NCBI RefSeq assembly: GCF_000315625.1
Contig: NW_005434558.1
Coordinates: forward strand, 1 to 58,841
Direction: 5' to 3'
Origin: Guillardia theta CCMP2712
Lineage: Eukaryota; Protista; Cryptophyta
Length of the DNA: 58,841 nt
Shown here: one piece after another, positions 1 to 58,841 of the stretch
Layout: each line of letters opens with the position of its first letter
How positions within the stretch are numbered: the stretch's first letter is position 1
Notes under the pieces: model-generated
Databases searched by the model: none
What the model was told of the DNA's origin: nothing
Seen by the model: the letters and a program-made list of their open reading frames with translations, nothing else
Position numbers and translations under genes: made by a program

Positions 1-3000
1 CAGCAGCTGGAACAGGAGAGAGATGGAGGAGCAAGAGCAGGCTGGGGTAGGCGGTCGCACCCTGCTGGGGCATTTTCTGGTTTGGCACCATGAACTGATT
101 CCTGTCAGCCTCGTCAGCTGGAGTCGAGCTGAAGGAGAGCTGAGATTTACATGTCATCGGGGGTTCGATTGATCTGGGGCTTCACTTCGAACTCAGGTGG
201 AGGCATTTCCATCTGCAACAAGAGCAACTCAACACGATGATGCAAGGAAGAGATGCGGAAGTTCTTGATAATGATCATCGAGATGTTCATAATGATAGGG
301 AAGAAGACGATGATGACAAAAGTGATGATGATAGCGACGATGATGATAGGGATGATGATCACGACGACGTTCGTCGTTGTTGATGATGGATGTGTTGTTG
401 ACAACGTACCATTCCCATGTTGGAGCCTCCCATGTACTGCGGTCTGAACTCATCAACCTCCAGCCTGGACCACTCATCCCCCTGCTTCAAATCCCTTGAG
501 CGTCCCTCTCGTCCTCTGCCTCATCTTACATTCCCAGGCGGCGGCATTCCTCCCTGCATCTGCCCGCCGAAGTCGTTCTGCATCTGATCACGAAGATGAC
601 CATGAGAACATTGAATCCCGCCCGGCAAGACCAAGAGGAGGACGAGGACGTGTTGGTGGTAGAGGGAGAGGAGGTGAGAGCAGGAAGGGAGGGGAAGCCG
701 AGAACTCGATAGGGAGCACCATGGGAGGAGGAGGTGGTGGGGGAGCGGGAATGATCAAGAGCAAGTAAACCCGGGAGCAGCAGTGGGGACGGGAAACAGA
801 GACAAGAAGATCAGCAGCGAGGGGCTGGGTATCACCTCGTTTCTTCCTCCATGGCTCATGCTCCCGTACTGACCTCCCTGCATGTCCGGGCCCGAGGCAT
901 CCGGTCCCATCCCGCCCCCCGCCATCATCCCAGCGCCCCCCGCCTGCATCCTCGAAGGTAAGCCCATGGGAGGTCCCATCGGCGACGCGCTGCTTCCGGC
1001 TCCCATCCCGTTGCCCATGTACTGCTGCTCCTGCTGCATGTCCGGCATGGGATACCCTCCCATATTGTAGTTGCCCATCATGCCTCCTCCCTGCATCCCC
1101 TGCTGCACAAGCTCAGCGGTTCGACCAGCCAGCGGTTCACATCCTACCATCGAGGCAGGAAGCTGCTGTACTGGGCTCGGTGCATATCCCTGCCAACGAG
1201 CGTCAACCCCCTCCCTCCCTCCCTGTCAGCTGCCGCGTCCCACCTGCTGCATCTGCACCTGCTGCTGCTGCGCCAGCATTGGATTGACCATGTTCACTGA
1301 GGCAGGCTTTTGCTGCGACAAGGTCAATCAGAGCCTGCACAGCTCTTCCTCCTCCACCTGCTCTAGCGTGTCCAGGGAGAAGCGGACGGACCCGCACTGG
1401 CTGCGAGCTCCCTGACGACTCAACAAGTCAGACAGACCGCAATCGGAGTTTGTTCTGATCGACCTGGAGGGACCCGAGCTGGTCTGCTTGGTAGCTGATT
1501 GATCCACATTCACTCCTGGCACTGGGTGAGCTTCCGATCTCTAACACGCCCCAACAGATTTCTCACCTCGCCGCTTCCTGACTTCTCTCGTACTCCAACC
1601 TTCGCAGGGCGTCGAGAAACGCTTTCTCCGCAGCCTGAGAGTCGCCGACAGGCGTCAGCCTGGCTCAGCGGCAGCTCACGCTCGCGCCTACCTGAAGCGA
1701 CGAGCTGCCCATGGCGGGTTTCTGGGGCAGCGACTGACTCATGTGAGGCATCATGCCGGGCATTCCTCCTCGCATCATGTTTCCCATGCCCATCCGAGAG
1801 TCCTGAAAGGCGTCTCACAACATCGAACCAACTCTTCATGGCAAGCCTCTCACAGGGTACATTCCCTGGCTTGAGTGTCCGATACTCCCCATGCTGCTCA
1901 TCGTCTCTGACATGTTTTCCCGAGCCGCAAGCTGGCAGAGAGGGCAAAGGATCAGTATTATGCATCAATGGACCAATTCAAGTCATTGCAAGCTTCTTCC
2001 ACGTAACTGTCCTACCTGCACTGCCAGATCTTCGGCTCTTATTGCAATACTGTTACAGGCTGTGTTGCTGCAGAAATAATGTCAGAAATGATCACAGAGG
2101 GTTACAGGACTCGCCATGCTGTATTAAAAGCAGTGTTCCTGGCTGTATTTGCCAAGGTTGAGAACACAGAATCATATCCCTGTCTCTCAATCAAACAAAC
2201 AACTCCTGTAACAAGGATCAGCATACCGTGTCGATCCCAGGTTCTGGAAGTTCAAGTTTTGGTGGGATCAGTGCCCGTTGCGTTTTGATTTCCCTACAAC
2301 AACATCATGGGGGAATGGATTAATCTAGGTTGTTAGGTTACTGGCTCAGATTGTGGGCATCTCGGTAGACGAGCAAGGTCCGTAAGGAATCCTTCTCAGA
2401 CTGGGCAGGGTCTCAGCAAAATAATCCAATCCTCAGATGCATCACTGTGACTGCAGATCCTGCGTCCATTTGGCAGAGTAGCACATCTTCCGGCCTGAAC
2501 TACATTGAGCCCAAGCAGGTTGCAACTTCACAACTACTACAAACCTTGTTTCACAGGTTCCCACGCCGGTGATCTCGTCTACGTTCCATCCCCCACATCC
2601 AATGAAGGCTCGCTGCAAAGATGTGTGAGGCAAAAGCCATTTCACCACGAGAATCTTCACCTGCCCTTTCAATTTGTCTATGTTCAACATTCTAAAGCAT
2701 AGAGGGTTATTTCAACGGCATGAAATGATTCGATCGGGCAGAAACAAGCTTTGCATACCGTCTCAGTGAATCAGAGGCCTCCACTATCTGAACGATTCAC
2801 TTCAGTTCACCAAGGAGTCATCGCTCGATAAGAAAAACCTCTCCATCCTCTTGGAGAACCGCGACTGCAAAAATCTCCCGAGAGGCATTCATCACATCCC
2901 GGATAGACACCTTCCCCTCGCTCGCTCTGTTCCTCTGCAAAAGACCAAGACACTGTGAATCTTTGGACGTCATTCAAAGGGCTACTGGTTTGCTGACCTT

Positions 3001-3810
3001 CTTGCTCTTTTCAGAATCCTGTAACAAGGTCAAGGTCAGCCGAAAATCGGATCAATAGAATTCGAATCACCTTGCCAACGGCAGCCCTGACTGCATCAAT
3101 CACGTCTTCGAGAGTCATGTTCCTCGATCGTTTCTGAAGAGAACCCGATCAGTAGGAGGTCAATCATTCGAGATACTGGGTTCAGCAGCTACTCGAACAA
3201 CGGCTCAAATTAGAGATATCAATCCTTCACCTGCAGAGATAGCTCTGCTCCCGATGCGGGAAGGGAGAATGCCCTGTGTTTCCAAGAGCTCACAAAGCAA
3301 TGACAGAGGATGGAGAGGAAGTATAATGCAAACCGGTAGGGATACTTGGCTGGAACCATTCCATCGAGGACTGTTACATTGAAATTCAGCTCAGCAGAAA
3401 CAAGCTTGTAGAGCACCTGTTATAAGCTCTGTAGCTCTTTCTCTGTTTCTTCTTTGCTTCGCCATGACTGAATCCGGCACGAGTACGTGGACCTCTCTGG
3501 ACCCCTTTGCTGTAGTCTTCCAACCCCAAGGGCTTTCACACTAGCCCAATAGCATGCATGATAGCGGCAGCACTGTCAGGATGGCAGGGCAGAGAGAACC
3601 ACGAGAGACTCGGAGATTGGTTTGATAAGACTTTCTCACGGCTTCCTGGAAAACCAGATGAAGAGACTTCTGTCTGACTTCTTCCAACCAATTGACCTGC
3701 CATCGATGTCCCTGTTAGCAAACAAAGGGTTGACCTGTACAAGCAACAGAGCCATGCAGAGGGAGCACACGTATCGGTGCGCATGCGGCCTCTACAGGAA
3801 GCATCGCGAT
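1..3810 (-). CDS. Multi-exon hypothetical protein(s) with a Gln/Gly/Met-rich low-complexity C-terminal part; runs off the window start
   Basis: Series of minus-strand coding-like segments (3219-3416, 1510-1968, 755-1150 with QQGMQGGGMMGNY..., 147-220) separated by short GT-AG introns. No domain recognised; could be two genes; ends approximate. Confidence 0.45.
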
Positions 3811-4587
3811 GTTCACAACTAAGAATGAAGCTAATAACAAAGGACATGGAGTCTTCCTCGGATAAGGTAAAAAGTGCCTCAAGCAGAAGAAAGCAGGAAC
3901 AAGCAAGAAGGGCGGAAGAGGCCGGGGGAAGGGCAACCTCAGGAGTGCAGAAACAGAGAGCATGCGACAGACAACAGCTCTACATATGCAGTAAGCTAGA
4001 AGGGGGAGGGAACAACAAACAGAAAGCCAAGGAAGAGGCAGGAGCAAGGGAGGGCGCAGTGGGGGGAAAAGAGGAGGGATGAGGGGTAGTTTATCCTCTT
4101 AAATGCGGGGGTAGGCGCTGGAGATATGCGGGGTAGTAGGAGATGACGAGGGGTTGGAGAGCCAAGGGACCTGAGGGGGTGGGTGGGTTCAAATGGAGGG
4201 GTGTTCAATTAGATGAGAAAACAAGGGGTAGTCGTGGGGTGGGCTAGTTATTTTAAAAGAGGAGTTGGGTAAAACAGTTAAAAACTCATTTGAAATTTTC
4301 TTACATGAATTTGAAATCTAGCGTGAAATCTGGTCCCGATTGAATCATTTCATCACGGAAAGAAGGGTCTCCTCATAAAAAGGTAAAAGTGAAAGATTGT
4401 ACCAATATTACTACGAAGGTATCCAAAAACATCTTATAAAGTTATTAATGAGTCTCATAACCAGACAAGATATGACCACCAACATTTTAAATTCATACTT
4501 ACAATACTTATTAACGAATCGTTCTCCCTTGGATGGAGACGACCAAAAGTTTCACTCAACTGTTCATTTTTAGCCACGCATCTTGTT

Positions 4588-5162
4588 TTTCAAGGGGATA
4601 TCAAATGATTTGGAAATTCTATCATGTTTTGCCATGAAACGTTGTATTTTTTCAAACCATTTGATTCATAACCCTCGTAAAGCTTGATCCAAATAGGGGT
4701 ACATGAAGAGGTTCAGTTCGCAGATACTTTTGAAATGATCTCGAAGTGGTTTTGTAGGCCGCCCCTCGTCGATGTCAAACGGTCTGTCTTGCCTACTTGG
4801 GCTTGACTCAGTTTTCATCCCCTGACTTGCTTGACCGCGGTGGCAGAGACTCTCACTAAGTCATGACTGAGCTAGTGCGACTGATATGTGGAGGAGTTGA
4901 AGAACGACATCATGGCATCGACATCGACGATACTGACATCACGGTCGAGAAACTGCAAGGAGGGAGAGGGAAGCGTTGAAGAAGCGCGGCGTAGGAGAGT
5001 AGTTGCGATGCAGGAAGTGAGGATGGTATGGGGATGAGGATTATTATTGAGGATATTGGACGAGCAAGGAAGTTACAATCCCGGCAGTTTCGAGCCTTCA
5101 AGGACTGATGATGGAGCGGCCAAGGCCCGAATAATGCAGTAAGATGCAGAGCTTTCTCTGCT
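4588..5162 (+). repeat. Diverged dispersed repeat, copy A (copy B at 11662-12506)
   Basis: Shared blocks such as GTTCAGTTCGCAGATACTTTTGAAATGATCTCGAA, GTAGGAGAGTAGTTGCGATGCAGGAAGTGAGGATGGTATGGGGATGAGGA and CCAAGGCCCGAATAATGCAGTAAGA occur in the same order and orientation at both loci. Confidence 0.85.
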
Positions 5163-6029
5163 GAAGGCTTCAAATCATGATAAAGGTTTTCAACTGCTCG
5201 AATCTGCTCAGAGATCACTGAGAGAGACGAGATAACCAGCATTACAACTGACGGTGGCCAGTGTCATTATCTTTTCGGTTTACACTAACTATAACAACAA
5301 TCAACGGAGAAGAAGAAAATAGTGACAGCAAGGACTTCTAAATGGATTGCGACAAGGAAACAGCTGAACAGAAATCGAAAACGAACTTGAAGTCAGTTTG
5401 TGATGTAAAGATTTAAACGACAATCCACGTTATCAAAGGAGATGCAAGAATGCAAACAGTACGAAAGAGTAATTGCTGTAGACGCAGGCAGAAAGGGTGA
5501 TAATATCGGCAGTTGAACTCGGAGAAGACCAACAAACAAAGCGAAGATATCAGTCTTCGAGAAAACAATATTATCACGAGTCATATTTCGATCGCAACAG
5601 AAACCAACAGAAGAAGCGGGACCGGGATATTCTCCAGGGATTCTCAAGATAGACATGCAATCCCGCAACATTCGAAGAGTCAGTCGACAGATTTATCCGA
5701 CGAATGCAGTTGAAAGAGTCGACGATGGCCAGGGCTAACAGATCAATCTTCTGCAGCTAAAGGAGGCATCAATCAGAATGATGACAAACTCATCTAAAAA
5801 CACTTTGCCGGCGGCGGGCCCGGCCGGCGGTTGCGCCCGGCCGGCATTGCGCCGGGTAAAGTTATGGAAATTTCTTTTCCCCTCGAATAAAAAAGGTGGG
5901 TTGGGAGAAATTTGGAGGGAAAGTTTCATATTTTTCCCGAAAACACGTCCAAATAAAGACAGCCCACGCCAGATTCCCTACTGGAACAATCCTGTGAACA
6001 TAATTTATTCATTGTTTTTGTTTTCGAAC

Positions 6030-9000
6030 ATGGCTTACAGTATGGCGGGGTTGTTGGGCATGGCAGTGTCTCTGGTATGCCTTGCGCCTCCTCCTGGCAT
6101 CGAAGCCTTTGCTCCCTACTTGCCTCTTGTACCCTCTCACAGACAGCTGCCCCTTGCTTGCAGCCAAAGGACGAGGAGCTCAGTCCGACCATCCCTGTCG
6201 AGGTACGTGAACGTGGAATGTGAGTTATGGCTGTAAGCGATGAGTATCACACGACAAGGTGGACATGCTGGGATACACATTCCACCCTTGATGTGCAGAC
6301 CATGAAGTAGAGGTGTATGAAGATGAAGAGAGGTGGGCATAGAATACAGTGGCACCATTGATTACGATGAGGAATGCCAGAGTAGCATTGGCGCAAGTTG
6401 TGCAGTATGCTTGTGAGGTTACCAACCTGTTAATGATTGTTTCTTTTCATCGACCAGGGCAGCAAAGCGTGAGTCGCAAGACGGGACAGACTCTTTGACT
6501 CCCCGTAACAAAGCCATTGAAGACGCAACCAAGAATTATGAGAAATTGAACCAAGAGTTGACAAACGCAATGAAAACTGGAGATCCGAGACTTTTGGAGC
6601 TTGACAATCAAGTGAAACAAAGTAAGCTTGTACTGATATTTGCAAGGTCAAGCACAGAACTTTCGGAGGCTGAGAGCACAGGAGACGAGATCAAGATCGC
6701 CAGGGCTCGTCAGAGAGTCAATGAGGCGAAGCTAAGCTTGCTGGTGTGCCAGAGGGAGGGAGAGCTGTTGGAGGCTGAGGGCACAGGAGACGAGATCAAG
6801 ATCGCCAGGGCTCGTTTGAGAGTCAGGGAGGGAGAGCTGTTGGAGGCTGAGGGCACAGGAGGCGAGATCAAGATCGCCAGGGCTCGTCAGTCAGTCACGG
6901 AGGCGAAGCTAAGCTTGCTGGTGTGCCAGAGGGAGGGAGAGCTGTTGGAGGCTGAGGGCACAGGAGACGAGATCAANNNNNNNNNNNNNNNNNNNNNNNN
7001 NNNNNNNNNNNNNNNNNNNNNNNNNNNNNNNNNNNNNNNNNNNNNNNNNNNNNNNNNNNNNNNNNNNNNNNNNNNNNNNNNNNNGCTAAGCTTGCTGGTG
7101 TGCCAGAGGGAGGGAGAGCTGTTGGAGGCTGAGGGCACAGGAGACGAGATCAAGATCGCCAGGGCTCGTTTGAGAGTCAGGGAGGGAGAGCTGTTGGAGG
7201 CTGAGGGCACAGGAGACGAGATCAAGATCGCCAGGGCTCGTCAGAGAGTCAATGAGGCGAAGCTAAGCTTGCTGGTGTGCCAGAGGGAGGGAAAGCTGTT
7301 GGAGGCTGAGGGCACAAGAGACGAGATCAAGATCGCCAGGGCTCGTGTGCCAGAGGGAGGGAGAGCTGTTGGAGGCTGAGGGCACAGGAGACGAGATCAA
7401 GATCGCCAGGGCTCGTCAGAGAGTCAATGAGGCGAAGCTAAGCTCGCTGGTGTGCCAGAGGGAGGGAGAGCTGTTGGAGGCTGAGGGCACAGGAGACGAG
7501 ATCAAGATCGCCAGGGCTCGTCAGAGAGTCAATGAGGCGAAGCTAAGCTTGCTGGTGTGCCAGAGGGAGGGAGAGCTGTTGGAGGCTGAGGGCACAGGAG
7601 ACGAGATCAAGATCGCCAGGGCTCGTCAGAGAGTCAGGGAGGGAGAGCTGTTGGAGGCTGAGGGCACAGGAGACGAGATCAAGATCGCCAGGGCTCGTCA
7701 GAGAGTCAATGAGGCGAAGCTAAGCTTGCTGGTGTGCCAGAGGGAGGGAGAGCTGTTGGAGGCTGAGGGCACAGGAGACGAGATCAAGATCGCCAGGGCT
7801 CGTCAGAGAGTCAGGGAGGGAGAGCTGTTGGAGGCTGAGGGCACAGGAGACGAGATCAAGATCGCCAGGGCTCGTCAGAGAGTCAATGAGGCGAAGCTAA
7901 GCTTGCTGGTGTGCCAGAGGGAGGGAGAGCTGTTGGAGGCTGAGGGCACAGGAGACGAGATCAAGATCGCAAGGGCTACTTTCAATCTTGTGGATGTAGA
8001 TCTAGAGTTGTCAATTGCAACTGCCAGGAAAGCTTTGAGTCAAGCAAGAGACTTTGACCTTGTTCGTTGTCAGCGAGAGCTGGATGTAGTCACATACGCT
8101 CTTATCGCGCATCGAGGAGGGGACGGGGCAGGGAAATTTGTCGCAGGTAAGTTTGGAAGTGAACTTTTGAATGCTGTTGACTGATGCTTGCTAGGTATAC
8201 AAGATCTTGCCAACAGAGTCAACTTGAATGACGTCGTGTCGTCCTTGCAAGATTTACTTGAGGATTACCTTGACGTTGAATGGGGCTCGACATCATCAGG
8301 GGTGAAACCGAGCAAAGAATTCAGTGCCATGAATCCAATCGACGTAATTGTGCGGGAAGCACGTCGAGTCAAGGATGCTGTTTACTTGTGCATGATTGAA
8401 GCTTGTTCCGGCAGCGGAAAATCGCTTTGCGCTGCTGATTTCTTTGTTCGAAATTCAAAAGACTGCATGTACTTTCTCTTCAATCCCTCCCAGCAGGTCA
8501 GCAAGCAGAGCATATACCAGTGTGTAACAAGTATCACGAACCTCATGAGCATGGCCATAAATAGTGACCTTTGCTTGTTGGCAATGGCTTCAGGTCCCGA
8601 ATTGCGTACTGAAATGTTAACTGCGATAGATTTTGATGTCAAGACTAGTGGGCAGAAATGGCACGTGCTGGGAACTCTGGGCTACTTGTGGAATGAGACG
8701 AAGTCAGTTGCTCCAGTTTCTGTGGAGGAGGCCATGAAGTGGAGAAGGAGGTGGGTTCTTATAGATGAGACCATCCCACCTGATCCGCATAAGACCTATC
8801 TGTTCTCACCGTCGGCTAAGCTGGTACTGTATAAGAGGATTTTGACAAATGCAAAGATTCACTGTATCACGCTGGGGACGAATACTCTGGTCATGAATTT
8901 CAATCAGAACTCCAAGAGCTCTGACTATAGTCGCAATGAAAAGCGAAGAATGTACTGCTTTACACATCGCTCGCTTCCTCGATACGTGCCGTCATCGAGC

Positions 9001-10230
9001 AAGGACAAAGAAATATTGGAGAAGGTTTTCGGACAGGCTCATGTTCCTGTACTTCTGGACAACGTGAACCCATGGCTCTGCTCACTCTTCTTGAATCGCC
9101 TGAAGGATGAGAGTGAGACCGAACCATCATTGTGGATCCGAAAGATCTCGAGCTTGGTCCTGGAAGAAGCCAAGATGGAGAAACCGAGCTTAAGTGACGA
9201 ATCTATCTACTGCATGTTTCAAGTAGCTGCACATCAACCTGTCTCTCAGTTGCAGATCTCCAAAGGCTTTGCACAGTTGAACGTTTGGAAGGAGGACGTG
9301 CCTCCGCGAGGTAGTAGACAGACAATCGTTGCAATCTTGAAAAGCTCAAAGACAGAAGATTTGATAATCGAGGGAACTTCTCTCCCGCTGCTCACCTCGA
9401 GGTTCCCTTCTGCTGTGCATGATCCCATCACCATGGCTATTTGTGCGGGGGGAGGACAACCTTTCTCTGACCGATCAGCGCTGGAGGTCTTACAGACGAT
9501 CCATGAAGAGATGGCGAGTGGGAATGATCCTATAAGCGTGGATGCGTTCAAGCGAGATCCAAACGTGCTGGAGTCTTTCGGGGCAGTTGTGATGATGATC
9601 AGCAGCTGGTCTCTCCCGCAGGATCTTCTGAGAAACATCGCATTTCATTGCGGCATAACAGACGAGAGAAAAGTAGAACAAATCCTGGCTGCTGTCCCAA
9701 GCAAACAAGGCTTCATGCAGATTCTAGCTTCCTGCATGTCCAACTTAGTTCCTGTGCGGTTGGGCGAGGAGAATGAACTTGCCGGGGTCTTGGGTTTCTA
9801 CACTCGTAACCGGGACAGAGACCGCAGAGGTGGGACCTTCGCTGGACCAAGTTCTGCGCACTTGAAGGGAGGAATAGAATTCAAGAATTGGAATTCTTCA
9901 CTTTCATCGACACAGTTGTCCAGCGCAATCTCTGGTCTGTTGGAGCGTAACTTGGACATTATTGTGTGTATGGTGCCGGGGTTAACAGAAAATGCTCTTG
10001 AGGGATGTATGAGGACATTGAGCCGCAAGAGCGAGTGGCTGGTGCTGCATCACACGGATACAGGCTGGACCGCCTCTTCATTTGGAGCGGTCGCATCTGA
10101 GGACATGAATGCCAGTCAAGACGAGAAAGTCGTAGATGGTCAAGACAAGACTGATGCTGTCAGGCAACAAATTTTGATGGTCATCGAGATTGGAACAAAG
10201 ACTCTTCCATTCTGCGGAGTGAGGATGTAG
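6030..10230 (+). CDS. Crinkler-like (CR-type) P-loop NTPase + REase-like protein with N-terminal bipartite (signal + plastid transit) presequence and helical repeats; frameshift and gap in the repeats
   Basis: Exon 1 is 6030-6202 (MAYSMAGLLGMAVSLVCLAPPPGIEAFAP...). GT-AG intron 6203-6457 joins in frame to ORF 6495. GT-AG intron 8147-8194 joins in frame to ORF 8188-10230. Walker A is EACSGSGKS, Walker B is WVLIDE, then LGTNT; the C-terminus has NVLESF...DRDRRGGTF...GIEFKN (ExK). A 35-nt deletion near 7346 shifts the frame. Confidence 0.75.
6660..7980 (+). repeat. Coding tandem repeat of mixed 105-bp (35 aa) and 72-bp (24 aa) units
   Basis: EGELLEAEGTGDEIKIARARQRV followed by either NEAKLSLLVCQR or R. 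Units are near-identical at DNA level; the array spans an assembly gap. Confidence 0.95.
6977..7084. other. Assembly gap (N run) inside the repeat array
   Basis: Run of N; repeat copy number and frame across it are unknown. Confidence 0.99.
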
Positions 10231-10880
10231 GAGCGGGCACAACTTGGGTCGACAAGGTTGATCGAGGCTGCAAACTTTGCTGTTGCAATGAAATTGTGTG
10301 TAGCTAGAGGATGAAGAGGCGGTGTTGAGAGTAAAGCTTTTTTTGGCTGGAGGAGGGGCCGTTACTGCATGCTCACCCCAAGATTGCATAGAATCGAGCT
10401 CATTCTCGCTCCCCCCGCGTCACACTTGATTCTTCATTCTGGCAGGCCTTGAGAGCGAAACACTGTCTCGATGAACCTCTTCGAGCTGCTTGCTCGGATG
10501 TGATCGGTTTGCGACAAGGGGTCAGGTAGACTCTCAGACTCCCAGTGAGCTCATCAATGAAGGGAAGAATGGAATCGTTGTTATCTTGGGTTCGTGGGAG
10601 CCCAGCCAGCAAGTCCAACCTGACGACTTCAAAGCGCGTCACGGCGCAGACATTGGAAGATGTTGCGACTGAATTCGCACGTAGCGTAGGCGGCTTGGAT
10701 CTGTTCGGAAGTTGTAACAGGGCCACTGGGGTCGAGGGAGAAACTTCATCTTGACCGCTGAGAGCGTCAGGAGGCTTGTCAATCTGTGAACTTTTGACGT
10801 GGCAGCGCTCAGTAATGGCGCACTTGCTGCTACCGAGGGTCAGTGCCAACCAACGAATCAGGCGACTGCTGAGTTCCTCA

Positions 10881-11586
10881 GCTCTTGTCGCTCATGGCAG
10901 CTCTTGTCGCTCACGGCAGCTCTTGTCGCTCACGGCAGCTCTTGTCGCTCATGGCAGCTCTTGTCGCTCATGGCAGCTCTTGTCGCTCAGGGCAGCTCTT
11001 GTCGCTCACGGCAGCTCTTGTCGCTCATGGCAGCTCTTGTCGCTCATGGCAGCTCTTGTCGCTCACGGCAGCTCTTGTCGCTCAGGGCAGCTCTTGTCGC
11101 TCATGGCAGCTCTTGTCGCTCATGGCAGCTCTTGTCGCTCATGGCAGCTCTTGTCGCTCACGGCAGCTCTTGTCGCTCATGGCAGCTCTTGTCGCTCATG
11201 GCAGCTCTTGTCGCTCATGGCAGCTCTTGTCGCTCAGGGCAGCTCTTGTCGCTCACGGCAGCTCTTGTCGCTCATGGCAGCTCTTGTCGCTCATGGCAGC
11301 TCTTGTCGCTCATGGCAGCTCTTGTCGCTCATGGCAGCTCTTGTCGCTCATGGCAGCTCTTGTCGCTCATGGCAGCTCTTGTCGCTCATGGCAGCTCTTG
11401 TCGCTCATGGCAGCTCTTGTCGCTCATGGCAGCTCTTGTCGCTCACGGCAGCTCTTGTCGCTCATGGCAGCTCTTGTCGCTCATGGCAGCTCTTGTCGCT
11501 CATGGCAGCTCTTGTCGCTCATGGCAGCTCTTGTCGCTCATGGCAGCTCTTGTCGCTCATGGCAGCTCTTGTCGCTCATGGCAGCT
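10881..11586. repeat. 19-bp minisatellite (GCTCTTGTCGCTCA[T/C/G]GGCA), about 37 copies
   Basis: Direct inspection; only one position varies and there are no spacers. Confidence 0.97.
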
Positions 11587-11661
11587 ACAAAGTGGAGCTA
11601 TATCTCCCCGAGTCAGCGAGTAGCCTTGAAGCCGTTCCCCATCTCTGAAATCGAGTGGACC

Positions 11662-12506
11662 TTTCAAGGGGTTATCGAACTATTTGGAAAATCAAATCAT
11701 AGTTTGCCATGAAACGATGTATGTTTCAAACCATTCGACTCATAACCCTCGTAAGGCACTATGTAAATTGGGGTACATCAAGAAGTTCAGTTCGCAGATA
11801 CTTTTGAAATGATCTCGAAATAGTTTTGTAGGCCCCTCGCAGCCAGGCAGTTCAACGGCAGGCGGACAGCAGAATGGAGGCAGCAGCATGGGAGTGTGCT
11901 CGGCGGCTATTCGTGACATGCGATCGCAACATGTTGGGAAAGCTTAGCTTGTGAGTTCAACTTCAAGATGATGAATTGCAATGCTTCTCAGCAGCAGCTC
12001 CAGGCTCTGTTGCGGTGTTGTGTGTTGTTTTGTTTGTCCGTCCCTTTTCTCAATGTCAAACAGTCTGTCTTGCCGCACTTGGACCTCAGTTTTTCATCCC
12101 CTGACTTGACCGCTTCACTGTGGCAGAGACGAGCTAGTGCGATATGTGGAGGAGTTGAAGAAGATGGACATCATCGACATCGACGAGACTTACATCGTCG
12201 AGAAACTGCAAGAAGGGCAGCTGGAGCAAATCAAGTGAGTGGCAAAACGAATCATACGGTACTGCAGGCGGGCAGGAGGGAGAGTGAAGCCTTGAAGAAG
12301 CGTTCATATGGAGGCAGGAGGACAGAATTGAGGGAGGATGGCGTAGGAGAGTAGTTGCGATGCAGGAAGTGAGGATGGTATGGGGATGAGGAGTAGTATT
12401 GAGAATATTGGACGAGCAAGGAATTCACAATCCCGGCAGTTTCGAGCAATTCAAGGAATGGAGCCAAGGCCCGAATAATGCAGTAAGACGGAGAACTTTC
12501 TCTGCT
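11662..12506 (+). repeat. Diverged dispersed repeat, copy B (longer than copy A at 4588-5162)
   Basis: Collinear with 4588-5162 but with extra internal segments; retains coding-like fragments (ELVRYVEELKKMDIIDIDETYIVEKLQ). Confidence 0.85.
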
Positions 12507-12735
12507 CTTCAATTCCCTCCTGTTCTCTTGTTCTCTTGTCCATCTTTCTCATCCCCCCCCCTTCCCCCGCCCTTTCCCCCCCCACCACCACCACACCTCC
12601 AATGATGAATTCAAGGCATTAGTCTTTCAAGTTTCTCTGCCTCTCAGACCTTCACACCCTTATGTCGTGATGACTCTATGCTGTTTTGACTGTCTTGAGC
12701 TTATCGTGTGAAGATCCTTCACACTCCTCTCACCA

Positions 12736-13203
12736 ATGAAGGTGCACAGACCGACCTGACGAGTTAACCTTGGCAGAGCGAACAAGTCATCCAGGGGAAT
12801 GTGGATCCTTATGGGAACAATAGCGTGCTGCCAAGGCGGTGAGCTCTGTCGGATCAGAGAGGCAGAGGAGACTGACCGGAGATTGCTGGCAGGTTTGCAG
12901 ATGCTTCACTTCACAAGAGCAACGTCAAGATTCAGCATCCTTGCTTCACCACGACCGCGCATGACATCGGGTTCAAGAAACCGCAGCAAGTAGATATGCC
13001 GGTGAAGTGGAGGGGGAAGGAAGGAGTGTTCACGCGAGAGTTCGAGATGCGAGAACCTGGCAAGACAGGCATTACCGTCAATACGTAGCATCTCCTTCGT
13101 AACGTCTTTATCCTCTGACATGTTGCATAGATATGTGGATAGAGGGCTGAGGACCGGGAAAACCAAGTCAAAGGTTCACAAAGAGCTGGACGTGGATTTC
13201 TAG
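12736..13203 (+). CDS. PIERCE1/2 (DUF4490, FAP182-like) ciliary microtubule inner protein, multi-exon
   Basis: Spliced peptide ...LPRRFADASLHKSNVKIQHPCFTTTAHDIGFKKPQQVDMPVKWRGKEGVFTREF...YVDRGLRTGKTKSKVHKELDVDF*. It resembles the family pattern QHPxYxT...G...P...MP..W.G..G.FT..F...GL.T. Start codon uncertain. Confidence 0.65.
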
Positions 13204-13408
13204 ACGAGAGTAAAACAAAAAAATTGTACAACTTATTCAGCTTGTCAAACACTCAGTGCCAAATGTCCTTTATTGTCTCATTTTGCTGTTACAGTTGTTG
13301 TTTAAAAATTTAATCCTTAAGCGACATACCTGTTCAAAGTTGTGTCAGACTCTTCACGTGATAAGCAAACGAATGCACCTTCCTCCCTGCTAGTGGTGCA
13401 TCCAATGT

Positions 13409-13974
13409 TTAAAGTCCGCAGCAGCCGAGTCCAAGGCATCCCTTGCTAGAGGAGGAAGCTTTCGCCTGCTGCCCTGTCAGCCATCCTCCAACCATTCCTT
13501 CCTTCCTCACAGCCTCGACGGCCTTGGGCTTGTTGTTTTTCTTGAGGCACTTGCACCTATCAGACGATCAGCAACGTATAGACAGCTCTTTATCGCCTCC
13601 ACTCACTCCTCAAGAGCCCGGAAGGCGCCGTAGGCAGCAGCAGCGAGAAGACCCATGGGAGAGACAACAGCCTTGAACACAGTGCCGACGAGGGAGGCCT
13701 GTGATCCTATCAGAGGAGACCCATGTCCAAGTTCTCAATCATGTTTACCACTGGGTTGGTGTTGGAAACGGGTTTGGCCTCAGACTGGGCCTTGCTTCTT
13801 CCGAAGCCTCCCCTCAAGCGCATGGTGTTCGCGGAAGCCATCGCAAGACGGTTAGACATGATGCTCTGCAAGCTGTCAGGTCGCAGAAGTGTGTGAGCGA
13901 TCTCTCACTTGGCTGGGGGTGGAAACAGCCAGAGCGCAACCGATCATGCACAAGAGACCAGCGAAAACCTTCAT
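13409..13974 (-). CDS. Small signal-peptide protein with MRLRGG motif and one hydrophobic helix (4 exons)
   Basis: MKVFAGLLCMIGCALAVSTPAN|LQSIMSNRLAMASANTMRLRGGFGRSK...PV|ASLVGTVFKAVVSPMGLLAAAAYGAFRALEE|CKCLKK...GCCGL*, joined by three short GT-AG introns that keep the frame. Confidence 0.65.
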
Positions 13975-15475
13975 TCCTGTTCCGGCCGTTGTCAAGAATT
14001 CATCATCAACAATCAAGCAAAAAAAGATTGTAATCGATTTGTGTGAGATAGGAGCAGCGCAAAGAAGACATCAGCAATCAAATACAACTCTATTCCAGTA
14101 TAATTGATTCACAAGAACATTCAAAACACTCTCGAGTGATCCGTCTGCTCGCTTTTACCCGAGCGTAAGTCTTGACTAAGGACGGCCACTCATTCCTAAT
14201 TCCCCTTTTAATGTCTCGAGAGATGCCCTCTATCTCCCTGTCCTAACACCAGGGCCCTTTTAAACTCTGATCGAGGATGTCTAACTATTGTTTGCCTCTA
14301 CAACAGCAATATGTCCCGTTTTCACAATTGCACGACAGCCACCCCTAGAGTGCAGAAAAATTGAAGATGTCGATAGACCCACAAAGACGAGCACAACAAT
14401 CGGGGCTGTGCAACATTCACACGAATACAACAGGAAAAACTAATAACAACTCAAAATCGCAGAGAGATTGCATACAAAAGTCGCACTAAACAGTAAGGTA
14501 GGGGCAGAGGACGTGCTGAAGTATTACAGACATTCATTCGTCGGAAACGAGGTTCTAAACAGAAGACCGAGCTCAGAAGCATACACGTAGGCCAAGAACA
14601 TGGACGTGAGGAGATTCAAGAGCAGATGCGACAAGAAATCTGACTGCGCCATGCCTCTGCCGCTTACCGGAACTCGCCATTGCTGAGGGAGGAGGGATCC
14701 TGTAACCGCTTGGCGGCAGAGGTTTTTTTACTCTATGGAATCTTCAAATGTAGCTTGTGAAATGTACAGGTGCAACCCCAAATTACCTAGAATTTAATGA
14801 AAATATTATCATGATAATCGAAATTCACAACCTCAAAAGACCCTACCGGTAAAGGACGCGGCTGAAAAACTTGTCAGAAGGACATCAAATGTGGGCCATA
14901 GGATGCTGATAAATTAGGGGTAGGGGTAGTCAAAAGGGGGGTAGAAAAATATGAATCGGGGACTGAAAGTGAAATTGGTGGGTGGGGGTTTAGACATCAA
15001 TAAAGAAATGCGATGTTTTCAGGATACTCGCAGAGGGGTATGTCTGGAGAATGGGGGTGCTGTGTTGATAGTAGGGGTAGGGTGTTTCACTTGAGGGGTA
15101 GTGGAAAATGGAGGGTAGTGGGTACTGATCCGGGGGAGAAGAACCTGAGGAAAACAGGGGGGGGAGGTATCAAGGGGTGGGGTACTTCAGTGTTGTCTGG
15201 GGGGGTACATTCATGATGGGACATTATCCCTAGTTTGGGTGGTTGTGGGGAGTCTTTTTGTCAGCTGGCGAGGCAGACTCGGATTCGATCGAACAAAAAA
15301 GACAGCAAGAACAAACCCTCGATTTCCGACAACTGCCACCAAAATTAACTGATATCTTCATATGAAATGTATCAATTTTTAATTACTTAACTGGAAGGAG
15401 GAAAAGGAGGAAAGGGTATGATGAGCCTCAGTCGGAGTAGCCAACAACGGTCCGGTCCGCCTCACTACAAAACTG

Positions 15476-15815
15476 AGTGACTAGCCGTTTGGCCTGTGCG
15501 ACAGTGCCACGGTCAGGGTCAAGCCTCCTCGTCTCTCCTGATTGTCCTCGTCACTGCTTTTTAACTTAACTTTGAGTAAAGGAAGCCGTCACGGTAGAAC
15601 TCGGAAGGCTCCGGAAGACTCCGGGCGGGGCCGACTGGCCGGGCCGCCGCCGGGCTGCGCGGCCATCGAAACTGACCGGCAAAGCCTTTTCATTTACTCA
15701 AAGTTAAGTTAAAGATCAGTACGAGGACAATCCGGCCCTGAGAGTCGAGGAGCCGCTGGCTCAACGGTTGACACTGGCCTGACACTGTCCGATCAGGCTG
15801 TACAGCCTAGTACTC
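15476..15815. mobile_element. Two inverted copies of a ~110-bp short interspersed element (MITE or mini-Helitron-like) around a GC-rich spacer
   Basis: GATTGTCCTCGT...TTTAACTTAACTTTGAGTAAA (15540-15580) is near reverse-complementary to TTTACTCAAAGTTAAGTTAAAGATCAGTACGAGGACAATC (15693-15732). Further fragments at about 23516-23533 and 43890-43932. Confidence 0.7.
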
Positions 15816-16280
15816 GGAGGCTTGAACCGTGACCACCCCGGGCCCGGCGGCGCCGGGCAGGGGCCGGCACTGCCGGCCGGGCGCCCGGCGCGCACTGCCG
15901 GGGGGCGGCCGCGCACTCGGAGGCTGCGGCCCGGGCGCAGAGGCCGCGTGATGCCAGTGACAAGCCGCGGGCCGCGTGACCGTCACGACTGAGGGGACTC
16001 GGCTCGAAGAATGTGACGGCGCCGCCGGCGGCCGCAAGGGCCGGGGAGGCTCAGCGTGTGCCACGCACGGTACTACGGTACGGTCCGATCCTGACTCCGT
16101 GGCAGCAGGCGGGCACTCAGAAAGCCCGGCGCCCGGCCGCGGGCCCTTGCGGCCGGAACTTCGGAACTTGAGTGATGAGTTCACGGCATGCACCGTCACG
16201 CGTGACTGAGCCTGTTCCGATCATGATTGATTGGCGGGCCCACCGCAGTGACTCTGTGACTCGGCGGATTCAAGCCTGTG
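15600..16280. repeat. GC-rich patch of short palindromic motifs (also about 34780-35110, 39330-39900, 43680-44100)
   Basis: Dense CCGG, GGCC, GCGGC, CAGTG/CACTG, ACGGT, GAGTC/GACTC, TCGGA motifs; no credible ORF. Confidence 0.7.
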
Positions 16281-16967
16281 CCAGACTGCGGCGACTTTTC
16301 CAATACTTTTCCTTTAGTTTTTTGTCAATTTTATTGTTTCGCAATATTTCAAACCACAAACTTCCATGGCAAGGCGTACATGCTGCTCTCGAACCAGGCT
16401 TGTGCTTGCCCCACTCCTTGATCAGAGCACTGAAATCACTTGATGACTGTGTTGTCTCTTCAGTTGTGTGCTTGTACTCGCTACATGACTCTACTGTCTC
16501 TTCATGGATGCACTTGTACGTGCTTCATGACTGAGCTGCACTATGGCTTGTGCTACCTCAGTGCCATTGTGCTTCATAACTGAAGAGGACGCGTGGATGG
16601 GCGGAACACCCTCCCAGGGTGCCCTTCCCTCTTTACACACGACCTTTCTGCTTTTACCCAGGGGCGAGCCATATTTCAAGTCATCCATTGTAAATGCTCA
16701 AAATCGCAATGGACTCGGCCATCATGAAAGTCAATGCGTTCGCGCGCGGTACTGACGGCAACCGAGCACGCCCTTCTGCATTCCGAATCGGAGAACGGGG
16801 CCGCACCGTGCGGCTCACCTCTGACAACATGGGCTACACGACAACATGGGCTACACGACAACATGGGCTACACGCCGATTTGAACATGCTAACAAGGCAG
16901 GGGAGGAGATTGAGGGCGAGAGAGATGTAGAGATAAGGAGAGAAGAAGAGAACGCGAGACGAAGACG

Positions 16968-17132
16968 ACGATGATGCTATGTCAAGGGAGATAGAACGAT
17001 GATGCTATGTCAAGGGAGATAGAACGATGATGCTATGTCAAGGGAGATAGAACGATGATGCTATGTCAAGGGAGATAGAACGATGATGCTAGGTCAAGGG
17101 AGATAAAACGATGATGCTATGTCAAGGGAGAT
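16968..17132. repeat. 28-bp tandem repeat, about 6 copies
   Basis: ACGATGATGCTATGTCAAGGGAGATAGA repeated without spacers. Confidence 0.95.
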
Positions 17133-17149
17133 GTCAATGAAGGGATTCG

Positions 17150-20100
17150 ATGGACATGAAGTCGTTCACATGTCGTAGGGGTCCCCCAAATAGCCGAGCA
17201 AACGTGTTGAGCATCCAGAAATTGAGGGAGGAGAATCGAGATACAAGATCCTTCTCTTTGAATGTCAGGTGAATAACGGTGGTTAGTTGTAGGTTTGGTG
17301 GAGGTTTCCTCCGTGCTCGGGACCGTGTCAACACAGAATCAATATGCGTCAAGCCATCGGCATTGGCGTCATCCTGGGCTTCAATGCTGCAGGTATCCTG
17401 TAGCATGGTGCGCCCTCTGCTCCTCTCTAAGCTGCATGTCCCAGGAGAGGCAGTCGTAGAGAACCTCGCTCCATGCTGGGCAGCAGCCCTGTCAGGTCAG
17501 ATCGCCAAAGGAGATACCATCCTCAGAGGTGAGGACGCAAGTCCCTGGCGCCGCTGACAGCCTCCCAGTCAACGGGCAGTCTGTGCAGGACAGCAGCCCA
17601 GAGGTCCCGATCTCCATGAGGCTCGCCAGGTCTCATGCGCATGTCCGCCGGCTCGGCATGACGGTGTGCGCTGCAGGTTGAGGGACCGGATCCTGGGCCC
17701 TGAGAACACTCTTGTGGGTATGAAGCTACGGCATGCGGATGTGAGTTGGAGGATGATGGGAGCTTTGGTGATGCTGCTGCAGGGATCTGAGCATGATATC
17801 CACGTTGTTCGCTTCCGTGGAAGTAATTCCTCCTTCCCCCTCCTCTCCTCCCCTCCTCTCCTCTCCCCCTCCTCTCCTCCCCCCTCCTCTCCTTACCATC
17901 CTCAAGCTCCTTTACGCTCTTTTGTGCTTCTATCTGAGAGATGTTGCAGCATCGGCTGAATGCGAGACCCAGCAACTGCACCTGACTGCAGGTGGCGCAC
18001 CACTCTCCTCCAATCGTCTCCTCTGGCTTCCTCCTCCCTCCTTACCCTGCTCTATTTTTCTCTCCTCCACCACCTCTTCCCGATCCGTCCACTTGCTCCT
18101 CTCCCTCCTTCGTGCAAAACCCCACACCCTCCTACCCGCCAGCCCCACACCAACCCTCCTCCTCTCAAAGTATCCCAGGGATCGGCATCGACGTTGTGAA
18201 GAACGCTGAAGGGAAGTGCATCGTGAGGTGAAGTCCTGGCGAGCGTGCGATAGGAGCTGACGCTTCAGCAGCGCCATGTCCGAAGGAGGAGCAGCGAAGA
18301 GCACTGGGCTGCTGAAGGTGCCTAGCTGCCCCCCTTGCTGTCTGTTAGACCTTTCTCTTGCCTTGCTGTGGAGGCAGAGCAAGTAGCTCGTGAGGTAGCA
18401 ACGGATGTTGGTTGTTGGTAGGAGCTCAGGAGTTCCGTTGAGCCGTCAGGTTACTCGTTGACGAACGAGAGTTTGTGTAGCCGTGCTCCATAGGCCGCAC
18501 TGAGATGATGTGGAGCGAGGCAGAAGGTCTGGTGGGCTTGCGGCACACAGGCAGGAAGGACAAGGGAGGGAGGGAGGGAAGAGGAAGAGGAGGAGAGAAG
18601 ATATGTCTATCTTTGTAGCATAATCCTTGCGTCAGGTGGGAGATGAGATAGTATCAATCAACGGCGCCTCCTGTGCTGGCCTGTCAAAGCTTCAGGTCCT
18701 TCAAGCATCGCAGGGCGTCTCCTATACCAGAGTCTTCCTCTCCGTCAGAAACCACCAGCGAAAAGTGAGGAAAAATCCCATGATATCCTCCTCCTTTTCT
18801 CTCCTCCTCTCCTACTCTTTCACGTCCTCCTCTTCTCTTCCACCTCTATACCCACCTCCGCTGCTCTGCTCTCTCCACCTCCTCCTCGCCTATGGTTTCT
18901 CGTGGCGGCCCTGTGTATTCTTTCCTCCCCAAGTGAGTTCCTATATCTCAGTCTTCACTCAGGCTTTCGATATCACAATCGTTCGGATGCACAACTTGTC
19001 CAAAAGCGCACAGGTAACTTCCCCTCCCCTCCCTCCCTCCCTCCCTCCCTCCCTCCCTCCCTCCCTCCTCCCTCCTCTCTCCACTCCTCCCGCTCCTTCT
19101 CCCTCCCTTCCCCCTCCTTCGCTCACCTCCCAGCAGGAGCTCGCTGTCTCCTACCGAGCTCTCCTCGCGAAGCTTCTCCTCCGTCGAGGTAACAAGAGCT
19201 GGGGTACGGCTGGCAGCTGACTTGAGGGCAGAACGAACGAGCATGCCAGATAAGGAAAACGAGCCAGCGAACAAGCAAACTGCTCCCGCTCCTGCTCCCG
19301 CTCCCGCTCCTGCTCCTGCTCCTACGTGGGCGACGGAGGGGGGCAAGAGCAGGGAAAAGGTGTTGTCCGAGGGTCAGGAGGACACGGCGACTCGTCCGGT
19401 TGCTCTTCATGGAGAGAGAAGAAGGAAGGGATTAACAGAGGCGGAGCAGGTGGAGCAGGGGACCTCCCTCCCTCCCTTCCAGCTGCAGATCAGCGGAGAC
19501 ATCGAGGAGGGAAGGATTGCGCGTGCTATCTATGGATACAATGCAATCCGGTCTCCTCCATTCCCTCCCCCCTCCTCCTTTCCCCCCTCCTCCCTTCCCT
19601 CCCTCCAACTTACTCCTTCTGTCTCCTCCTTTCTCCCCCTCCCCCCCTTCCCTGCAACTTTCTTCTTCTTTCCCTGCCCCTGCCTCTCCTTGTTTTTCCT
19701 CTCTCTTACTATTTGCAGAGGAGATGAGCTTTCTTTTAAGCCCAACGATATCCTCACTATCCTCTCCCGCTCAAAGGTAACACTCCCTCCCTCCCTTCCC
19801 TCCCTCCCTCCCTTCCCTCCCTCCCTCTCTCCCTCATCCCCTTCTGACGGGTGAGACAGGACAAGGGCTGGTTGGTGGCTTTGCTGGACGGCAAACGGGG
19901 TCACGTACCTGAAAATCATCTCGGCTACATCTCGAAGGGTGAGCGATCACGAATTAATCCTCCTCTCTCCTTCTCTGTACTCCTCCTTCACTATCTCCTC
20001 CTCCTTCACTATCTCCTCCTCCTTCACTATCTCCTCCTCCTTCACTATCTCCTCCTCCTTCACTATCTCCTCCTCCTTCACTATCTCCTCGTGCTGCAGA

Positions 20101-20364
20101 TAACTTTCTCACCTCCTTTTTCAGTTTCCCCGCCCTCATCGCAGGAGCATACCTCACTACCTTCCTCCTCCCCTCCTCCATCGTCTCCTCCCCCAACCTC
20201 TCCTCAGCTGCTCCCCGACATCGCAGCAGGCAGCGAGCTGCTCAAGGTGATGACTTTGCTCGCATGCTCTCGCATGACCGGGGGAGCAGCCTCTCTCCTA
20301 CGTCCACGAGCTTGAAAGGGACCAGGACAGATGTGAAAAGAGACAGCCAGCAGGAGCAGTGACG

Positions 20365-20398
<34 letters not shown>

Positions 20399-20403
20399 TG
20401 ACG

Positions 20404-20478
<75 letters not shown>

Positions 20479-23025
20479 CCAGATCGAGCTGCTTGTCGCT
20501 CATCTTCGGTCGATTTGTCAGCCCTGGATCCGCGATGCTCGCAGGTGTCGCCGGTCGCTGCTGCCTCGACGCGACTCTGGTCCTCCTGCTCGGGCATTGA
20601 GAATCCTCTTCCTCTTGCCGACGTCAAGAGCTCCAGGTTTAAGTAAGTTCTCCTGCTCCTCCTCCTGCATCATACCCACTTCATCCTTCCTCACCTCATC
20701 CTTCCTCTTCTTCATCATATCTTTCTCCTCCTTCCTCTTCTCTTTCCCTCTCTCTTTCATCCTTCACAAATCCCTATCTTCATTCTCCTGCTCATGACCT
20801 TCTTTCTCCTGCTCTGCTACTGCAGGCAGCTCATCATCAGCGGCTGCCCGCTTGACCAAATCCGGAGCTGCAAGGTATTTATCCTCATTGCCTTCCTCCG
20901 CTTCTGATCCCGCCCTCCCCCCTTCTTCCTCCTTCCCCTCCCCTTTCCCGCTTCTGATCCATGCTTGGCAGAACGATCGCGAGCTCGACGCTCTGGCACA
21001 CATCCTTGGGGGGAGGTGATGGGACGAGCAGTAGCGCAAGCAGGGAGTGAGGAGCCTGCAGGTTCGACGATCGAGGGGTTGACCAGCACGTAGCTGCTGA
21101 GGAAGAACGACCCCTATCCTCCTCCTCCCTCCTTGAAATTCAGATCATCGGGTACCTCTCTGCCGCCCTCAACCTCTTGCTTCCCCACCTCCCCCGCCAC
21201 TCTCCTCTCCTCTCCTCTCCTACTTCCCTCCTCACCCTTTCTCTCCAGAGCTAAGAACCTCCCTGTCATCGGCAAGGTCCTCCACAGCTTCCTCCTCGTT
21301 ACAGCTGTTGACAAGCATACAGACCAACGGCTCCTTGCTCTTCTGCACTATCTCCTATGCTGGCACGACAGTTCGGACCTCCTCCTCTCGATACAGGTCC
21401 TGCCCCCTCCCACTGCCTCCCTCCTCCTCCCTCCTCCTCCCTCCTCCCTCCTCCCTCCTCCCTGCTCCCTGCTCCCTCTTTTACCGTTTCCTCCCTCCCC
21501 ACTTCTCCTTCTAACCGGCGGCAGCAGCTCGTTGGCAAGTTTCAACGAGCGTTTCTACTTCTTCGAGGAGGAGGGGCAGGACAACGTCCGAGTGTCTGTG
21601 CTGTGCCGAGGAGAGCACGGAGAGAGAGTCATAGGGGAGGCGAGAGTCGAGGTGTGTTCTCACCCCCCCTCTCTCTCCCCCACCTCATCCTCCTCTCCCC
21701 CTCCTTTTCTTTCTCCTCCTCCTCCTCCTCCTCCCCTCCCCCCACCTTTCCCTTCTCTTCCGCTCGTCCTCTTTCGTCCTCTTCCTCTCATCCACTGCCG
21801 CCTCCTCCTATTTCCGCACTTTCTTGTCTCTGCAAGGGAGACTTATTTATGGTCATAGCTCAAGGGGGCAGCAGTGAAAAACGAAATCGAAGTAAGATTT
21901 TCCCTCCCTCCCTCTCCCTCCCTCCCCCCTCTGCTCGCCTTCTGCTCCCCCCTCCTCCCCCCTCTGATCTCCTTCTGCTCCTCCCTCCCTCTCTTCACTG
22001 TCCCTCAGGGATGGTTCGATCTGAGCAAGCAGAGCGCCCTTGTGGTCGGCAGCACTGGGGTGAGCCTCAACTCACTCCCCCAGCTGAGCTGAGAAGAAGG
22101 CAGATCGCCGCGCTCCAGGTCAAGGCGAAGCTGCACGAGCACGGGAGGAAGGAGGAAGGAGGAGGACGAGGGGCGAGGCAGGAGGAGAACAACAAGATTG
22201 AAATCAGCTGCGATACGAGGGAGGCTGTCTGCCCCAAGTGCCAGATCTACTTGCAGAGGAAGGAGGCGGAGATTGCACATCAGTTTGAGGTTCCTTGCCC
22301 TCCGCCTCCTCCCCGCCTGATCCTTTCGCTAGCTGAAGCTCCAGTGCAAACTGCGGGACATTCAACGCAAGAGGCACGAGGTGAAGCCCCGCCCCTCCCC
22401 CCCTTCCCGCAGCCGCCCGCCTCTGACTCCAGCTGCCAGGACGCCCAGAAGTCACTCTCCTATGCTGGTCTGCTCCTCGCCCCTCACGACCCGTCTCCTT
22501 ACACCCAGCAGGATCTGGCGAGCTGGGAGACCAGAGGATGATTTCCCAGCTGGGAGCTCTGCAGGTGACCAGCTGGCATCGTGGCTGCCGTAGGGGGTGG
22601 AGATAGCTCAGTGACGTGGCAGATGGAGAACGAGAGGCTGGCCAAGGAGCTGCACTCCCTGCGGGCTGAGATGAGAAGAGCTGAGAACGGCAGGACGGGT
22701 TCAGGTGGGGTCATCGTCTGCTCAACTTTGCGGTTGACGGGTCGGCTGACGGGCCCAGCAGAGCTCGAGCGGGAGCAACAGTTGATCATCCAGAACTGGG
22801 GTGAGCGGCCGACGACCTCGTGTCCTCTGAGGAGCTGAGAAGTCCGGCAGGCGCATCCCTGAGGAAGTTCCGGGGAGATTGCAGGAGGTCGAACCTGACA
22901 CCTTTCTGTGAGGTGAGAAACTTGCCGGCTAGGTGGGGTCGAGCTGAGTGCTGACGTGTGTTCAGGACTTCCTCGAGGATTGCTTCAGGCTGCGAGAGGT
23001 TCTCACGTCCTCCAAGTTCGGGTGA
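17150..23025 (+). CDS. Multi-exon PDZ-PDZ-SH3-C2/coiled-coil signalling protein
   Basis: PDZ1: IGIGVILGF...AAALSGQIAKGDTIL. PDZ2: GIGIDVVK...VGDEIVSINGASC. SH3: ARAIYGYNA..GDELSFKPNDIL..GWLVALLDGKRGHVPENHL. C2-like: AKNLP..FNERFYF..IGEARVE..GWFDL. Start approximate. Confidence 0.8.
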
Positions 23026-23459
23026 CTGACTGACTTTGCCCCTCCCCTTTCCCCTTCGCCCCTCCTGCCGTCCCTGTCCCTCCCGTCACATCCTCCTCGT
23101 GCTCCTCCCCTCGCTCTCTGTCATCCTCTTCTTCCTCCTCCCTCTAACTTAGCACATACAGTTCCAACGCAGAGACAGCACAGATTCTCGAACAAACCGA
23201 GATGACAATCAACGAGTGAGTGACTTGCGGAAGAAACGAGGGAGTGACAGAGGCCCGAACAGAGGGAGGGAGGAGGAGCCTGTAGTTGTGGTGCCAGTGG
23301 TGGAAGAGGAGGCGATGATGATGATGGGATGATGCTGATCGATGCTGATGGCAGGTCGATCAACGTGAGTTATGAAGACAGCGAGAGTGACAGGTCCATT
23401 CGTTTCTTCTAGTCATTCACTAGTGTCATGTACGGTGTTGATAGTAAACTTCTCCTAAA

Positions 23460-23702
23460 GGTCCCCGGGCCCGGGCCTGTGCCACCGACTCTGATGTGTC
23501 GACTCACATCGCCTGCCTTTACTCAAAGTTAACTCACATTATCATGATCAGAGTACGATGACATCTCACATTATCATGATCGGAGTCCAATCACATCTCG
23601 GATGATCGGACATGATCCGATCATCACTATAATCCGATGCCATGATGTTCGATCATCACTATAATCCGATGTTCGATCATGATCGGAGTCCGATGATCGA
23701 GT
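23460..23702. repeat. Intergenic low-complexity repeat rich in GATC/TCATGA/TCCGAT with local duplications
   Basis: CTCACATTATCATGATC x2 and CGATCATCACTATAATCCGATG x2. Confidence 0.7.
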
Positions 23703-23815
23703 GAGTTCAGGCTTCAATTTCTTTCTTTTTCTTTTTCTTTTTCTTTTTCGTTTTTTTTAAACTTTTTTTTTCCTTTCTTTTTTCCCTACTTTTCGAGGCA
23801 AACTCCACCACCATC

Positions 23816-25588
23816 ATGCAGGGGCGCCAGGGCGTCGCGCTGCTGTTGCTGGCGGCGACATGGCAGCAGGCGGAGAGCTTCATGCAGGTCGCTCCCTCGT
23901 CAAGGATGCTCCATCCTACGAGCACGCGAACATGCTTGCGCATGTCTGTGGAGAAGGGATCGCGGGTGAGGCCGTTGCTGTTGTTTCACGTTTTCGTCTT
24001 GATCCATGAACATGCGAGGAGGAGGGGATTTAGTTCCGGAATGACTCGAGCGACAGGTGGCTGTTGTCCCTGCGTATGAGAGAACAGGAATCTGTGTCAC
24101 CAAGGTCCTCGTCGACAACTCTTTCAAGCCCGTGGTTCAAGTACCTGCTCCTGCTCCTCCTTCTCGTCCTCCCCTCCTCAGTGACTCTTGGCCCCTCAGG
24201 TGCCTCCGGGCTTCACCGACAAGTCTCCTCTCCGATGGCCCATCGACGGCTTCCCCAACCATGTTCCCGAGGGTGTGCAGGTAGCAGGAGCAGAGGGGAG
24301 TGGCAGCAGGGGGAGGGCGTGACTGAAAGGTTGTGCAGTTGGTGAACGATCAGTTGCCTGTTGTCAAAGGGCTTGTCATCGCGACCGAGGAGAGTGCGGG
24401 AGTTGTCCCTTGCTATCCGCTGAGTGTTTGCGGTGCAGGATCCGGCCGATTCCCAGCAGCTCCGATACTTCCTGGGCGGGATCCAGGGGCTAGAGAAGTG
24501 AATCGTCAACAAGGGTCAGGATGGGACTAACGGCGTGTGACGCTAGGGTTGTGATGATGTCAAGAGTTGGAGTAGACAGGAAGGATGAACTGTTGTTCAA
24601 GTTCAACCCGTTCCTGAAGATCGGCAAGTGGTGAGGAGCCGTACCCAGCCCCTCGTCCTCTCCTCAGCCCTGAGGGCAGGTACGAGATAGAGGAGACCCT
24701 CAAGCAGTGTGCTGCTGAGCAAGGCTTCGACTACACCATCGTCCGCACAGGTCGACCTCTCCTCACGCCTCCTCGCAAGCCGCTGCAAGGCGTTGACTTG
24801 CTGCAGCAGGCCAGCTGCAGGGCGGGCCCTTCTATAACTCCAACCGCGAGTTCCAGTCTGCTCTGGAGGGGAACCTCTTCGACTTCGAGCACCAGGTGCC
24901 TGATGAGCGACAGGAAGGGACCACTGGCTCATCCTCTTCCTCTGCAGTCTTTCCAGGTCTCCTTGACCGACCGCATCGACGGCAGTACCTCCCGCGACCT
25001 CGCGTCGACCGCCCTCTTCGAGGTACATGCTCCTGCTCCCCGTCCTCCCTCGTGCGGGGGTGACTTCGATCTCAAGGCTCTCCAACGAGACGTCAAGACG
25101 TTCAGCATCATCTCGAAGAAGGAGGGATTCGTGCCTTGCTCTGTGAAGAACCACATGCAGGTGCCCTGCTCTCTCACCTAGCTCTTGCTCGTCCCTCCAG
25201 AACCCTCCTCCCCCTGGACCTCTAGCTTTGTTCTACTCCCTTCTGCTCCTTCCAGAGCCTGTCACATCCTCTCTTTGCAAGATTCTCTGCTTCCTTACAT
25301 GTGACTATGTCGGGTCTGTGTATCCTTCTTCGTTCTTGGAGCAAGTCTTGTCACGTTGGAATCAGTTTCTCGATTTTGTCTCTTTCTTCATCGTGTAACT
25401 TTTGATTTATTCTTCACTGATGATCCTTCCTTTGCCTGAAACGCACAGTGCCCTGCAGCCAACACCAAGAGCCGAACGGTATACTCCTCCTCCACCTCCT
25501 CTTGCTGTCCGACTTTCTGCTCACGTTCCCTCAGGTCTACACGCCTTCTCCATCCGAGTGGGAGCAGGCGTTCTCGCAAGCCTCCTAG
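23816..25588 (+). CDS. Plastid-targeted atypical NAD(P)-binding Rossmann-fold (NAD_binding_10-like) protein, multi-exon
   Basis: Signal peptide ending AES|F plus S/R-rich transit peptide. Motifs VVMMSRVGVDR, FDYTIVRTGQLQGGP, TSRDLASTALFE; last exon VYTPSPSEWEQAFSQAS*. Confidence 0.8.
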
Positions 25589-25604
25589 GGCAGCAACACG
25601 TTTC

Positions 25605-27100
25605 TCAAGACAACTTTGCGTTGCTCTCCAACACGAGCCGAATCGCTTCCGCTGCTCCCAACTTGTCATGATCGTTCACCGTCCTGTCCGCCACCTCCTT
25701 GAGCTTGGGGACAGCATTCCCCACCGCTACTGCCAGGCCTCCTGCCTCCTTCACAAGCTTCAGCATCTCCAGGTCGTTCTCTCCGTCGCCCATGGCCATG
25801 CAGGCGGCAGGAGACACGCCGAGCGCTTGCATGGCACGACGCACTCCCGACGCCTTCGAGGCCCCGGGAGGAAGAATCTCGAGCATACCTGCGGGTCCGT
25901 TAGAGATGGGGGGGGGGGGGGGGGGGGACGAGGAGGAGAGTGTAGGGATGGAAGGAAGAGAAGGAGAGGAAGAGAAGAGGGGGAGGAGGAGGTGAAGAAG
26001 GATTGTGTTGAACGGACAAGATAGGCGAATTGAGGGAGGGGGCAGAGTCAGGGGGTGTAGATGGCGAGGAGGAAGAGGGCAAACCGTCCATGGCCTTTGT
26101 GACGGCAGCAACTCCGGCGAACTTCTGCTCGATCTCAGGCCTGTGTCGCTTGAGGATCGCCTCCTCTCCGATGAACATCATCTTGTACACACACAGCTCT
26201 CCCTCAGCCCCCAGCCTTCGCATCCCCTCCTCTCCGACGCTCGTCGGCGGCGGCTCGTTGTACGGGCGCAGGACGTCGGTGTCCTTGTTCGTCTCCGACG
26301 TCACTATCATGTCCTTGTCTGTGTACGCGACGATGGTGATCTGGTGGGTGTTGGAGTAGGTCACCAGCTCCTGCACCGTCTCCCGGCCCAGCTTGATCTC
26401 CTGGATGGCGTTCCCTTCGTTGTCGCACACGAGGAGGCCCTGGATGAAGACCCCTGGCCCGCTGATGGTGTATCCCTTGTCCTGTAGCCCCAGTGCTCTC
26501 CTCACGTCCCCACCCATGGGCCTCGGGCCTTACCCGTCGCCATGACAACTTTGACACCTGAGTTCACAGCCTCGTTGATCGCCGCGCAAGTCTCGGGGTC
26601 CAGCTGGTGCTGCTTGTTGAGCAGAGTCCCATCCACATCTGCATCCAACCAGTGAGCGGATCCACCACCACCTCCACCTCCACCTCCACCTCCTCCTCCT
26701 CCTCCTCCACCTCCTCCTCCTCCTCCTCCTCCTCCTCCTCCTCCCCCTGCCCCTCCTCTTCCCTAGCTCAGTCATCGACCTTCTGGTCCTCCTTCCTAGC
26801 ACTCACACACACTGCATCCTCCCCTCTCCTTCTCCCGCCCTCGTCTACTCTCCTCGCACCTGTAAAGATGGCTTGGAACTTTTGCGTTCGACTCAGGAGA
26901 GCATCTTCCCCGCATGTGGAGGGCACTGACGACATGCGGGGACCGAGTCGGGTACGAGGCCGATCATGGCAGGCAGCTGCGATCCTTCGCGCCACGGATG
27001 AGACCTGCGGGGCTGACCGCAACATGGTCGGAGCCCAGCAGTATGCGAGGGAGAGATGGCTGAAGATAGAAAGGATCATGACGCGAGCGGATGTCTCCAT
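25605..27100 (-). CDS. Cof-type HAD-IIB hydrolase with bipartite presequence
   Basis: Motif I IFT|DVDGTLL, motif II VMATG, LEILPPGASKASG, AMGDGENDLEML, AVGNA. Signal peptide ends AYC|W. Confidence 0.9.
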
Positions 27101-28226
27101 GCCGGATGTCCCTTGTCTAGATCTCGATCGCAGCAATCATGACAGGCTGACAAGATTCATGGTCAATGCAATATGCGTCGCAAAGGAGGTGAGAACGTGT
27201 TTGATCCCCCTTCTCCTCCTCTTTTGCTGATCTCTCAATGCAGGTTATCCAGCAAGCTCAGCTACCTTCCTCTTGCAGACATCGGCATCTATCGCTACAT
27301 CCTGACTCCATCCATCATCATAAACCGTAAACACATCTTCACACCATCTCGCTACCATCGAGCATGATACCGCAAACTTTCTCCTACCATCTTATCCTGT
27401 TCTTGTCTTGTCCTACTCCTCTCTGGTCACTGTCCCATTCTTATCCCCCATTCCGCTCCCCTTGCATTTAAAAGTCATCCTTTTTAAAAACATATCACCC
27501 CCACCCACTTAATTTGGATTTCAACGTGTCTCTGGGTGGGTGGGTAGTTGTGACATGTATTAAGTAAAAGTAGAATCAATTTCCTAGATGAGTAAACATT
27601 CGAAATTGCCTCTGCTGATTTCCAGTGAGTAAAAATCAATGATTAGGTAAGTAAACTTTTATTACCTGCAGGGACACTTTTTAAGTGAAATACAAGCTCG
27701 ATTTAGTACTGTATTTTATAAGTAATCATTAGTCTACAATGAATTTGTAGCAACAAGATGGGGTGTGGGTGGTAATATATGTGGGCGCACGGGCAGCGAG
27801 GAGCAGGAGGACGACGCCTCCTCCTGTGCGCGCGGGACGGGAAGCAGAGGAGAGAAGGAGGAGAGAAGAAGAAGAAGAAGAAGGAGAAGAAGAGAGAGAT
27901 AGAGGAAGAAGAAGAAGAAGAAGAAGAAGAGAGATAGAAGAAGAAGAAGAAGAAGGAGGAGAGAGAGAGGAGGAGGAAGAGAAGAAGACAGAGGAAGAAA
28001 AGGTAGAGATAGAAGGAGAGAAGAGGAGACAGAGACAGAGACAGAGACGGAGGCACGACAAGACAGGACCACACAGAGCAGAGAGGTGTAAATCACAGCA
28101 TCGTTTGTTCCGTGAAGACAAGGGCGCGTATTGATTCAGAGACGGTTCCACACTCTGCAGCCAGAGCTCAGACCTTCCAGCAGGGTCGAGCGGATCTTGT
28201 GACAGAAGTGAAAGAGAAGAGGCAAG

Positions 28227-30926
28227 ATGTTCGGAGGTGACCAGTGGGACTCGCGCCCTCGGGGGAGGGGGAGAGGAAGGGGGAGAGGAGATGGAACTTG
28301 GGGTATGGGTCCGGGAGCCGACTCTGCCCACCTCAGAGCCAAGGCACAGCATGCAGCTGCGGCGACTCCCTTGCCTCCTGCTGGCATGAAGGGCGCCGAC
28401 CCGTCGCTGAGAGACAGGATCATCAGAGCAGGAGACGAGCGCCCGTCGTTGATGGAGGCGAACATGATGCAACTGACGGAGGATGTGGAGCGACAGCTGA
28501 TGCGAGGGGATGGGGACTGGATCATCGACCTCATCATCAAGTGCGTCTGCAAGCTCGGGAGCAAAGTGCCCGTCCTGGGCGTGCTGGTCGGCATGGTCAA
28601 CGTGGAGCACCCTGAGTTCGGGAAGCGGGTGATCAACGCCGTCCATGCTCGCCTGGAGGATGCGGTCAGGGTCGACGATTTCCTGTCGCAGAAGCTCGTC
28701 CTCCGCTTCTCCGCGGCCCTGTGCAGCAGCGGCGTCCTCTACATGTCCGGACTCGTCGGCCTTCTGCACGACTTCCTGACGGTGACGCGCGACACGAGAG
28801 CCCACTTTCGTCGTCGCGACCTCTGTGCATACCTGGTCATGAGCACTATACCCTACTGCTGCGAGACCCTGCGGGAGCACAAGCGAGAGGAGCTGGAAGA
28901 GATCTTCGGCATCCTCCGCGACTACATGCAGCGACGCCCGCCGGTGAAGGAGCTGCTGGACGGCTGCCTGAGCATGTTCCAGTCCTTCCCGCCTGTGGAC
29001 CCTGGTCCCCTTGACGCGGTGGAGGACGCGTGGGAGATGGTGCTGTGCTTGATGGAGGCGCGGTGGATCCGCCCAGACTGTCTGGTCACTCCGCTCAACG
29101 ACGGGACAGGTCGAGTGTCGTCGCGCCTCCGCCGTTCGCCTACTCAACACCAGATGCCAACTTTGCTGATAGAGGGAACCAAGAGCAGGCCCAAGGGGGT
29201 CAGGAGGATCCCTGTCAGCTTCCGGCTGCTGCCCTCCCTCATCGAGGTTCCTGTTCCCAACCTGTGGGTCATCCAGGACTGCGTCCGGGACATCCTGCAC
29301 TTCTTCGCGGGGACAAGGGACTTGTTTGAGCCCGAGCTGAAGAACCAGCCCGGGGTCGGGGGGCTGAAGGGCAACGTGGTGGAGGGAGCGAAGCAGATCC
29401 TGAACCTCCCGTCGATCCCCAAGTTCGAGGGGGTTGTTGTTGAAGCGATCCTTTCCGAGATGCTGCGGCTGCCCAACTCGACACACCCTGTGGCCTACTA
29501 CGCCTCGACCCTCATAGAGCTCTGCAGGCTCCAGAGTACGATGCACCCGGCGCTGGGAGCAGCGATCAACTACCTCTTCGACGCGGTGCCGACGATGCAG
29601 GCGGAGTGCGTTGACCGGGTGGTGGAGTGGCTTTCCCTTCACTTCTCCAACTTCGACTGGAAGTGGCTGTGGGCCGACTGGCTGGACGTTGTCATGCTGC
29701 CGGACCACTCGCCGAAGCGCAGGTTCGTGGCCGCGCTACTTCAGCGCTGCGTCCGCCTCTCCTACTTCGAGCGGATCCAGAACGCCGTGACGGTGGAGGG
29801 AGCGCTGGACCTGATGGGGCTCATCGACAAGGAGACCGGAGCCATCGCGCCCTCGGAGTACATCGAGGATCACATGCGGGAGCTCGTGACGGAGGTGCAG
29901 GACATGGTGTCGCTCTCTCGAAGGGAGGAGTGCTCCGTGCTCGAAGAGTTCGTGGCAAACAGCCTCAGCGACCTCACTTCAGAGACGCCGACCGCTGACC
30001 GAGCCAAGATCCTGGTGGCCGCCATGGTGTACGAGGGGAGGGAGAGCTTCAGCCATGTCCTCGGCATCGTCGGCAGGTACCTCAAGGTCCTCCGCTCCTG
30101 CGTGGAGGGCGAGCAGGAGCAGTTCGCATGCGCCACGGCGATCTCGCACACGTGGAAGAAGAACCCGCAGTGCTTCGTGATGGTGATGGACAAGTTCGTA
30201 GCGATGAAGCTCATCTCCCCCATCAACCTCGCCAAGTGGCTGCTCTCGTCCTTCGAGTACGTGGAGGGGAGGGGAGACGCTGTGTGGGAGCTCATGATCA
30301 TGGCGATCCGGAAGCCGGTGGAGCTGGTGAGGACGGTGAGGAGGGATTTGTCAGAGGCCCAGAAGGAGCTGGACAAGCTGAAGCAGACGAGCGACGAGGA
30401 GGATGAGGAGATGATCCAGAAGGCGGACAGGATCTCTCGCATCAAGAACGTGCTGCGCTCCTCCACTCGGGACCAGGATGACATCCTCATCGCCGTCATC
30501 CGCGGGCTGGTGCTGCTGGCTAACGAATGCTACGAGAGGAAGGAGGAGAAGGAGAAGGAGGAGGACAACAACGAGACAGAGGAGAGTGGCAACAAGAAGC
30601 CAAAGCTCGACCCCGAGCAGGCGGGAGATGGCGCCGACGCCAAGAATGGCGACGCCATGGACGCGGAGACGAAGGAAGAGGAGGAGGAGGAGGATGAGGC
30701 GTCCAAGACCAAGAGCAGTAAGCGGAAGCACAAGAAGCGGTCTGAAGGAAACGACAAGGACTCCGTCTGGATGCGCATCCTCCATGGCCGCATCATGCAG
30801 GTGGGAAGGCAGTACGGAGCACAGCTCCATGACTGCCATGACCTGCTGGAGGACGAGTTGGCGTCGATCACGATCCAGGACGAGCAGCTGCGCAAGCTCC
30901 TCTCATCATTGCAGCGACTGCGATGA
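28227..30926 (+). CDS. NCBP1: Nuclear cap-binding protein subunit 1 (CBP80), single exon, 899 aa
   Basis: MIF4G-like helical protein with VVEAILSEMLRLP, YYASTLIELCRL, DRVVEWLSLHFSNFDWKWLWADW, CVRLSYFERI, RESFSHV, typical of CBP80. Confidence 0.92.
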   Translation: MFGGDQWDSRPRGRGRGRGRGDGTWGMGPGADSAHLRAKAQHAAAATPLPPAGMKGADPSLRDRIIRAGDERPSLMEANMMQLTEDVERQLMRGDGDWIIDLIIKCVCKLGSKVPVLGVLVGMVNVEHPEFGKRVINAVHARLEDAVRVDDFLSQKLVLRFSAALCSSGVLYMSGLVGLLHDFLTVTRDTRAHFRRRDLCAYLVMSTIPYCCETLREHKREELEEIFGILRDYMQRRPPVKELLDGCLSMFQSFPPVDPGPLDAVEDAWEMVLCLMEARWIRPDCLVTPLNDGTGRVSSRLRRSPTQHQMPTLLIEGTKSRPKGVRRIPVSFRLLPSLIEVPVPNLWVIQDCVRDILHFFAGTRDLFEPELKNQPGVGGLKGNVVEGAKQILNLPSIPKFEGVVVEAILSEMLRLPNSTHPVAYYASTLIELCRLQSTMHPALGAAINYLFDAVPTMQAECVDRVVEWLSLHFSNFDWKWLWADWLDVVMLPDHSPKRRFVAALLQRCVRLSYFERIQNAVTVEGALDLMGLIDKETGAIAPSEYIEDHMRELVTEVQDMVSLSRREECSVLEEFVANSLSDLTSETPTADRAKILVAAMVYEGRESFSHVLGIVGRYLKVLRSCVEGEQEQFACATAISHTWKKNPQCFVMVMDKFVAMKLISPINLAKWLLSSFEYVEGRGDAVWELMIMAIRKPVELVRTVRRDLSEAQKELDKLKQTSDEEDEEMIQKADRISRIKNVLRSSTRDQDDILIAVIRGLVLLANECYERKEEKEKEEDNNETEESGNKKPKLDPEQAGDGADAKNGDAMDAETKEEEEEEDEASKTKSSKRKHKKRSEGNDKDSVWMRILHGRIMQVGRQYGAQLHDCHDLLEDELASITIQDEQLRKLLSSLQRLR

Positions 30927-31027
30927 GCGCGCGGCTGGGAGGAGAAGAGGAGAAGGAGGAGAGGTAAAAGAATATGACGAGTCTGCTGATGAAAGAAGAT
31001 GAAGATAAGAATTCGAGGGAAGCGAGA

Positions 31028-32569
31028 CTAGTCCAGCAGGACCTCCTTCTTGACTCCCTGCTCCGAGGGCTCTAGAGCTGCAAGGGGAGTGTCCCTTACC
31101 ACGCACTTGTCGTACAGCGCCTTGAACTCCTGCAAGTGCACCGTGAGCTCCCTAGAGCCTTCACGTCACAGAGCGGCTTTCTCACCGCCAGACTCTCGGG
31201 GGTCGTGAGACCGTCTAGCCTCTTCATGTCCTCCTCGTCCAGCTGGAAGTCGAACACGGCCATGTTCTCCTTCATCCTCTCCTTGTGAACTGTCTTGGCA
31301 ACTAGCACGATGTTCCTTTGCACGCACCATCTCCCTAGGATCTGCTGCAGCGTCAGCGGCCTCCCCCGCAGCGCGAGTGCACTCTTCTCTTTCCTCCAAT
31401 CCCTCTCCTCCTCCTCCTCCTCCTCCTCCTCCTCCTTCCCTTCAGTCTCCTCCTCCCTTCCTCACCTGCGCTGCTGTCCTCCCGTGCTTCTTGGCGACCT
31501 CAGCGACGCAGGGGTTGCCCATCTCCTTCCCCTGCCGCAGTGCCCGGTAGCTTTGGAGGACCACCCCCTCCCCCATGAAGTAATCGTACGTCTTCCTCCT
31601 CCACAGGAAAGGGTTCACTTCGATCTGGTTCACCACAGGAGGCACTCGAGCCACGGCCTTGAGCTCCTCATAGTCCTCCCTCGTGTAGTTGCTGATCCCG
31701 ATCGCCCGGATCTTTCCCGCACCCAGCGCTTCCTCTAGCACCTGGTATGCCGCCACATGCTTCCCCGGGACAGGCCAGTGCACGAGATAGATATCGAGGT
31801 AGTCAGTCCCCAAGTCCTCGAGCGTCTGGTCGAGCTGCCGAAGGATAGCCTCCCTCCCCTCATACATCTTGTCTCCCCACACCTTGGACACCAGGAACAG
31901 TTCCGCTCGGGGCACCTTGCTCTCGCTGATCGCCTTCCCCACCAGCTTCTCGTTCCCATAGAACTGAGCACAGTCGATGTACCTTTGCACAGCGCCCTGT
32001 GAGCAAACGAACCAGCAGCTTCCCCCATCCCCCACTGTCCTCTCCCCTCTCCGCTTCACCTGTACCCGCACGCGAGCGCGTCTTTGATGATGTCGGCTGG
32101 GTCCTGGTCGGGTGAGTGCCCTGGCTCCGACGCGCTGTTGGAACTGGCGGGGACAAACCCGATCTACATGACAGTGAGATGGTGAACGAGTTACCCCCCT
32201 GACTGCAGCAGCAGTCGCTACCGCTATCACCACTGACATCTATGAATGGCATTGCCCTGCTTTCTTTCCATCTTAAGCTGACTTCACACCGATAAAAACA
32301 TTGGTGGTTCAAAACATTTCTCCTTCATCCCAACCCGGTTTCCAGACACCGTATTTCATTACTGTTCATACTCCACATGTCACATGTCACATCTCACATG
32401 TCACATGTCACATCTCACATCTCACATCTCACATCTCACATCTCACATCTCACATCTCACACAGCGTCTCTCCGTGGTTTGTCTCTTCGTGTCCTCTCAC
32501 CTTGTACGTGCCATAGCCGATCAGCGGATGTTCGACGCCATTCCTGAGCCTGACCGTGGGCACTGCCAT
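31028..32569 (-). CDS. Aldo/keto reductase (2,5-DKG reductase-like), multi-exon
   Basis: MAVPTVRLRNGVEHPLIGYGTYK, YIDCAQFYGNE, LFLVSKVW, YLDIYLVHWP, IRAIGISNY, PVVNQIEVNP, ENMAVFDFQL. Confidence 0.93.
32374..32462. repeat. 7-bp microsatellite (CACATCT/CACATGT)n in AKR intron 1
   Basis: Direct inspection. Confidence 0.9.
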
Positions 32570-33574
32570 GGGCTGAGGCTGCCACTACCCCACCTGTCAA
32601 ACATACCTTATGCTGCTGGAAGAACTACGGGTGCCATAACACTACCCCACCCATAAAATTTCGCTTTCAAGAACCCCATCTCTTTATTCCATGTACCCGC
32701 ATGTTGTCAGCAAAAAGTACCCCTACCTACCCCTGGATTCCTATTAATATTATTAAAATAACTCAAGTGATGCTTCAGATTTCATCAGAGCTGCTTTCAA
32801 ATTGGTTCAGAATGTTCCAAAATCTCACAAAAGGTTTGAAATATATTTCTGTTTACAGTGAACCGCCAAGTGTGAGGTGGGTAGGGTGGGTTTGGGAGAC
32901 TGCTTTCCCACAGGAGAACTAATAATGGGGGGTGGAGGGTGGAGGGTGGGGTATTTCATGATGGGGTAGTTTTACATACTGTTAGAAGAAGATTCCATCG
33001 TTCTATACGGGGTGGGTACAGTGCTTTACCTGAAGGGCCGGGTACGTTCTAGGGGGGGTAGGGGTCGAGGATTCCATTGGAAATTTCTGGAGATATAGGG
33101 GTGGGGTGGTGTACGTTGTCTTCAATGCATTGGGGTACGGTCATGAGAGAGGGTGGGGGTTCTAATAAAGGTACAGGGATTGGACCCTTCAGGGCACCTA
33201 CCCTTGTACAAATTACACCCCGTCGAATTCTAGTTTGCATCTCGTGTATTAGATCACCGGTACTTATCCATATATTCAACTCTGCAAGAGGGGGATAAAG
33301 GTACCACCGGTGTTGACCAAAAATGACGAAATGTGGGGTGGGTATGACCCCCACCATTGTTCCTACCACCCCTACCCACAGTTTTCCCGCACGCGACCCT
33401 CCCCCATCCGTCCATCCCTTGCAGAACATCTCCCTGCTTGTTCGTTCAGTGCGCATCTGTGCTTGCGTTCGCTCTGCTTGGAGCTTTCCTGTTGCGTTTC
33501 CAGCACATCTGCATCATCCTCTTCTAAGAGCTGTCTGCTTCTTTATCAAGTGGATCTCTTCCATTCTTTGGTTC

Positions 33575-34221
33575 ATGATGGGAAGACAGGTTCTTGCTGC
33601 CCTCGCACTCCTACCTCTTGCTTGGTGCTTCCAAGCTCCTACCAGCTTTCTTCCTGGAACCAGGGGCATCACTCAGCAAACATGCGCTACTCTCAGGCCT
33701 GCAGTGCTTGGGAAGATGCAGCTCGAGGCTCCCGAAAGGATTAAGATACCTGACACTTTCAACCCGGCGGAATGGGGCGTTGGGGGCGGAAAGGGAGGCT
33801 TCGGTGATGGGCTTGGTGGGTTCAAGGTTCCTGATAGCTTCAACCCAGCGGAGATGGAGAAAGAAAGGCAGGGTGGAAGAACAGCTGTGATGGACAGGCC
33901 TTCAGACAAGACTGATCCTGGGAAGAAGTACAAGGTTCTGTTGTTCAACGATGACAAGAACACAAGGCAGTACGTTATTGACACCCTAATGAAGTACATC
34001 CCTGGTATGACAGCAGACAAGGTAAGATGACGAATCTCTTCTTCATTCCGCTTGTATTTGGTTTTTCCGTGTTAACGTTTTGTCCTCAGGCTAAGGAGAT
34101 CACTGTAGCAGCGCACAACACTGGCATGGCCATCGTTGGCGTGTGGATGTACGAGATGGCAGAGGCATACAGTGATGTGCTCCGCAGTGCAGGCTTGCGG
34201 AGTGACATTGATCCTGAGTAA
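33575..34221 (+). CDS. clpS: Plastid-targeted ATP-dependent Clp protease adaptor ClpS (2 exons; intron 34022-34089)
   Basis: Signal peptide ending AWC|F plus transit peptide; KYKVLLFNDDKNTRQYVIDTL...AKEITVAAHNTGMAIVGVWMYEMAEAY. Confidence 0.92.
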
Positions 34222-34308
34222 ACTCGTTGTTTCTTTTGCCTCTAACTGCCATGCGTCTGTTTCGAAGTACCATGCGCACTAAGCTGCTGCCTCTCTATGC
34301 TCTCAGCG

Positions 34309-34340
<32 letters not shown>

Positions 34341-35118
34341 TCGAGCCACCCATGGAGGCAGTTGAAGTTTATCTTTCCTCCGCCGTACCACAAACCGTTT
34401 TCGAACTTGGGAAGTTGGTCATCCCATGTGCAATGGGCAGGCGATCACTGATACACCGCAGCAGCGCTTCCTTAGTCCCTTACAACTCAGAATCTTGACG
34501 CTCATTCTCTGTCCTCGTTCGGCTCGCCGTTTCATGATGTGTCAGGTGTGATCCGAGTTTCAGCTGAGCGTGCTCGTGAGACTCAGAGGATCAAAGATCG
34601 CCGCCGGTACGGTCACACTGCCGCCGTGAGTCGCGATGGCATGATGATGGAGAAGGCGATGCAATTACCACAACTTCAATGAAAAGTAATACTCCCGCAA
34701 ACGATGTTGCTTGCAAGGCTGTGATCAGTCACATGTCACTGGGCCAGGCTCAGGCTACTTACGGTAGTAGGCCGCTTGTACGGTCATGATTGCGGCTTGC
34801 CGGAACTCGGAGACGCCCGGCCGGGCGCCGCGCCGGCCGGCCCGGGCCCGGGGTGCGGGCCCGGCCACCGGGGCCCGGGCCCGGGCCTCCCGACCCGTAC
34901 CCGGTGACCGTACCGCCGGAGTCACGGGCCCGGGGCAGTCTGGCACGCGGCCAGTCACTGTGCGGTGGCGCGGCAAGTTGTTGTTGCAAACCACGGTGAC
35001 TCGTCGGAGTCGGACCCGCCGAAAAAAAGGCTAGTACGGTGCGGTTCTGATGCTGAGGCTACAATCGGCGCAGCCGCGGGCCGGGGGCGAACTGGCACGG
35101 CGCAGTCACGCGGCTCGC

Positions 35119-38100
35119 TGATGGAACGTATGCCAGCCGTGCCAGTCAGATATCACGCAGTGCGGCGGGCGGCCGAGTCAGTAACAAAAACTCTCCTGTA
35201 AACCAAGACGACTTACGTGTTTTCGAGGCGGGCATGTACTCGCGGCGTGTGGGTGACGGAATACAAGTTTGTTAGACTTGTACTAGTCCAAAGTCACGCA
35301 GACGTCACATCGACCTTAGTTGTAACAAGACAGTTTTTGCTCAAGACCGAGTTTAATGTACACAAAACCAGAGTTGAGGAGCACATGAGAGATAGACTGT
35401 ATGCAGGGATGTGAAACCCAAGCATCCAGACATGAGAGGACCTTAGCAAGACGGCTAGGAAAGCCCCCCTCTTCGTCCCACACGCTACATCGTCCGCCTT
35501 GCCAAACACGTAAGTCGTCTTGGTTTACAGGAGAGTTTTTGTTAACTCGGCGCTATCTGACTGGCACGGCTGGCATACGTTCCATCCTCCCCCCGAGTTT
35601 CTGAAATAGTACGTTACATCGGACGTCAGAAAGTCACACAAACAAGCTTGAAGAGAATGTCAGCAGAGTTCCAAGTCAAGATACGATGATACAACGTCAA
35701 GTTCACAGTCATGCTGAGTGGGCAATAACCATTCAAGGATTGTCCATTCTGAAGAAGAATTTCATGCAGGGCTATTAGATGGGCAGTGCAGAGATAAGGA
35801 GGATAAGATAAGAGAGTCTGAGGAGAGAACTTCGGAGTTCAGATAACAGAGAGAGAGAGAGAGAGAGCGTGCCCGCCGGCATTTGAAGACCAAAAGATAA
35901 ATTTTGAACCGTAAAGAACTTGTGACCAGAGATTGCTGCCGCGAGATGGAACATCCGTTTCAAGGCATTCGAAGATTGTTGTGCAGTTGTACCTTGTTCG
36001 CCGATCCAGAAGTAGCTCCAGTTATGCATGCCACAGCCTAGCTCCATGACATGAAAACTTCCGCCAGATCTCCTGGTAGTTCCATTTGATCCTACTCAAA
36101 GATCAAGAAAAATAAGAATCGAATCAGCTTCAAGTGCGTTTCCACACGGTTAAGCAGATATTCGACCGACCAATCTGGCTGGGGAAAGGCTTGTTTTTCC
36201 TATTCGAAGATCAATCAAACAAATTGAGGCTGAGATAGGCCTAAACAACTTGCGGCTAGAAAGAGAGCCTGATTGAAGAGAGGAGTCATCCGAATGTGTA
36301 CAGCTTGATAGAATTTGCATGAATTGTCAACAGCAACGGGAAAACAATACCAAGAAAGAAAAAACTCCAGTAAACAATTCAACTAACCAAATATAAGATC
36401 AACATGATTGAGCATGTAATCGGGGCCCATAACCGACGGAATACAAGTTTGTTAGACTTGTACTAGTCCAAAGTCACGCAGACGTCACATCGACCTTAGT
36501 TGTAACAAGACAGTTTTTGCTCAAGACCGAGTTTAATGTACACAAAACCAGAGTTGAGGAGCACATGAGAGATAGACTGTATGCAGGGATGTGAAACCCA
36601 AGCATCCAGACATGAGAGGACCTTAGCAAGACGGCTAGGAAAGCCCCCCTCTTCGTCCCACACGCTACATCGTCCGCCTTGCCAAACACGTAAGTCGTCT
36701 TGGTTTACAGGAGAGTTTTTGTTAACTCGGCGCTATCTGACTGGCACGGCTGGCATACGTTCCATCCTCCCCCCGAGTTTCTGAAATAGTACGTTACATC
36801 GGACGTCAGAAAGTCACACAAACAAGCTTGAAGAGAATGTCAGCAGAGTTCCAAGTCAAGATACGATGATACAACGTCAAGTTCACAGTCATGCTGAGTG
36901 GGCAATAACCATTCAAGGATTGTCCATTCTGAAGGATAAGGGAGATGCCTGGCGAGCTGATGCAATGACGAGAGAAGGAGGATAAGATAAGAGAGTCTGA
37001 GGACTCCGGAGAACTTCGGAGTTCAGATAACAGAGAGAGAGAGAGAGAGAGCGTGCCCGCCGGCATTTGAAGACCAAAAGATAAATTTTGAACCGTAAAG
37101 AACTTGTGACCAGAGATTGCTGCCGCGAGATGGAACATCCGTTTCAAGGCATTCGAAGATTGTTGTGCAGTTGTACCTTGTTCGCCGATCCAGAAGTAGC
37201 TCCAGTTATGCATGCCACAGCCTAGCTCCATGACATGAAAACTTCCGCCAGATCAGCTTCAAGTGCGTTTCCACACGGTTAAGCAGATATTCGACCGACC
37301 AATCTGGCTGGGGAAAGGCTTGTTTTTCCTATTCGAAGATCAATCAAACAAATTGAGGCTGAGATAGGCCTAAACAACTTGCGGCTAGAAAGAGAGCCTG
37401 ATTGAAGAGAGGAGTCATCCGAATGTGTACAGCTTGATAGAATTTGCATGAATTGTCAACAGCAACGGGAAAACAATACCAAGAAAGAAAAAACTCCAGT
37501 AAACAATTCAACTAACCAAATATAAGATCAACATGATTGAGCATGTAATCGGGGCCCATAACCGACGGAATACAAGTTTGTTAGACTTGTACTAGTCCAA
37601 AGTCACGCAGACGTCACATCGACCTTAGTTGTAACAAGACAGTTTTTGCTCAAGACCGAGTTTAATGTACACAAAACCAGAGTTGAGGAGCACATGAGAG
37701 ATAGACTGTATGCAGGGATGTGAAACCCAAGCATCCAGACATGAGAGGACCTTAGCAAGACGGCTAGGAAAGCCCCCCTCTTCGTCCCACACGCTACATC
37801 GTCCGCCTTGCCAAACACGTAAGTCGTCTTGGTTTACAGGAGAGTTTTTGTTAACTCGGCGCTATCTGACTGGCACGGCTGGCATACGTTCCATCCTCCC
37901 CCCGAGTTTCTGAAATAGTACGTTACATCGGACGTCAGAAAGTCACACAAACAAGCTTGAAGAGAATGTCAGCAGAGTTCCAAGTCAAGATACGATGATA
38001 CAACGTCAAGTTCACAGTCATGCTGAGTGGGCAATAACCATTCAAGGATTGTCCATTCTGAAGAAGAATTTCATGCAGGGCTATTAGATGGGCAGTGCAG

Positions 38101-39325
38101 AGATAAGGGAGATGCCTGGCGAGCTGAGGAGAGAACTTCGGAGTTCAGATAACAGAGAGAGAGAGAGAGAGAGCGTGCCCGCCGGCATTTGAAGACCAAA
38201 AGAGAGAGCGTGCCCGCCGGCATTTGAAGACCAAAAGATAAATTTTGAACCGTAAAGAACTTGTGACCAGAGATTGCTGCCGCGAGATGGAACATCCGTT
38301 TCAAGGCATTCGAAGATTGTTGTGCAGTTGTACCTTGTTCGCCGATCCAGAAGTAGCTCCAGTTATGCATGCCACAGCCTAGCTCCATGACATGAAAACT
38401 TCCGCCAGATCTCCTGGTAGTTCCATTTGATCCTACTCAAAGATCAAGAAAAATAAGAATCGAATCAGCTTCAAGTGCGTTTCCACACGGTTAAGCAGAT
38501 ATTCGACCGACCAATCTGGCTGGGGAAAGGCTTGTTTTTCCTATTCGAAGATCAATCAAACAAATTGAGGCTGAGATAGGCCTAAACAACTTGCGGCTAG
38601 AAAGAGAGCCTGATTGAAGAGAGGAGTCATCCGAATGTGTACAGCTTGATAGAATTTGCATGAATTGTCAACAGCAACGGGAAAACAATACCAAGAAAGA
38701 AAAAACTCCAGTAAACAATTCAACTAACCAAATATAAGATCAACATGATTGAGCATGTAATCGGGGCCCATAACCGACGGAATACAAGTTTGTTAGACTT
38801 GTACTAGTCCAAAGTCACGCAGACGTCACATCGACCTTAGTTGTAACAAGACAGTTTTTGCTCAAGACCGAGTTTAATGTACACAAAACCAGAGTTGAGG
38901 AGCACATGAGAGATAGACTGTATGCAGGGATGTGAAACCCAAGCATCCAGACATGAGAGGACCTTAGCAAGACGGCTAGGAAAGCCCCCCTCTTCGTCCC
39001 ACACGCTACATCGTCCGCCTTGCCAAACACGTAAGTCGTCTTGGCAAGATGGTTTACAGGAGAGTTTTTGTTAACTCGGCGCTATCTGACTGGCACGGCG
39101 GCTGGCATACGTTCCATCAGTGGGATGAAGAGGGGGCTTTCCTAGCCGTCTTACTAAGGTCCCCTCATGTCTGGATGCTTGGGTTTCACATCCTAGCATA
39201 CAGTCTATCTCTCATGTGCTCCCGGTCAATTCTGGTTAAGCAAAAACTGTCTTGTTACAACTAGGGTCGATGTGATATCTGCGTGACTTTGGACTAGCAC
39301 AAGTCAACAAACTTGTATTCCGTCA
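35119..39325 (+). mobile_element. Older solo LTR (TGATGG...CCGTCA) split into 35119-35253 and 39120-39325 by a nested insertion
   Basis: The two pieces join into a diverged reverse complement of the 332-bp LTR of the nested element. 5-bp TSD CTCGC at 35114-35118 and 39326-39330. Confidence 0.9.
35254..39119 (-). mobile_element. Tandem-array non-autonomous copia-type LTR element (TRIM-like): 4 LTRs and 3 non-coding internal regions
   Basis: LTRs at 35254-35586, 36435-36766, 37564-37895 and 38776-39119; internal regions about 0.8-0.9 kb. TG...CA outer ends; TSD GTGGG (35249-35253, 39120-39124). Minus-strand PBS GGTTATGGGCCC (half-tRNA-iMet type) and PPT GGGGGGAG. Confidence 0.93.
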
Positions 39326-40167
39326 CTCGCACAAACTCTGGCAAACTTGAAGGATCCGGCGGCCGGGGCAGCAGAATATGGTTTGAATTTCTGGCACAGT
39401 GCACTCAGTGCCGAACTTCCCGGCAACTTTCCCTGCAGTTCAACGGTTCAACGGTTCGCCGCGCGAACTTTGAAGGCTTCCAAAGCTGGCACCGTGTGAA
39501 GTGACGGCGGTTTGACCCGATGATCATCGGATTGGATTAACCACGCGGCGCGGCCCTATCGGCCCCGAGGCCGCCGCGCGGACGGTGAGGCCCGCAGGGC
39601 CTCTCGGATCCGGCCCGGCGGACTCGGATTCCTCACACGGTCCGCGGCGTCACAGTGCCAGTAAGGTCGGAGATCCTGTGTGTCACACCGTCACCTTGAG
39701 AGTCCGGCGCCCGGGCCGCCGGGCGGCCGGGCCCGCCGCCCGGAGTCACGAGTCGCCGCCGCGGGCCCGGCGGCCTCGGATCGGACTGTCCGCCGACCGT
39801 ACGGGGGCCGGGCCCGCCGGGCGATCATAGTAACCGTCGATGAGTGATTGATAGTTACTAGTGAAAGTTGAAGTCAGGGCCCGGCCTGGTCACACTAATA
39901 AATCATCATGAGAACCAAAGCCTCAGTACAGACGGGTTCAGTCAACACCCCATAAAAGTTTGTCACAGTTTTTTCCCGAGGACTGCCCCCCTTTTTTTTG
40001 CGTGGTTGGAGTAGCGGCTTTCGCTGCCTTTTTTCATTTCCTAGTATTATATTGAGGCGGGTTTGTAGGCTTTATCATCGTCCTCCTTTGTTTGCTCCGG
40101 TTTGCCTTTTCTTTTCAGTCAATAAAAAGCTTTAAAAAATAATAGAGTTGGGAGTTGGTTCCAAAAC

Positions 40168-42816
40168 ATGCCGAAGCGCCGAAGGACCGAGGATCCAGAC
40201 GACAGCAAGAGAGACTTAGTGAGCTTGCTGCTCGAGTCTGTCTCACAAACTCATGATATGATCAAGAGCTGCAAAGGCAAGGAGCAGATGCAATGGCTTA
40301 CTACACAACTTGAGAAGAAGGAGCTCGAGCTGAAGAATGCGGTTGAGAAGAAGGAGCTCGAGCAGAAGTATGCGGTTGAGAAGAAGGAGCTCGAGCAGAA
40401 GATCGAGAGCTGCGAAAACCAGGAGCAGAAGCAATGGCTGACTACACAACTTGAGAAGAAGGAGCTCGAGCTGAAGAATGCGGTTGAGAAGAAGGAGCTC
40501 GAGCAGAAGTATGCGGTTGAGAAGAAGGAGCTCGAGCAGAAGATCGAGAGCTGCGAAAACCAGGAGCAGAAGCAATGGCTGACTACACAACTTGAGAAGA
40601 AGGAGCTCGAGCAGAAGTATGCGGTTGAGAAGAAGGAGCTCGAGCAGAAGTATGCGGTTGAGAAGAAGGAGCGCGAGCAGAAGTATGCGGTTGAGAAGAA
40701 GGAGCTCGAGCAGAAGATCGAGAGCTGCGAAAACCAGGAGCAGAAGCGAAGGCTGACTACACAACTTGAGAAGAAGGAGCTCGAGCTGAAGAATGCGGTT
40801 GAGAAGAAGGAGCTCGAGCAGAAGTATGCGGTTGAGAAGAAGGAGCTCGAGCAGAAGTATGCGGTTGAGAAGAAGGAGCTCGAGCAGAAGATCGAGAGCT
40901 GCGAAGACCAGGAGCAGAAGCGAAGGCTGACTACACAACTTGAGAAGAAGGAGCTCGAGCAGAAGTATGCGGTTGAGAAGAAGGAGCTCGAGCAGAAGTA
41001 TGCGGTTGAGAAGAAGGAGCGCGAGCAGAAGTATGCGGTTGAGAAGAAGGAGCTCGAGCAGAAGATCGAGAGCTGCAAAGACCAGGAGCAGAAGCGAAGG
41101 CTGACTACACAACTTGAGACGAAGGAGCTCGAGCTGAAGAATGCGGTTGAGACCAAGGAGCGCGAGCTCAAAGTGGAGAAGAAGGAGCTCGAGCAGAAAT
41201 TCTTGATTCACAATTATATGGCTGGAGGTCGCTTACAGACAGGAGAAATAATGAAGTCGACTTCCGTGATTGATGCAATGGAGGATCGTTTTGTGTACGA
41301 TGAAACGAAGTTGTTTTTGGATATATCGGCAGACAGTGGGAAGGAGTCTGGGTTACGAGCATTTGAGGACGAGGATGTAAAGGAGAAGGGCATGAGAATT
41401 TTCAGCAGAAAGGGACTTCGGGAGCAGATGGACTTCATGCAAAAAAGAGTCATGCAAGCAGGAAGTTTGGGCTGGGTGTTGGGGGCACCAGGGACGGGAA
41501 AGTCTCTTACAGGCCTTGCATTCGCACTCTCCATTGACAGGGAGGTCTGGGGGGTGAGTTGGATGCATATCTCTCCTTATCCTGCAAAGGCTGTTCAGTG
41601 GATCGCTGCAAGGAAAACTGTATATGAAGCTGAATTGCAGACGACAAATGATGACTTTCTGTATGCTCTTCTGAATGGTGTGGATGATGATTCTCAGCAT
41701 GTATTCGTACTGGATGGTTTCCTGCAAGACTCGCACAAAATGTTGCAGCATATGTTGATGCGATGGCGTGAAAAAAAGAAAGAGAATAGAAGAGTGCTCT
41801 TTATTTCATCGATGCAGACCAGGTACAAGGTGAAGTGGGAAGATGATCAGGTTTGGGGCGTGGAGGTATTTCTCCTTGAGTCATGGAGACTGGAAGAGTA
41901 TCAAGAGGCAGTGATGGACGACCTGTTCTACTCTTCTGTTGAAAGGAAATTAGATGCAAACTTGTCTCGAGGATCGGTTGCTCAACGGTCATTTTCGAGC
42001 AATCTGAGCCGAGAAGATCGAATACTGTCCAAGTATTATTATGCAGGAGGATCATCAAGATACATGTTTCAGATGAGTAGTCAACAGATTATCGACGACG
42101 TTTCTAACACTGTCAAAAACGTGGGATTTCTTGAAACTCTCTCCACAAAGATAGGGCAGTACAGTGGGGCTGCAATCAATCGACTCTTTTCGATATACAA
42201 GGATCAAGACAAGTCAGAATATACTGTATTCTTAAGCAGGTATCTTACAGAGAAGATTTGCGTTCAAACAGGGTGTGAACAATTTACACGGTCTTTGGTG
42301 CATTTCTGCACAATGCATCATCCAGTTGCCAAAGGACTCATGCTTGAAGATTTGTTCTTCATGGTGGTACATCACCAAGGTTTGGCATTGCACGTGCGAG
42401 GTGAAGACGCGCAAGAAGCTTGGCAGGCTGCCCCTGTCGTGACTTGCTTGATACCTCTTACGAAAGGAGTGGTGGAGAGTCAGAGCTGCGACTTTTGGGT
42501 GCGACCACCTGATTTCAACCATCCAGGATATGATGGGGTGTTTCTTAGTAGAAGCAGGAAATTAGTACGGTTTGTACAAGTAACCGCAGCAAAAGATCAT
42601 GATCTGAAACTACAATATTTCAAGGAACTCATTGACAATCTTGTTTTAGTAGGATTTCCGGTTCAACGAATAGAAATTTGTTTCATCGTGCTCCGTAAGG
42701 ATCTAGAGTGTTTCAAAGTTTCGAAGGTCCTTGGTCAAGGATCTCTTGAGCAATATGGTTTTGCGAAAGGAAAGGAGCGAAGATCTATCAGGGTGATGGG
42801 TGTTGAGCTTATCTAA
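40168..42816 (+). CDS. Crinkler-like (CR-type) P-loop NTPase + PD-(D/E)xK-type REase protein with NLS-like N-terminus and coiled-coil repeats, intronless, 882 aa
   Basis: MPKRRR; Walker A GAPGTGKS; Walker B VFVLDG; KYYYAGGSSRYMF; GLMLEDLFF; PPDFNHPGYDGVF...VRFVQVT...HDLKLQY. These motifs are characteristic of Crinkler NTPase-REase modules. Confidence 0.88.
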   Translation: MPKRRRTEDPDDSKRDLVSLLLESVSQTHDMIKSCKGKEQMQWLTTQLEKKELELKNAVEKKELEQKYAVEKKELEQKIESCENQEQKQWLTTQLEKKELELKNAVEKKELEQKYAVEKKELEQKIESCENQEQKQWLTTQLEKKELEQKYAVEKKELEQKYAVEKKEREQKYAVEKKELEQKIESCENQEQKRRLTTQLEKKELELKNAVEKKELEQKYAVEKKELEQKYAVEKKELEQKIESCEDQEQKRRLTTQLEKKELEQKYAVEKKELEQKYAVEKKEREQKYAVEKKELEQKIESCKDQEQKRRLTTQLETKELELKNAVETKERELKVEKKELEQKFLIHNYMAGGRLQTGEIMKSTSVIDAMEDRFVYDETKLFLDISADSGKESGLRAFEDEDVKEKGMRIFSRKGLREQMDFMQKRVMQAGSLGWVLGAPGTGKSLTGLAFALSIDREVWGVSWMHISPYPAKAVQWIAARKTVYEAELQTTNDDFLYALLNGVDDDSQHVFVLDGFLQDSHKMLQHMLMRWREKKKENRRVLFISSMQTRYKVKWEDDQVWGVEVFLLESWRLEEYQEAVMDDLFYSSVERKLDANLSRGSVAQRSFSSNLSREDRILSKYYYAGGSSRYMFQMSSQQIIDDVSNTVKNVGFLETLSTKIGQYSGAAINRLFSIYKDQDKSEYTVFLSRYLTEKICVQTGCEQFTRSLVHFCTMHHPVAKGLMLEDLFFMVVHHQGLALHVRGEDAQEAWQAAPVVTCLIPLTKGVVESQSCDFWVRPPDFNHPGYDGVFLSRSRKLVRFVQVTAAKDHDLKLQYFKELIDNLVLVGFPVQRIEICFIVLRKDLECFKVSKVLGQGSLEQYGFAKGKERRSIRVMGVELI
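40261..41199 (+). repeat. Coding tandem repeat of mixed 33-bp (11 aa) and 75-bp (25 aa) units
   Basis: EKKELEQKYAV / EKKELELKNAV units interleaved with EKKELEQKIESCENQEQKQWLTTQL. Confidence 0.95.
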
Positions 42817-43018
42817 TTGGACACTCCCATCATTTCAATATTTCAGTGGTGCTGAGTACCTGGAATTGAATCTGTTGAAGCAATCATACTTCAGTAAACA
42901 TGTTTGAACCTAGAATTACTATGACTTTTATTGCTAATACACATTCTAGTCATCTCTCTTTCTTCACCCTGATTCTCCTGTCACTGTCCGATCTCTGGCT
43001 CAACACTACGCTTCGTAA

Positions 43019-43621
43019 CTCTGGAAACATATCTTCGTAATTCTGGAAAGCATTCGACACTGCATCAAAGCCTGTTCATATTGTCGACGGGCTTTCAAAG
43101 ACATCGACTTGAAAACTGTACAGAATTATGCAGTGTTCACTGACGCAATGGTGCTGAAATTGTTACATTTTCTGCAAAACATTGGGCACGAAACGTTGAA
43201 GATAAGCGACACCGATGATAGCTTGCTACAAGTAGCGGCTAGTTATCTCAAGCTGAGCCAGCATACCATCAACACTTCTCATGTACGAGCAAAGTTTACG
43301 CTTCTAGGTGACCTCTTTGGACAGAATGCAGAGGGCTTCAAAAATTGTTTCCATCATTACTTCACCTCGTTTCGACATGGAGCAGATGCTAAAATGCATC
43401 ATGATAAATTCCAGCTGCACATAGACGCGCAAAAGCTTCGAAGTCAAGCAAAGAATCATCGGCAAAAGCACAAGTCATTTTGTAAGAAAATCAGACATTG
43501 GGCCACCTCGCGCTATGACACTGTTGGTGACACGGTCCCCGAATCAAACATACTTTCAACCATTATCGAAGTTTCTGGTACAAATTTTCAGTGCGCCGAC
43601 CATTCAAAAATCCTGGGCTAA
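43019..43621 (+). pseudogene. About 200-codon intronless open frame of unknown function, possibly a gene relic
   Basis: Stop-free AT-rich frame with plausible composition; the N-terminal LWKHIFVILESIRHCIKACSYCRRAF is preceded by a stop codon. Confidence 0.35.
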
Positions 43622-44612
43622 GGTACCCCGCTCGAAAATGATCAAAAGCCTTCAAAGCGAGCATTAGAAAATGCCATGGAATGGACAGCAGTGACCCCCC
43701 CCGGTACAGGACGGTGCCAGGCTGGCTGACTCGCCGCGCAGCGCCGGCGCTGAGCCGGGCCCCGCCTGGCACTGCCGCAGCCTGACAGTGAAGCTGACTC
43801 AAGCACGGCGGCCGCGGGCCGCGCACAGCGCACACTGTCACAGTCTGGCTGCCTGGCCGCATGTCTGAGCCAAGCCGCAGCCTACGGTGACGAGGAGGCT
43901 TGACCCTGACACTGTCGCACAGGCCAAACGGCGAGAAGAGAAAAGACAGCGAGAACCAAACCTAATCCTGCCGACTGCTGCCCCCCAAACTTAGTGCGGA
44001 GTGCCGCACCGGTGACCGCACTGCGCGGCAGCCTCCGTGCGGCCCGGGCCCGGCCACGGGGCCGGAAGTGAGCCTGACGGTCCGATCACAACTTTCAACT
44101 CTGAGTTGGGGAAAAAAACTACTCGATGGGACGGGTGATGATTGGCCGTGACACAGTCAGGCACTTGTCATGCTGCAGAGTGATGACTGGTGATGACAGG
44201 GGGTGCTTGCTGAAGAGAAAATAGGGGGTGGTGGGGGTGGTGGGGGTAGAGTGTGAACTTTGGAGTAGCCTACTAGCAGACATACCGACGGGGGGTACTT
44301 TGATGGATATCTGAGGGTGGTGGCCATGAGAAGATCGGTGTAGAAGAACCGGTGGGGCACTTTCACATACATTGCAAGGGGTAGGTTGTCTGCAAGTCAA
44401 TGTCACCCCTACCCACTAAGTTCCTGCCTTTTACGCTTTTTGGGAAGGGTAGTGGATGTGACTGTGAATGTAGAGGAAGTCGGGTGACGTTTGAGATGTG
44501 GGTGGGGTCGGGTGCTTCATAACTGATCAGGGGGTAGGGGTGGTAGGGTGGTGGTGAGGCTTTTCAAATTGCAACCCTGCAGGAGCGGCGGAGAACAGAA
44601 GCAACCGCAACA

Positions 44613-45273
44613 ATGTTGAGAGGCGTGCTGGTGATGGCGACGATCGCAGTAGCTGCGGGTGTATGCAACATCGCCGAGAAGAAGGATGTGAAGATAGGTA
44701 TGCAGCATACGCGCTCTTGCCGCACATGCTCATGACTTCTGTTTGTAGGAGGGTGCCCCAAGAGGACCTACAAGTACGGAAGTTGCACGTCTCTAGACGA
44801 CGCACAAGCCAAGCTTACAGCAATGCTAACAAAGTATCAAGATCCGACCCCTCCTCAGAGTGACGCTGAATGCAAAGACTTGATAGACAAAGCATGCGTA
44901 ATGTACGGCGGGGTGAGTGACATGCGCCTTCTGTTGAAAGAACTGACATCGTCATCAGACTGGAGATGCTAGCAAATGCTCGGACTACTGCACTGCCATG
45001 TTTCCGTCCAACCGTGGTTGCACAATGGATGAACAGTGTATGATGCCAGGGTTTCAACAGCCTTTGACCTGCTGTGGCTACTACAAGTCAGTAGCCAAGG
45101 ACAACTGCAAGATTGAGACGAAGACGCTTGATGCATACATTCAAAAAATGAGGGAGAGTCAACAGTGCGGAGACTTGAACTGCGTTGCAAGAGCCTCGTC
45201 GTCTGCCAGTGTTTCCTTTGTGATGGTTTTTCTTTCATCGATTGTGGGATTGTTCGTCGCTGCCAGGATGTAA
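44613..45273 (+). CDS. Small Cys-rich secreted, probably GPI-anchored surface protein (3 exons)
   Basis: Signal MLRGVLVMATIAVAAG; more than 10 Cys; C-terminal small-residue stretch plus hydrophobic tail ARASSSASVSFVMVFLSSIVGLFVAARM*. Confidence 0.75.
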
Positions 45274-47029
45274 AGATGATTTGAAAAGTGTGAAGATGCA
45301 ATTCCAATGCTTGGCGATCAAGCTTTCCCAGTCTGGGATTGCCTTGTTCGTTTATAATCATTCCTTTGCTAGACATCTCCACTGCTCGACTGAATGGACT
45401 TGTGTGTAAAGTTGCGCTGTGCCTCTGCTTCATTGTAGAGCAGCGTTTTAGACAAAATTAGCTTATGTAAAGTTGAATTGTTCTTAAAAGAGCAAGATAG
45501 TAAAGAATTGTATTGAACCCACAATCATCGCATGCAAGCGGGATAGCAACGAGCCCAATCCTGAGTGGTCCGGTCGTTTGGTTCCGTCAAAGTTGTTATG
45601 GCACAGCTTCTTGAATCTGGGATGCACGACCCGAACTGAAAACTTTCACGAGGAAATTCCAACCTGTGATGCGTGAGTGTGCCCGGCACTCGAGTAAGTG
45701 GTGGTATGGCAAAAAATTCAAAGGCTGCGATCTAGTAGTGATTGGCCCTTCACTGCATCGTAGCACTGGGACTGACCACTCGTCTCTCATGTGCTCCTCG
45801 CCTTAAGCCTGCTCTCTTCCATGCTCGCTACCTTCGTGCGTCTTGTCTCCCCCCTCCTCTCCTCCTCTCTCCTCCTGCTGCAGTATCCATACGTCTGCAG
45901 TCCTGCTGCCCCTCTTGCCTCTCATGACCCTCCTGCCCCACCTGCCCTTCCTGCCCCTCCTGCTCCTGCTCCTCCTGCTCCTCCTGCTCCTCCTGCTCCT
46001 GCCCCTCCTGCCCCTCCTGCTCCTGCTCCTCCTGCTCCTCCTGCTCCTCCTGCTCCTCCTGCTCCTGCCCCTCCTGCTCCTTTTCCTGTTCTCCCTCCAT
46101 CTCCCCAGGTTTCACTCATTTCCAATTCATCCCTCCTTCATACCACCTATGAGTCGTACCCCATTCCTTCAACACCCCACCCCCTCTTTCGATCCACTTT
46201 TTCACAATGACCCCTACTTTTCATAATATTTAAAAGTCTCTACACCGGTACAAATTCATATGTACCCCTACTCCATATTTGCCTGCCCTACACCAACCCC
46301 CCTTCGAGCAAGCGGTTGGAACTAATGAAATGATTGCGGGTGATGCGGAGGATTGTGGAAGGGGAGGAAAGGAGGAGGGGCAGGAGAGGGAGCAGGAGAT
46401 GCACGAGGAGGGTCAAGATGAGAAGAGAACAAAGACACCATTGAGGTAGGTGGGAGAGGAGTGGGTCAGCATACACGAGGAGTGAAGTGAAGACTATAAT
46501 GGGGAAAACGGCCGCACACTTGAGGGTGTGGGAGCGAGAGGCAGTGTGGAAAAGATTAGGAGGAAACAGGACAGAGCTCTGAGACTTGGGACTGACTCTG
46601 AGAGATTTCCCAATCTGCAGATGGACAGAAGCGTGCAGGGTTGGAGAAATGTGAGCAGGGGAGAGGAGGCGAAGTTGACCATGGGGTGTATAGGTTTGAA
46701 TGGTGAGCTTTGAGTTGATTGATAGGCATGAGAGGACAAGAACAGAAGCTGAGGATTTAGAATGTTAAATGGGAGCTGACCACTGGTTCATCTCCTCAGG
46801 ATCGAAGAATTGCTTCAAGGGAAAATCAAATCTTGACAGAGGAATGTTGTGGCTCTGTGATGGAGGGTGCATGCATCGGAGGTCTGCCTTCTCGTCCTGC
46901 GAATGATGGGGTGGCACTTTGATATGTCAGTTGATCTTACGGTGTTATCAGTTACAGAGTTGTGGTTGGCTATGCAAACATCGTTGCGAACAATCGCGCA
47001 ATAGTTCGATTTCCCTAGGAATCTGACAG

Positions 47030-50000
47030 ATGGCAAAGCAAGAGTTCGCTTTTACCAAGGCAGAGAGGAGGAAGGAGCAAGCGCACTCTACTGATAGCGG
47101 GAAATGCCCAGAGATGCTGCTCTCCATACTAGAGGGAAGAAGACCCTTCTCTGACTATAAACGGGTTGTGTATCTGTTTTGGAAGTCGTCCAGTGTTGAG
47201 GGCTACCCATGGACTTGCGTTCCCTTCCAAAACTACCGCCTCGTGTGGACCGACCTTTCGCTGCATGCTGCTCTGCTGGACCTGAGCGTTGGAGAGGCGG
47301 AGGAGGCTGTGAATGACTACGACCGTTTCTTTGCGACCAGCGAGGCCGGGAAGCTCATGGCCCGGAAGGGGGTTACGTTCCTGATGCACACGTTGCAAGG
47401 GAAGTGGATGGCAGCGTTCGAGGACAAGATGGAGGTAAGGCTGTCCCCTGCTGCTCCGTTTGTCCGCTAAGACTTGCTTGCTGCCTCCTGCAGGCTGGCG
47501 AGCTCGATGCGCTCCTCCATGGCATGCAAGTTCTCTACATTCTTGTGTCGGTCTGGCAGATCCAGACGAGCAACTTTGACACGGCGGAAGAGCTCCTGAC
47601 CAGCTGTGCAAACCTCGTGGTGCCCAACTCCTGACTGCTCCTTCCTCCAACTGACCTGTGGCTGCAGATGTTCTCCGTGGAGCGATTCGGGTCTTCCGAG
47701 CCAACCATGCGCATGTCGATCATATCGTCGAACCTCCAGGCGTACATCTTGTGCAGGTGCAGGACGGATGCATCGGTCTCTTCTCAGTCTGATACTTGTG
47801 TTGGGCTAGGAACGGGCGATATGCCGAATGTCAGTCTTTGCTGGACTCGCTGATCTCCGAAAGCCCACAGGTCTTGTGCCCCATATTCCAACCTGTCAAT
47901 CATCTTGCTTCAGATCTTCACCGAGTCCTCAAGCAGCCTGCTTCTCAACAAGAGCATAGTCTCATTCTTAAGAAATCGTGGGGAGGAGGCCATGGGGTTT
48001 GCACACGAGGCGCTGAGAAAGTCGCAGAGGAGGCTGCAGGTGGGCCGAGAGCTGAGAGTGAGATCGGAGTGATGCTGTGGCAGGAATCTGAAAGTTTGTT
48101 CAACGACCATGAGCTGGGAGCGGTGAGGTCAGATGCCTCATTGGACATCAAGGGAGCTCACCTGTACTCGGTCTATGCTGGTAAACCCATCCTCCCCTTC
48201 GCCTCCCCTTCCCTCTTCCCTGTGCTTTCCCTTCCCTGTGCTCTGTTGCAAATGAAGGTTGACGGTATGATTGCAGAGGCCGTTGCCTGCTTCTTCAATG
48301 CTGCCACAATGGGTCTGCTGCATCAGGAGAGACTGAAGGAGGAGGTACAGGAGCCTCTTTCGTCTCTTTATCCAGTGAACGTGAAGCAGCAGCCGCATCA
48401 CCACCACCAGCAGCCGCAGCACAACCCGCAGGTCTTCATTTTCTATCAGAAACTCCTCAATGCTGCGCACGAAATTGCCCGCAAGCACCTGCCGGCTCAC
48501 TACGCTCTCACTCTTCTTATCGCAAGCTCCAAGGTAGACGAGGAAAGTTTGATAAGCCCCAGTTGACTTGACGTTTGAAAGGCCATGTCGAGCATTGCAG
48601 ATCAAGGCATGTCCTCCAGTCAAGTTCAGAGATCGCTCGATGTTGCTGACAAAAAACGAATCCGAACACGGCACTCCAGGTAAGAGATATTCCTCCTTCT
48701 GGTCTCCCCTCTTCTCTTCCGTCCTTCGTTCATTCTTTATTCCTCATCATTATCACAGTCTCAAGGCAAGAGAGGCTGCTTGGAAGATCAATCAAATCTA
48801 TGCTGGTGCTGTCCGCCCGCATAGGGTTGACCCGCGATACAACGACGTGCGAGCTGCTTCAGCTCCCGGTGTGCCTCGGTCGCGACACCTCCACACTCCA
48901 TTCAGGCAGCTTGAGGACAGCAGCTTGGAAGAAATCCTTCCGCGCAAACAGAGCGGCTACTCTGTCCAACTACGTTCCCACCTACATAGCATTGAACAGA
49001 AACTGTCAACCACGTTTCCGCGGAGGTCGAAGGAGGACAGAGCAGGACTCTCTTCATCCTCCGGCAGTCTTTTCAAGAGTGAGAGGGAGGAGACAACCTA
49101 TCTTCCATTGCAAGCTTTCGGGGAAGAGCCAGTAACGGGAGTAGAAAGAGGATCAAGGGCATTGATAGGAGAAGGAGATGGAGGAAGGGCAGGGACAGGA
49201 GTGGGAAGAAGAGCGGATAAACGGAGGAGTTTCCAGCGGAACGAGGTAGAGAACCCGGTGGAGGACGAGGATTATTTGGAGCGCTGGCTTGACATTCTGT
49301 CTTACTCGAACCTGGAGGAGGAAGGCAATACAAAATTAACGCAGGAGACCAAGACGCTGTGGTTGGACCCGCTATCTTCCCAGCAGGTTGGTTGTGATCT
49401 CAAATGCTCCCTGTTGGCTCCTGCTCGATCCTCCTGTTCTTTTCCTGCCTGCCTTCATGCCTGCCTGCCTGTTGATCCGTGCTGTGCCCAGTCTTTTCTA
49501 TGTTCTGACAACAATGATCGCCAGGACGAGGCATCAGACAGGTCAGAAAGAAGAAAGAAGGAAGGGGGGAGCAGGCGGTCGAAGGCAAATCGTTTGCGGT
49601 CACAAGAAGATTTCTCGTTGGCGTCCAACCGGTCAGACATCGAGGATCACGCGATAAAGATTGCACATAGGAGAGGGCAAGAGTTCGAGGAGGAGGAAGA
49701 GGAGGAGGAGAGGATATGGGGAGAGTGGATGTCTGAAAAATCAAGCAAGTCCCCGGGCTCAAAGAAAATCCCAATCAAAGTTTCTCAATCTGTCTTCGAT
49801 GTTGCCCAGGAATCTGGAGAAACGACAGGCAAGGAGTCGAAAGGTCATCACAATCACAGTCAGGTCCATGAAGAGCATGGCAGTAACAATCGTGTCGGAC
49901 ATCATAAGTCAGACTCTCATACCTCAGATCATGAGGATGTGCAGGAAAGATTAACAGAGGGCAGTGTCAGTAACCCTTTGCCGCAGCCTGTCAAGGAGAG

Positions 50001-53000
50001 GAAACAAGTCACGGTGAAGCCAGTGAAGAACAAAGAAACCCTTCCATCACTGGAACACCACGTCAATGAGAGCAAACAGGCGAAACAATTGGAGATTATC
50101 AAGGAAGCAGGTGAAAATAAGGTGGAACAGGCTAAGCATGGATCAAACATGTTTGACGATTCCGATGAAAGATCCACACATCAGCAGATATCAAAAACAA
50201 ATTCCTCCAACGTCAAACAATCAAAAGCAAGACAGGAAGTTCAAAAAGCTTCAATGAAAACTAAAGATAGTAACAAGCTGCAATCCGTCGGAAAACAACA
50301 AAGACATCCTGAAAATACCAGTCAGACAGTGACAAAAGCGCGATTAAAAGCCTCATCCAATGAGCAAGCTATCCAAACGAAGTCGGAGGAGCCGGCCGAT
50401 GCCGGAGCAGCCGACGAGACGGTCGCTAAGGCCGAGGGGGTCGAGGAGGCAGCGGGAGGGGCCGAGGCCGAGGCGAAGGAGGAGGGGGCGCCGCTGCCGG
50501 CTGAGCAGCAGCATGAGGAGGAGGCGGAGCAGCCGCCGCAGCCGCAGCCGCAGCCGCAGCCGCAGCCGCAGCCGCAGGAGCAGGCGGCGGAGGAGGGGGC
50601 GGCCGGCGAGAGAGAGACGAGGCTGTCAGAGGAGGAGGCGGCGGTACGCATCCAGGCGCGGTCGAGGGGCATGGCAGGACGGGAGCGGGCGAGGAAGGCC
50701 AAGGAGGCCAAGGCGGCGGGGCAGGCCGCCTCCGGGGAGGAGGGCGAGGGCGAGGGCGGCAAGTCAGGAGAGGAGGCGGACGGGACGGGAGCAGGGGAGG
50801 TACAGGCCAGCAGCCCGGAGGCAGCAGCGGCAGCCGCAGGAGAAGCCGGAGCAGGAGGCGAGGGAGGCGATGCTGCCAGGACGGAGGCAGAGGAGCCGGC
50901 CGATGCCGGAGCAGCCGACGAGACGGTCGCCAAGGCCGAGGGGGTCGAGGAGGCAGCGGGAGGGGCCGAGGCCGAGGCGAAGGAGGAGGGGGCGCCGCTG
51001 CTGGCTGAGCAGCAGCATTAGGAGGTGGCGGAGCTGCCGCCGCAGCCGCAGCCGCAGGAGCAGGCGGCGGAGGAGGGGGCGGCCGGCGAGAGAGAGACGA
51101 GGCTGTCAGAGGAGGAGGCGGCGGTACGCATCCAGGCGCGGTCGAGGGGCATGGCAGGACGGGAGCGGGCGAGGAAGGCCAAGGAGGCCAAGGCGGCGGG
51201 GCAGGCCGTCTCCGGGGAGGAGGGCGAGGGCGAGGGCGGCAAGTCAGGAGAGGAGGCGGACGGGACGGGAGCAGGGGAGGTACAGGCCAGCAGCCCGGAG
51301 GCAGCAGCGGCAGCCGCAGGAGAAGCCGGAGCAGGAGGCGAGGGAGGCGATGCTGCCAGGACGGAGGCAGAGGAGCCGGCCGATGCCGGAGCAGCCGACG
51401 AGACGGTCGCCAAGGCCGAGGGGGTCGAGGAGGCAGCGGGAGGGGCCGAGGCCGAGGCGAAGGAGGAGGGGGCGCCGCTGCCGGCTGAGCAGCAGCATGA
51501 GGAGGAGGCGGAGCAGCCGCCGCAGCCGCAGCCGCAGGAGCAGGCGGCGGAGGAGGGGGCGGCCGGCGAGAGAGAGACGAGGCTGTCAGAGGAGGAGGCG
51601 GCGGTACGCATCCAGGCGCGGTCGAGGGGCATGGCAGGACGGGAGCGGGCGAGGAAGGCCAAGGAGGCCAAGGCGGCGGGGCAGGCCGTCTCCGGGGAGG
51701 AGGGCGAGGGCGAGGGCGGCAAGTCAGGAGAGGAGGCGGACGGGACGGGAGCAGGGGAGGTACAGGCCAGCAGCCCGGAGGCAGCAGCGGCAGCCGCAGG
51801 AGAAGCCGGAGCAGGAGGCGAGGGAGGCGATGCTGCCAGGACGGAGGCAGAGGAGCCGGCCGATGCCGGAGCAGCCGACGAGACGGTCGCCAAGGCCGAG
51901 GGGGTCGAGGAGGCAGCGGGAGGGGCCGAGGCCGAGGCGAAGGAGGAGGGGGCGCCGCTGCCGGCTGAGCAGCAGCATGAGGAGGAGGCGGAGCAGCCGC
52001 CGCAGCCGCAGCCGCAGCCGCAGGAGCAGGCGGCGGAGCAGGCGGCGGAGGAGGGGGCGGCCGGCGAGAGAGAGACGAGGCTGTCAGAGGAGGAGGCGGC
52101 GGTACGCATCCAGGCGCGGTCGAGGGGCATGGCAGGACGGGAGCGGGCGAGGAAGGCCAAGGAGGCCAAGGCGGCGGGGCAGGCCGTCTCCGGGGAGGAG
52201 GGCGAGGGCGAGGGCGGCAAGTCAGGAGAGGAGGCGGACGGGACGGGAGCAGGGGAGGTACAGGCCAGCAGCCCGGAGGCAGCAGCGGCAGCCGCAGGAG
52301 AAGCCGGAGCAGGAGGCGAGGGAGGCGATGCTGCCAGGACGGAGGCAGAGGAGCCGGCCGATGCCGGAGCAGCCGACGAGACGGTCGCCAAGGCCGAGGG
52401 GGTCGAGGAGGCAGCGGGAGGGGCCGAGGCCGAGGCGAAGGAGGAGGGGGCGCCGCTGCCGGCTGAGCAGCAGCATGAGGAGGAGGCGGAGCAGCCGCCG
52501 CAGCCGCAGCCGCAGCCGCAGGAGCAGGCGGCGGAGCAGGCGGCGGAGGAGGGGGCGGCCGGCGAGAGAGAGACGAGGCTGTCAGAGGAGGAGGCGGCGG
52601 TACGCATCCAGGCGCGGTCGAGGGGCATGGCAGGACGGGAGCGGGCGAGGAAGGCCAAGGAGGCCAAGGCGGCGGGGCAGGCCGTCTCCGGGGAGGAGGG
52701 CGAGGGCGAGGGCGGCAAGTCAGGAGAGGAGGCGGACGGGACGGGAGCAGGGGAGGTACAGGCCAGCAGCCCGGAGGCAGCAGCGGCAGCCGCAGGAGAA
52801 GCCGGAGCAGGAGGCGAGGGAGGCGATGCTGCCAGGACGGAGGCAGAGGAGCCGGCCGATGCCGGAGCAGCCGACGAGACGGTCGCCAAGGCCGAGGGGG
52901 TCGAGGAGGCAGCGGGAGGGGCCGAGGCCGAGGCGAAGGAGGAGGGGGCGCCGCTGCCGGCTGAGCAGCAGCATGAGGAGGAGGCGGAGCAGCCGCCGCA

Positions 53001-55848
53001 GCCGCAGCCGCAGGAGCAGGCGGCGGAGGAGGGGGCGGCCGGCGAGAGAGAGACGAGGCTGTCAGAGGAGGAGGCGGCGGTACGCATCCAGGCGCGGTCG
53101 AGGGGCATGGCAGGACGGGAGCGGGCGAGGAAGGCCAAGGAGGCCAAGGCGGCGGGGCAGGCCGTCTCCGGGGAGGAGGGCGAGGGCGAGGGCGGCAAGT
53201 CAGGAGAGGAGGCGGACGGGACGGGAGCAGGGGAGGTACAGGCCAGCAGCCCGGAGGCAGCAGCGGCAGCCGCAGGAGAAGCCGGAGCAGGAGGCGAGGG
53301 AGGCGATGCTGCCAGGACGGAGGCAGAGGAGCCGGCCGATGCCGGAGCAGCCGACGAGACGGTCGCCAAGGCCTAGGGGGTCGAGGAGGCAGCGGGAGGG
53401 GCCGAGGCCGAGGCGAAGGAGGAGGGGGCGCCGCTGCCGGCTGAGCAGCAGCATGAGGAGGAGGCGGAGCAGCCGCCGCAGCCGCAGCCGCAGCCGCAGG
53501 AGCAGGTGGCGGAGCAGGCGGCGGAGGAGGGGGCGGCCGGCGAGAGAGAGACGAGGCTGTCAGAGGAGGAGGCGGCGGTACGCATCCAGGCGCGGTCGAG
53601 GGGCATGGCAGGACGGGAGCGGGCGAGGAAGGCCAAGGAGGCCAAGGCGGCGGGGCAGGCCGTCTCCGGGGAGGAGGGCGAGGGCGAGGGCGGCAAGTCA
53701 GGAGAGGAGGCGGACGGGACGGGAGCAGGGGAGGTACAGGCCAGCAGCCCGGAGGCAGCAGCGGCAGCCGCAGGAGAAGCCGGAGCAGGAGGCGAGGGAG
53801 GCGATGCTGCCAGGACGGAGGCAGAGGAGCCGGCCGATGCCGGAGCAGCCGACGAGACGGTCGCCAAGGCCGAGGGGGTCGAGGAGGCAGCGGGAGGGGC
53901 CGAGGCCGAGGCGAAGGAGGAGGGGGCGCCGCTGCCGGCTGAGCAGCAGCATGAGGAGGAGGCGGAGCAGCCGCCGCAGCCGCAGCCGCAGCCGCAGCCG
54001 CAGGAGCAGGCGGCGGAGGAGGGGGCGGCCGGCGAGAGAGAGACGAGGCTGTCAGAGGAGGAGGCGGCGGTACGCATCCAGGCGCGGTCGAGGGGCATGG
54101 CAGGACGGGAGCGGGCGAGGAAGGCCAAGGAGGCCAAGGCGGCGGGGCAGGCCGCCTCCGGGGAGGGCGGGTGGGCTAACGAGGGATCGGGAGAAATCAA
54201 ATCATCGCAAGGTCTTTTGTTTGATTCAGCTGGGAAGCCTGCCAGATCAAATTCTTCAGTCACTGATGAGGGTGGTGGATTTGAGGAGCTTTGCATGTCA
54301 CAGGATCATGTCTTTGATTTTCAACTCTTCCTTTCTTCCTTTCATAATTTTCAATCTCAGCTGGATGAGTTTCTCTTTTCATCTTCAGATGTTACAAATC
54401 TCGAAGAGCTCAAGAAATCCTTCCAGCTCTGCCACTCTCTTATGTCGTCAGCTGGACCCGAGCTGGTCCGTGGGAAGTTTGTCGACCAAGGGATAGCCAC
54501 CACTCCGGCCCTCGAGTTTCTCTTTAGGGACGTCAAGGAAACCGATTTTGACAAGCTGTTGAAACTGAAGTCAACGGAGCGGAAGGTAAGCATCCTCGCC
54601 AACTGATCTCTTTACTTTCTCCCTCCGTTGCGCCGCTTTCACAGTCATTCCCCCCCATCACACACACTCTCATCCTCGTCATCAGCTGCACCCCCAATGA
54701 CTTCCTGCAGGAACGCAAGAGCTACTTCCATCAGGTCCTCAAGCAGCGTCCTTCACCTTGCCGCACTTCCCGCAGCGAGGGCTATCAATCTCCCAGCAGA
54801 TCGCCGCAGAAGGATGGAGAGACGCCGGAGGAAGTGCTGCCGTTTCCTCGATCCCTCTCAGTCATTCTTGCTGATCCTGCTGAATCCTCCTCGGAGGAAG
54901 CGAACGGAGGCCAACGGGAGGGTGCGGCGAGCTCGGCTGCACCTGTCTCTGCTCCTCCCTCTCTTTCTCTCTTCTCCTCCCTCCCTTCCGTCATCTCCTG
55001 GAATGCGCCACTGCGCAGCCTCCAGGCATCTGCAGCTCACCCGCCATCCCAGGGCCCTGGGGCAGGTGGCGAGGAGACGCGAGGGAAGGGCGAGGCAGCA
55101 GCACAGGATGCCAAACTAGACGAGCCCCAGAACCAACCCCAGCTGAAAGATGCTGGGGTTGCCGTCGAGTCTCCAGCTCTCTGCGGTCTGCCATCGGCCG
55201 CCACCTGGTCAGTGAGCTCTGACGCCTGCCAAGCAGCTGGGAAGGAGCTGGAGACCGTGACCCGTATGGACCACCGCCAACTGCTTGCCGAGATCCTCGC
55301 CGCCATTGAGTCCCTCCAACAGAAGAAGCGACTCCCCCGTCCCAACAGGTGCTCCCCCAACTTTCCCCTCCCCTGTCCTTGTCCACTTGCTCTGGCTGCC
55401 TCTACCTGTGCCGGCTCGTCTCCTCTCCCCTCCTCCTTCTCCTCCTCGCTCGGCTCATCATCGTGCTGCAGCGCCGCTGGACTGCTCGAGCGGCTCAGGA
55501 ATGGGAAGCTGAAGGGGAAGGATGCGATCCAGTGGTACTCCAAACGACCGGCTGCTATAGTGAAGGCCCTCCGGTCCCAGGTAACGTTCGCTCTCCTCCT
55601 CCTCCACCTCCTCTTCCGCCCCCTCCTTCCCATCTGCCTGCTTCACATCTTCTTCTCCTCGCCTTTGTCCCCTTTCCTGCCTCCCTTCTCAGGAAGACCC
55701 GACAGCTCGTTCCTCCTTCACTGCTCCCCGTCTTGCTGCTCTGCCGTTGACTGCTGTCTCTGACTTTTTCCCCCAGCGGGCTCAGTCTGCTGCCATACTG
55801 CAGGCCCACGTCCGTTGCCTCCTGTCCTCTCCTACTCCGACTCGGTAG
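47030..55848 (+). CDS. Very large multi-exon protein with helical N-terminal region and acidic IQ-motif tandem repeats; two in-frame TAG codons in the array
   Basis: Consecutive same-strand exons; 8 copies of AAVRIQARSRGMAGRERAR plus a terminal ILQAHVRCLL. TAG at 51019-51021 and 53374-53376. The true start may lie upstream (about 46620). Confidence 0.7.
50385..54170 (+). repeat. Coding tandem repeat of about 480-498 bp, about 8 units
   Basis: Near-identical units differing in (CAGCCG)n length and an EQAA duplication. Confidence 0.97.
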
Positions 55849-58841
55849 AAGTCGGTCCAGGGATTCCTCGCAGCTGCGTCGGGCGATGCATGACGTGCGC
55901 CTGCGGAAACCCAAGAGAGATAAGTAGACGAAGGAGGAGGAGGAAAAGGGAGGAGGACACGGGAGGGGGAGGAAGAGAAGGGAGAGAGAGGAGGAGAGCC
56001 AAAGAGCAACACACGAAGTGGAGGTAAAGAATTATATACCACAAGCCCCTTGCGCTCGCGCACCATGCTCGGCTCCTGCAGGTCCCACAAATGAGGAAAC
56101 GAAGAGGAAGGAAGGGAGAAGTAAAGGTCCTGGTCGGTGAGGGAACGGCAGGGAGGTGGGAGGGGAGGAGAGGAGGAGGAGAGAGAGAGAGAGAGGAGGA
56201 GACGACCTCTCGCCAGTATTTATCGCCCAAGGACAGACTAAGGACGCTCTTCTGCCGGAAGAGACAGCGACAGTCAGTCTCTCCCTCCCTCCGCTTCCAC
56301 CCGCACCTGCCACTGGCCAAGAGAGTTCGATCCCCCGACAACGAAGACTCTCGCGCCCAAGGCAGCAGCTGAAAACGCAAAGTCAGCGTATAACGAGCAA
56401 GTCTAAGGGGGGGGGGGGGGTAGGAGGAGGAGGAGGAGGAGGAGAGCACACAGTAACCAACCGCCATGAGCATAACGCTCCTCGCGCAAGGGTCGCTCCG
56501 ACCGCCACTTCCTCGTCCGGAAGTCAAAGTACTCGACGCTTTTGTGCACGGTGGGAGGGGAAGGATTCTCCTCCTCCCTCCGCACCTTCCCGCAACTTCC
56601 CTCCCTCCCTATCGACGAGTCCTCGTGCCCTCCGACAACCAGGATGCCATCGCTCAGCACCACTGCCGTCATCTCGCACCTGTCAAGAATGAATCTCGCA
56701 GCTGCTGTAGACTCTCCCTCCACCTTCTTCGCTGCATTGGCGGCTCTTCTCTCCAGGTCTTGTCGCTATGTGGAGGTGAGGAGATTGGAAGGGCCAGGAG
56801 AAACATGAAGCATGATTTTATGGAGCAGGAGGAGGAGGAGCAGGAGGAGGAGGAGCAGGAGGAGGAGGAGGAGGAGCAGCAGCAGCACCTTGAGTTCCAG
56901 CTCCACATGTTGGAATGCACTTCTTCTCCGTCGGACCCTCCCATGTAGTAGAGCCTGCCGTCGTGGGCGATCATCGCCCCTCCCCACCTGCGTTTTCTCA
57001 GCTCGCTGCTGCTGTACTGGCAGCTGAGGCTGACCGAGGAGAGGGGAGTGAAGTTTCTGGCCGCCACGAGTTTGACTCGTAGTCGTAACTTGACATGTCG
57101 GAGGACACGCTCGCTACAAGCCCAGCAGGTGAGCTGAGAAGGGACCTTGTCAACCACCAACCGTTCTCAAAGTTCCTTCCCCCCGCCGCGTACAGTCGAT
57201 CCTCCTGGCATGGTGTGAGGGCAGGTCAAGCTGCAAACTAGCCCACCAGCGTGCCGCATGCGACGTTCATCCAGCAGCCGGGCAGGTCAGCCTCCCTCCT
57301 CCAGCAGACGCCGAAGGGATCTGCAGTCACCTCAGATCCAGGTGATCGGAGGGTCATGAGGAGGAGGGAGAGGAAGGGAGAGAGGAAGGGAGAACAGCAG
57401 GAGGAGGAGGAGGAGGAGAAGGAAGGGAGAGAGGAAGGGAGAACAGCAGGAGGAGGAGAGGGGGGGGTGGGGAGGAGGAGAGCAGTACCCATGCTCTCAA
57501 CGATGTGCGAGGTCCTGTTCCTTATCACGTCGTACCTAGTGGATGAAGGAAGTCATCCCCAGCTGGTTGACAAGCACTTTCTCAGCTCCTCACCCGCCGA
57601 CGACATACGTCCTGTAGTGCGCGACAGCTAATCCCGCAGACACCCGAGCCCAAGAGAGAGGCTCCTCGTCCTGCCCACGAAGTTGAGCTGGAAAGGAAGA
57701 CACGCAGCAGGGAGAGAGGTGAAAGAGAAGTAGAGGAGAAGAAAGAGAATAGTAGGGGTTTATGAAGGTGAAGGTGGAGGAAAAGTACGGATTGGAAGAC
57801 GGGAAGGATTGGAAGCGGAAGAGAGGAAGGGAGAGGACGAGGAGGCAGGAGGAGGCAGCAGATTGGTTCACCATTGTCCATCCCGGCATAGAAGTGTGCA
57901 CTGCTCGAGGGATAATAGTCCTTTCTTCCTTGACATGCTTCTCTATCTCCATAGACTCCACCCTCCCCTGCGATCCTCATCAAATTTCTTGCTCCTGCCT
58001 TCTGCAGACTTGCCTCCTCTACCTCCTCCTCCTCTACCTCCCGGCCACCTTCCCCTCCCTCTCCGACTTCTTTGACTTCCATCCTGTGTCTCCACTCTTT
58101 CCCGCTCCATCCACCTCCATCTCCTAAAGATACCATCACCACCACCAACATACACCTTTCCCTGCTCCTGCTGCCCCTGCTCTTTCTGCTCTTCCTGTCC
58201 TCCCTGCGTTGCGATATTTCACGCGCTCTTGTCCCTCCTTCTTTTCAGCTCCGCTCTCCTCACCAGCGTCTTATCCATCGGTCGCCTGCTCCTTACTCCT
58301 CCCACCTGCTCAACCAAGTGAGACAACGGTCAGGAAGCAACATCGTAACTCACAGCGTACAAGTACTTGTCTGTCTCTTGCATGAGTTCAACCTGGGAAC
58401 ATGTCAGGTCTCATGTTCTGATCCCACGACAATCTGCAGACTTCGAGGTTGTGTATCCTCTCCTTGATGATTTGTTGCTGAGCATGCAGCGTCATTCCAC
58501 ATCACGACAGGAGCTGCACGACCTTGGCCGGGCTGTAGTCCTCCGCATTTCGTGTCTCTTTCTAAACGCAGATGTGAGTTGAGAGGAGAGGAGCGAAACT
58601 TTGCAGGCCAGGTGGATGAGAGACATAGGGGGTGCAAACGTAAAGAACATAAAGGAGAGAAGGGGGAGACGTCTGCGGACCTCGAAGACTCCGAGCGCTC
58701 CTTGCAGCTCCAGAAACCTCTTGTGCATCTTCATTTTCTGCAGGAAGAAGCTTCCAAGTCACAGCTGAGCCTCCTCATTGCTCGATGTTAACACAAACAG
58801 CTGCTGGTCCACACGCTTTCTCCCTCCCTCCCTCCCTCCCT
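55832..58841 (-). CDS. Kelch-repeat protein, multi-exon, 5' end outside the window
   Basis: TYVVGG, WRREADLP, GRLYYMGGSDG, GILVVGGH...SVEYFDFRTRKWRSERPLREERYAH. Confidence 0.8.

Follow-up and report, generated by a model that had tools for sequence, protein, structure and literature searches.

Does the cryptophyte Guillardia theta encode a toxin-type nuclease that the host cell sends into its endosymbiont? The question is raised by a locus at 6030–10230 of the 58,841-nt contig NW_005434558.1 (assembly GCF_000315625.1, strain CCMP2712), the whole of which we refer to as the window. The first-pass annotation read the locus as one three-exon gene for a Crinkler-type NTPase–REase protein with a plastid-import presequence. 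Both of the introns it proposed are confirmed at the sequence level: intron 1 is a GT-AG intron of 255 nt (6203–6457, phase 2) and intron 2 a GT-AG intron of 48 nt (8147–8194, phase 1). All features below are on the + strand unless stated otherwise.

The AlphaFold model of exon 3 combines a STAND/Cdc6-like AAA+ domain with a PD-(D/E)xK-like domain. The first of these, a P-loop NTPase with helical domains (8195–9690), carries the Walker A motif ACSGSGKS (8395–8424), a Walker B hhhDE (8752–8769), an LGTN sensor (8872–8883) and a conserved SR (8929–8934). This region is modelled with a pLDDT of 80.6; Foldseek returns CED-4 (E 4e-5) as well as TnsC, Apaf-1 and Cdc6, and VIA structure comparison gives Z values of ~8–8.7 to NLR/Cdc6/TnsC. 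The second, REase-like domain (9739–10230) bears the family motif R-D-G...E-x-K. Its VIA matches are mostly REase-fold chains, all with Z<8, headed by AF1548 (Z 5.5) and with Rpb5, LlaBIII, AspBHI, Avs3 and NucS among the other leading ones; a shape search of the Atlas leads to Mrr_cat clusters, and Foldseek gives no significant match for this domain. Taken with moderate confidence, the modelled C-terminal domain has an REase fold with a conserved D…ExK. In the window copy the E-x-K is intact (9877–9885) and the first catalytic Asp is replaced by Gly (codon 9829–9831), while Asp is found in 29/29 other aligned members; this copy is predicted to be nuclease-dead.

Sequence searches against Pfam, PADLOC and the PDB assign exon 3 to no family, the sole Pfam or PADLOC signal being a weak AAA_22 in three of the 21 members, and neither Pfam nor PADLOC links it by HMM to named Crinkler/RHS (CR) families. 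The nearest neighbours by ESM features are oomycete and fungal proteins (0.98) and Crinkler clusters bearing PF20147 (0.93 and 0.91). A profile search for relatives returns cryptophyte and environmental sequences only, and no relative was found in viral contigs. Fold, motifs and language-model neighbours together uphold the two-domain assignment for the family as a whole.

Where would such a protein go? Exon 1 starts at the ATG at 6030, is 173 nt long and ends in phase 2. Judged by hydropathy and the -3/-1 rule, its first 26 codons (6030–6107) resemble a signal peptide, with a best 9-residue hydropathy of 2.6 and a cut after IEA; the segment contains further in-frame ATGs at 6042 and 6060 and is also kept in the orthologue L035. 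The transit-peptide-like segment that follows (6108–6202) begins with +1 Phe and is rich in S, R and P, with no D or E over the first 32 residues after the cut at IEA|FAP. The hydrophobic signal, the cleavage site and the acid-free transit-like peptide are thus as first described. Computed from the published ASAFind-2 diatom matrix, the leader scores 0.79 against a cut-off of 0.31, with +1 Phe alone supplying ~62% of the score. Compared with L035, exon 1 has a pN/pS of 0.26 (p=0.07). On these grounds the leader would be a stromal-type bipartite signal, and the exon looks like coding sequence under selection. For exon 1 we also considered a degenerate ubiquitin-like header, which was dropped, as Pfam gives no match, and so was the upstream in-frame ATG at 5778, in whose frame L035 carries a stop.

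The first-pass annotation had pointed to three further leaders of the same design in the window, on expected plastid proteins. All three exist, at 33575, at 23816 and, on the - strand, at 27100 upstream of HAD-hydrolase exons; a protein, ClpS, was assigned for the one at 33575. As a crude null, we find the design at seven loci among the 523 ATG-started 50-codon stretches of the whole window, four of the seven being those already named.

The gene belongs to a family that is matched in the genome ~30 times at near-full length and 25 times in part. Within the 1.5 kb of flank examined per paralogue, which bounds the searches for leaders and termini alike, the ~30 paralogues carry three types of header: stromal-type, periplastid-type ending in LRxRGG, and basic without a signal peptide. 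LRxRGG-ending leaders are found on L002, L004, L005, L014, L017 and L038, and 8 of the 20 examined G. theta entries in the ASAFind-2 PPC matrix file end alike (PMC12136025, App. S3). The Rhodomonas-type transcript L046 combines a signal with RLRGG and an NLS-like KRP…RKRP, its catalytic motif being intact. Independent periplastid-type leaders in paralogues and in a second cryptophyte genus add weight to the idea that such proteins are sent to the endosymbiont compartment. The A|F junction recurs in the internally deleted copy L032. In the sister paralogue L003 the +1 residue is Leu and the matrix score only 0.25, which makes +1 Phe a recent, clade-restricted trait.

These sister leaders bear on whether the window copy's leader, while functional, might lead to the periplastid compartment and nucleomorph or into a secretory route instead of the stroma, a possibility we consider unlikely. 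It would fit with the PPC-type leaders of sister clades, with the L003 clade, where +1 is Leu and the junction reads LRISG, with the finding that a single residue can switch the destination between PPC and stroma (PMC12136025), and with the typical role of CR proteins as exported conflict effectors (PMC5289972). However, +1 Phe, +3 Pro and the acid-free, basic transit peptide match the stromal class, for which 'high-confidence' ASAFind calls reach a specificity of 0.97 in G. theta (PMC4329603), and the leader of the window copy has no LRxRGG-like ending and is unrelated to the leaders that do. A protein delivered by such a route would have nucleomorph DNA as its target, or else would be released to poison competitors, prey or parasites.

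A second alternative, somewhat less likely still, is that a selfish duplicating family took up leaders neutrally by exon shuffling, with no function in the organelle, and that its copies then decay. The copies are indeed both tandem and dispersed, some of them broken or internally deleted; there are leader-plus-repeat genes with no NTPase exon nearby; the window copy has lost its catalytic Asp, and its dN/dS against the orthologue is 0.65. Speaking against neutral uptake, G. theta has no fewer than two unrelated leaders, and the Rhodomonas-type transcript has another, there followed by the NLS-like stretch. The orthologue L035, moreover, is gap-free with open frames, including a short exon 2 of 596 nt, and keeps the leader with an identical cleavage site and every catalytic residue. 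Over the 1.5 kb of flank per paralogue, no terminal repeats or ends common to the whole family were seen: apart from the orthologue, a single deleted copy has flanks in common with the window copy, the 3' flank (10231–10437) being ~97% identical to that of L035 and also common to L032. The point at 10437 where similarity to L035 stops was considered as an element end and dropped, since a dispersed repeat starting at ~10441 accounts for it. As a corollary of neutral uptake, leaders might persist since clearing the nuclease from cytosol and nucleus detoxifies it; a DNA-containing organelle would, however, be a bad place to detoxify an active nuclease.

Whether the window copy is itself an intact gene depends on exon 2 and on intron 1. 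Exon 2 (6458–8146) encodes a helical linker followed by tandem helical repeats of 24 or 35 residues (72 or 105 nt), for which Pfam returns helical-repeat matches only. The repeat contains an assembly gap (6977–7084) whose 108 nt equal the landmark spacing in intact repeat units (36+72); the gap is hence in register and its flanks are compatible with continuity. One unit, at 7323–7392, is 70 nt long, 35 nt below the 105-nt unit, all others being 72 or 105 nt; it takes the repeat out of frame 0 into frame 1, with a stop at 7377–7379 that arises independently of gap length. It may be a real deletion or an assembly error. The proposed single in-frame gene thus fits the intron phases and the register of the gap and is broken, in the assembly, by the 70-nt unit. 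The position of intron 2 is common to L002–L006, L008, L035, L036, L038, L040 and L041; the intron is 47 nt long in L035 and is read through in P0008 and P0030, two transcript-derived paralogue proteins.

We infer the splicing of intron 1 from comparative evidence. Its donor has the same position and phase in L003, L033, L035 and L043, its acceptor sets exon 2 into the repeat frame, and there is a second donor of identical phase at 6233. Exon 1 is homologous to exon 1 of L003 at the DNA level (z 10.3), the corresponding introns are unalignable (z 0.9), and the paralogues between which exon 1 is conserved and intron 1 is not are separated by a dS of ~0.87. At the protein level, a BLAST comparison of exon 1 with the P0003 leader stays below significance. 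The predicted joint between 6202 and 6458 was not recovered among the reads compared with 5500–6690, a stretch that leaves out the long repeat and over which coverage is very thin. A single contig (depth 37.8), from a run guessed to be RNA, covers 6065–6232 and crosses the donor unspliced; its opening 26 nt are inverted, most plausibly through an artefactual fold-back at an ATGGC microhomology. A raw RNA sample of 764 million letters holds a single read, and the sole return of a search for spliced N-terminal fragments was exon 2 of the orthologue. Exon 3 is present in RNA-guessed runs from four studies. That the window copy is a transcribed pseudogene, with intron 1 retained, the repeat frameshifted and any protein starting downstream without a leader, is quite improbable: the unspliced contig, the scarcity of RNA reads, the frameshift, the dead active site and a longer terminal branch (0.058 vs 0.029; 25 vs 13 derived changes) are in its favour, but the contig stops exactly before the same-phase donor at 6233 and may stem from a run of DNA, the frameshift lies within tandem repeats, 260 nt away from the gap, and may reflect misassembly, and this reading is limited to one copy and compatible with the explanation we prefer for the family.

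That explanation, to which we would give about an even chance, is that Crinkler/RHS-type nucleases have repeatedly been re-addressed to the plastid complex, with a probable role in defence. The gene would belong to a cryptophyte-specific expansion of proteins made of a helical-repeat stalk, a STAND/Cdc6-like AAA+ NTPase and a PD-(D/E)xK nuclease, and in its clade a separate first exon carrying the bipartite leader would have been gained. The family's dN/dS of 0.33–0.70 speaks for this explanation. If import follows the established cryptophyte and diatom pathway, the signal peptide would lead to the chloroplast ER, the transit peptide across the periplastid membrane and +1 Phe into the stroma, after which the leader would be removed. 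Judging from STAND and CR proteins, DNA cleavage would be controlled by ATP-dependent oligomerisation. Members of the family are probably distributed across the stroma, the periplastid space and nucleomorph, and the nucleus and cytosol, and their likeliest role would be to guard these places against foreign or selfish DNA; organelle-genome control and uniparental DNA elimination, as suggested in the first-pass annotation, are speculative roles. Import, nuclease activity and biological role are all inferred from sequence. We hold as doubtful the broader proposal that one host-encoded, ATP-gated nuclease family constitutes an immune or genome-control system whose members are addressed by first-exon swaps to every DNA-containing compartment: the nucleus, the nucleomorph and periplastid space, and the stroma.

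Of the first-pass annotation's overall reading, the leader and, for the family, the domains have stood, while for the window copy the assembled frame is broken and the nuclease is predicted to be inactive. This copy is probably decaying or nuclease-dead with an intact orthologue in L035, and the family is more telling than the copy. The CR proteins described so far lack true signal peptides and act in conflicts as exported or nuclear effectors. If re-addressed to the stroma and the nucleomorph compartment, this family would supply, in the literature searched, the first candidate for a host-encoded toxin-type nuclease in a secondary endosymbiont, with a bearing on how hosts defend or control endosymbiont genomes. 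Nothing in that literature connects Crinklers to cryptophytes or to plastids, or plastid leaders to an RLRGG motif.

How does the gene compare with known systems? According to Zhang et al. 2016 as summarised in PMC5289972, CR proteins start with a variable N-terminal header, continue with a P-loop NTPase and then an REase-fold domain, undergo lineage-specific expansion with broken copies and occur in free-living eukaryotes, in all of which the present family is alike. They differ in the header, a ubiquitin-like LxLFLAK/DWL domain in place of a signal-plus-transit leader on its own exon and a helical repeat; the LxLFLAK and HVLVxxP motifs of oomycete and fungal CRN effectors are absent from the window gene. 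For CRN headers signal peptides have been ruled out, with a single hydrophobic header in Angomonas (PMC5289972). The prokaryotic STAND/AAA+ nuclease defence proteins Avs3/Avs4 and the TnsC/Cdc6-type ATPases share a related NTPase fold, and Avs3/4 also an REase-fold effector; the domain order differs, the window gene having a C-terminal nuclease, no TPR sensor and no PADLOC match. The LRLRGG-like endings of G. theta periplastid leaders are matched by the six LRxRGG paralogues and L046, not by the window copy. The leader of the window copy instead resembles the bipartite plastid leaders of cryptophytes and diatoms (AXAF/ASAFAP; PMC4329603, PMC12136025, PMC4494062) in its signal peptide, small -3/-1 residues, +1 Phe and acid-free basic transit peptide, and differs in its predicted passenger, a conflict-type ATPase-nuclease.

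Exon 1 of the gene at 6030-10230 (+) encodes what the first-pass annotation had proposed, a signal sequence with an A|F cleavage site and an acid-free, transit-like peptide: there is a hydrophobic core, the site IEA|FAP and a run of 32 positions with no acidic residue, and with the published ASAFind-2 diatom matrix, whose cut-off is 0.31, the transit peptide reaches 0.79, ~62% of it owed to the Phe at +1, the first residue after cleavage. The same layout recurs in three further genes of the window, as had been claimed of three expected plastid proteins; one of them is ClpS. A crude null predicts ~3 such loci by chance among ~520 ATGs. The strongest evidence for the leader lies in comparison with relatives. 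The first exons of the window copy and of the paralogue L003 align (z 10.3, 0/300 shuffles) up to a shared donor of identical phase; intron 1 is unalignable between the two (z 0.9), and their exons 3 stand at dS ~0.87. L003 has Leu at +1 and scores 0.25, so the +1 Phe is confined to the clade that unites the window copy, its orthologue L035 and the deleted copy L032. L035, gap-free and from a metagenome (91% protein identity, ~96% nucleotide identity over exon 3), is identical to the window copy in ATG, cleavage site, donors and acceptors, with an exon 1 pN/pS of 0.26 (p=0.07).

Cryptophyte proteins that bear a signal peptide followed by a transit peptide reach the periplastid space, and an aromatic residue at +1 takes them onward to the stroma (PMC4494062, PMC12136025); in Crinkler/RHS-type (CR) proteins the PD-(D/E)xK nuclease (REase) is thought to act as a toxin under regulation by the NTPase (PMC5289972). 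On these models the product of the window clade would enter the stroma and, in its intact form, would carry out ATP-gated DNA cleavage. That it does both, with invading or selfish DNA as the most plausible target, we hold to be an evenly balanced proposition; nothing here specifically favours the role in uniparental DNA elimination suggested earlier. A periplastid or secretory destination for the leader is an unlikely rival.

The family counts ~30 near-full and 25 partial matches in the genome (a eukaryotic assembly of 87 Mb in 669 contigs, the window being contig C116), with dN/dS of 0.33-0.70. Within 1.5 kb of exon 3 we found three types of leader. Type (a), that of the window copy, occurs in L035, L003, L043, the stub L032 and the leader-plus-repeat genes L033 and L034. 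Type (b), unrelated to it, ends in LR[MI][RGQ]GG (L002, L004, L005, L014, L017, L038) and is signal-like in L002, L004 and L005; an LRxRGG ending is found in 8 of 20 G. theta entries examined in the ASAFind-2 periplastid matrix file, including EF-1alpha, 14-3-3, Cdc48 and ubiquitin (PMC12136025 App. S3). Type (c) has a basic N-terminus without a signal peptide (L015, L016, L020, L021, L024, L029). A quick maximum-likelihood tree places (a) and (b) as neighbours and (b) also in a distant clade, a pattern that fits shuffling of leaders. Neutral capture of leaders by a selfish family we consider slightly less probable still than a different destination.

The full-length transcript L046 (148-480, protein P0071) belongs to the most distant clade and clusters with Rhodomonas salina entries. 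Its in-frame signal peptide, hidden because the called gene begins at a downstream Met, is followed by a ~45-residue spacer ending RLRGG and then by the NLS-like stretch KRP…RKRP, with the nuclease motif intact; we regard it as the best candidate for a nucleomorph-targeted nuclease. In L032 (G000:C74:340932-341252, -) the first ~90 nt of exon 1 are joined straight to the gene's 3' end and flank. L033 and L034 (G000:C207, C239; related matches on C122, C403, C294) carry a shortened window-type leader and the same helical repeat, with no NTPase exon match nearby. Exon-3 units are duplicated head-to-tail without header exons of their own in L027, L028 and L030 (G000:C155, C456); L011 and L012 (G000:C41) have stops in exon 3 and a (GAT)n-type microsatellite at the expected place of exon 2. 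On the metagenome contig of L039, Ephrin-receptor-like and TIR_2 Pfam matches (2215-3069) lie directly downstream of a family member.

Introns at 6203-6457 and 8147-8194 had been said to yield one in-frame gene. Donors, acceptors and phases are as proposed: exon 1 (ATG 6030, 173 nt, +) ends AG|GTACGT, the predicted acceptor at 6457 sets exon 2 in the repeat frame, and the GT-AG intron 2, at a position common to many paralogues and read through in transcript-derived proteins, joins exon 2 to exon 3 (679 codons); the exons were translated and searched singly. The assembly gap in the repeat, 108 letters, equals the landmark distance in intact units (36 + one 72-nt unit), so its flanks are in register. 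Beyond it the frame breaks: a 70-nt unit at 7323-7392, either a real deletion or an assembly error, shifts it to a stop at 7377-7379, so that the window copy, as assembled, does not form a single open frame. Exon 2 of L035 is open (596 nt, correct phase), with few repeat units only. Among reads placed on 5500-6690 none forms the intron 1 splice joint, and a raw RNA run gave a single read there. One contig (depth 37.8) spans 6065-6232, crossing the proposed donor and stopping just before a GTAAG donor at 6233; it shows exon 1 sequence in an RNA-like run and is compatible both with splicing and with its absence. The 6233 donor has the phase of the one at 6203, and its use would preserve the frame while lengthening the protein by ten residues.

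AlphaFold models the exon 3 protein (pLDDT 80.6, pTM 0.82) as an AAA+/STAND-like NTPase, whose predicted structure is nearest to CED-4/Apaf-1, NLRs, TnsC and Cdc6; the family keeps Walker A, Walker B, LGTN and an SR motif. Modelled by itself (pLDDT 82), the C-terminal domain has REase-fold chains at the top of its structural ranking (AF1548 Z 5.5, LlaBIII, AspBHI, Avs3, NucS, MspJI; all Z < 8), and D…ExK is kept across the family. Its neighbours by language-model features are proteins of oomycetes and fungi, together with Crinkler clusters. The named homologues of exon 3 come from Guillardia theta, Hanusia phi and Rhodomonas salina, so the genome is probably that of G. theta or of something very close. 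The earlier designation as a Crinkler-type NTPase-REase holds, at family level, for the folds and the motif, but the canonical header of Crinkler effectors (CRN) is absent and no HMM library searched names the exon 3 protein. L035 retains D, E and K; the window copy has Gly at the first catalytic Asp, which is Asp in 29/29 other alignment rows. Exon 3 has 0.5-1.0 of its sampled words in runs, guessed to be RNA, of four studies, and because two runs contain 1.00 of them the Gly is, weakly, suggested to be real. That the window copy is a plain transcribed pseudogene, as its broken frame and lost Asp might indicate, is the least probable reading.

Elsewhere in the window, 40126-42813 (+) encodes an unrelated single-ORF protein that starts basic (MPKRRR), contains coiled-coil repeats, matches AAA_22 weakly and carries an REase-like motif at its C-terminus. 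It resembles a further NTPase-nuclease of Crinkler type whose header is of the nuclear kind, and has no profile similarity to the exon 3 family. An interrupted direct repeat (4588-5162 / 11662-12506, 73-86% identity) flanks the gene region. A dispersed repeat (10441-10830, ~15 genome copies) starts where L035 similarity stops and is followed by a 19-nt tandem array (10879-11586). GC-rich, partly palindromic short elements lie at 5807-5853, ~180 nt upstream of the gene's ATG, at 15876-15917, at 34839-34887 and at 39706-39738, upstream of the 40126 ORF. At 50386-54166, ~7.7 copies of a 498-nt unit lie within a long acidic repeat ORF, with IQ-like motifs by eye.

CR proteins are already known in free-living eukaryotes. 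A review states that signal peptides had been ruled out for CRN headers (PMC5289972), and the literature searched yielded no example of an organelle-targeted CR protein. The present family is a candidate for formal membership of a described CR family; judged by fold, motif and neighbours, and with a header other than the canonical one of CRN, it resembles the CR NTPase-REase proteins in the way it would work.

Follow-up and report, generated by a model that had tools for sequence, protein, structure and literature searches.

In Phytophthora, the commonest C-terminus of Crinkler (CRN) effectors combines an NTPase, an HTH and a REase (PMC5289972), a module that corresponds to the CR toxins which, according to the summary in the same source, Zhang et al. 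2016 described. CR NTPase-REase pairs have been derived from prokaryotic transposon proteins, the multicopy RHS proteins of trypanosomatids have been grouped with Crinklers, and CR proteins are known in free-living eukaryotes (PMC5289972). It is chiefly from pathogen effectors that Crinkler-type NTPase-nuclease modules are known. The window analysed here is a stretch of 58,841 nucleotides from Guillardia theta CCMP2712 (contig NW_005434558.1) with two genes, A and B, that represent two families of such NTPase-nuclease proteins with a new kind of header, namely a variable helical repeat stalk behind leaders of at least three types that, by cryptophyte rules, point to different compartments.

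Comparison with described systems

Gene B resembles the oomycete CRN effectors in its Walker A motif, an AGGS.RYMF block and a C-terminal GGYD...VRFVQVT..H block. It differs from them in that a basic patch and a tandem helical stalk replace the ubiquitin-like header with its LxLFLAK motif, while some family B paralogues have signal-peptide-type leaders and the host is a free-living alga. Genes A and B resemble bacterial Avs/AVAST proteins and animal and plant NLRs in the predicted fold of the NTPase domain (Z 11.1 for Avs5 with gene B; Z 7.9–8.7 for NLRP2, a TIR-NLR and Avs4 with the gene A NTPase). As in STAND and AAA+ immune NTPases, an NTPase switch is paired with a nuclease, here a putative one, in large, fast-evolving families. 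However, the domain order is reversed, with N-terminal repeats and a nuclease-like C-terminus, and the repeats are simple charged helices instead of the LRR, WD40 or TPR sensors of STAND proteins; membership of A and B in the STAND immune NTPases was not found at the sequence level. Both genes also match the folds of Tn7 TnsC (Z 7.2–10.8) and Mu MuB (Z 7.3–9.5), but unlike TnsC/MuB with a TnsA-type REase, NTPase and REase-like parts are fused in one protein, with no transposase and no element ends. A significant sequence match between trypanosomatid RHS proteins and the genes described here was not obtained; one weak feature-based lead (0.78) points to an RHSP-containing cluster.

Gene B and its duplicated block

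The features of gene B are as follows.
40168..42816, plus strand: gene B, one uninterrupted ORF of 882 aa
40168-40185, plus strand: basic start MPKRRR
40312-41199, plus strand: array of 11-aa and 25-aa units, 296 aa
41230-42813, plus strand: Crinkler-type core, P-loop NTPase and C-terminal domain
41482-41505, plus strand: Walker A, GAPGTGKS
41701-41718, plus strand: Walker B, VFVLDG, its D without an acidic residue after it
42526-42600, plus strand: conserved C-terminal motif D..QVT..H
39915..43530, plus strand: duplicated block holding gene B, common to three copies on contig C13

Residues 2–6 (PKRRR) fit, as a pattern match, the classical monopartite NLS pattern K-(K/R)-x-(K/R). The array units follow the order aaB aaB aaaB aaaB aaaB a.., where a is the 11-aa and B the 25-aa unit. 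Outside the array, the block is 93–98% identical in nucleotide sequence to the three C13 copies; besides gene B, it takes in about 250 bp on the upstream side and about 700 bp on the downstream side, where most of an open frame of 200 aa is included. Neither terminal inverted or direct repeats nor target duplications were found around the block. A family search revealed no transposase family in the flanking open frames, and the downstream frames matched no family. A transposon structure was dropped as a candidate because terminal repeats are absent and the downstream frames have no family match.

Gene A and its orthologue

Gene A consists of three exons and two introns, with the following features.
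6030..6202, plus strand: exon 1 (leader), hydrophobic core and IEA/FAP, ending in ..RPSLSR before a GT donor
6203..6457, plus strand: intron 1, GT..AG, 255 nt; from reading the sequence, its removal joins exons 1 and 2 in frame
6458..8146, plus strand: exon 2, short unique part, tandem array (6666-7977) and unique helical linker
6977..7084, no strand: assembly gap in the array, 108 N
7302..7371, plus strand: aberrant unit of 70 bp, a 105-bp unit that has lost 35 nt, shifting the frame by one
8147..8194, plus strand: intron 2, GT..AG, 48 nt, holding an in-frame TGA
8195..10230, plus strand: exon 3 (family A core), AAA+-like NTPase, helical middle part and C-terminal D..ExK-type domain
8401-8424, plus strand: Walker A, ACSGSGKS
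8752-8769, plus strand: Walker B, WVLIDE
9793-9888, plus strand: C-terminal D..ExK-type domain
9829-9831, plus strand: codon GGT (Gly, G545) where relatives have Asp

The leader reads like a textbook plastid-type presequence. Its hydrophobic core spans residues 5–18, with a mean hydropathy of up to 2.6, and the 30 residues after the IEA/FAP site contain four K/R, no D/E, seven S/T and five P. The plastid import rule of cryptophytes is F, Y, W or L at +1, and none of these for the periplastid compartment (PMC12136025). Inspected by eye for the motif, the leader has each element of the bipartite plastid signal under this rule, that is, a signal peptide, small residues at -3/-1, F/Y/W/L at +1 and a hydroxylated, basic, acid-free transit peptide. 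The sequence-only reading had set such a presequence in gene A against the MPKRRR start of gene B, and both are present by motif. It had also credited both genes with few or no introns, which holds for gene B, with none, but less well for gene A.

No splice joint between exons 1 and 2 was seen in reads over 5900–6770, where coverage is thin and a single RNA read lies close to the start; a contig from a run that may contain DNA continues 30 nt beyond the donor of intron 1. As a query against its own genome, the leader exon is essentially unique. The repeat unit of the array measures 72 bp (24 aa) and is in some positions extended by a module of 33 bp (11 aa); the succession of units is L S L (gap) S L x L L S L S L. 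The gap starts 29 nt into a unit and ends 40 nt before a unit end; any fill of canonical units (36 + 72a + 105b nt) preserves the frame, and the 108 N are in frame by chance. As assembled, the frame of the leader stops at 7377–7379 and never reaches the NTPase, because the 70-bp unit shifts it. With this frameshift, the gap and the loss of a conserved Asp, the copy in the window is probably decaying or misassembled.

A metagenome contig (L045) contains an orthologue of gene A with 94–95% nucleotide identity, which argues for ancestral intactness of the gene. It keeps the leader with the same start codon and FAP motif, both introns with their splice sites, a continuous frame into the core and the Asp, and has in-frame stops upstream of the leader start codon. 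A frame shift like that of the 70-bp unit is absent from it. Intron 2 is 47 nt long in the orthologue and must be spliced out, because this length shifts the genomic frame. Counted on the alignment, exon 1 and intron 1 have diverged from the orthologue to a similar degree (about 4% vs about 3%).

Two core families

Contrary to the proposal of a single family, the cores of genes A and B represent, on sequence comparison, two separate families, both expanded in G. theta. A homology between the two cores was rejected, as they share the P-loop alone (BLASTP E 0.39; hhalign probability 4–20% for whole cores and for N-terminal, middle and C-terminal parts). Genomic matches number at least 84 for one family and at least 55 for the other, roughly 140 in all. 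Near-full-length matches are mostly without stops, and many lie in tandem or inverted clusters; fragments and stop-bearing copies also occur. The cores of both families are intron-poor.

The gene B core matches CRN proteins of Phytophthora, Lagenidium and Peronospora at 30–32% identity across about 90% of the core, with E values between 1e-64 and 1e-58, and one of these proteins carries the Crinkler header family PF20147. A family B profile of 13 G. theta and Hanusia cores reached E 1e-117 against CRN proteins and returned the same 18 proteins. By this homology, family B is a true Crinkler/RHS-type (CR) NTPase-nuclease module. A word search with the gene A core gave Guillardia and Hanusia proteins only, and an exhaustive profile search revealed distant full-length eukaryotic kin in oomycetes and chytrids, with a Crinkler header in none of the ten scanned. 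Crinkler-type sequence homology was not detected for the gene A core by word search or by profile-profile comparison with family B, which returned the P-loop only; a feature-based comparison pointed to a Crinkler cluster (score 0.93) as a lead. On these comparisons, the Crinkler type is established for family B alone. Neither gene matched the ubiquitin-like Crinkler header PF20147 (LxLFLAK) in Pfam.

Predicted folds and C-terminal motifs

The predicted models of both cores are confident (pLDDT 79 and 81) and match AAA+/STAND/TnsC/MuB/Cdc6 folds (Z 8.8 for A, Z 11.1 for B). Both genes have the Walker A, Walker B and ASCE fold of P-loop NTPases, although the Walker B of gene B lacks the second acidic residue. 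Gene B gave a weak AAA_22 match (E 4e-4) under the Pfam cut-off, and a sequence search of solved structures returned marginal RFC/Cdc6 P-loop matches only. The gene A model aligns with a 676-aa oomycete cluster over 526 residues (TM 0.57), and several Mrr-type REase (Mrr_cat) clusters are among its nearest structural neighbours.

The C-terminal motif of family A is Y.R..D...RDG.F.GP...GG.E.KN, in which RDG.F and GG.E.KN lie on predicted strands (546–549 and 558–562). Of 17 aligned sequences, the 16 relatives all have D545, gene A has Gly instead, and K563 is invariant. In family B the C-terminal D435..Q450-x-T452..H457 is invariant and is not a canonical ExK. Pfam gave no match for the C-terminal domains of ten members of both families. 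A REase fold is putative for the family A C-terminus, and that of family B is called a REase on the basis of the literature (PMC5289972). The architecture that the earlier reading ascribed to both genes, with leader, repeats, NTPase and nuclease-like C-terminus, thus extends to dozens of paralogues, but for gene A the REase fold is a prediction and the frame is broken.

Leaders across the paralogues

Leaders were classified by eye at 20 family B loci with long upstream DNA, with about 27 others of this family beyond the sample, and at 12 loci of family A, for which the flanks spanned 1.5 kb; the classes are not independent counts, because several sampled loci are recent duplicates. In family A, we found a signal peptide followed by F in gene A and by L in paralogue L015, a signal peptide with ..CLR[MI]RGG in L014, L016 and L017, and no leader in L018–L022. 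Family B has bare basic starts, signal-peptide-like starts with an S/T-rich part and KRPRRS, and ..LRIRGG, VIRGGG and LTLRGG forms. Most sampled family B starts contain an NLS-like patch, and basic patches of the paralogues (KRVRE, KRGRRQ, KRKRRR, KRRRV and KRPRRS) are followed by acidic residues. A hydrophobic leader is lacking altogether in about half of the B copies sampled and in several copies of family A. The distinct leader classes on which the idea of differently addressed copies depended are therefore found in both families of the sample. Leaders of the same class recur within subfamilies alongside a conserved basic patch, which looks selected.

Paralogue L015 has a signal-peptide exon with the same ..RPSL.R/GT junction as gene A. 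The similarity of its leader (L015/P0021) to that of gene A is not significant by BLASTP, and the resemblance consists of layout and the shared exon end alone. The mature part of L014 has the corresponding start (..GTD.L..) and follows another type of leader within a single ORF; its stalk and core are homologous to those of gene A (57% core identity). Apparent signal peptides of Crinklers have been re-read as strand 1 of the ubiquitin-like header (PMC5289972). An interpretation of the LRxRGG leaders as ubiquitin-like domains was dropped, as Pfam gave no ubiquitin or Crinkler match. The differing leaders of the paralogues suggest delivery to different DNA-holding compartments.

Proposed role and alternative explanations

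Since the paralogue leaders read as different compartments, the two expanded families of repeat-stalked NTPase-nuclease proteins most likely serve in conflict or genome policing across several DNA compartments, a reading to which we assign a probability of roughly 0.6. In both families an exchangeable leader precedes a tandem alpha-helical stalk, which is followed by a P-loop NTPase of AAA+/STAND-like type, a helical middle part and, at the C-terminus, a REase-like domain. Nucleotide binding, and probably oligomerisation of the NTPase too, would gate a DNA nuclease, and the charged helical stalk may be a rigid spacer or oligomerisation rod. Unequal recombination would lengthen or shorten the stalk by 7, 11 or 22 residues at a time, which keeps the helix in phase. 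A bare basic patch would be a nuclear address and a signal peptide followed by F a plastid address, and the combination of signal peptide, non-aromatic +1, LRxRGG and basic patch is putatively periplastid or nucleomorph. The sequences themselves show the architecture, the family membership of B, the family sizes, the variability of the arrays and the diversity of the leaders; nuclease activity, NTP gating, targeting and biological role are what we infer here. A bolder form of this reading, which we consider speculative and rather unlikely, is that a cell with four genomes sends NTPase-gated nuclease paralogues to each DNA-holding compartment by leader swapping, namely to the host nucleus with a bare NLS, to the nucleomorph with a signal peptide, an LRxRGG-ended leader and an NLS, and to the plastid with a signal peptide and F. 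The result would be compartment-resolved genome policing or immunity, with the recombining stalk setting reach or oligomer state.

The high copy number, the clusters, the fragments and stop-bearing copies, and the frameshifted arrays of gene A and L016 would also be expected of selfish multicopy genes without compartment logic, either RHS-like or derived from TnsC/MuB and TnsA, with leaders as by-products of exon capture and many copies dead. The sharply bounded 3.6-kb duplicated block around gene B, the fold matches to TnsC and MuB and the intronless cores point in the same direction. Against this stand the surroundings of gene B, which lack terminal repeats, target duplications and any transposase family in the flanking open frames; moreover, near-full-length copies mostly retain open frames and invariant catalytic-type residues, and the recurrence of leader classes with a basic patch in subfamilies looks selected. 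We regard a purely selfish origin as doubtful. It is still less probable that the proteins are Crinkler-like toxins, secreted or delivered, with signal peptides leading outside, into ejectisomes or food vacuoles, and the basic patch into the nucleus of a target cell. Such a role would agree with the homology between family B and the effectors of oomycetes, with the signal-peptide-like starts of some members in both families, with the NLS-like patch of most sampled B starts and with the occurrence of CR proteins in free-living eukaryotes (PMC5289972), but hydrophobic leaders are missing from about half of the sampled B and several A copies, gene A has a plastid-type FAP directly after the predicted cleavage site, and the Crinkler header and the LxLFLAK motif are absent.

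Gene A could also be a pseudogene, with a plastid-type exon that is open merely by chance or forms part of a different transcript, in which case the contrast of addresses within the window would be unreal. The frameshift, the gap, D545G, the missing splice joint, the contig that reads through the donor and the uniqueness of the leader exon fit this, as does the similar divergence of exon 1 and intron 1 from the orthologue. However, in the orthologue the start codon, FAP and the two splice sites are retained and the frame runs into the core without interruption, the signal-peptide exon of L015 has the same end, and the mature part of L014 starts at the matching place behind another leader in one ORF, so that we judge this explanation to be very improbable.

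If the leaders work as read, a single cell would, for the first time, be seen to distribute one nuclease family over its nucleus, nucleomorph and plastid, which would give direct access to the way in which several genomes are controlled or defended in a chimeric cell; natural leader-swap pairs such as L014 and gene A could then serve to study targeting rules. Even otherwise, the families clearly illustrate birth-and-death evolution with fast repeat turnover.

Repeat stalks and base composition

Helical repeat stalks are present in nearly all sampled paralogues and differ in sequence and period. The arrays of genes A and B are unrelated in sequence, and their unit orders confirm the initial observation that both nevertheless mix a 24/25-aa unit with an 11-aa module. 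The 24/35-aa spacing of gene A recurs in paralogues L014, L016, L022 and P0035 and, by this comparison, is a trait of the whole family A. Several unrelated arrays repeatedly change in length by 11 or 22 residues, and many others do so by 7, so helix geometry is the better explanation for the 11-aa module common to the A and B arrays. E, K and R abound in the arrays, and a long hydrophobic core is absent. ER/K charged single alpha-helices and hendecad rods offer a likeness for charged arrays that change by 7, 11 and 22 residues. Exon 2 of gene A gave Pfam DUF1090 repeat matches (E 5e-17), and the G-x-G-D turns in family A units suggest helical hairpins instead of an ER/K rod. The sequence-only reading had supposed that the arrays vary, and in the assembly four copies with 99% identical cores do differ in the number and order of their units. 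Its report of a lower GC content applies to the cores (0.445 and 0.484, against 0.545 for the window) but not to the arrays (0.52 and 0.56).

Two gene families with a common architecture

Genes A and B have a common architecture, as the sequence-only reading had proposed: in both, a leader is followed by a tandem helical repeat array and a core made up of an NTPase and a nuclease-like C-terminus. That reading assigned both to the Crinkler/RHS-type NTPase-restriction endonuclease (REase) genes, which holds for gene B (E 1e-64 to 1e-117 to Crinklers) and could not be shown for gene A, the core of which has no detectable kinship to that of gene B. BLASTP of one core against the other aligned the P-loop only (E 0.39), and profile-profile comparison of the 17-sequence family A alignment with the 14-sequence family B alignment gave a probability of 4% (single domains ≤20%, again at the P-loop). 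Judged from their sequences, the cores are not detectably related, and we conclude that genes A and B are members of two families, with a Crinkler-type identity demonstrated for B alone.

The lower GC content claimed for both genes was found in the cores (0.445 in B and 0.484 in A, versus 0.545 in the window); the arrays have 0.52 and 0.56. The expectation of few or no introns was borne out, with two in gene A and none in gene B. Most family cores also lack introns, which is unusual for this intron-rich genome.

Searches of the whole genome (87.1 Mb, 669 contigs) gave 84 matches to the gene B core, of which ~47 are near full length, most of these without stops, with clusters on contigs C84, C17, C19, C193 and C13. 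The gene A core gave 55 matches (~26 near full length), some of them in clusters on C155, C281 and C15. Fragments and stop-containing copies are common in both families. Matches of the two families are found no more than 10-15 kb apart at G000:C115:89254-100133 and G000:C36:560134-578594, which is roughly the chance expectation for the copy number.

Gene B and its duplicates

40168-42816, + strand: gene B, single open reading frame of 882 aa
~39915 to 43530: duplicated block of gene B

The protein starts with MPKRRRTEDPDD, and its tandem array comprises residues 49-344 of 882. The remaining 528 residues form the core, with Walker A GAPGTGKS, Walker B VFVLDG and a conserved C-terminal block GYDGV...VRFVQVT..H. 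In a single-sequence search, oomycete Crinkler (CRN) proteins matched ~90% of the core length at 30-32% identity (E 1e-64 to 1e-58), and a profile of 13 Guillardia and Hanusia cores reached E 1e-117. One oomycete match contains the Crinkler header family PF20147. A Pfam scan of gene B gave no match to this header. The commonest C-terminus of Phytophthora CRN proteins consists of NTPase, HTH and REase, a module thought to originate from prokaryotic transposon proteins (PMC5289972). At the fold level, the AlphaFold model of gene B (pLDDT 81) matches the AAA+/STAND ATPases Avs5 (Z 11.1), TnsC (10.8) and Cdc6/Orc1 (10.3).

Three copies on contig C13 share 99% core identity with gene B, and their arrays differ from that of gene B and from one another. 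The MPKRRR start is missing in one gene B copy.

Array order in gene B copies, split at EKKE anchors (a, 11-aa unit; B, 25-aa unit)
Gene B, window copy: aaB aaB aaaB aaaB aaaB a, then two degenerate units
C13:938k copy: aaaaB aaaaB aaaB a
C13:899k copy: aaaa(23) aaa(23) aaB a
C13:745k copy: aaaB aaaaB aaaaB a

Terminal repeats were sought around the duplicated block and none were found. Nested inverted repeats (91-nt arms, 96% complementary; 66-nt arms, 92%) occur at 38800-39301, ~600 bp upstream of the block. Just downstream of gene B, an open frame of ~200 aa (43019-43618, + strand) is co-duplicated in all three C13 copies, where a further 204-aa open frame follows (in the fetched locus L002, the two frames lie at 3290-3835 and 3972-4583); Pfam matched no family in either frame. 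The ~200-aa frame could be a nuclease partner gene or an unrelated neighbour that was duplicated along with it.

The family A core

A word search with the gene A core recovered Guillardia and Hanusia proteins only, and an exhaustive profile search of family A recovered distant eukaryotic relatives of 650-780 aa (E 1e-10 to 1e-3), including a chytrid protein. The Crinkler header was absent in all ten distant relatives scanned. In the gene A core model (pLDDT 79), the N-terminal half is AAA+/STAND-like, with fold-level likeness to Drosophila Cdc6 in the ORC-DNA complex (Z 8.8), NLRP2 (8.7), Avs4 (7.9) and TnsC (7.8). The model also aligns with a 676-aa oomycete cluster (TM 0.57 across 526 residues); this looks like the top feature-based match, having the same length, 79 members and an assignment to Oomycota.

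The C-terminal alignment of family A contains the motif Y.R..D...RDG.F.GP...GG.E.KN, in which 16 of 17 sequences have the Asp and all have the Lys. The two residues fall on successive predicted strands, after which come a helix and another strand, the layout expected of a PD-(D/E)xK nuclease. The structures nearest to the model include several Mrr-type nuclease clusters. Pfam gave no match for the C-terminal domain; from the motif and the model of the whole core, we infer a putative REase identity for the family A C-terminus.

Gene A structure and integrity

6030-10230, + strand: gene A, three exons and two introns, read from the sequence
6030-6202, + strand: exon 1, leader of 57 residues
6203-6457, + strand: predicted intron 1, GT..AG, the removal of which joins exons 1 and 2 in frame
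6458-8146, + strand: exon 2, containing the array
6977-7084: assembly gap inside the array
7302-7371, + strand: unit x, 70 bp, a 35-nt loss causing a frameshift
8147-8194, + strand: intron 2, 48 nt, GT..AG, removing an in-frame TGA
8195-10230, + strand: exon 3, 677-aa core with Walker A ACSGSGKS and Walker B WVLIDE

The array consists of 72-bp units, some of which carry an extra 33-bp module, in the order L S L [gap] S L x L L S L S L. To the left of the gap the sequence ends 29 nt into a unit, and to the right it restarts 40 nt before a unit end; any fill of whole canonical units, whatever their number, keeps the frame. The core is present in transcriptome-sized run assemblies. Coverage over 5900-6770 is thin, with one RNA read (5990-6049) and no splice joint at predicted intron 1; one contig extends 30 nt beyond the intron 1 donor, and its source run may contain DNA.

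In the assembled gene, the frame of the leader meets a stop at 7377-7379, after unit x, and GGT (Gly) at 9829-9831 replaces the conserved Asp, which a 91%-identical orthologue keeps. Together these changes suggest that gene A is decaying in this assembly, unless both are sequence errors. An orthologue on the metagenome contig L045 (94-95% nucleotide identity) retains the start codon, with in-frame stops upstream, the FAP motif and both introns, and reads through from exon 2 to the core without a frame break. At 47 nt instead of 48 nt, the second intron of L045 shifts the genomic frame, so that this segment must be spliced out. The L045 array has three units only, which the short-read assembly may have collapsed, and it is therefore no measure of strain variation. 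The close paralogue L016 (G000:C124:201985-207045) also has a frame break within the array upstream of the core; such breaks thus occur beyond gene A and reflect frequent decay, or else frequent assembly error, in family A arrays.

Leaders

The claimed contrast between a plastid-type presequence in gene A and MPKRRR in gene B is evident in the predicted proteins. In the gene A leader, residues 5-18 form a hydrophobic core, which is followed by IEA|FAP, and the 30 residues past this site contain four K/R, no D/E, seven S/T and five P; the leader fits the ASAFAP-type motif known from complex plastids of the red lineage. In these plastids, stromal proteins are recognised by F/Y/W/L at +1, and periplastid proteins by the lack of it (PMC12136025).

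We sampled 20 family B loci with long upstream DNA, and 12 family A loci with 1.5-kb flanks together with database proteins. Diverse leader classes were found in both families.

Leader classes among paralogues (L, fetched loci)
Family B, bare basic starts then acidic residues: MPKRRR, MAKRVRE, ..SKRGRRQ, ..NKRKRRR
Family B, L028 and L029: signal-peptide-like start, S/T-rich stretch, KRPRRS
Family B, three C84 copies: ..CLRIRGG then ..KRRRV; candidate signal-peptide exon upstream
Family B, L031, L036 and L040: hydrophobic stretch plus VIRGGG
Family B, L026 (minus strand): ~90 aa, ending LTLRGG
Family A, gene A: signal peptide plus FAP
Family A, L015: signal peptide, VDA|LYP, exon end ..RPSL.R|GT as in gene A
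Family A, L014, L016 and L017: signal peptide then ..CLR[MI]RGG (CLRIGGG in L016)
Family A, L018-L022: no leader

The stalk of L014 is homologous to that of gene A and its mature part begins at the matching place (..GTD.L..); as a different leader precedes it within one open reading frame, this looks like a natural leader swap. The proposal of compartment-addressed nucleases is consistent with the leader diversity among paralogues, the one test run. The LRxRGG-type leaders were considered as ubiquitin-like domains, for which Pfam found nothing. A short open frame at 13710-13871 (- strand) begins ..MSNRLAMASANTMRLRGG.. and has a ubiquitin-tail-like RLRGG motif near the protein start.

Stalks

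The arrays of genes A and B are indeed two-module and unrelated in sequence (24 aa with an optional 11 aa in A, 11/25 aa in B). Nearly every sampled family B paralogue carries its own tandem charged helical array, with period 7 in the C17, C84, C147 and C262 groups, 11 and 25 in the gene B group, and 32 and 54, 54 and 65, or 47 and 62 in others. Family A arrays are homologous among themselves (G-D..K.A.AR units); a 24/35 spacing is common to gene A, L014, L016, L022 and the database protein P0035, and L021 has a pure 24 spacing. The optional 11-aa module of gene A is accordingly an old family trait rather than a particular link to gene B. Unrelated arrays of family B likewise differ in length by steps of 11 or 22 residues (54/65, 32/54). 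As eleven residues make three helical turns, the common step may reflect a helix-phase constraint.

Elsewhere in the window, at 50386-54166, a 498-bp unit is tandemly repeated in 7.7 copies (96% matches, GC ~0.75), and its + strand is strongly enriched in G and A.
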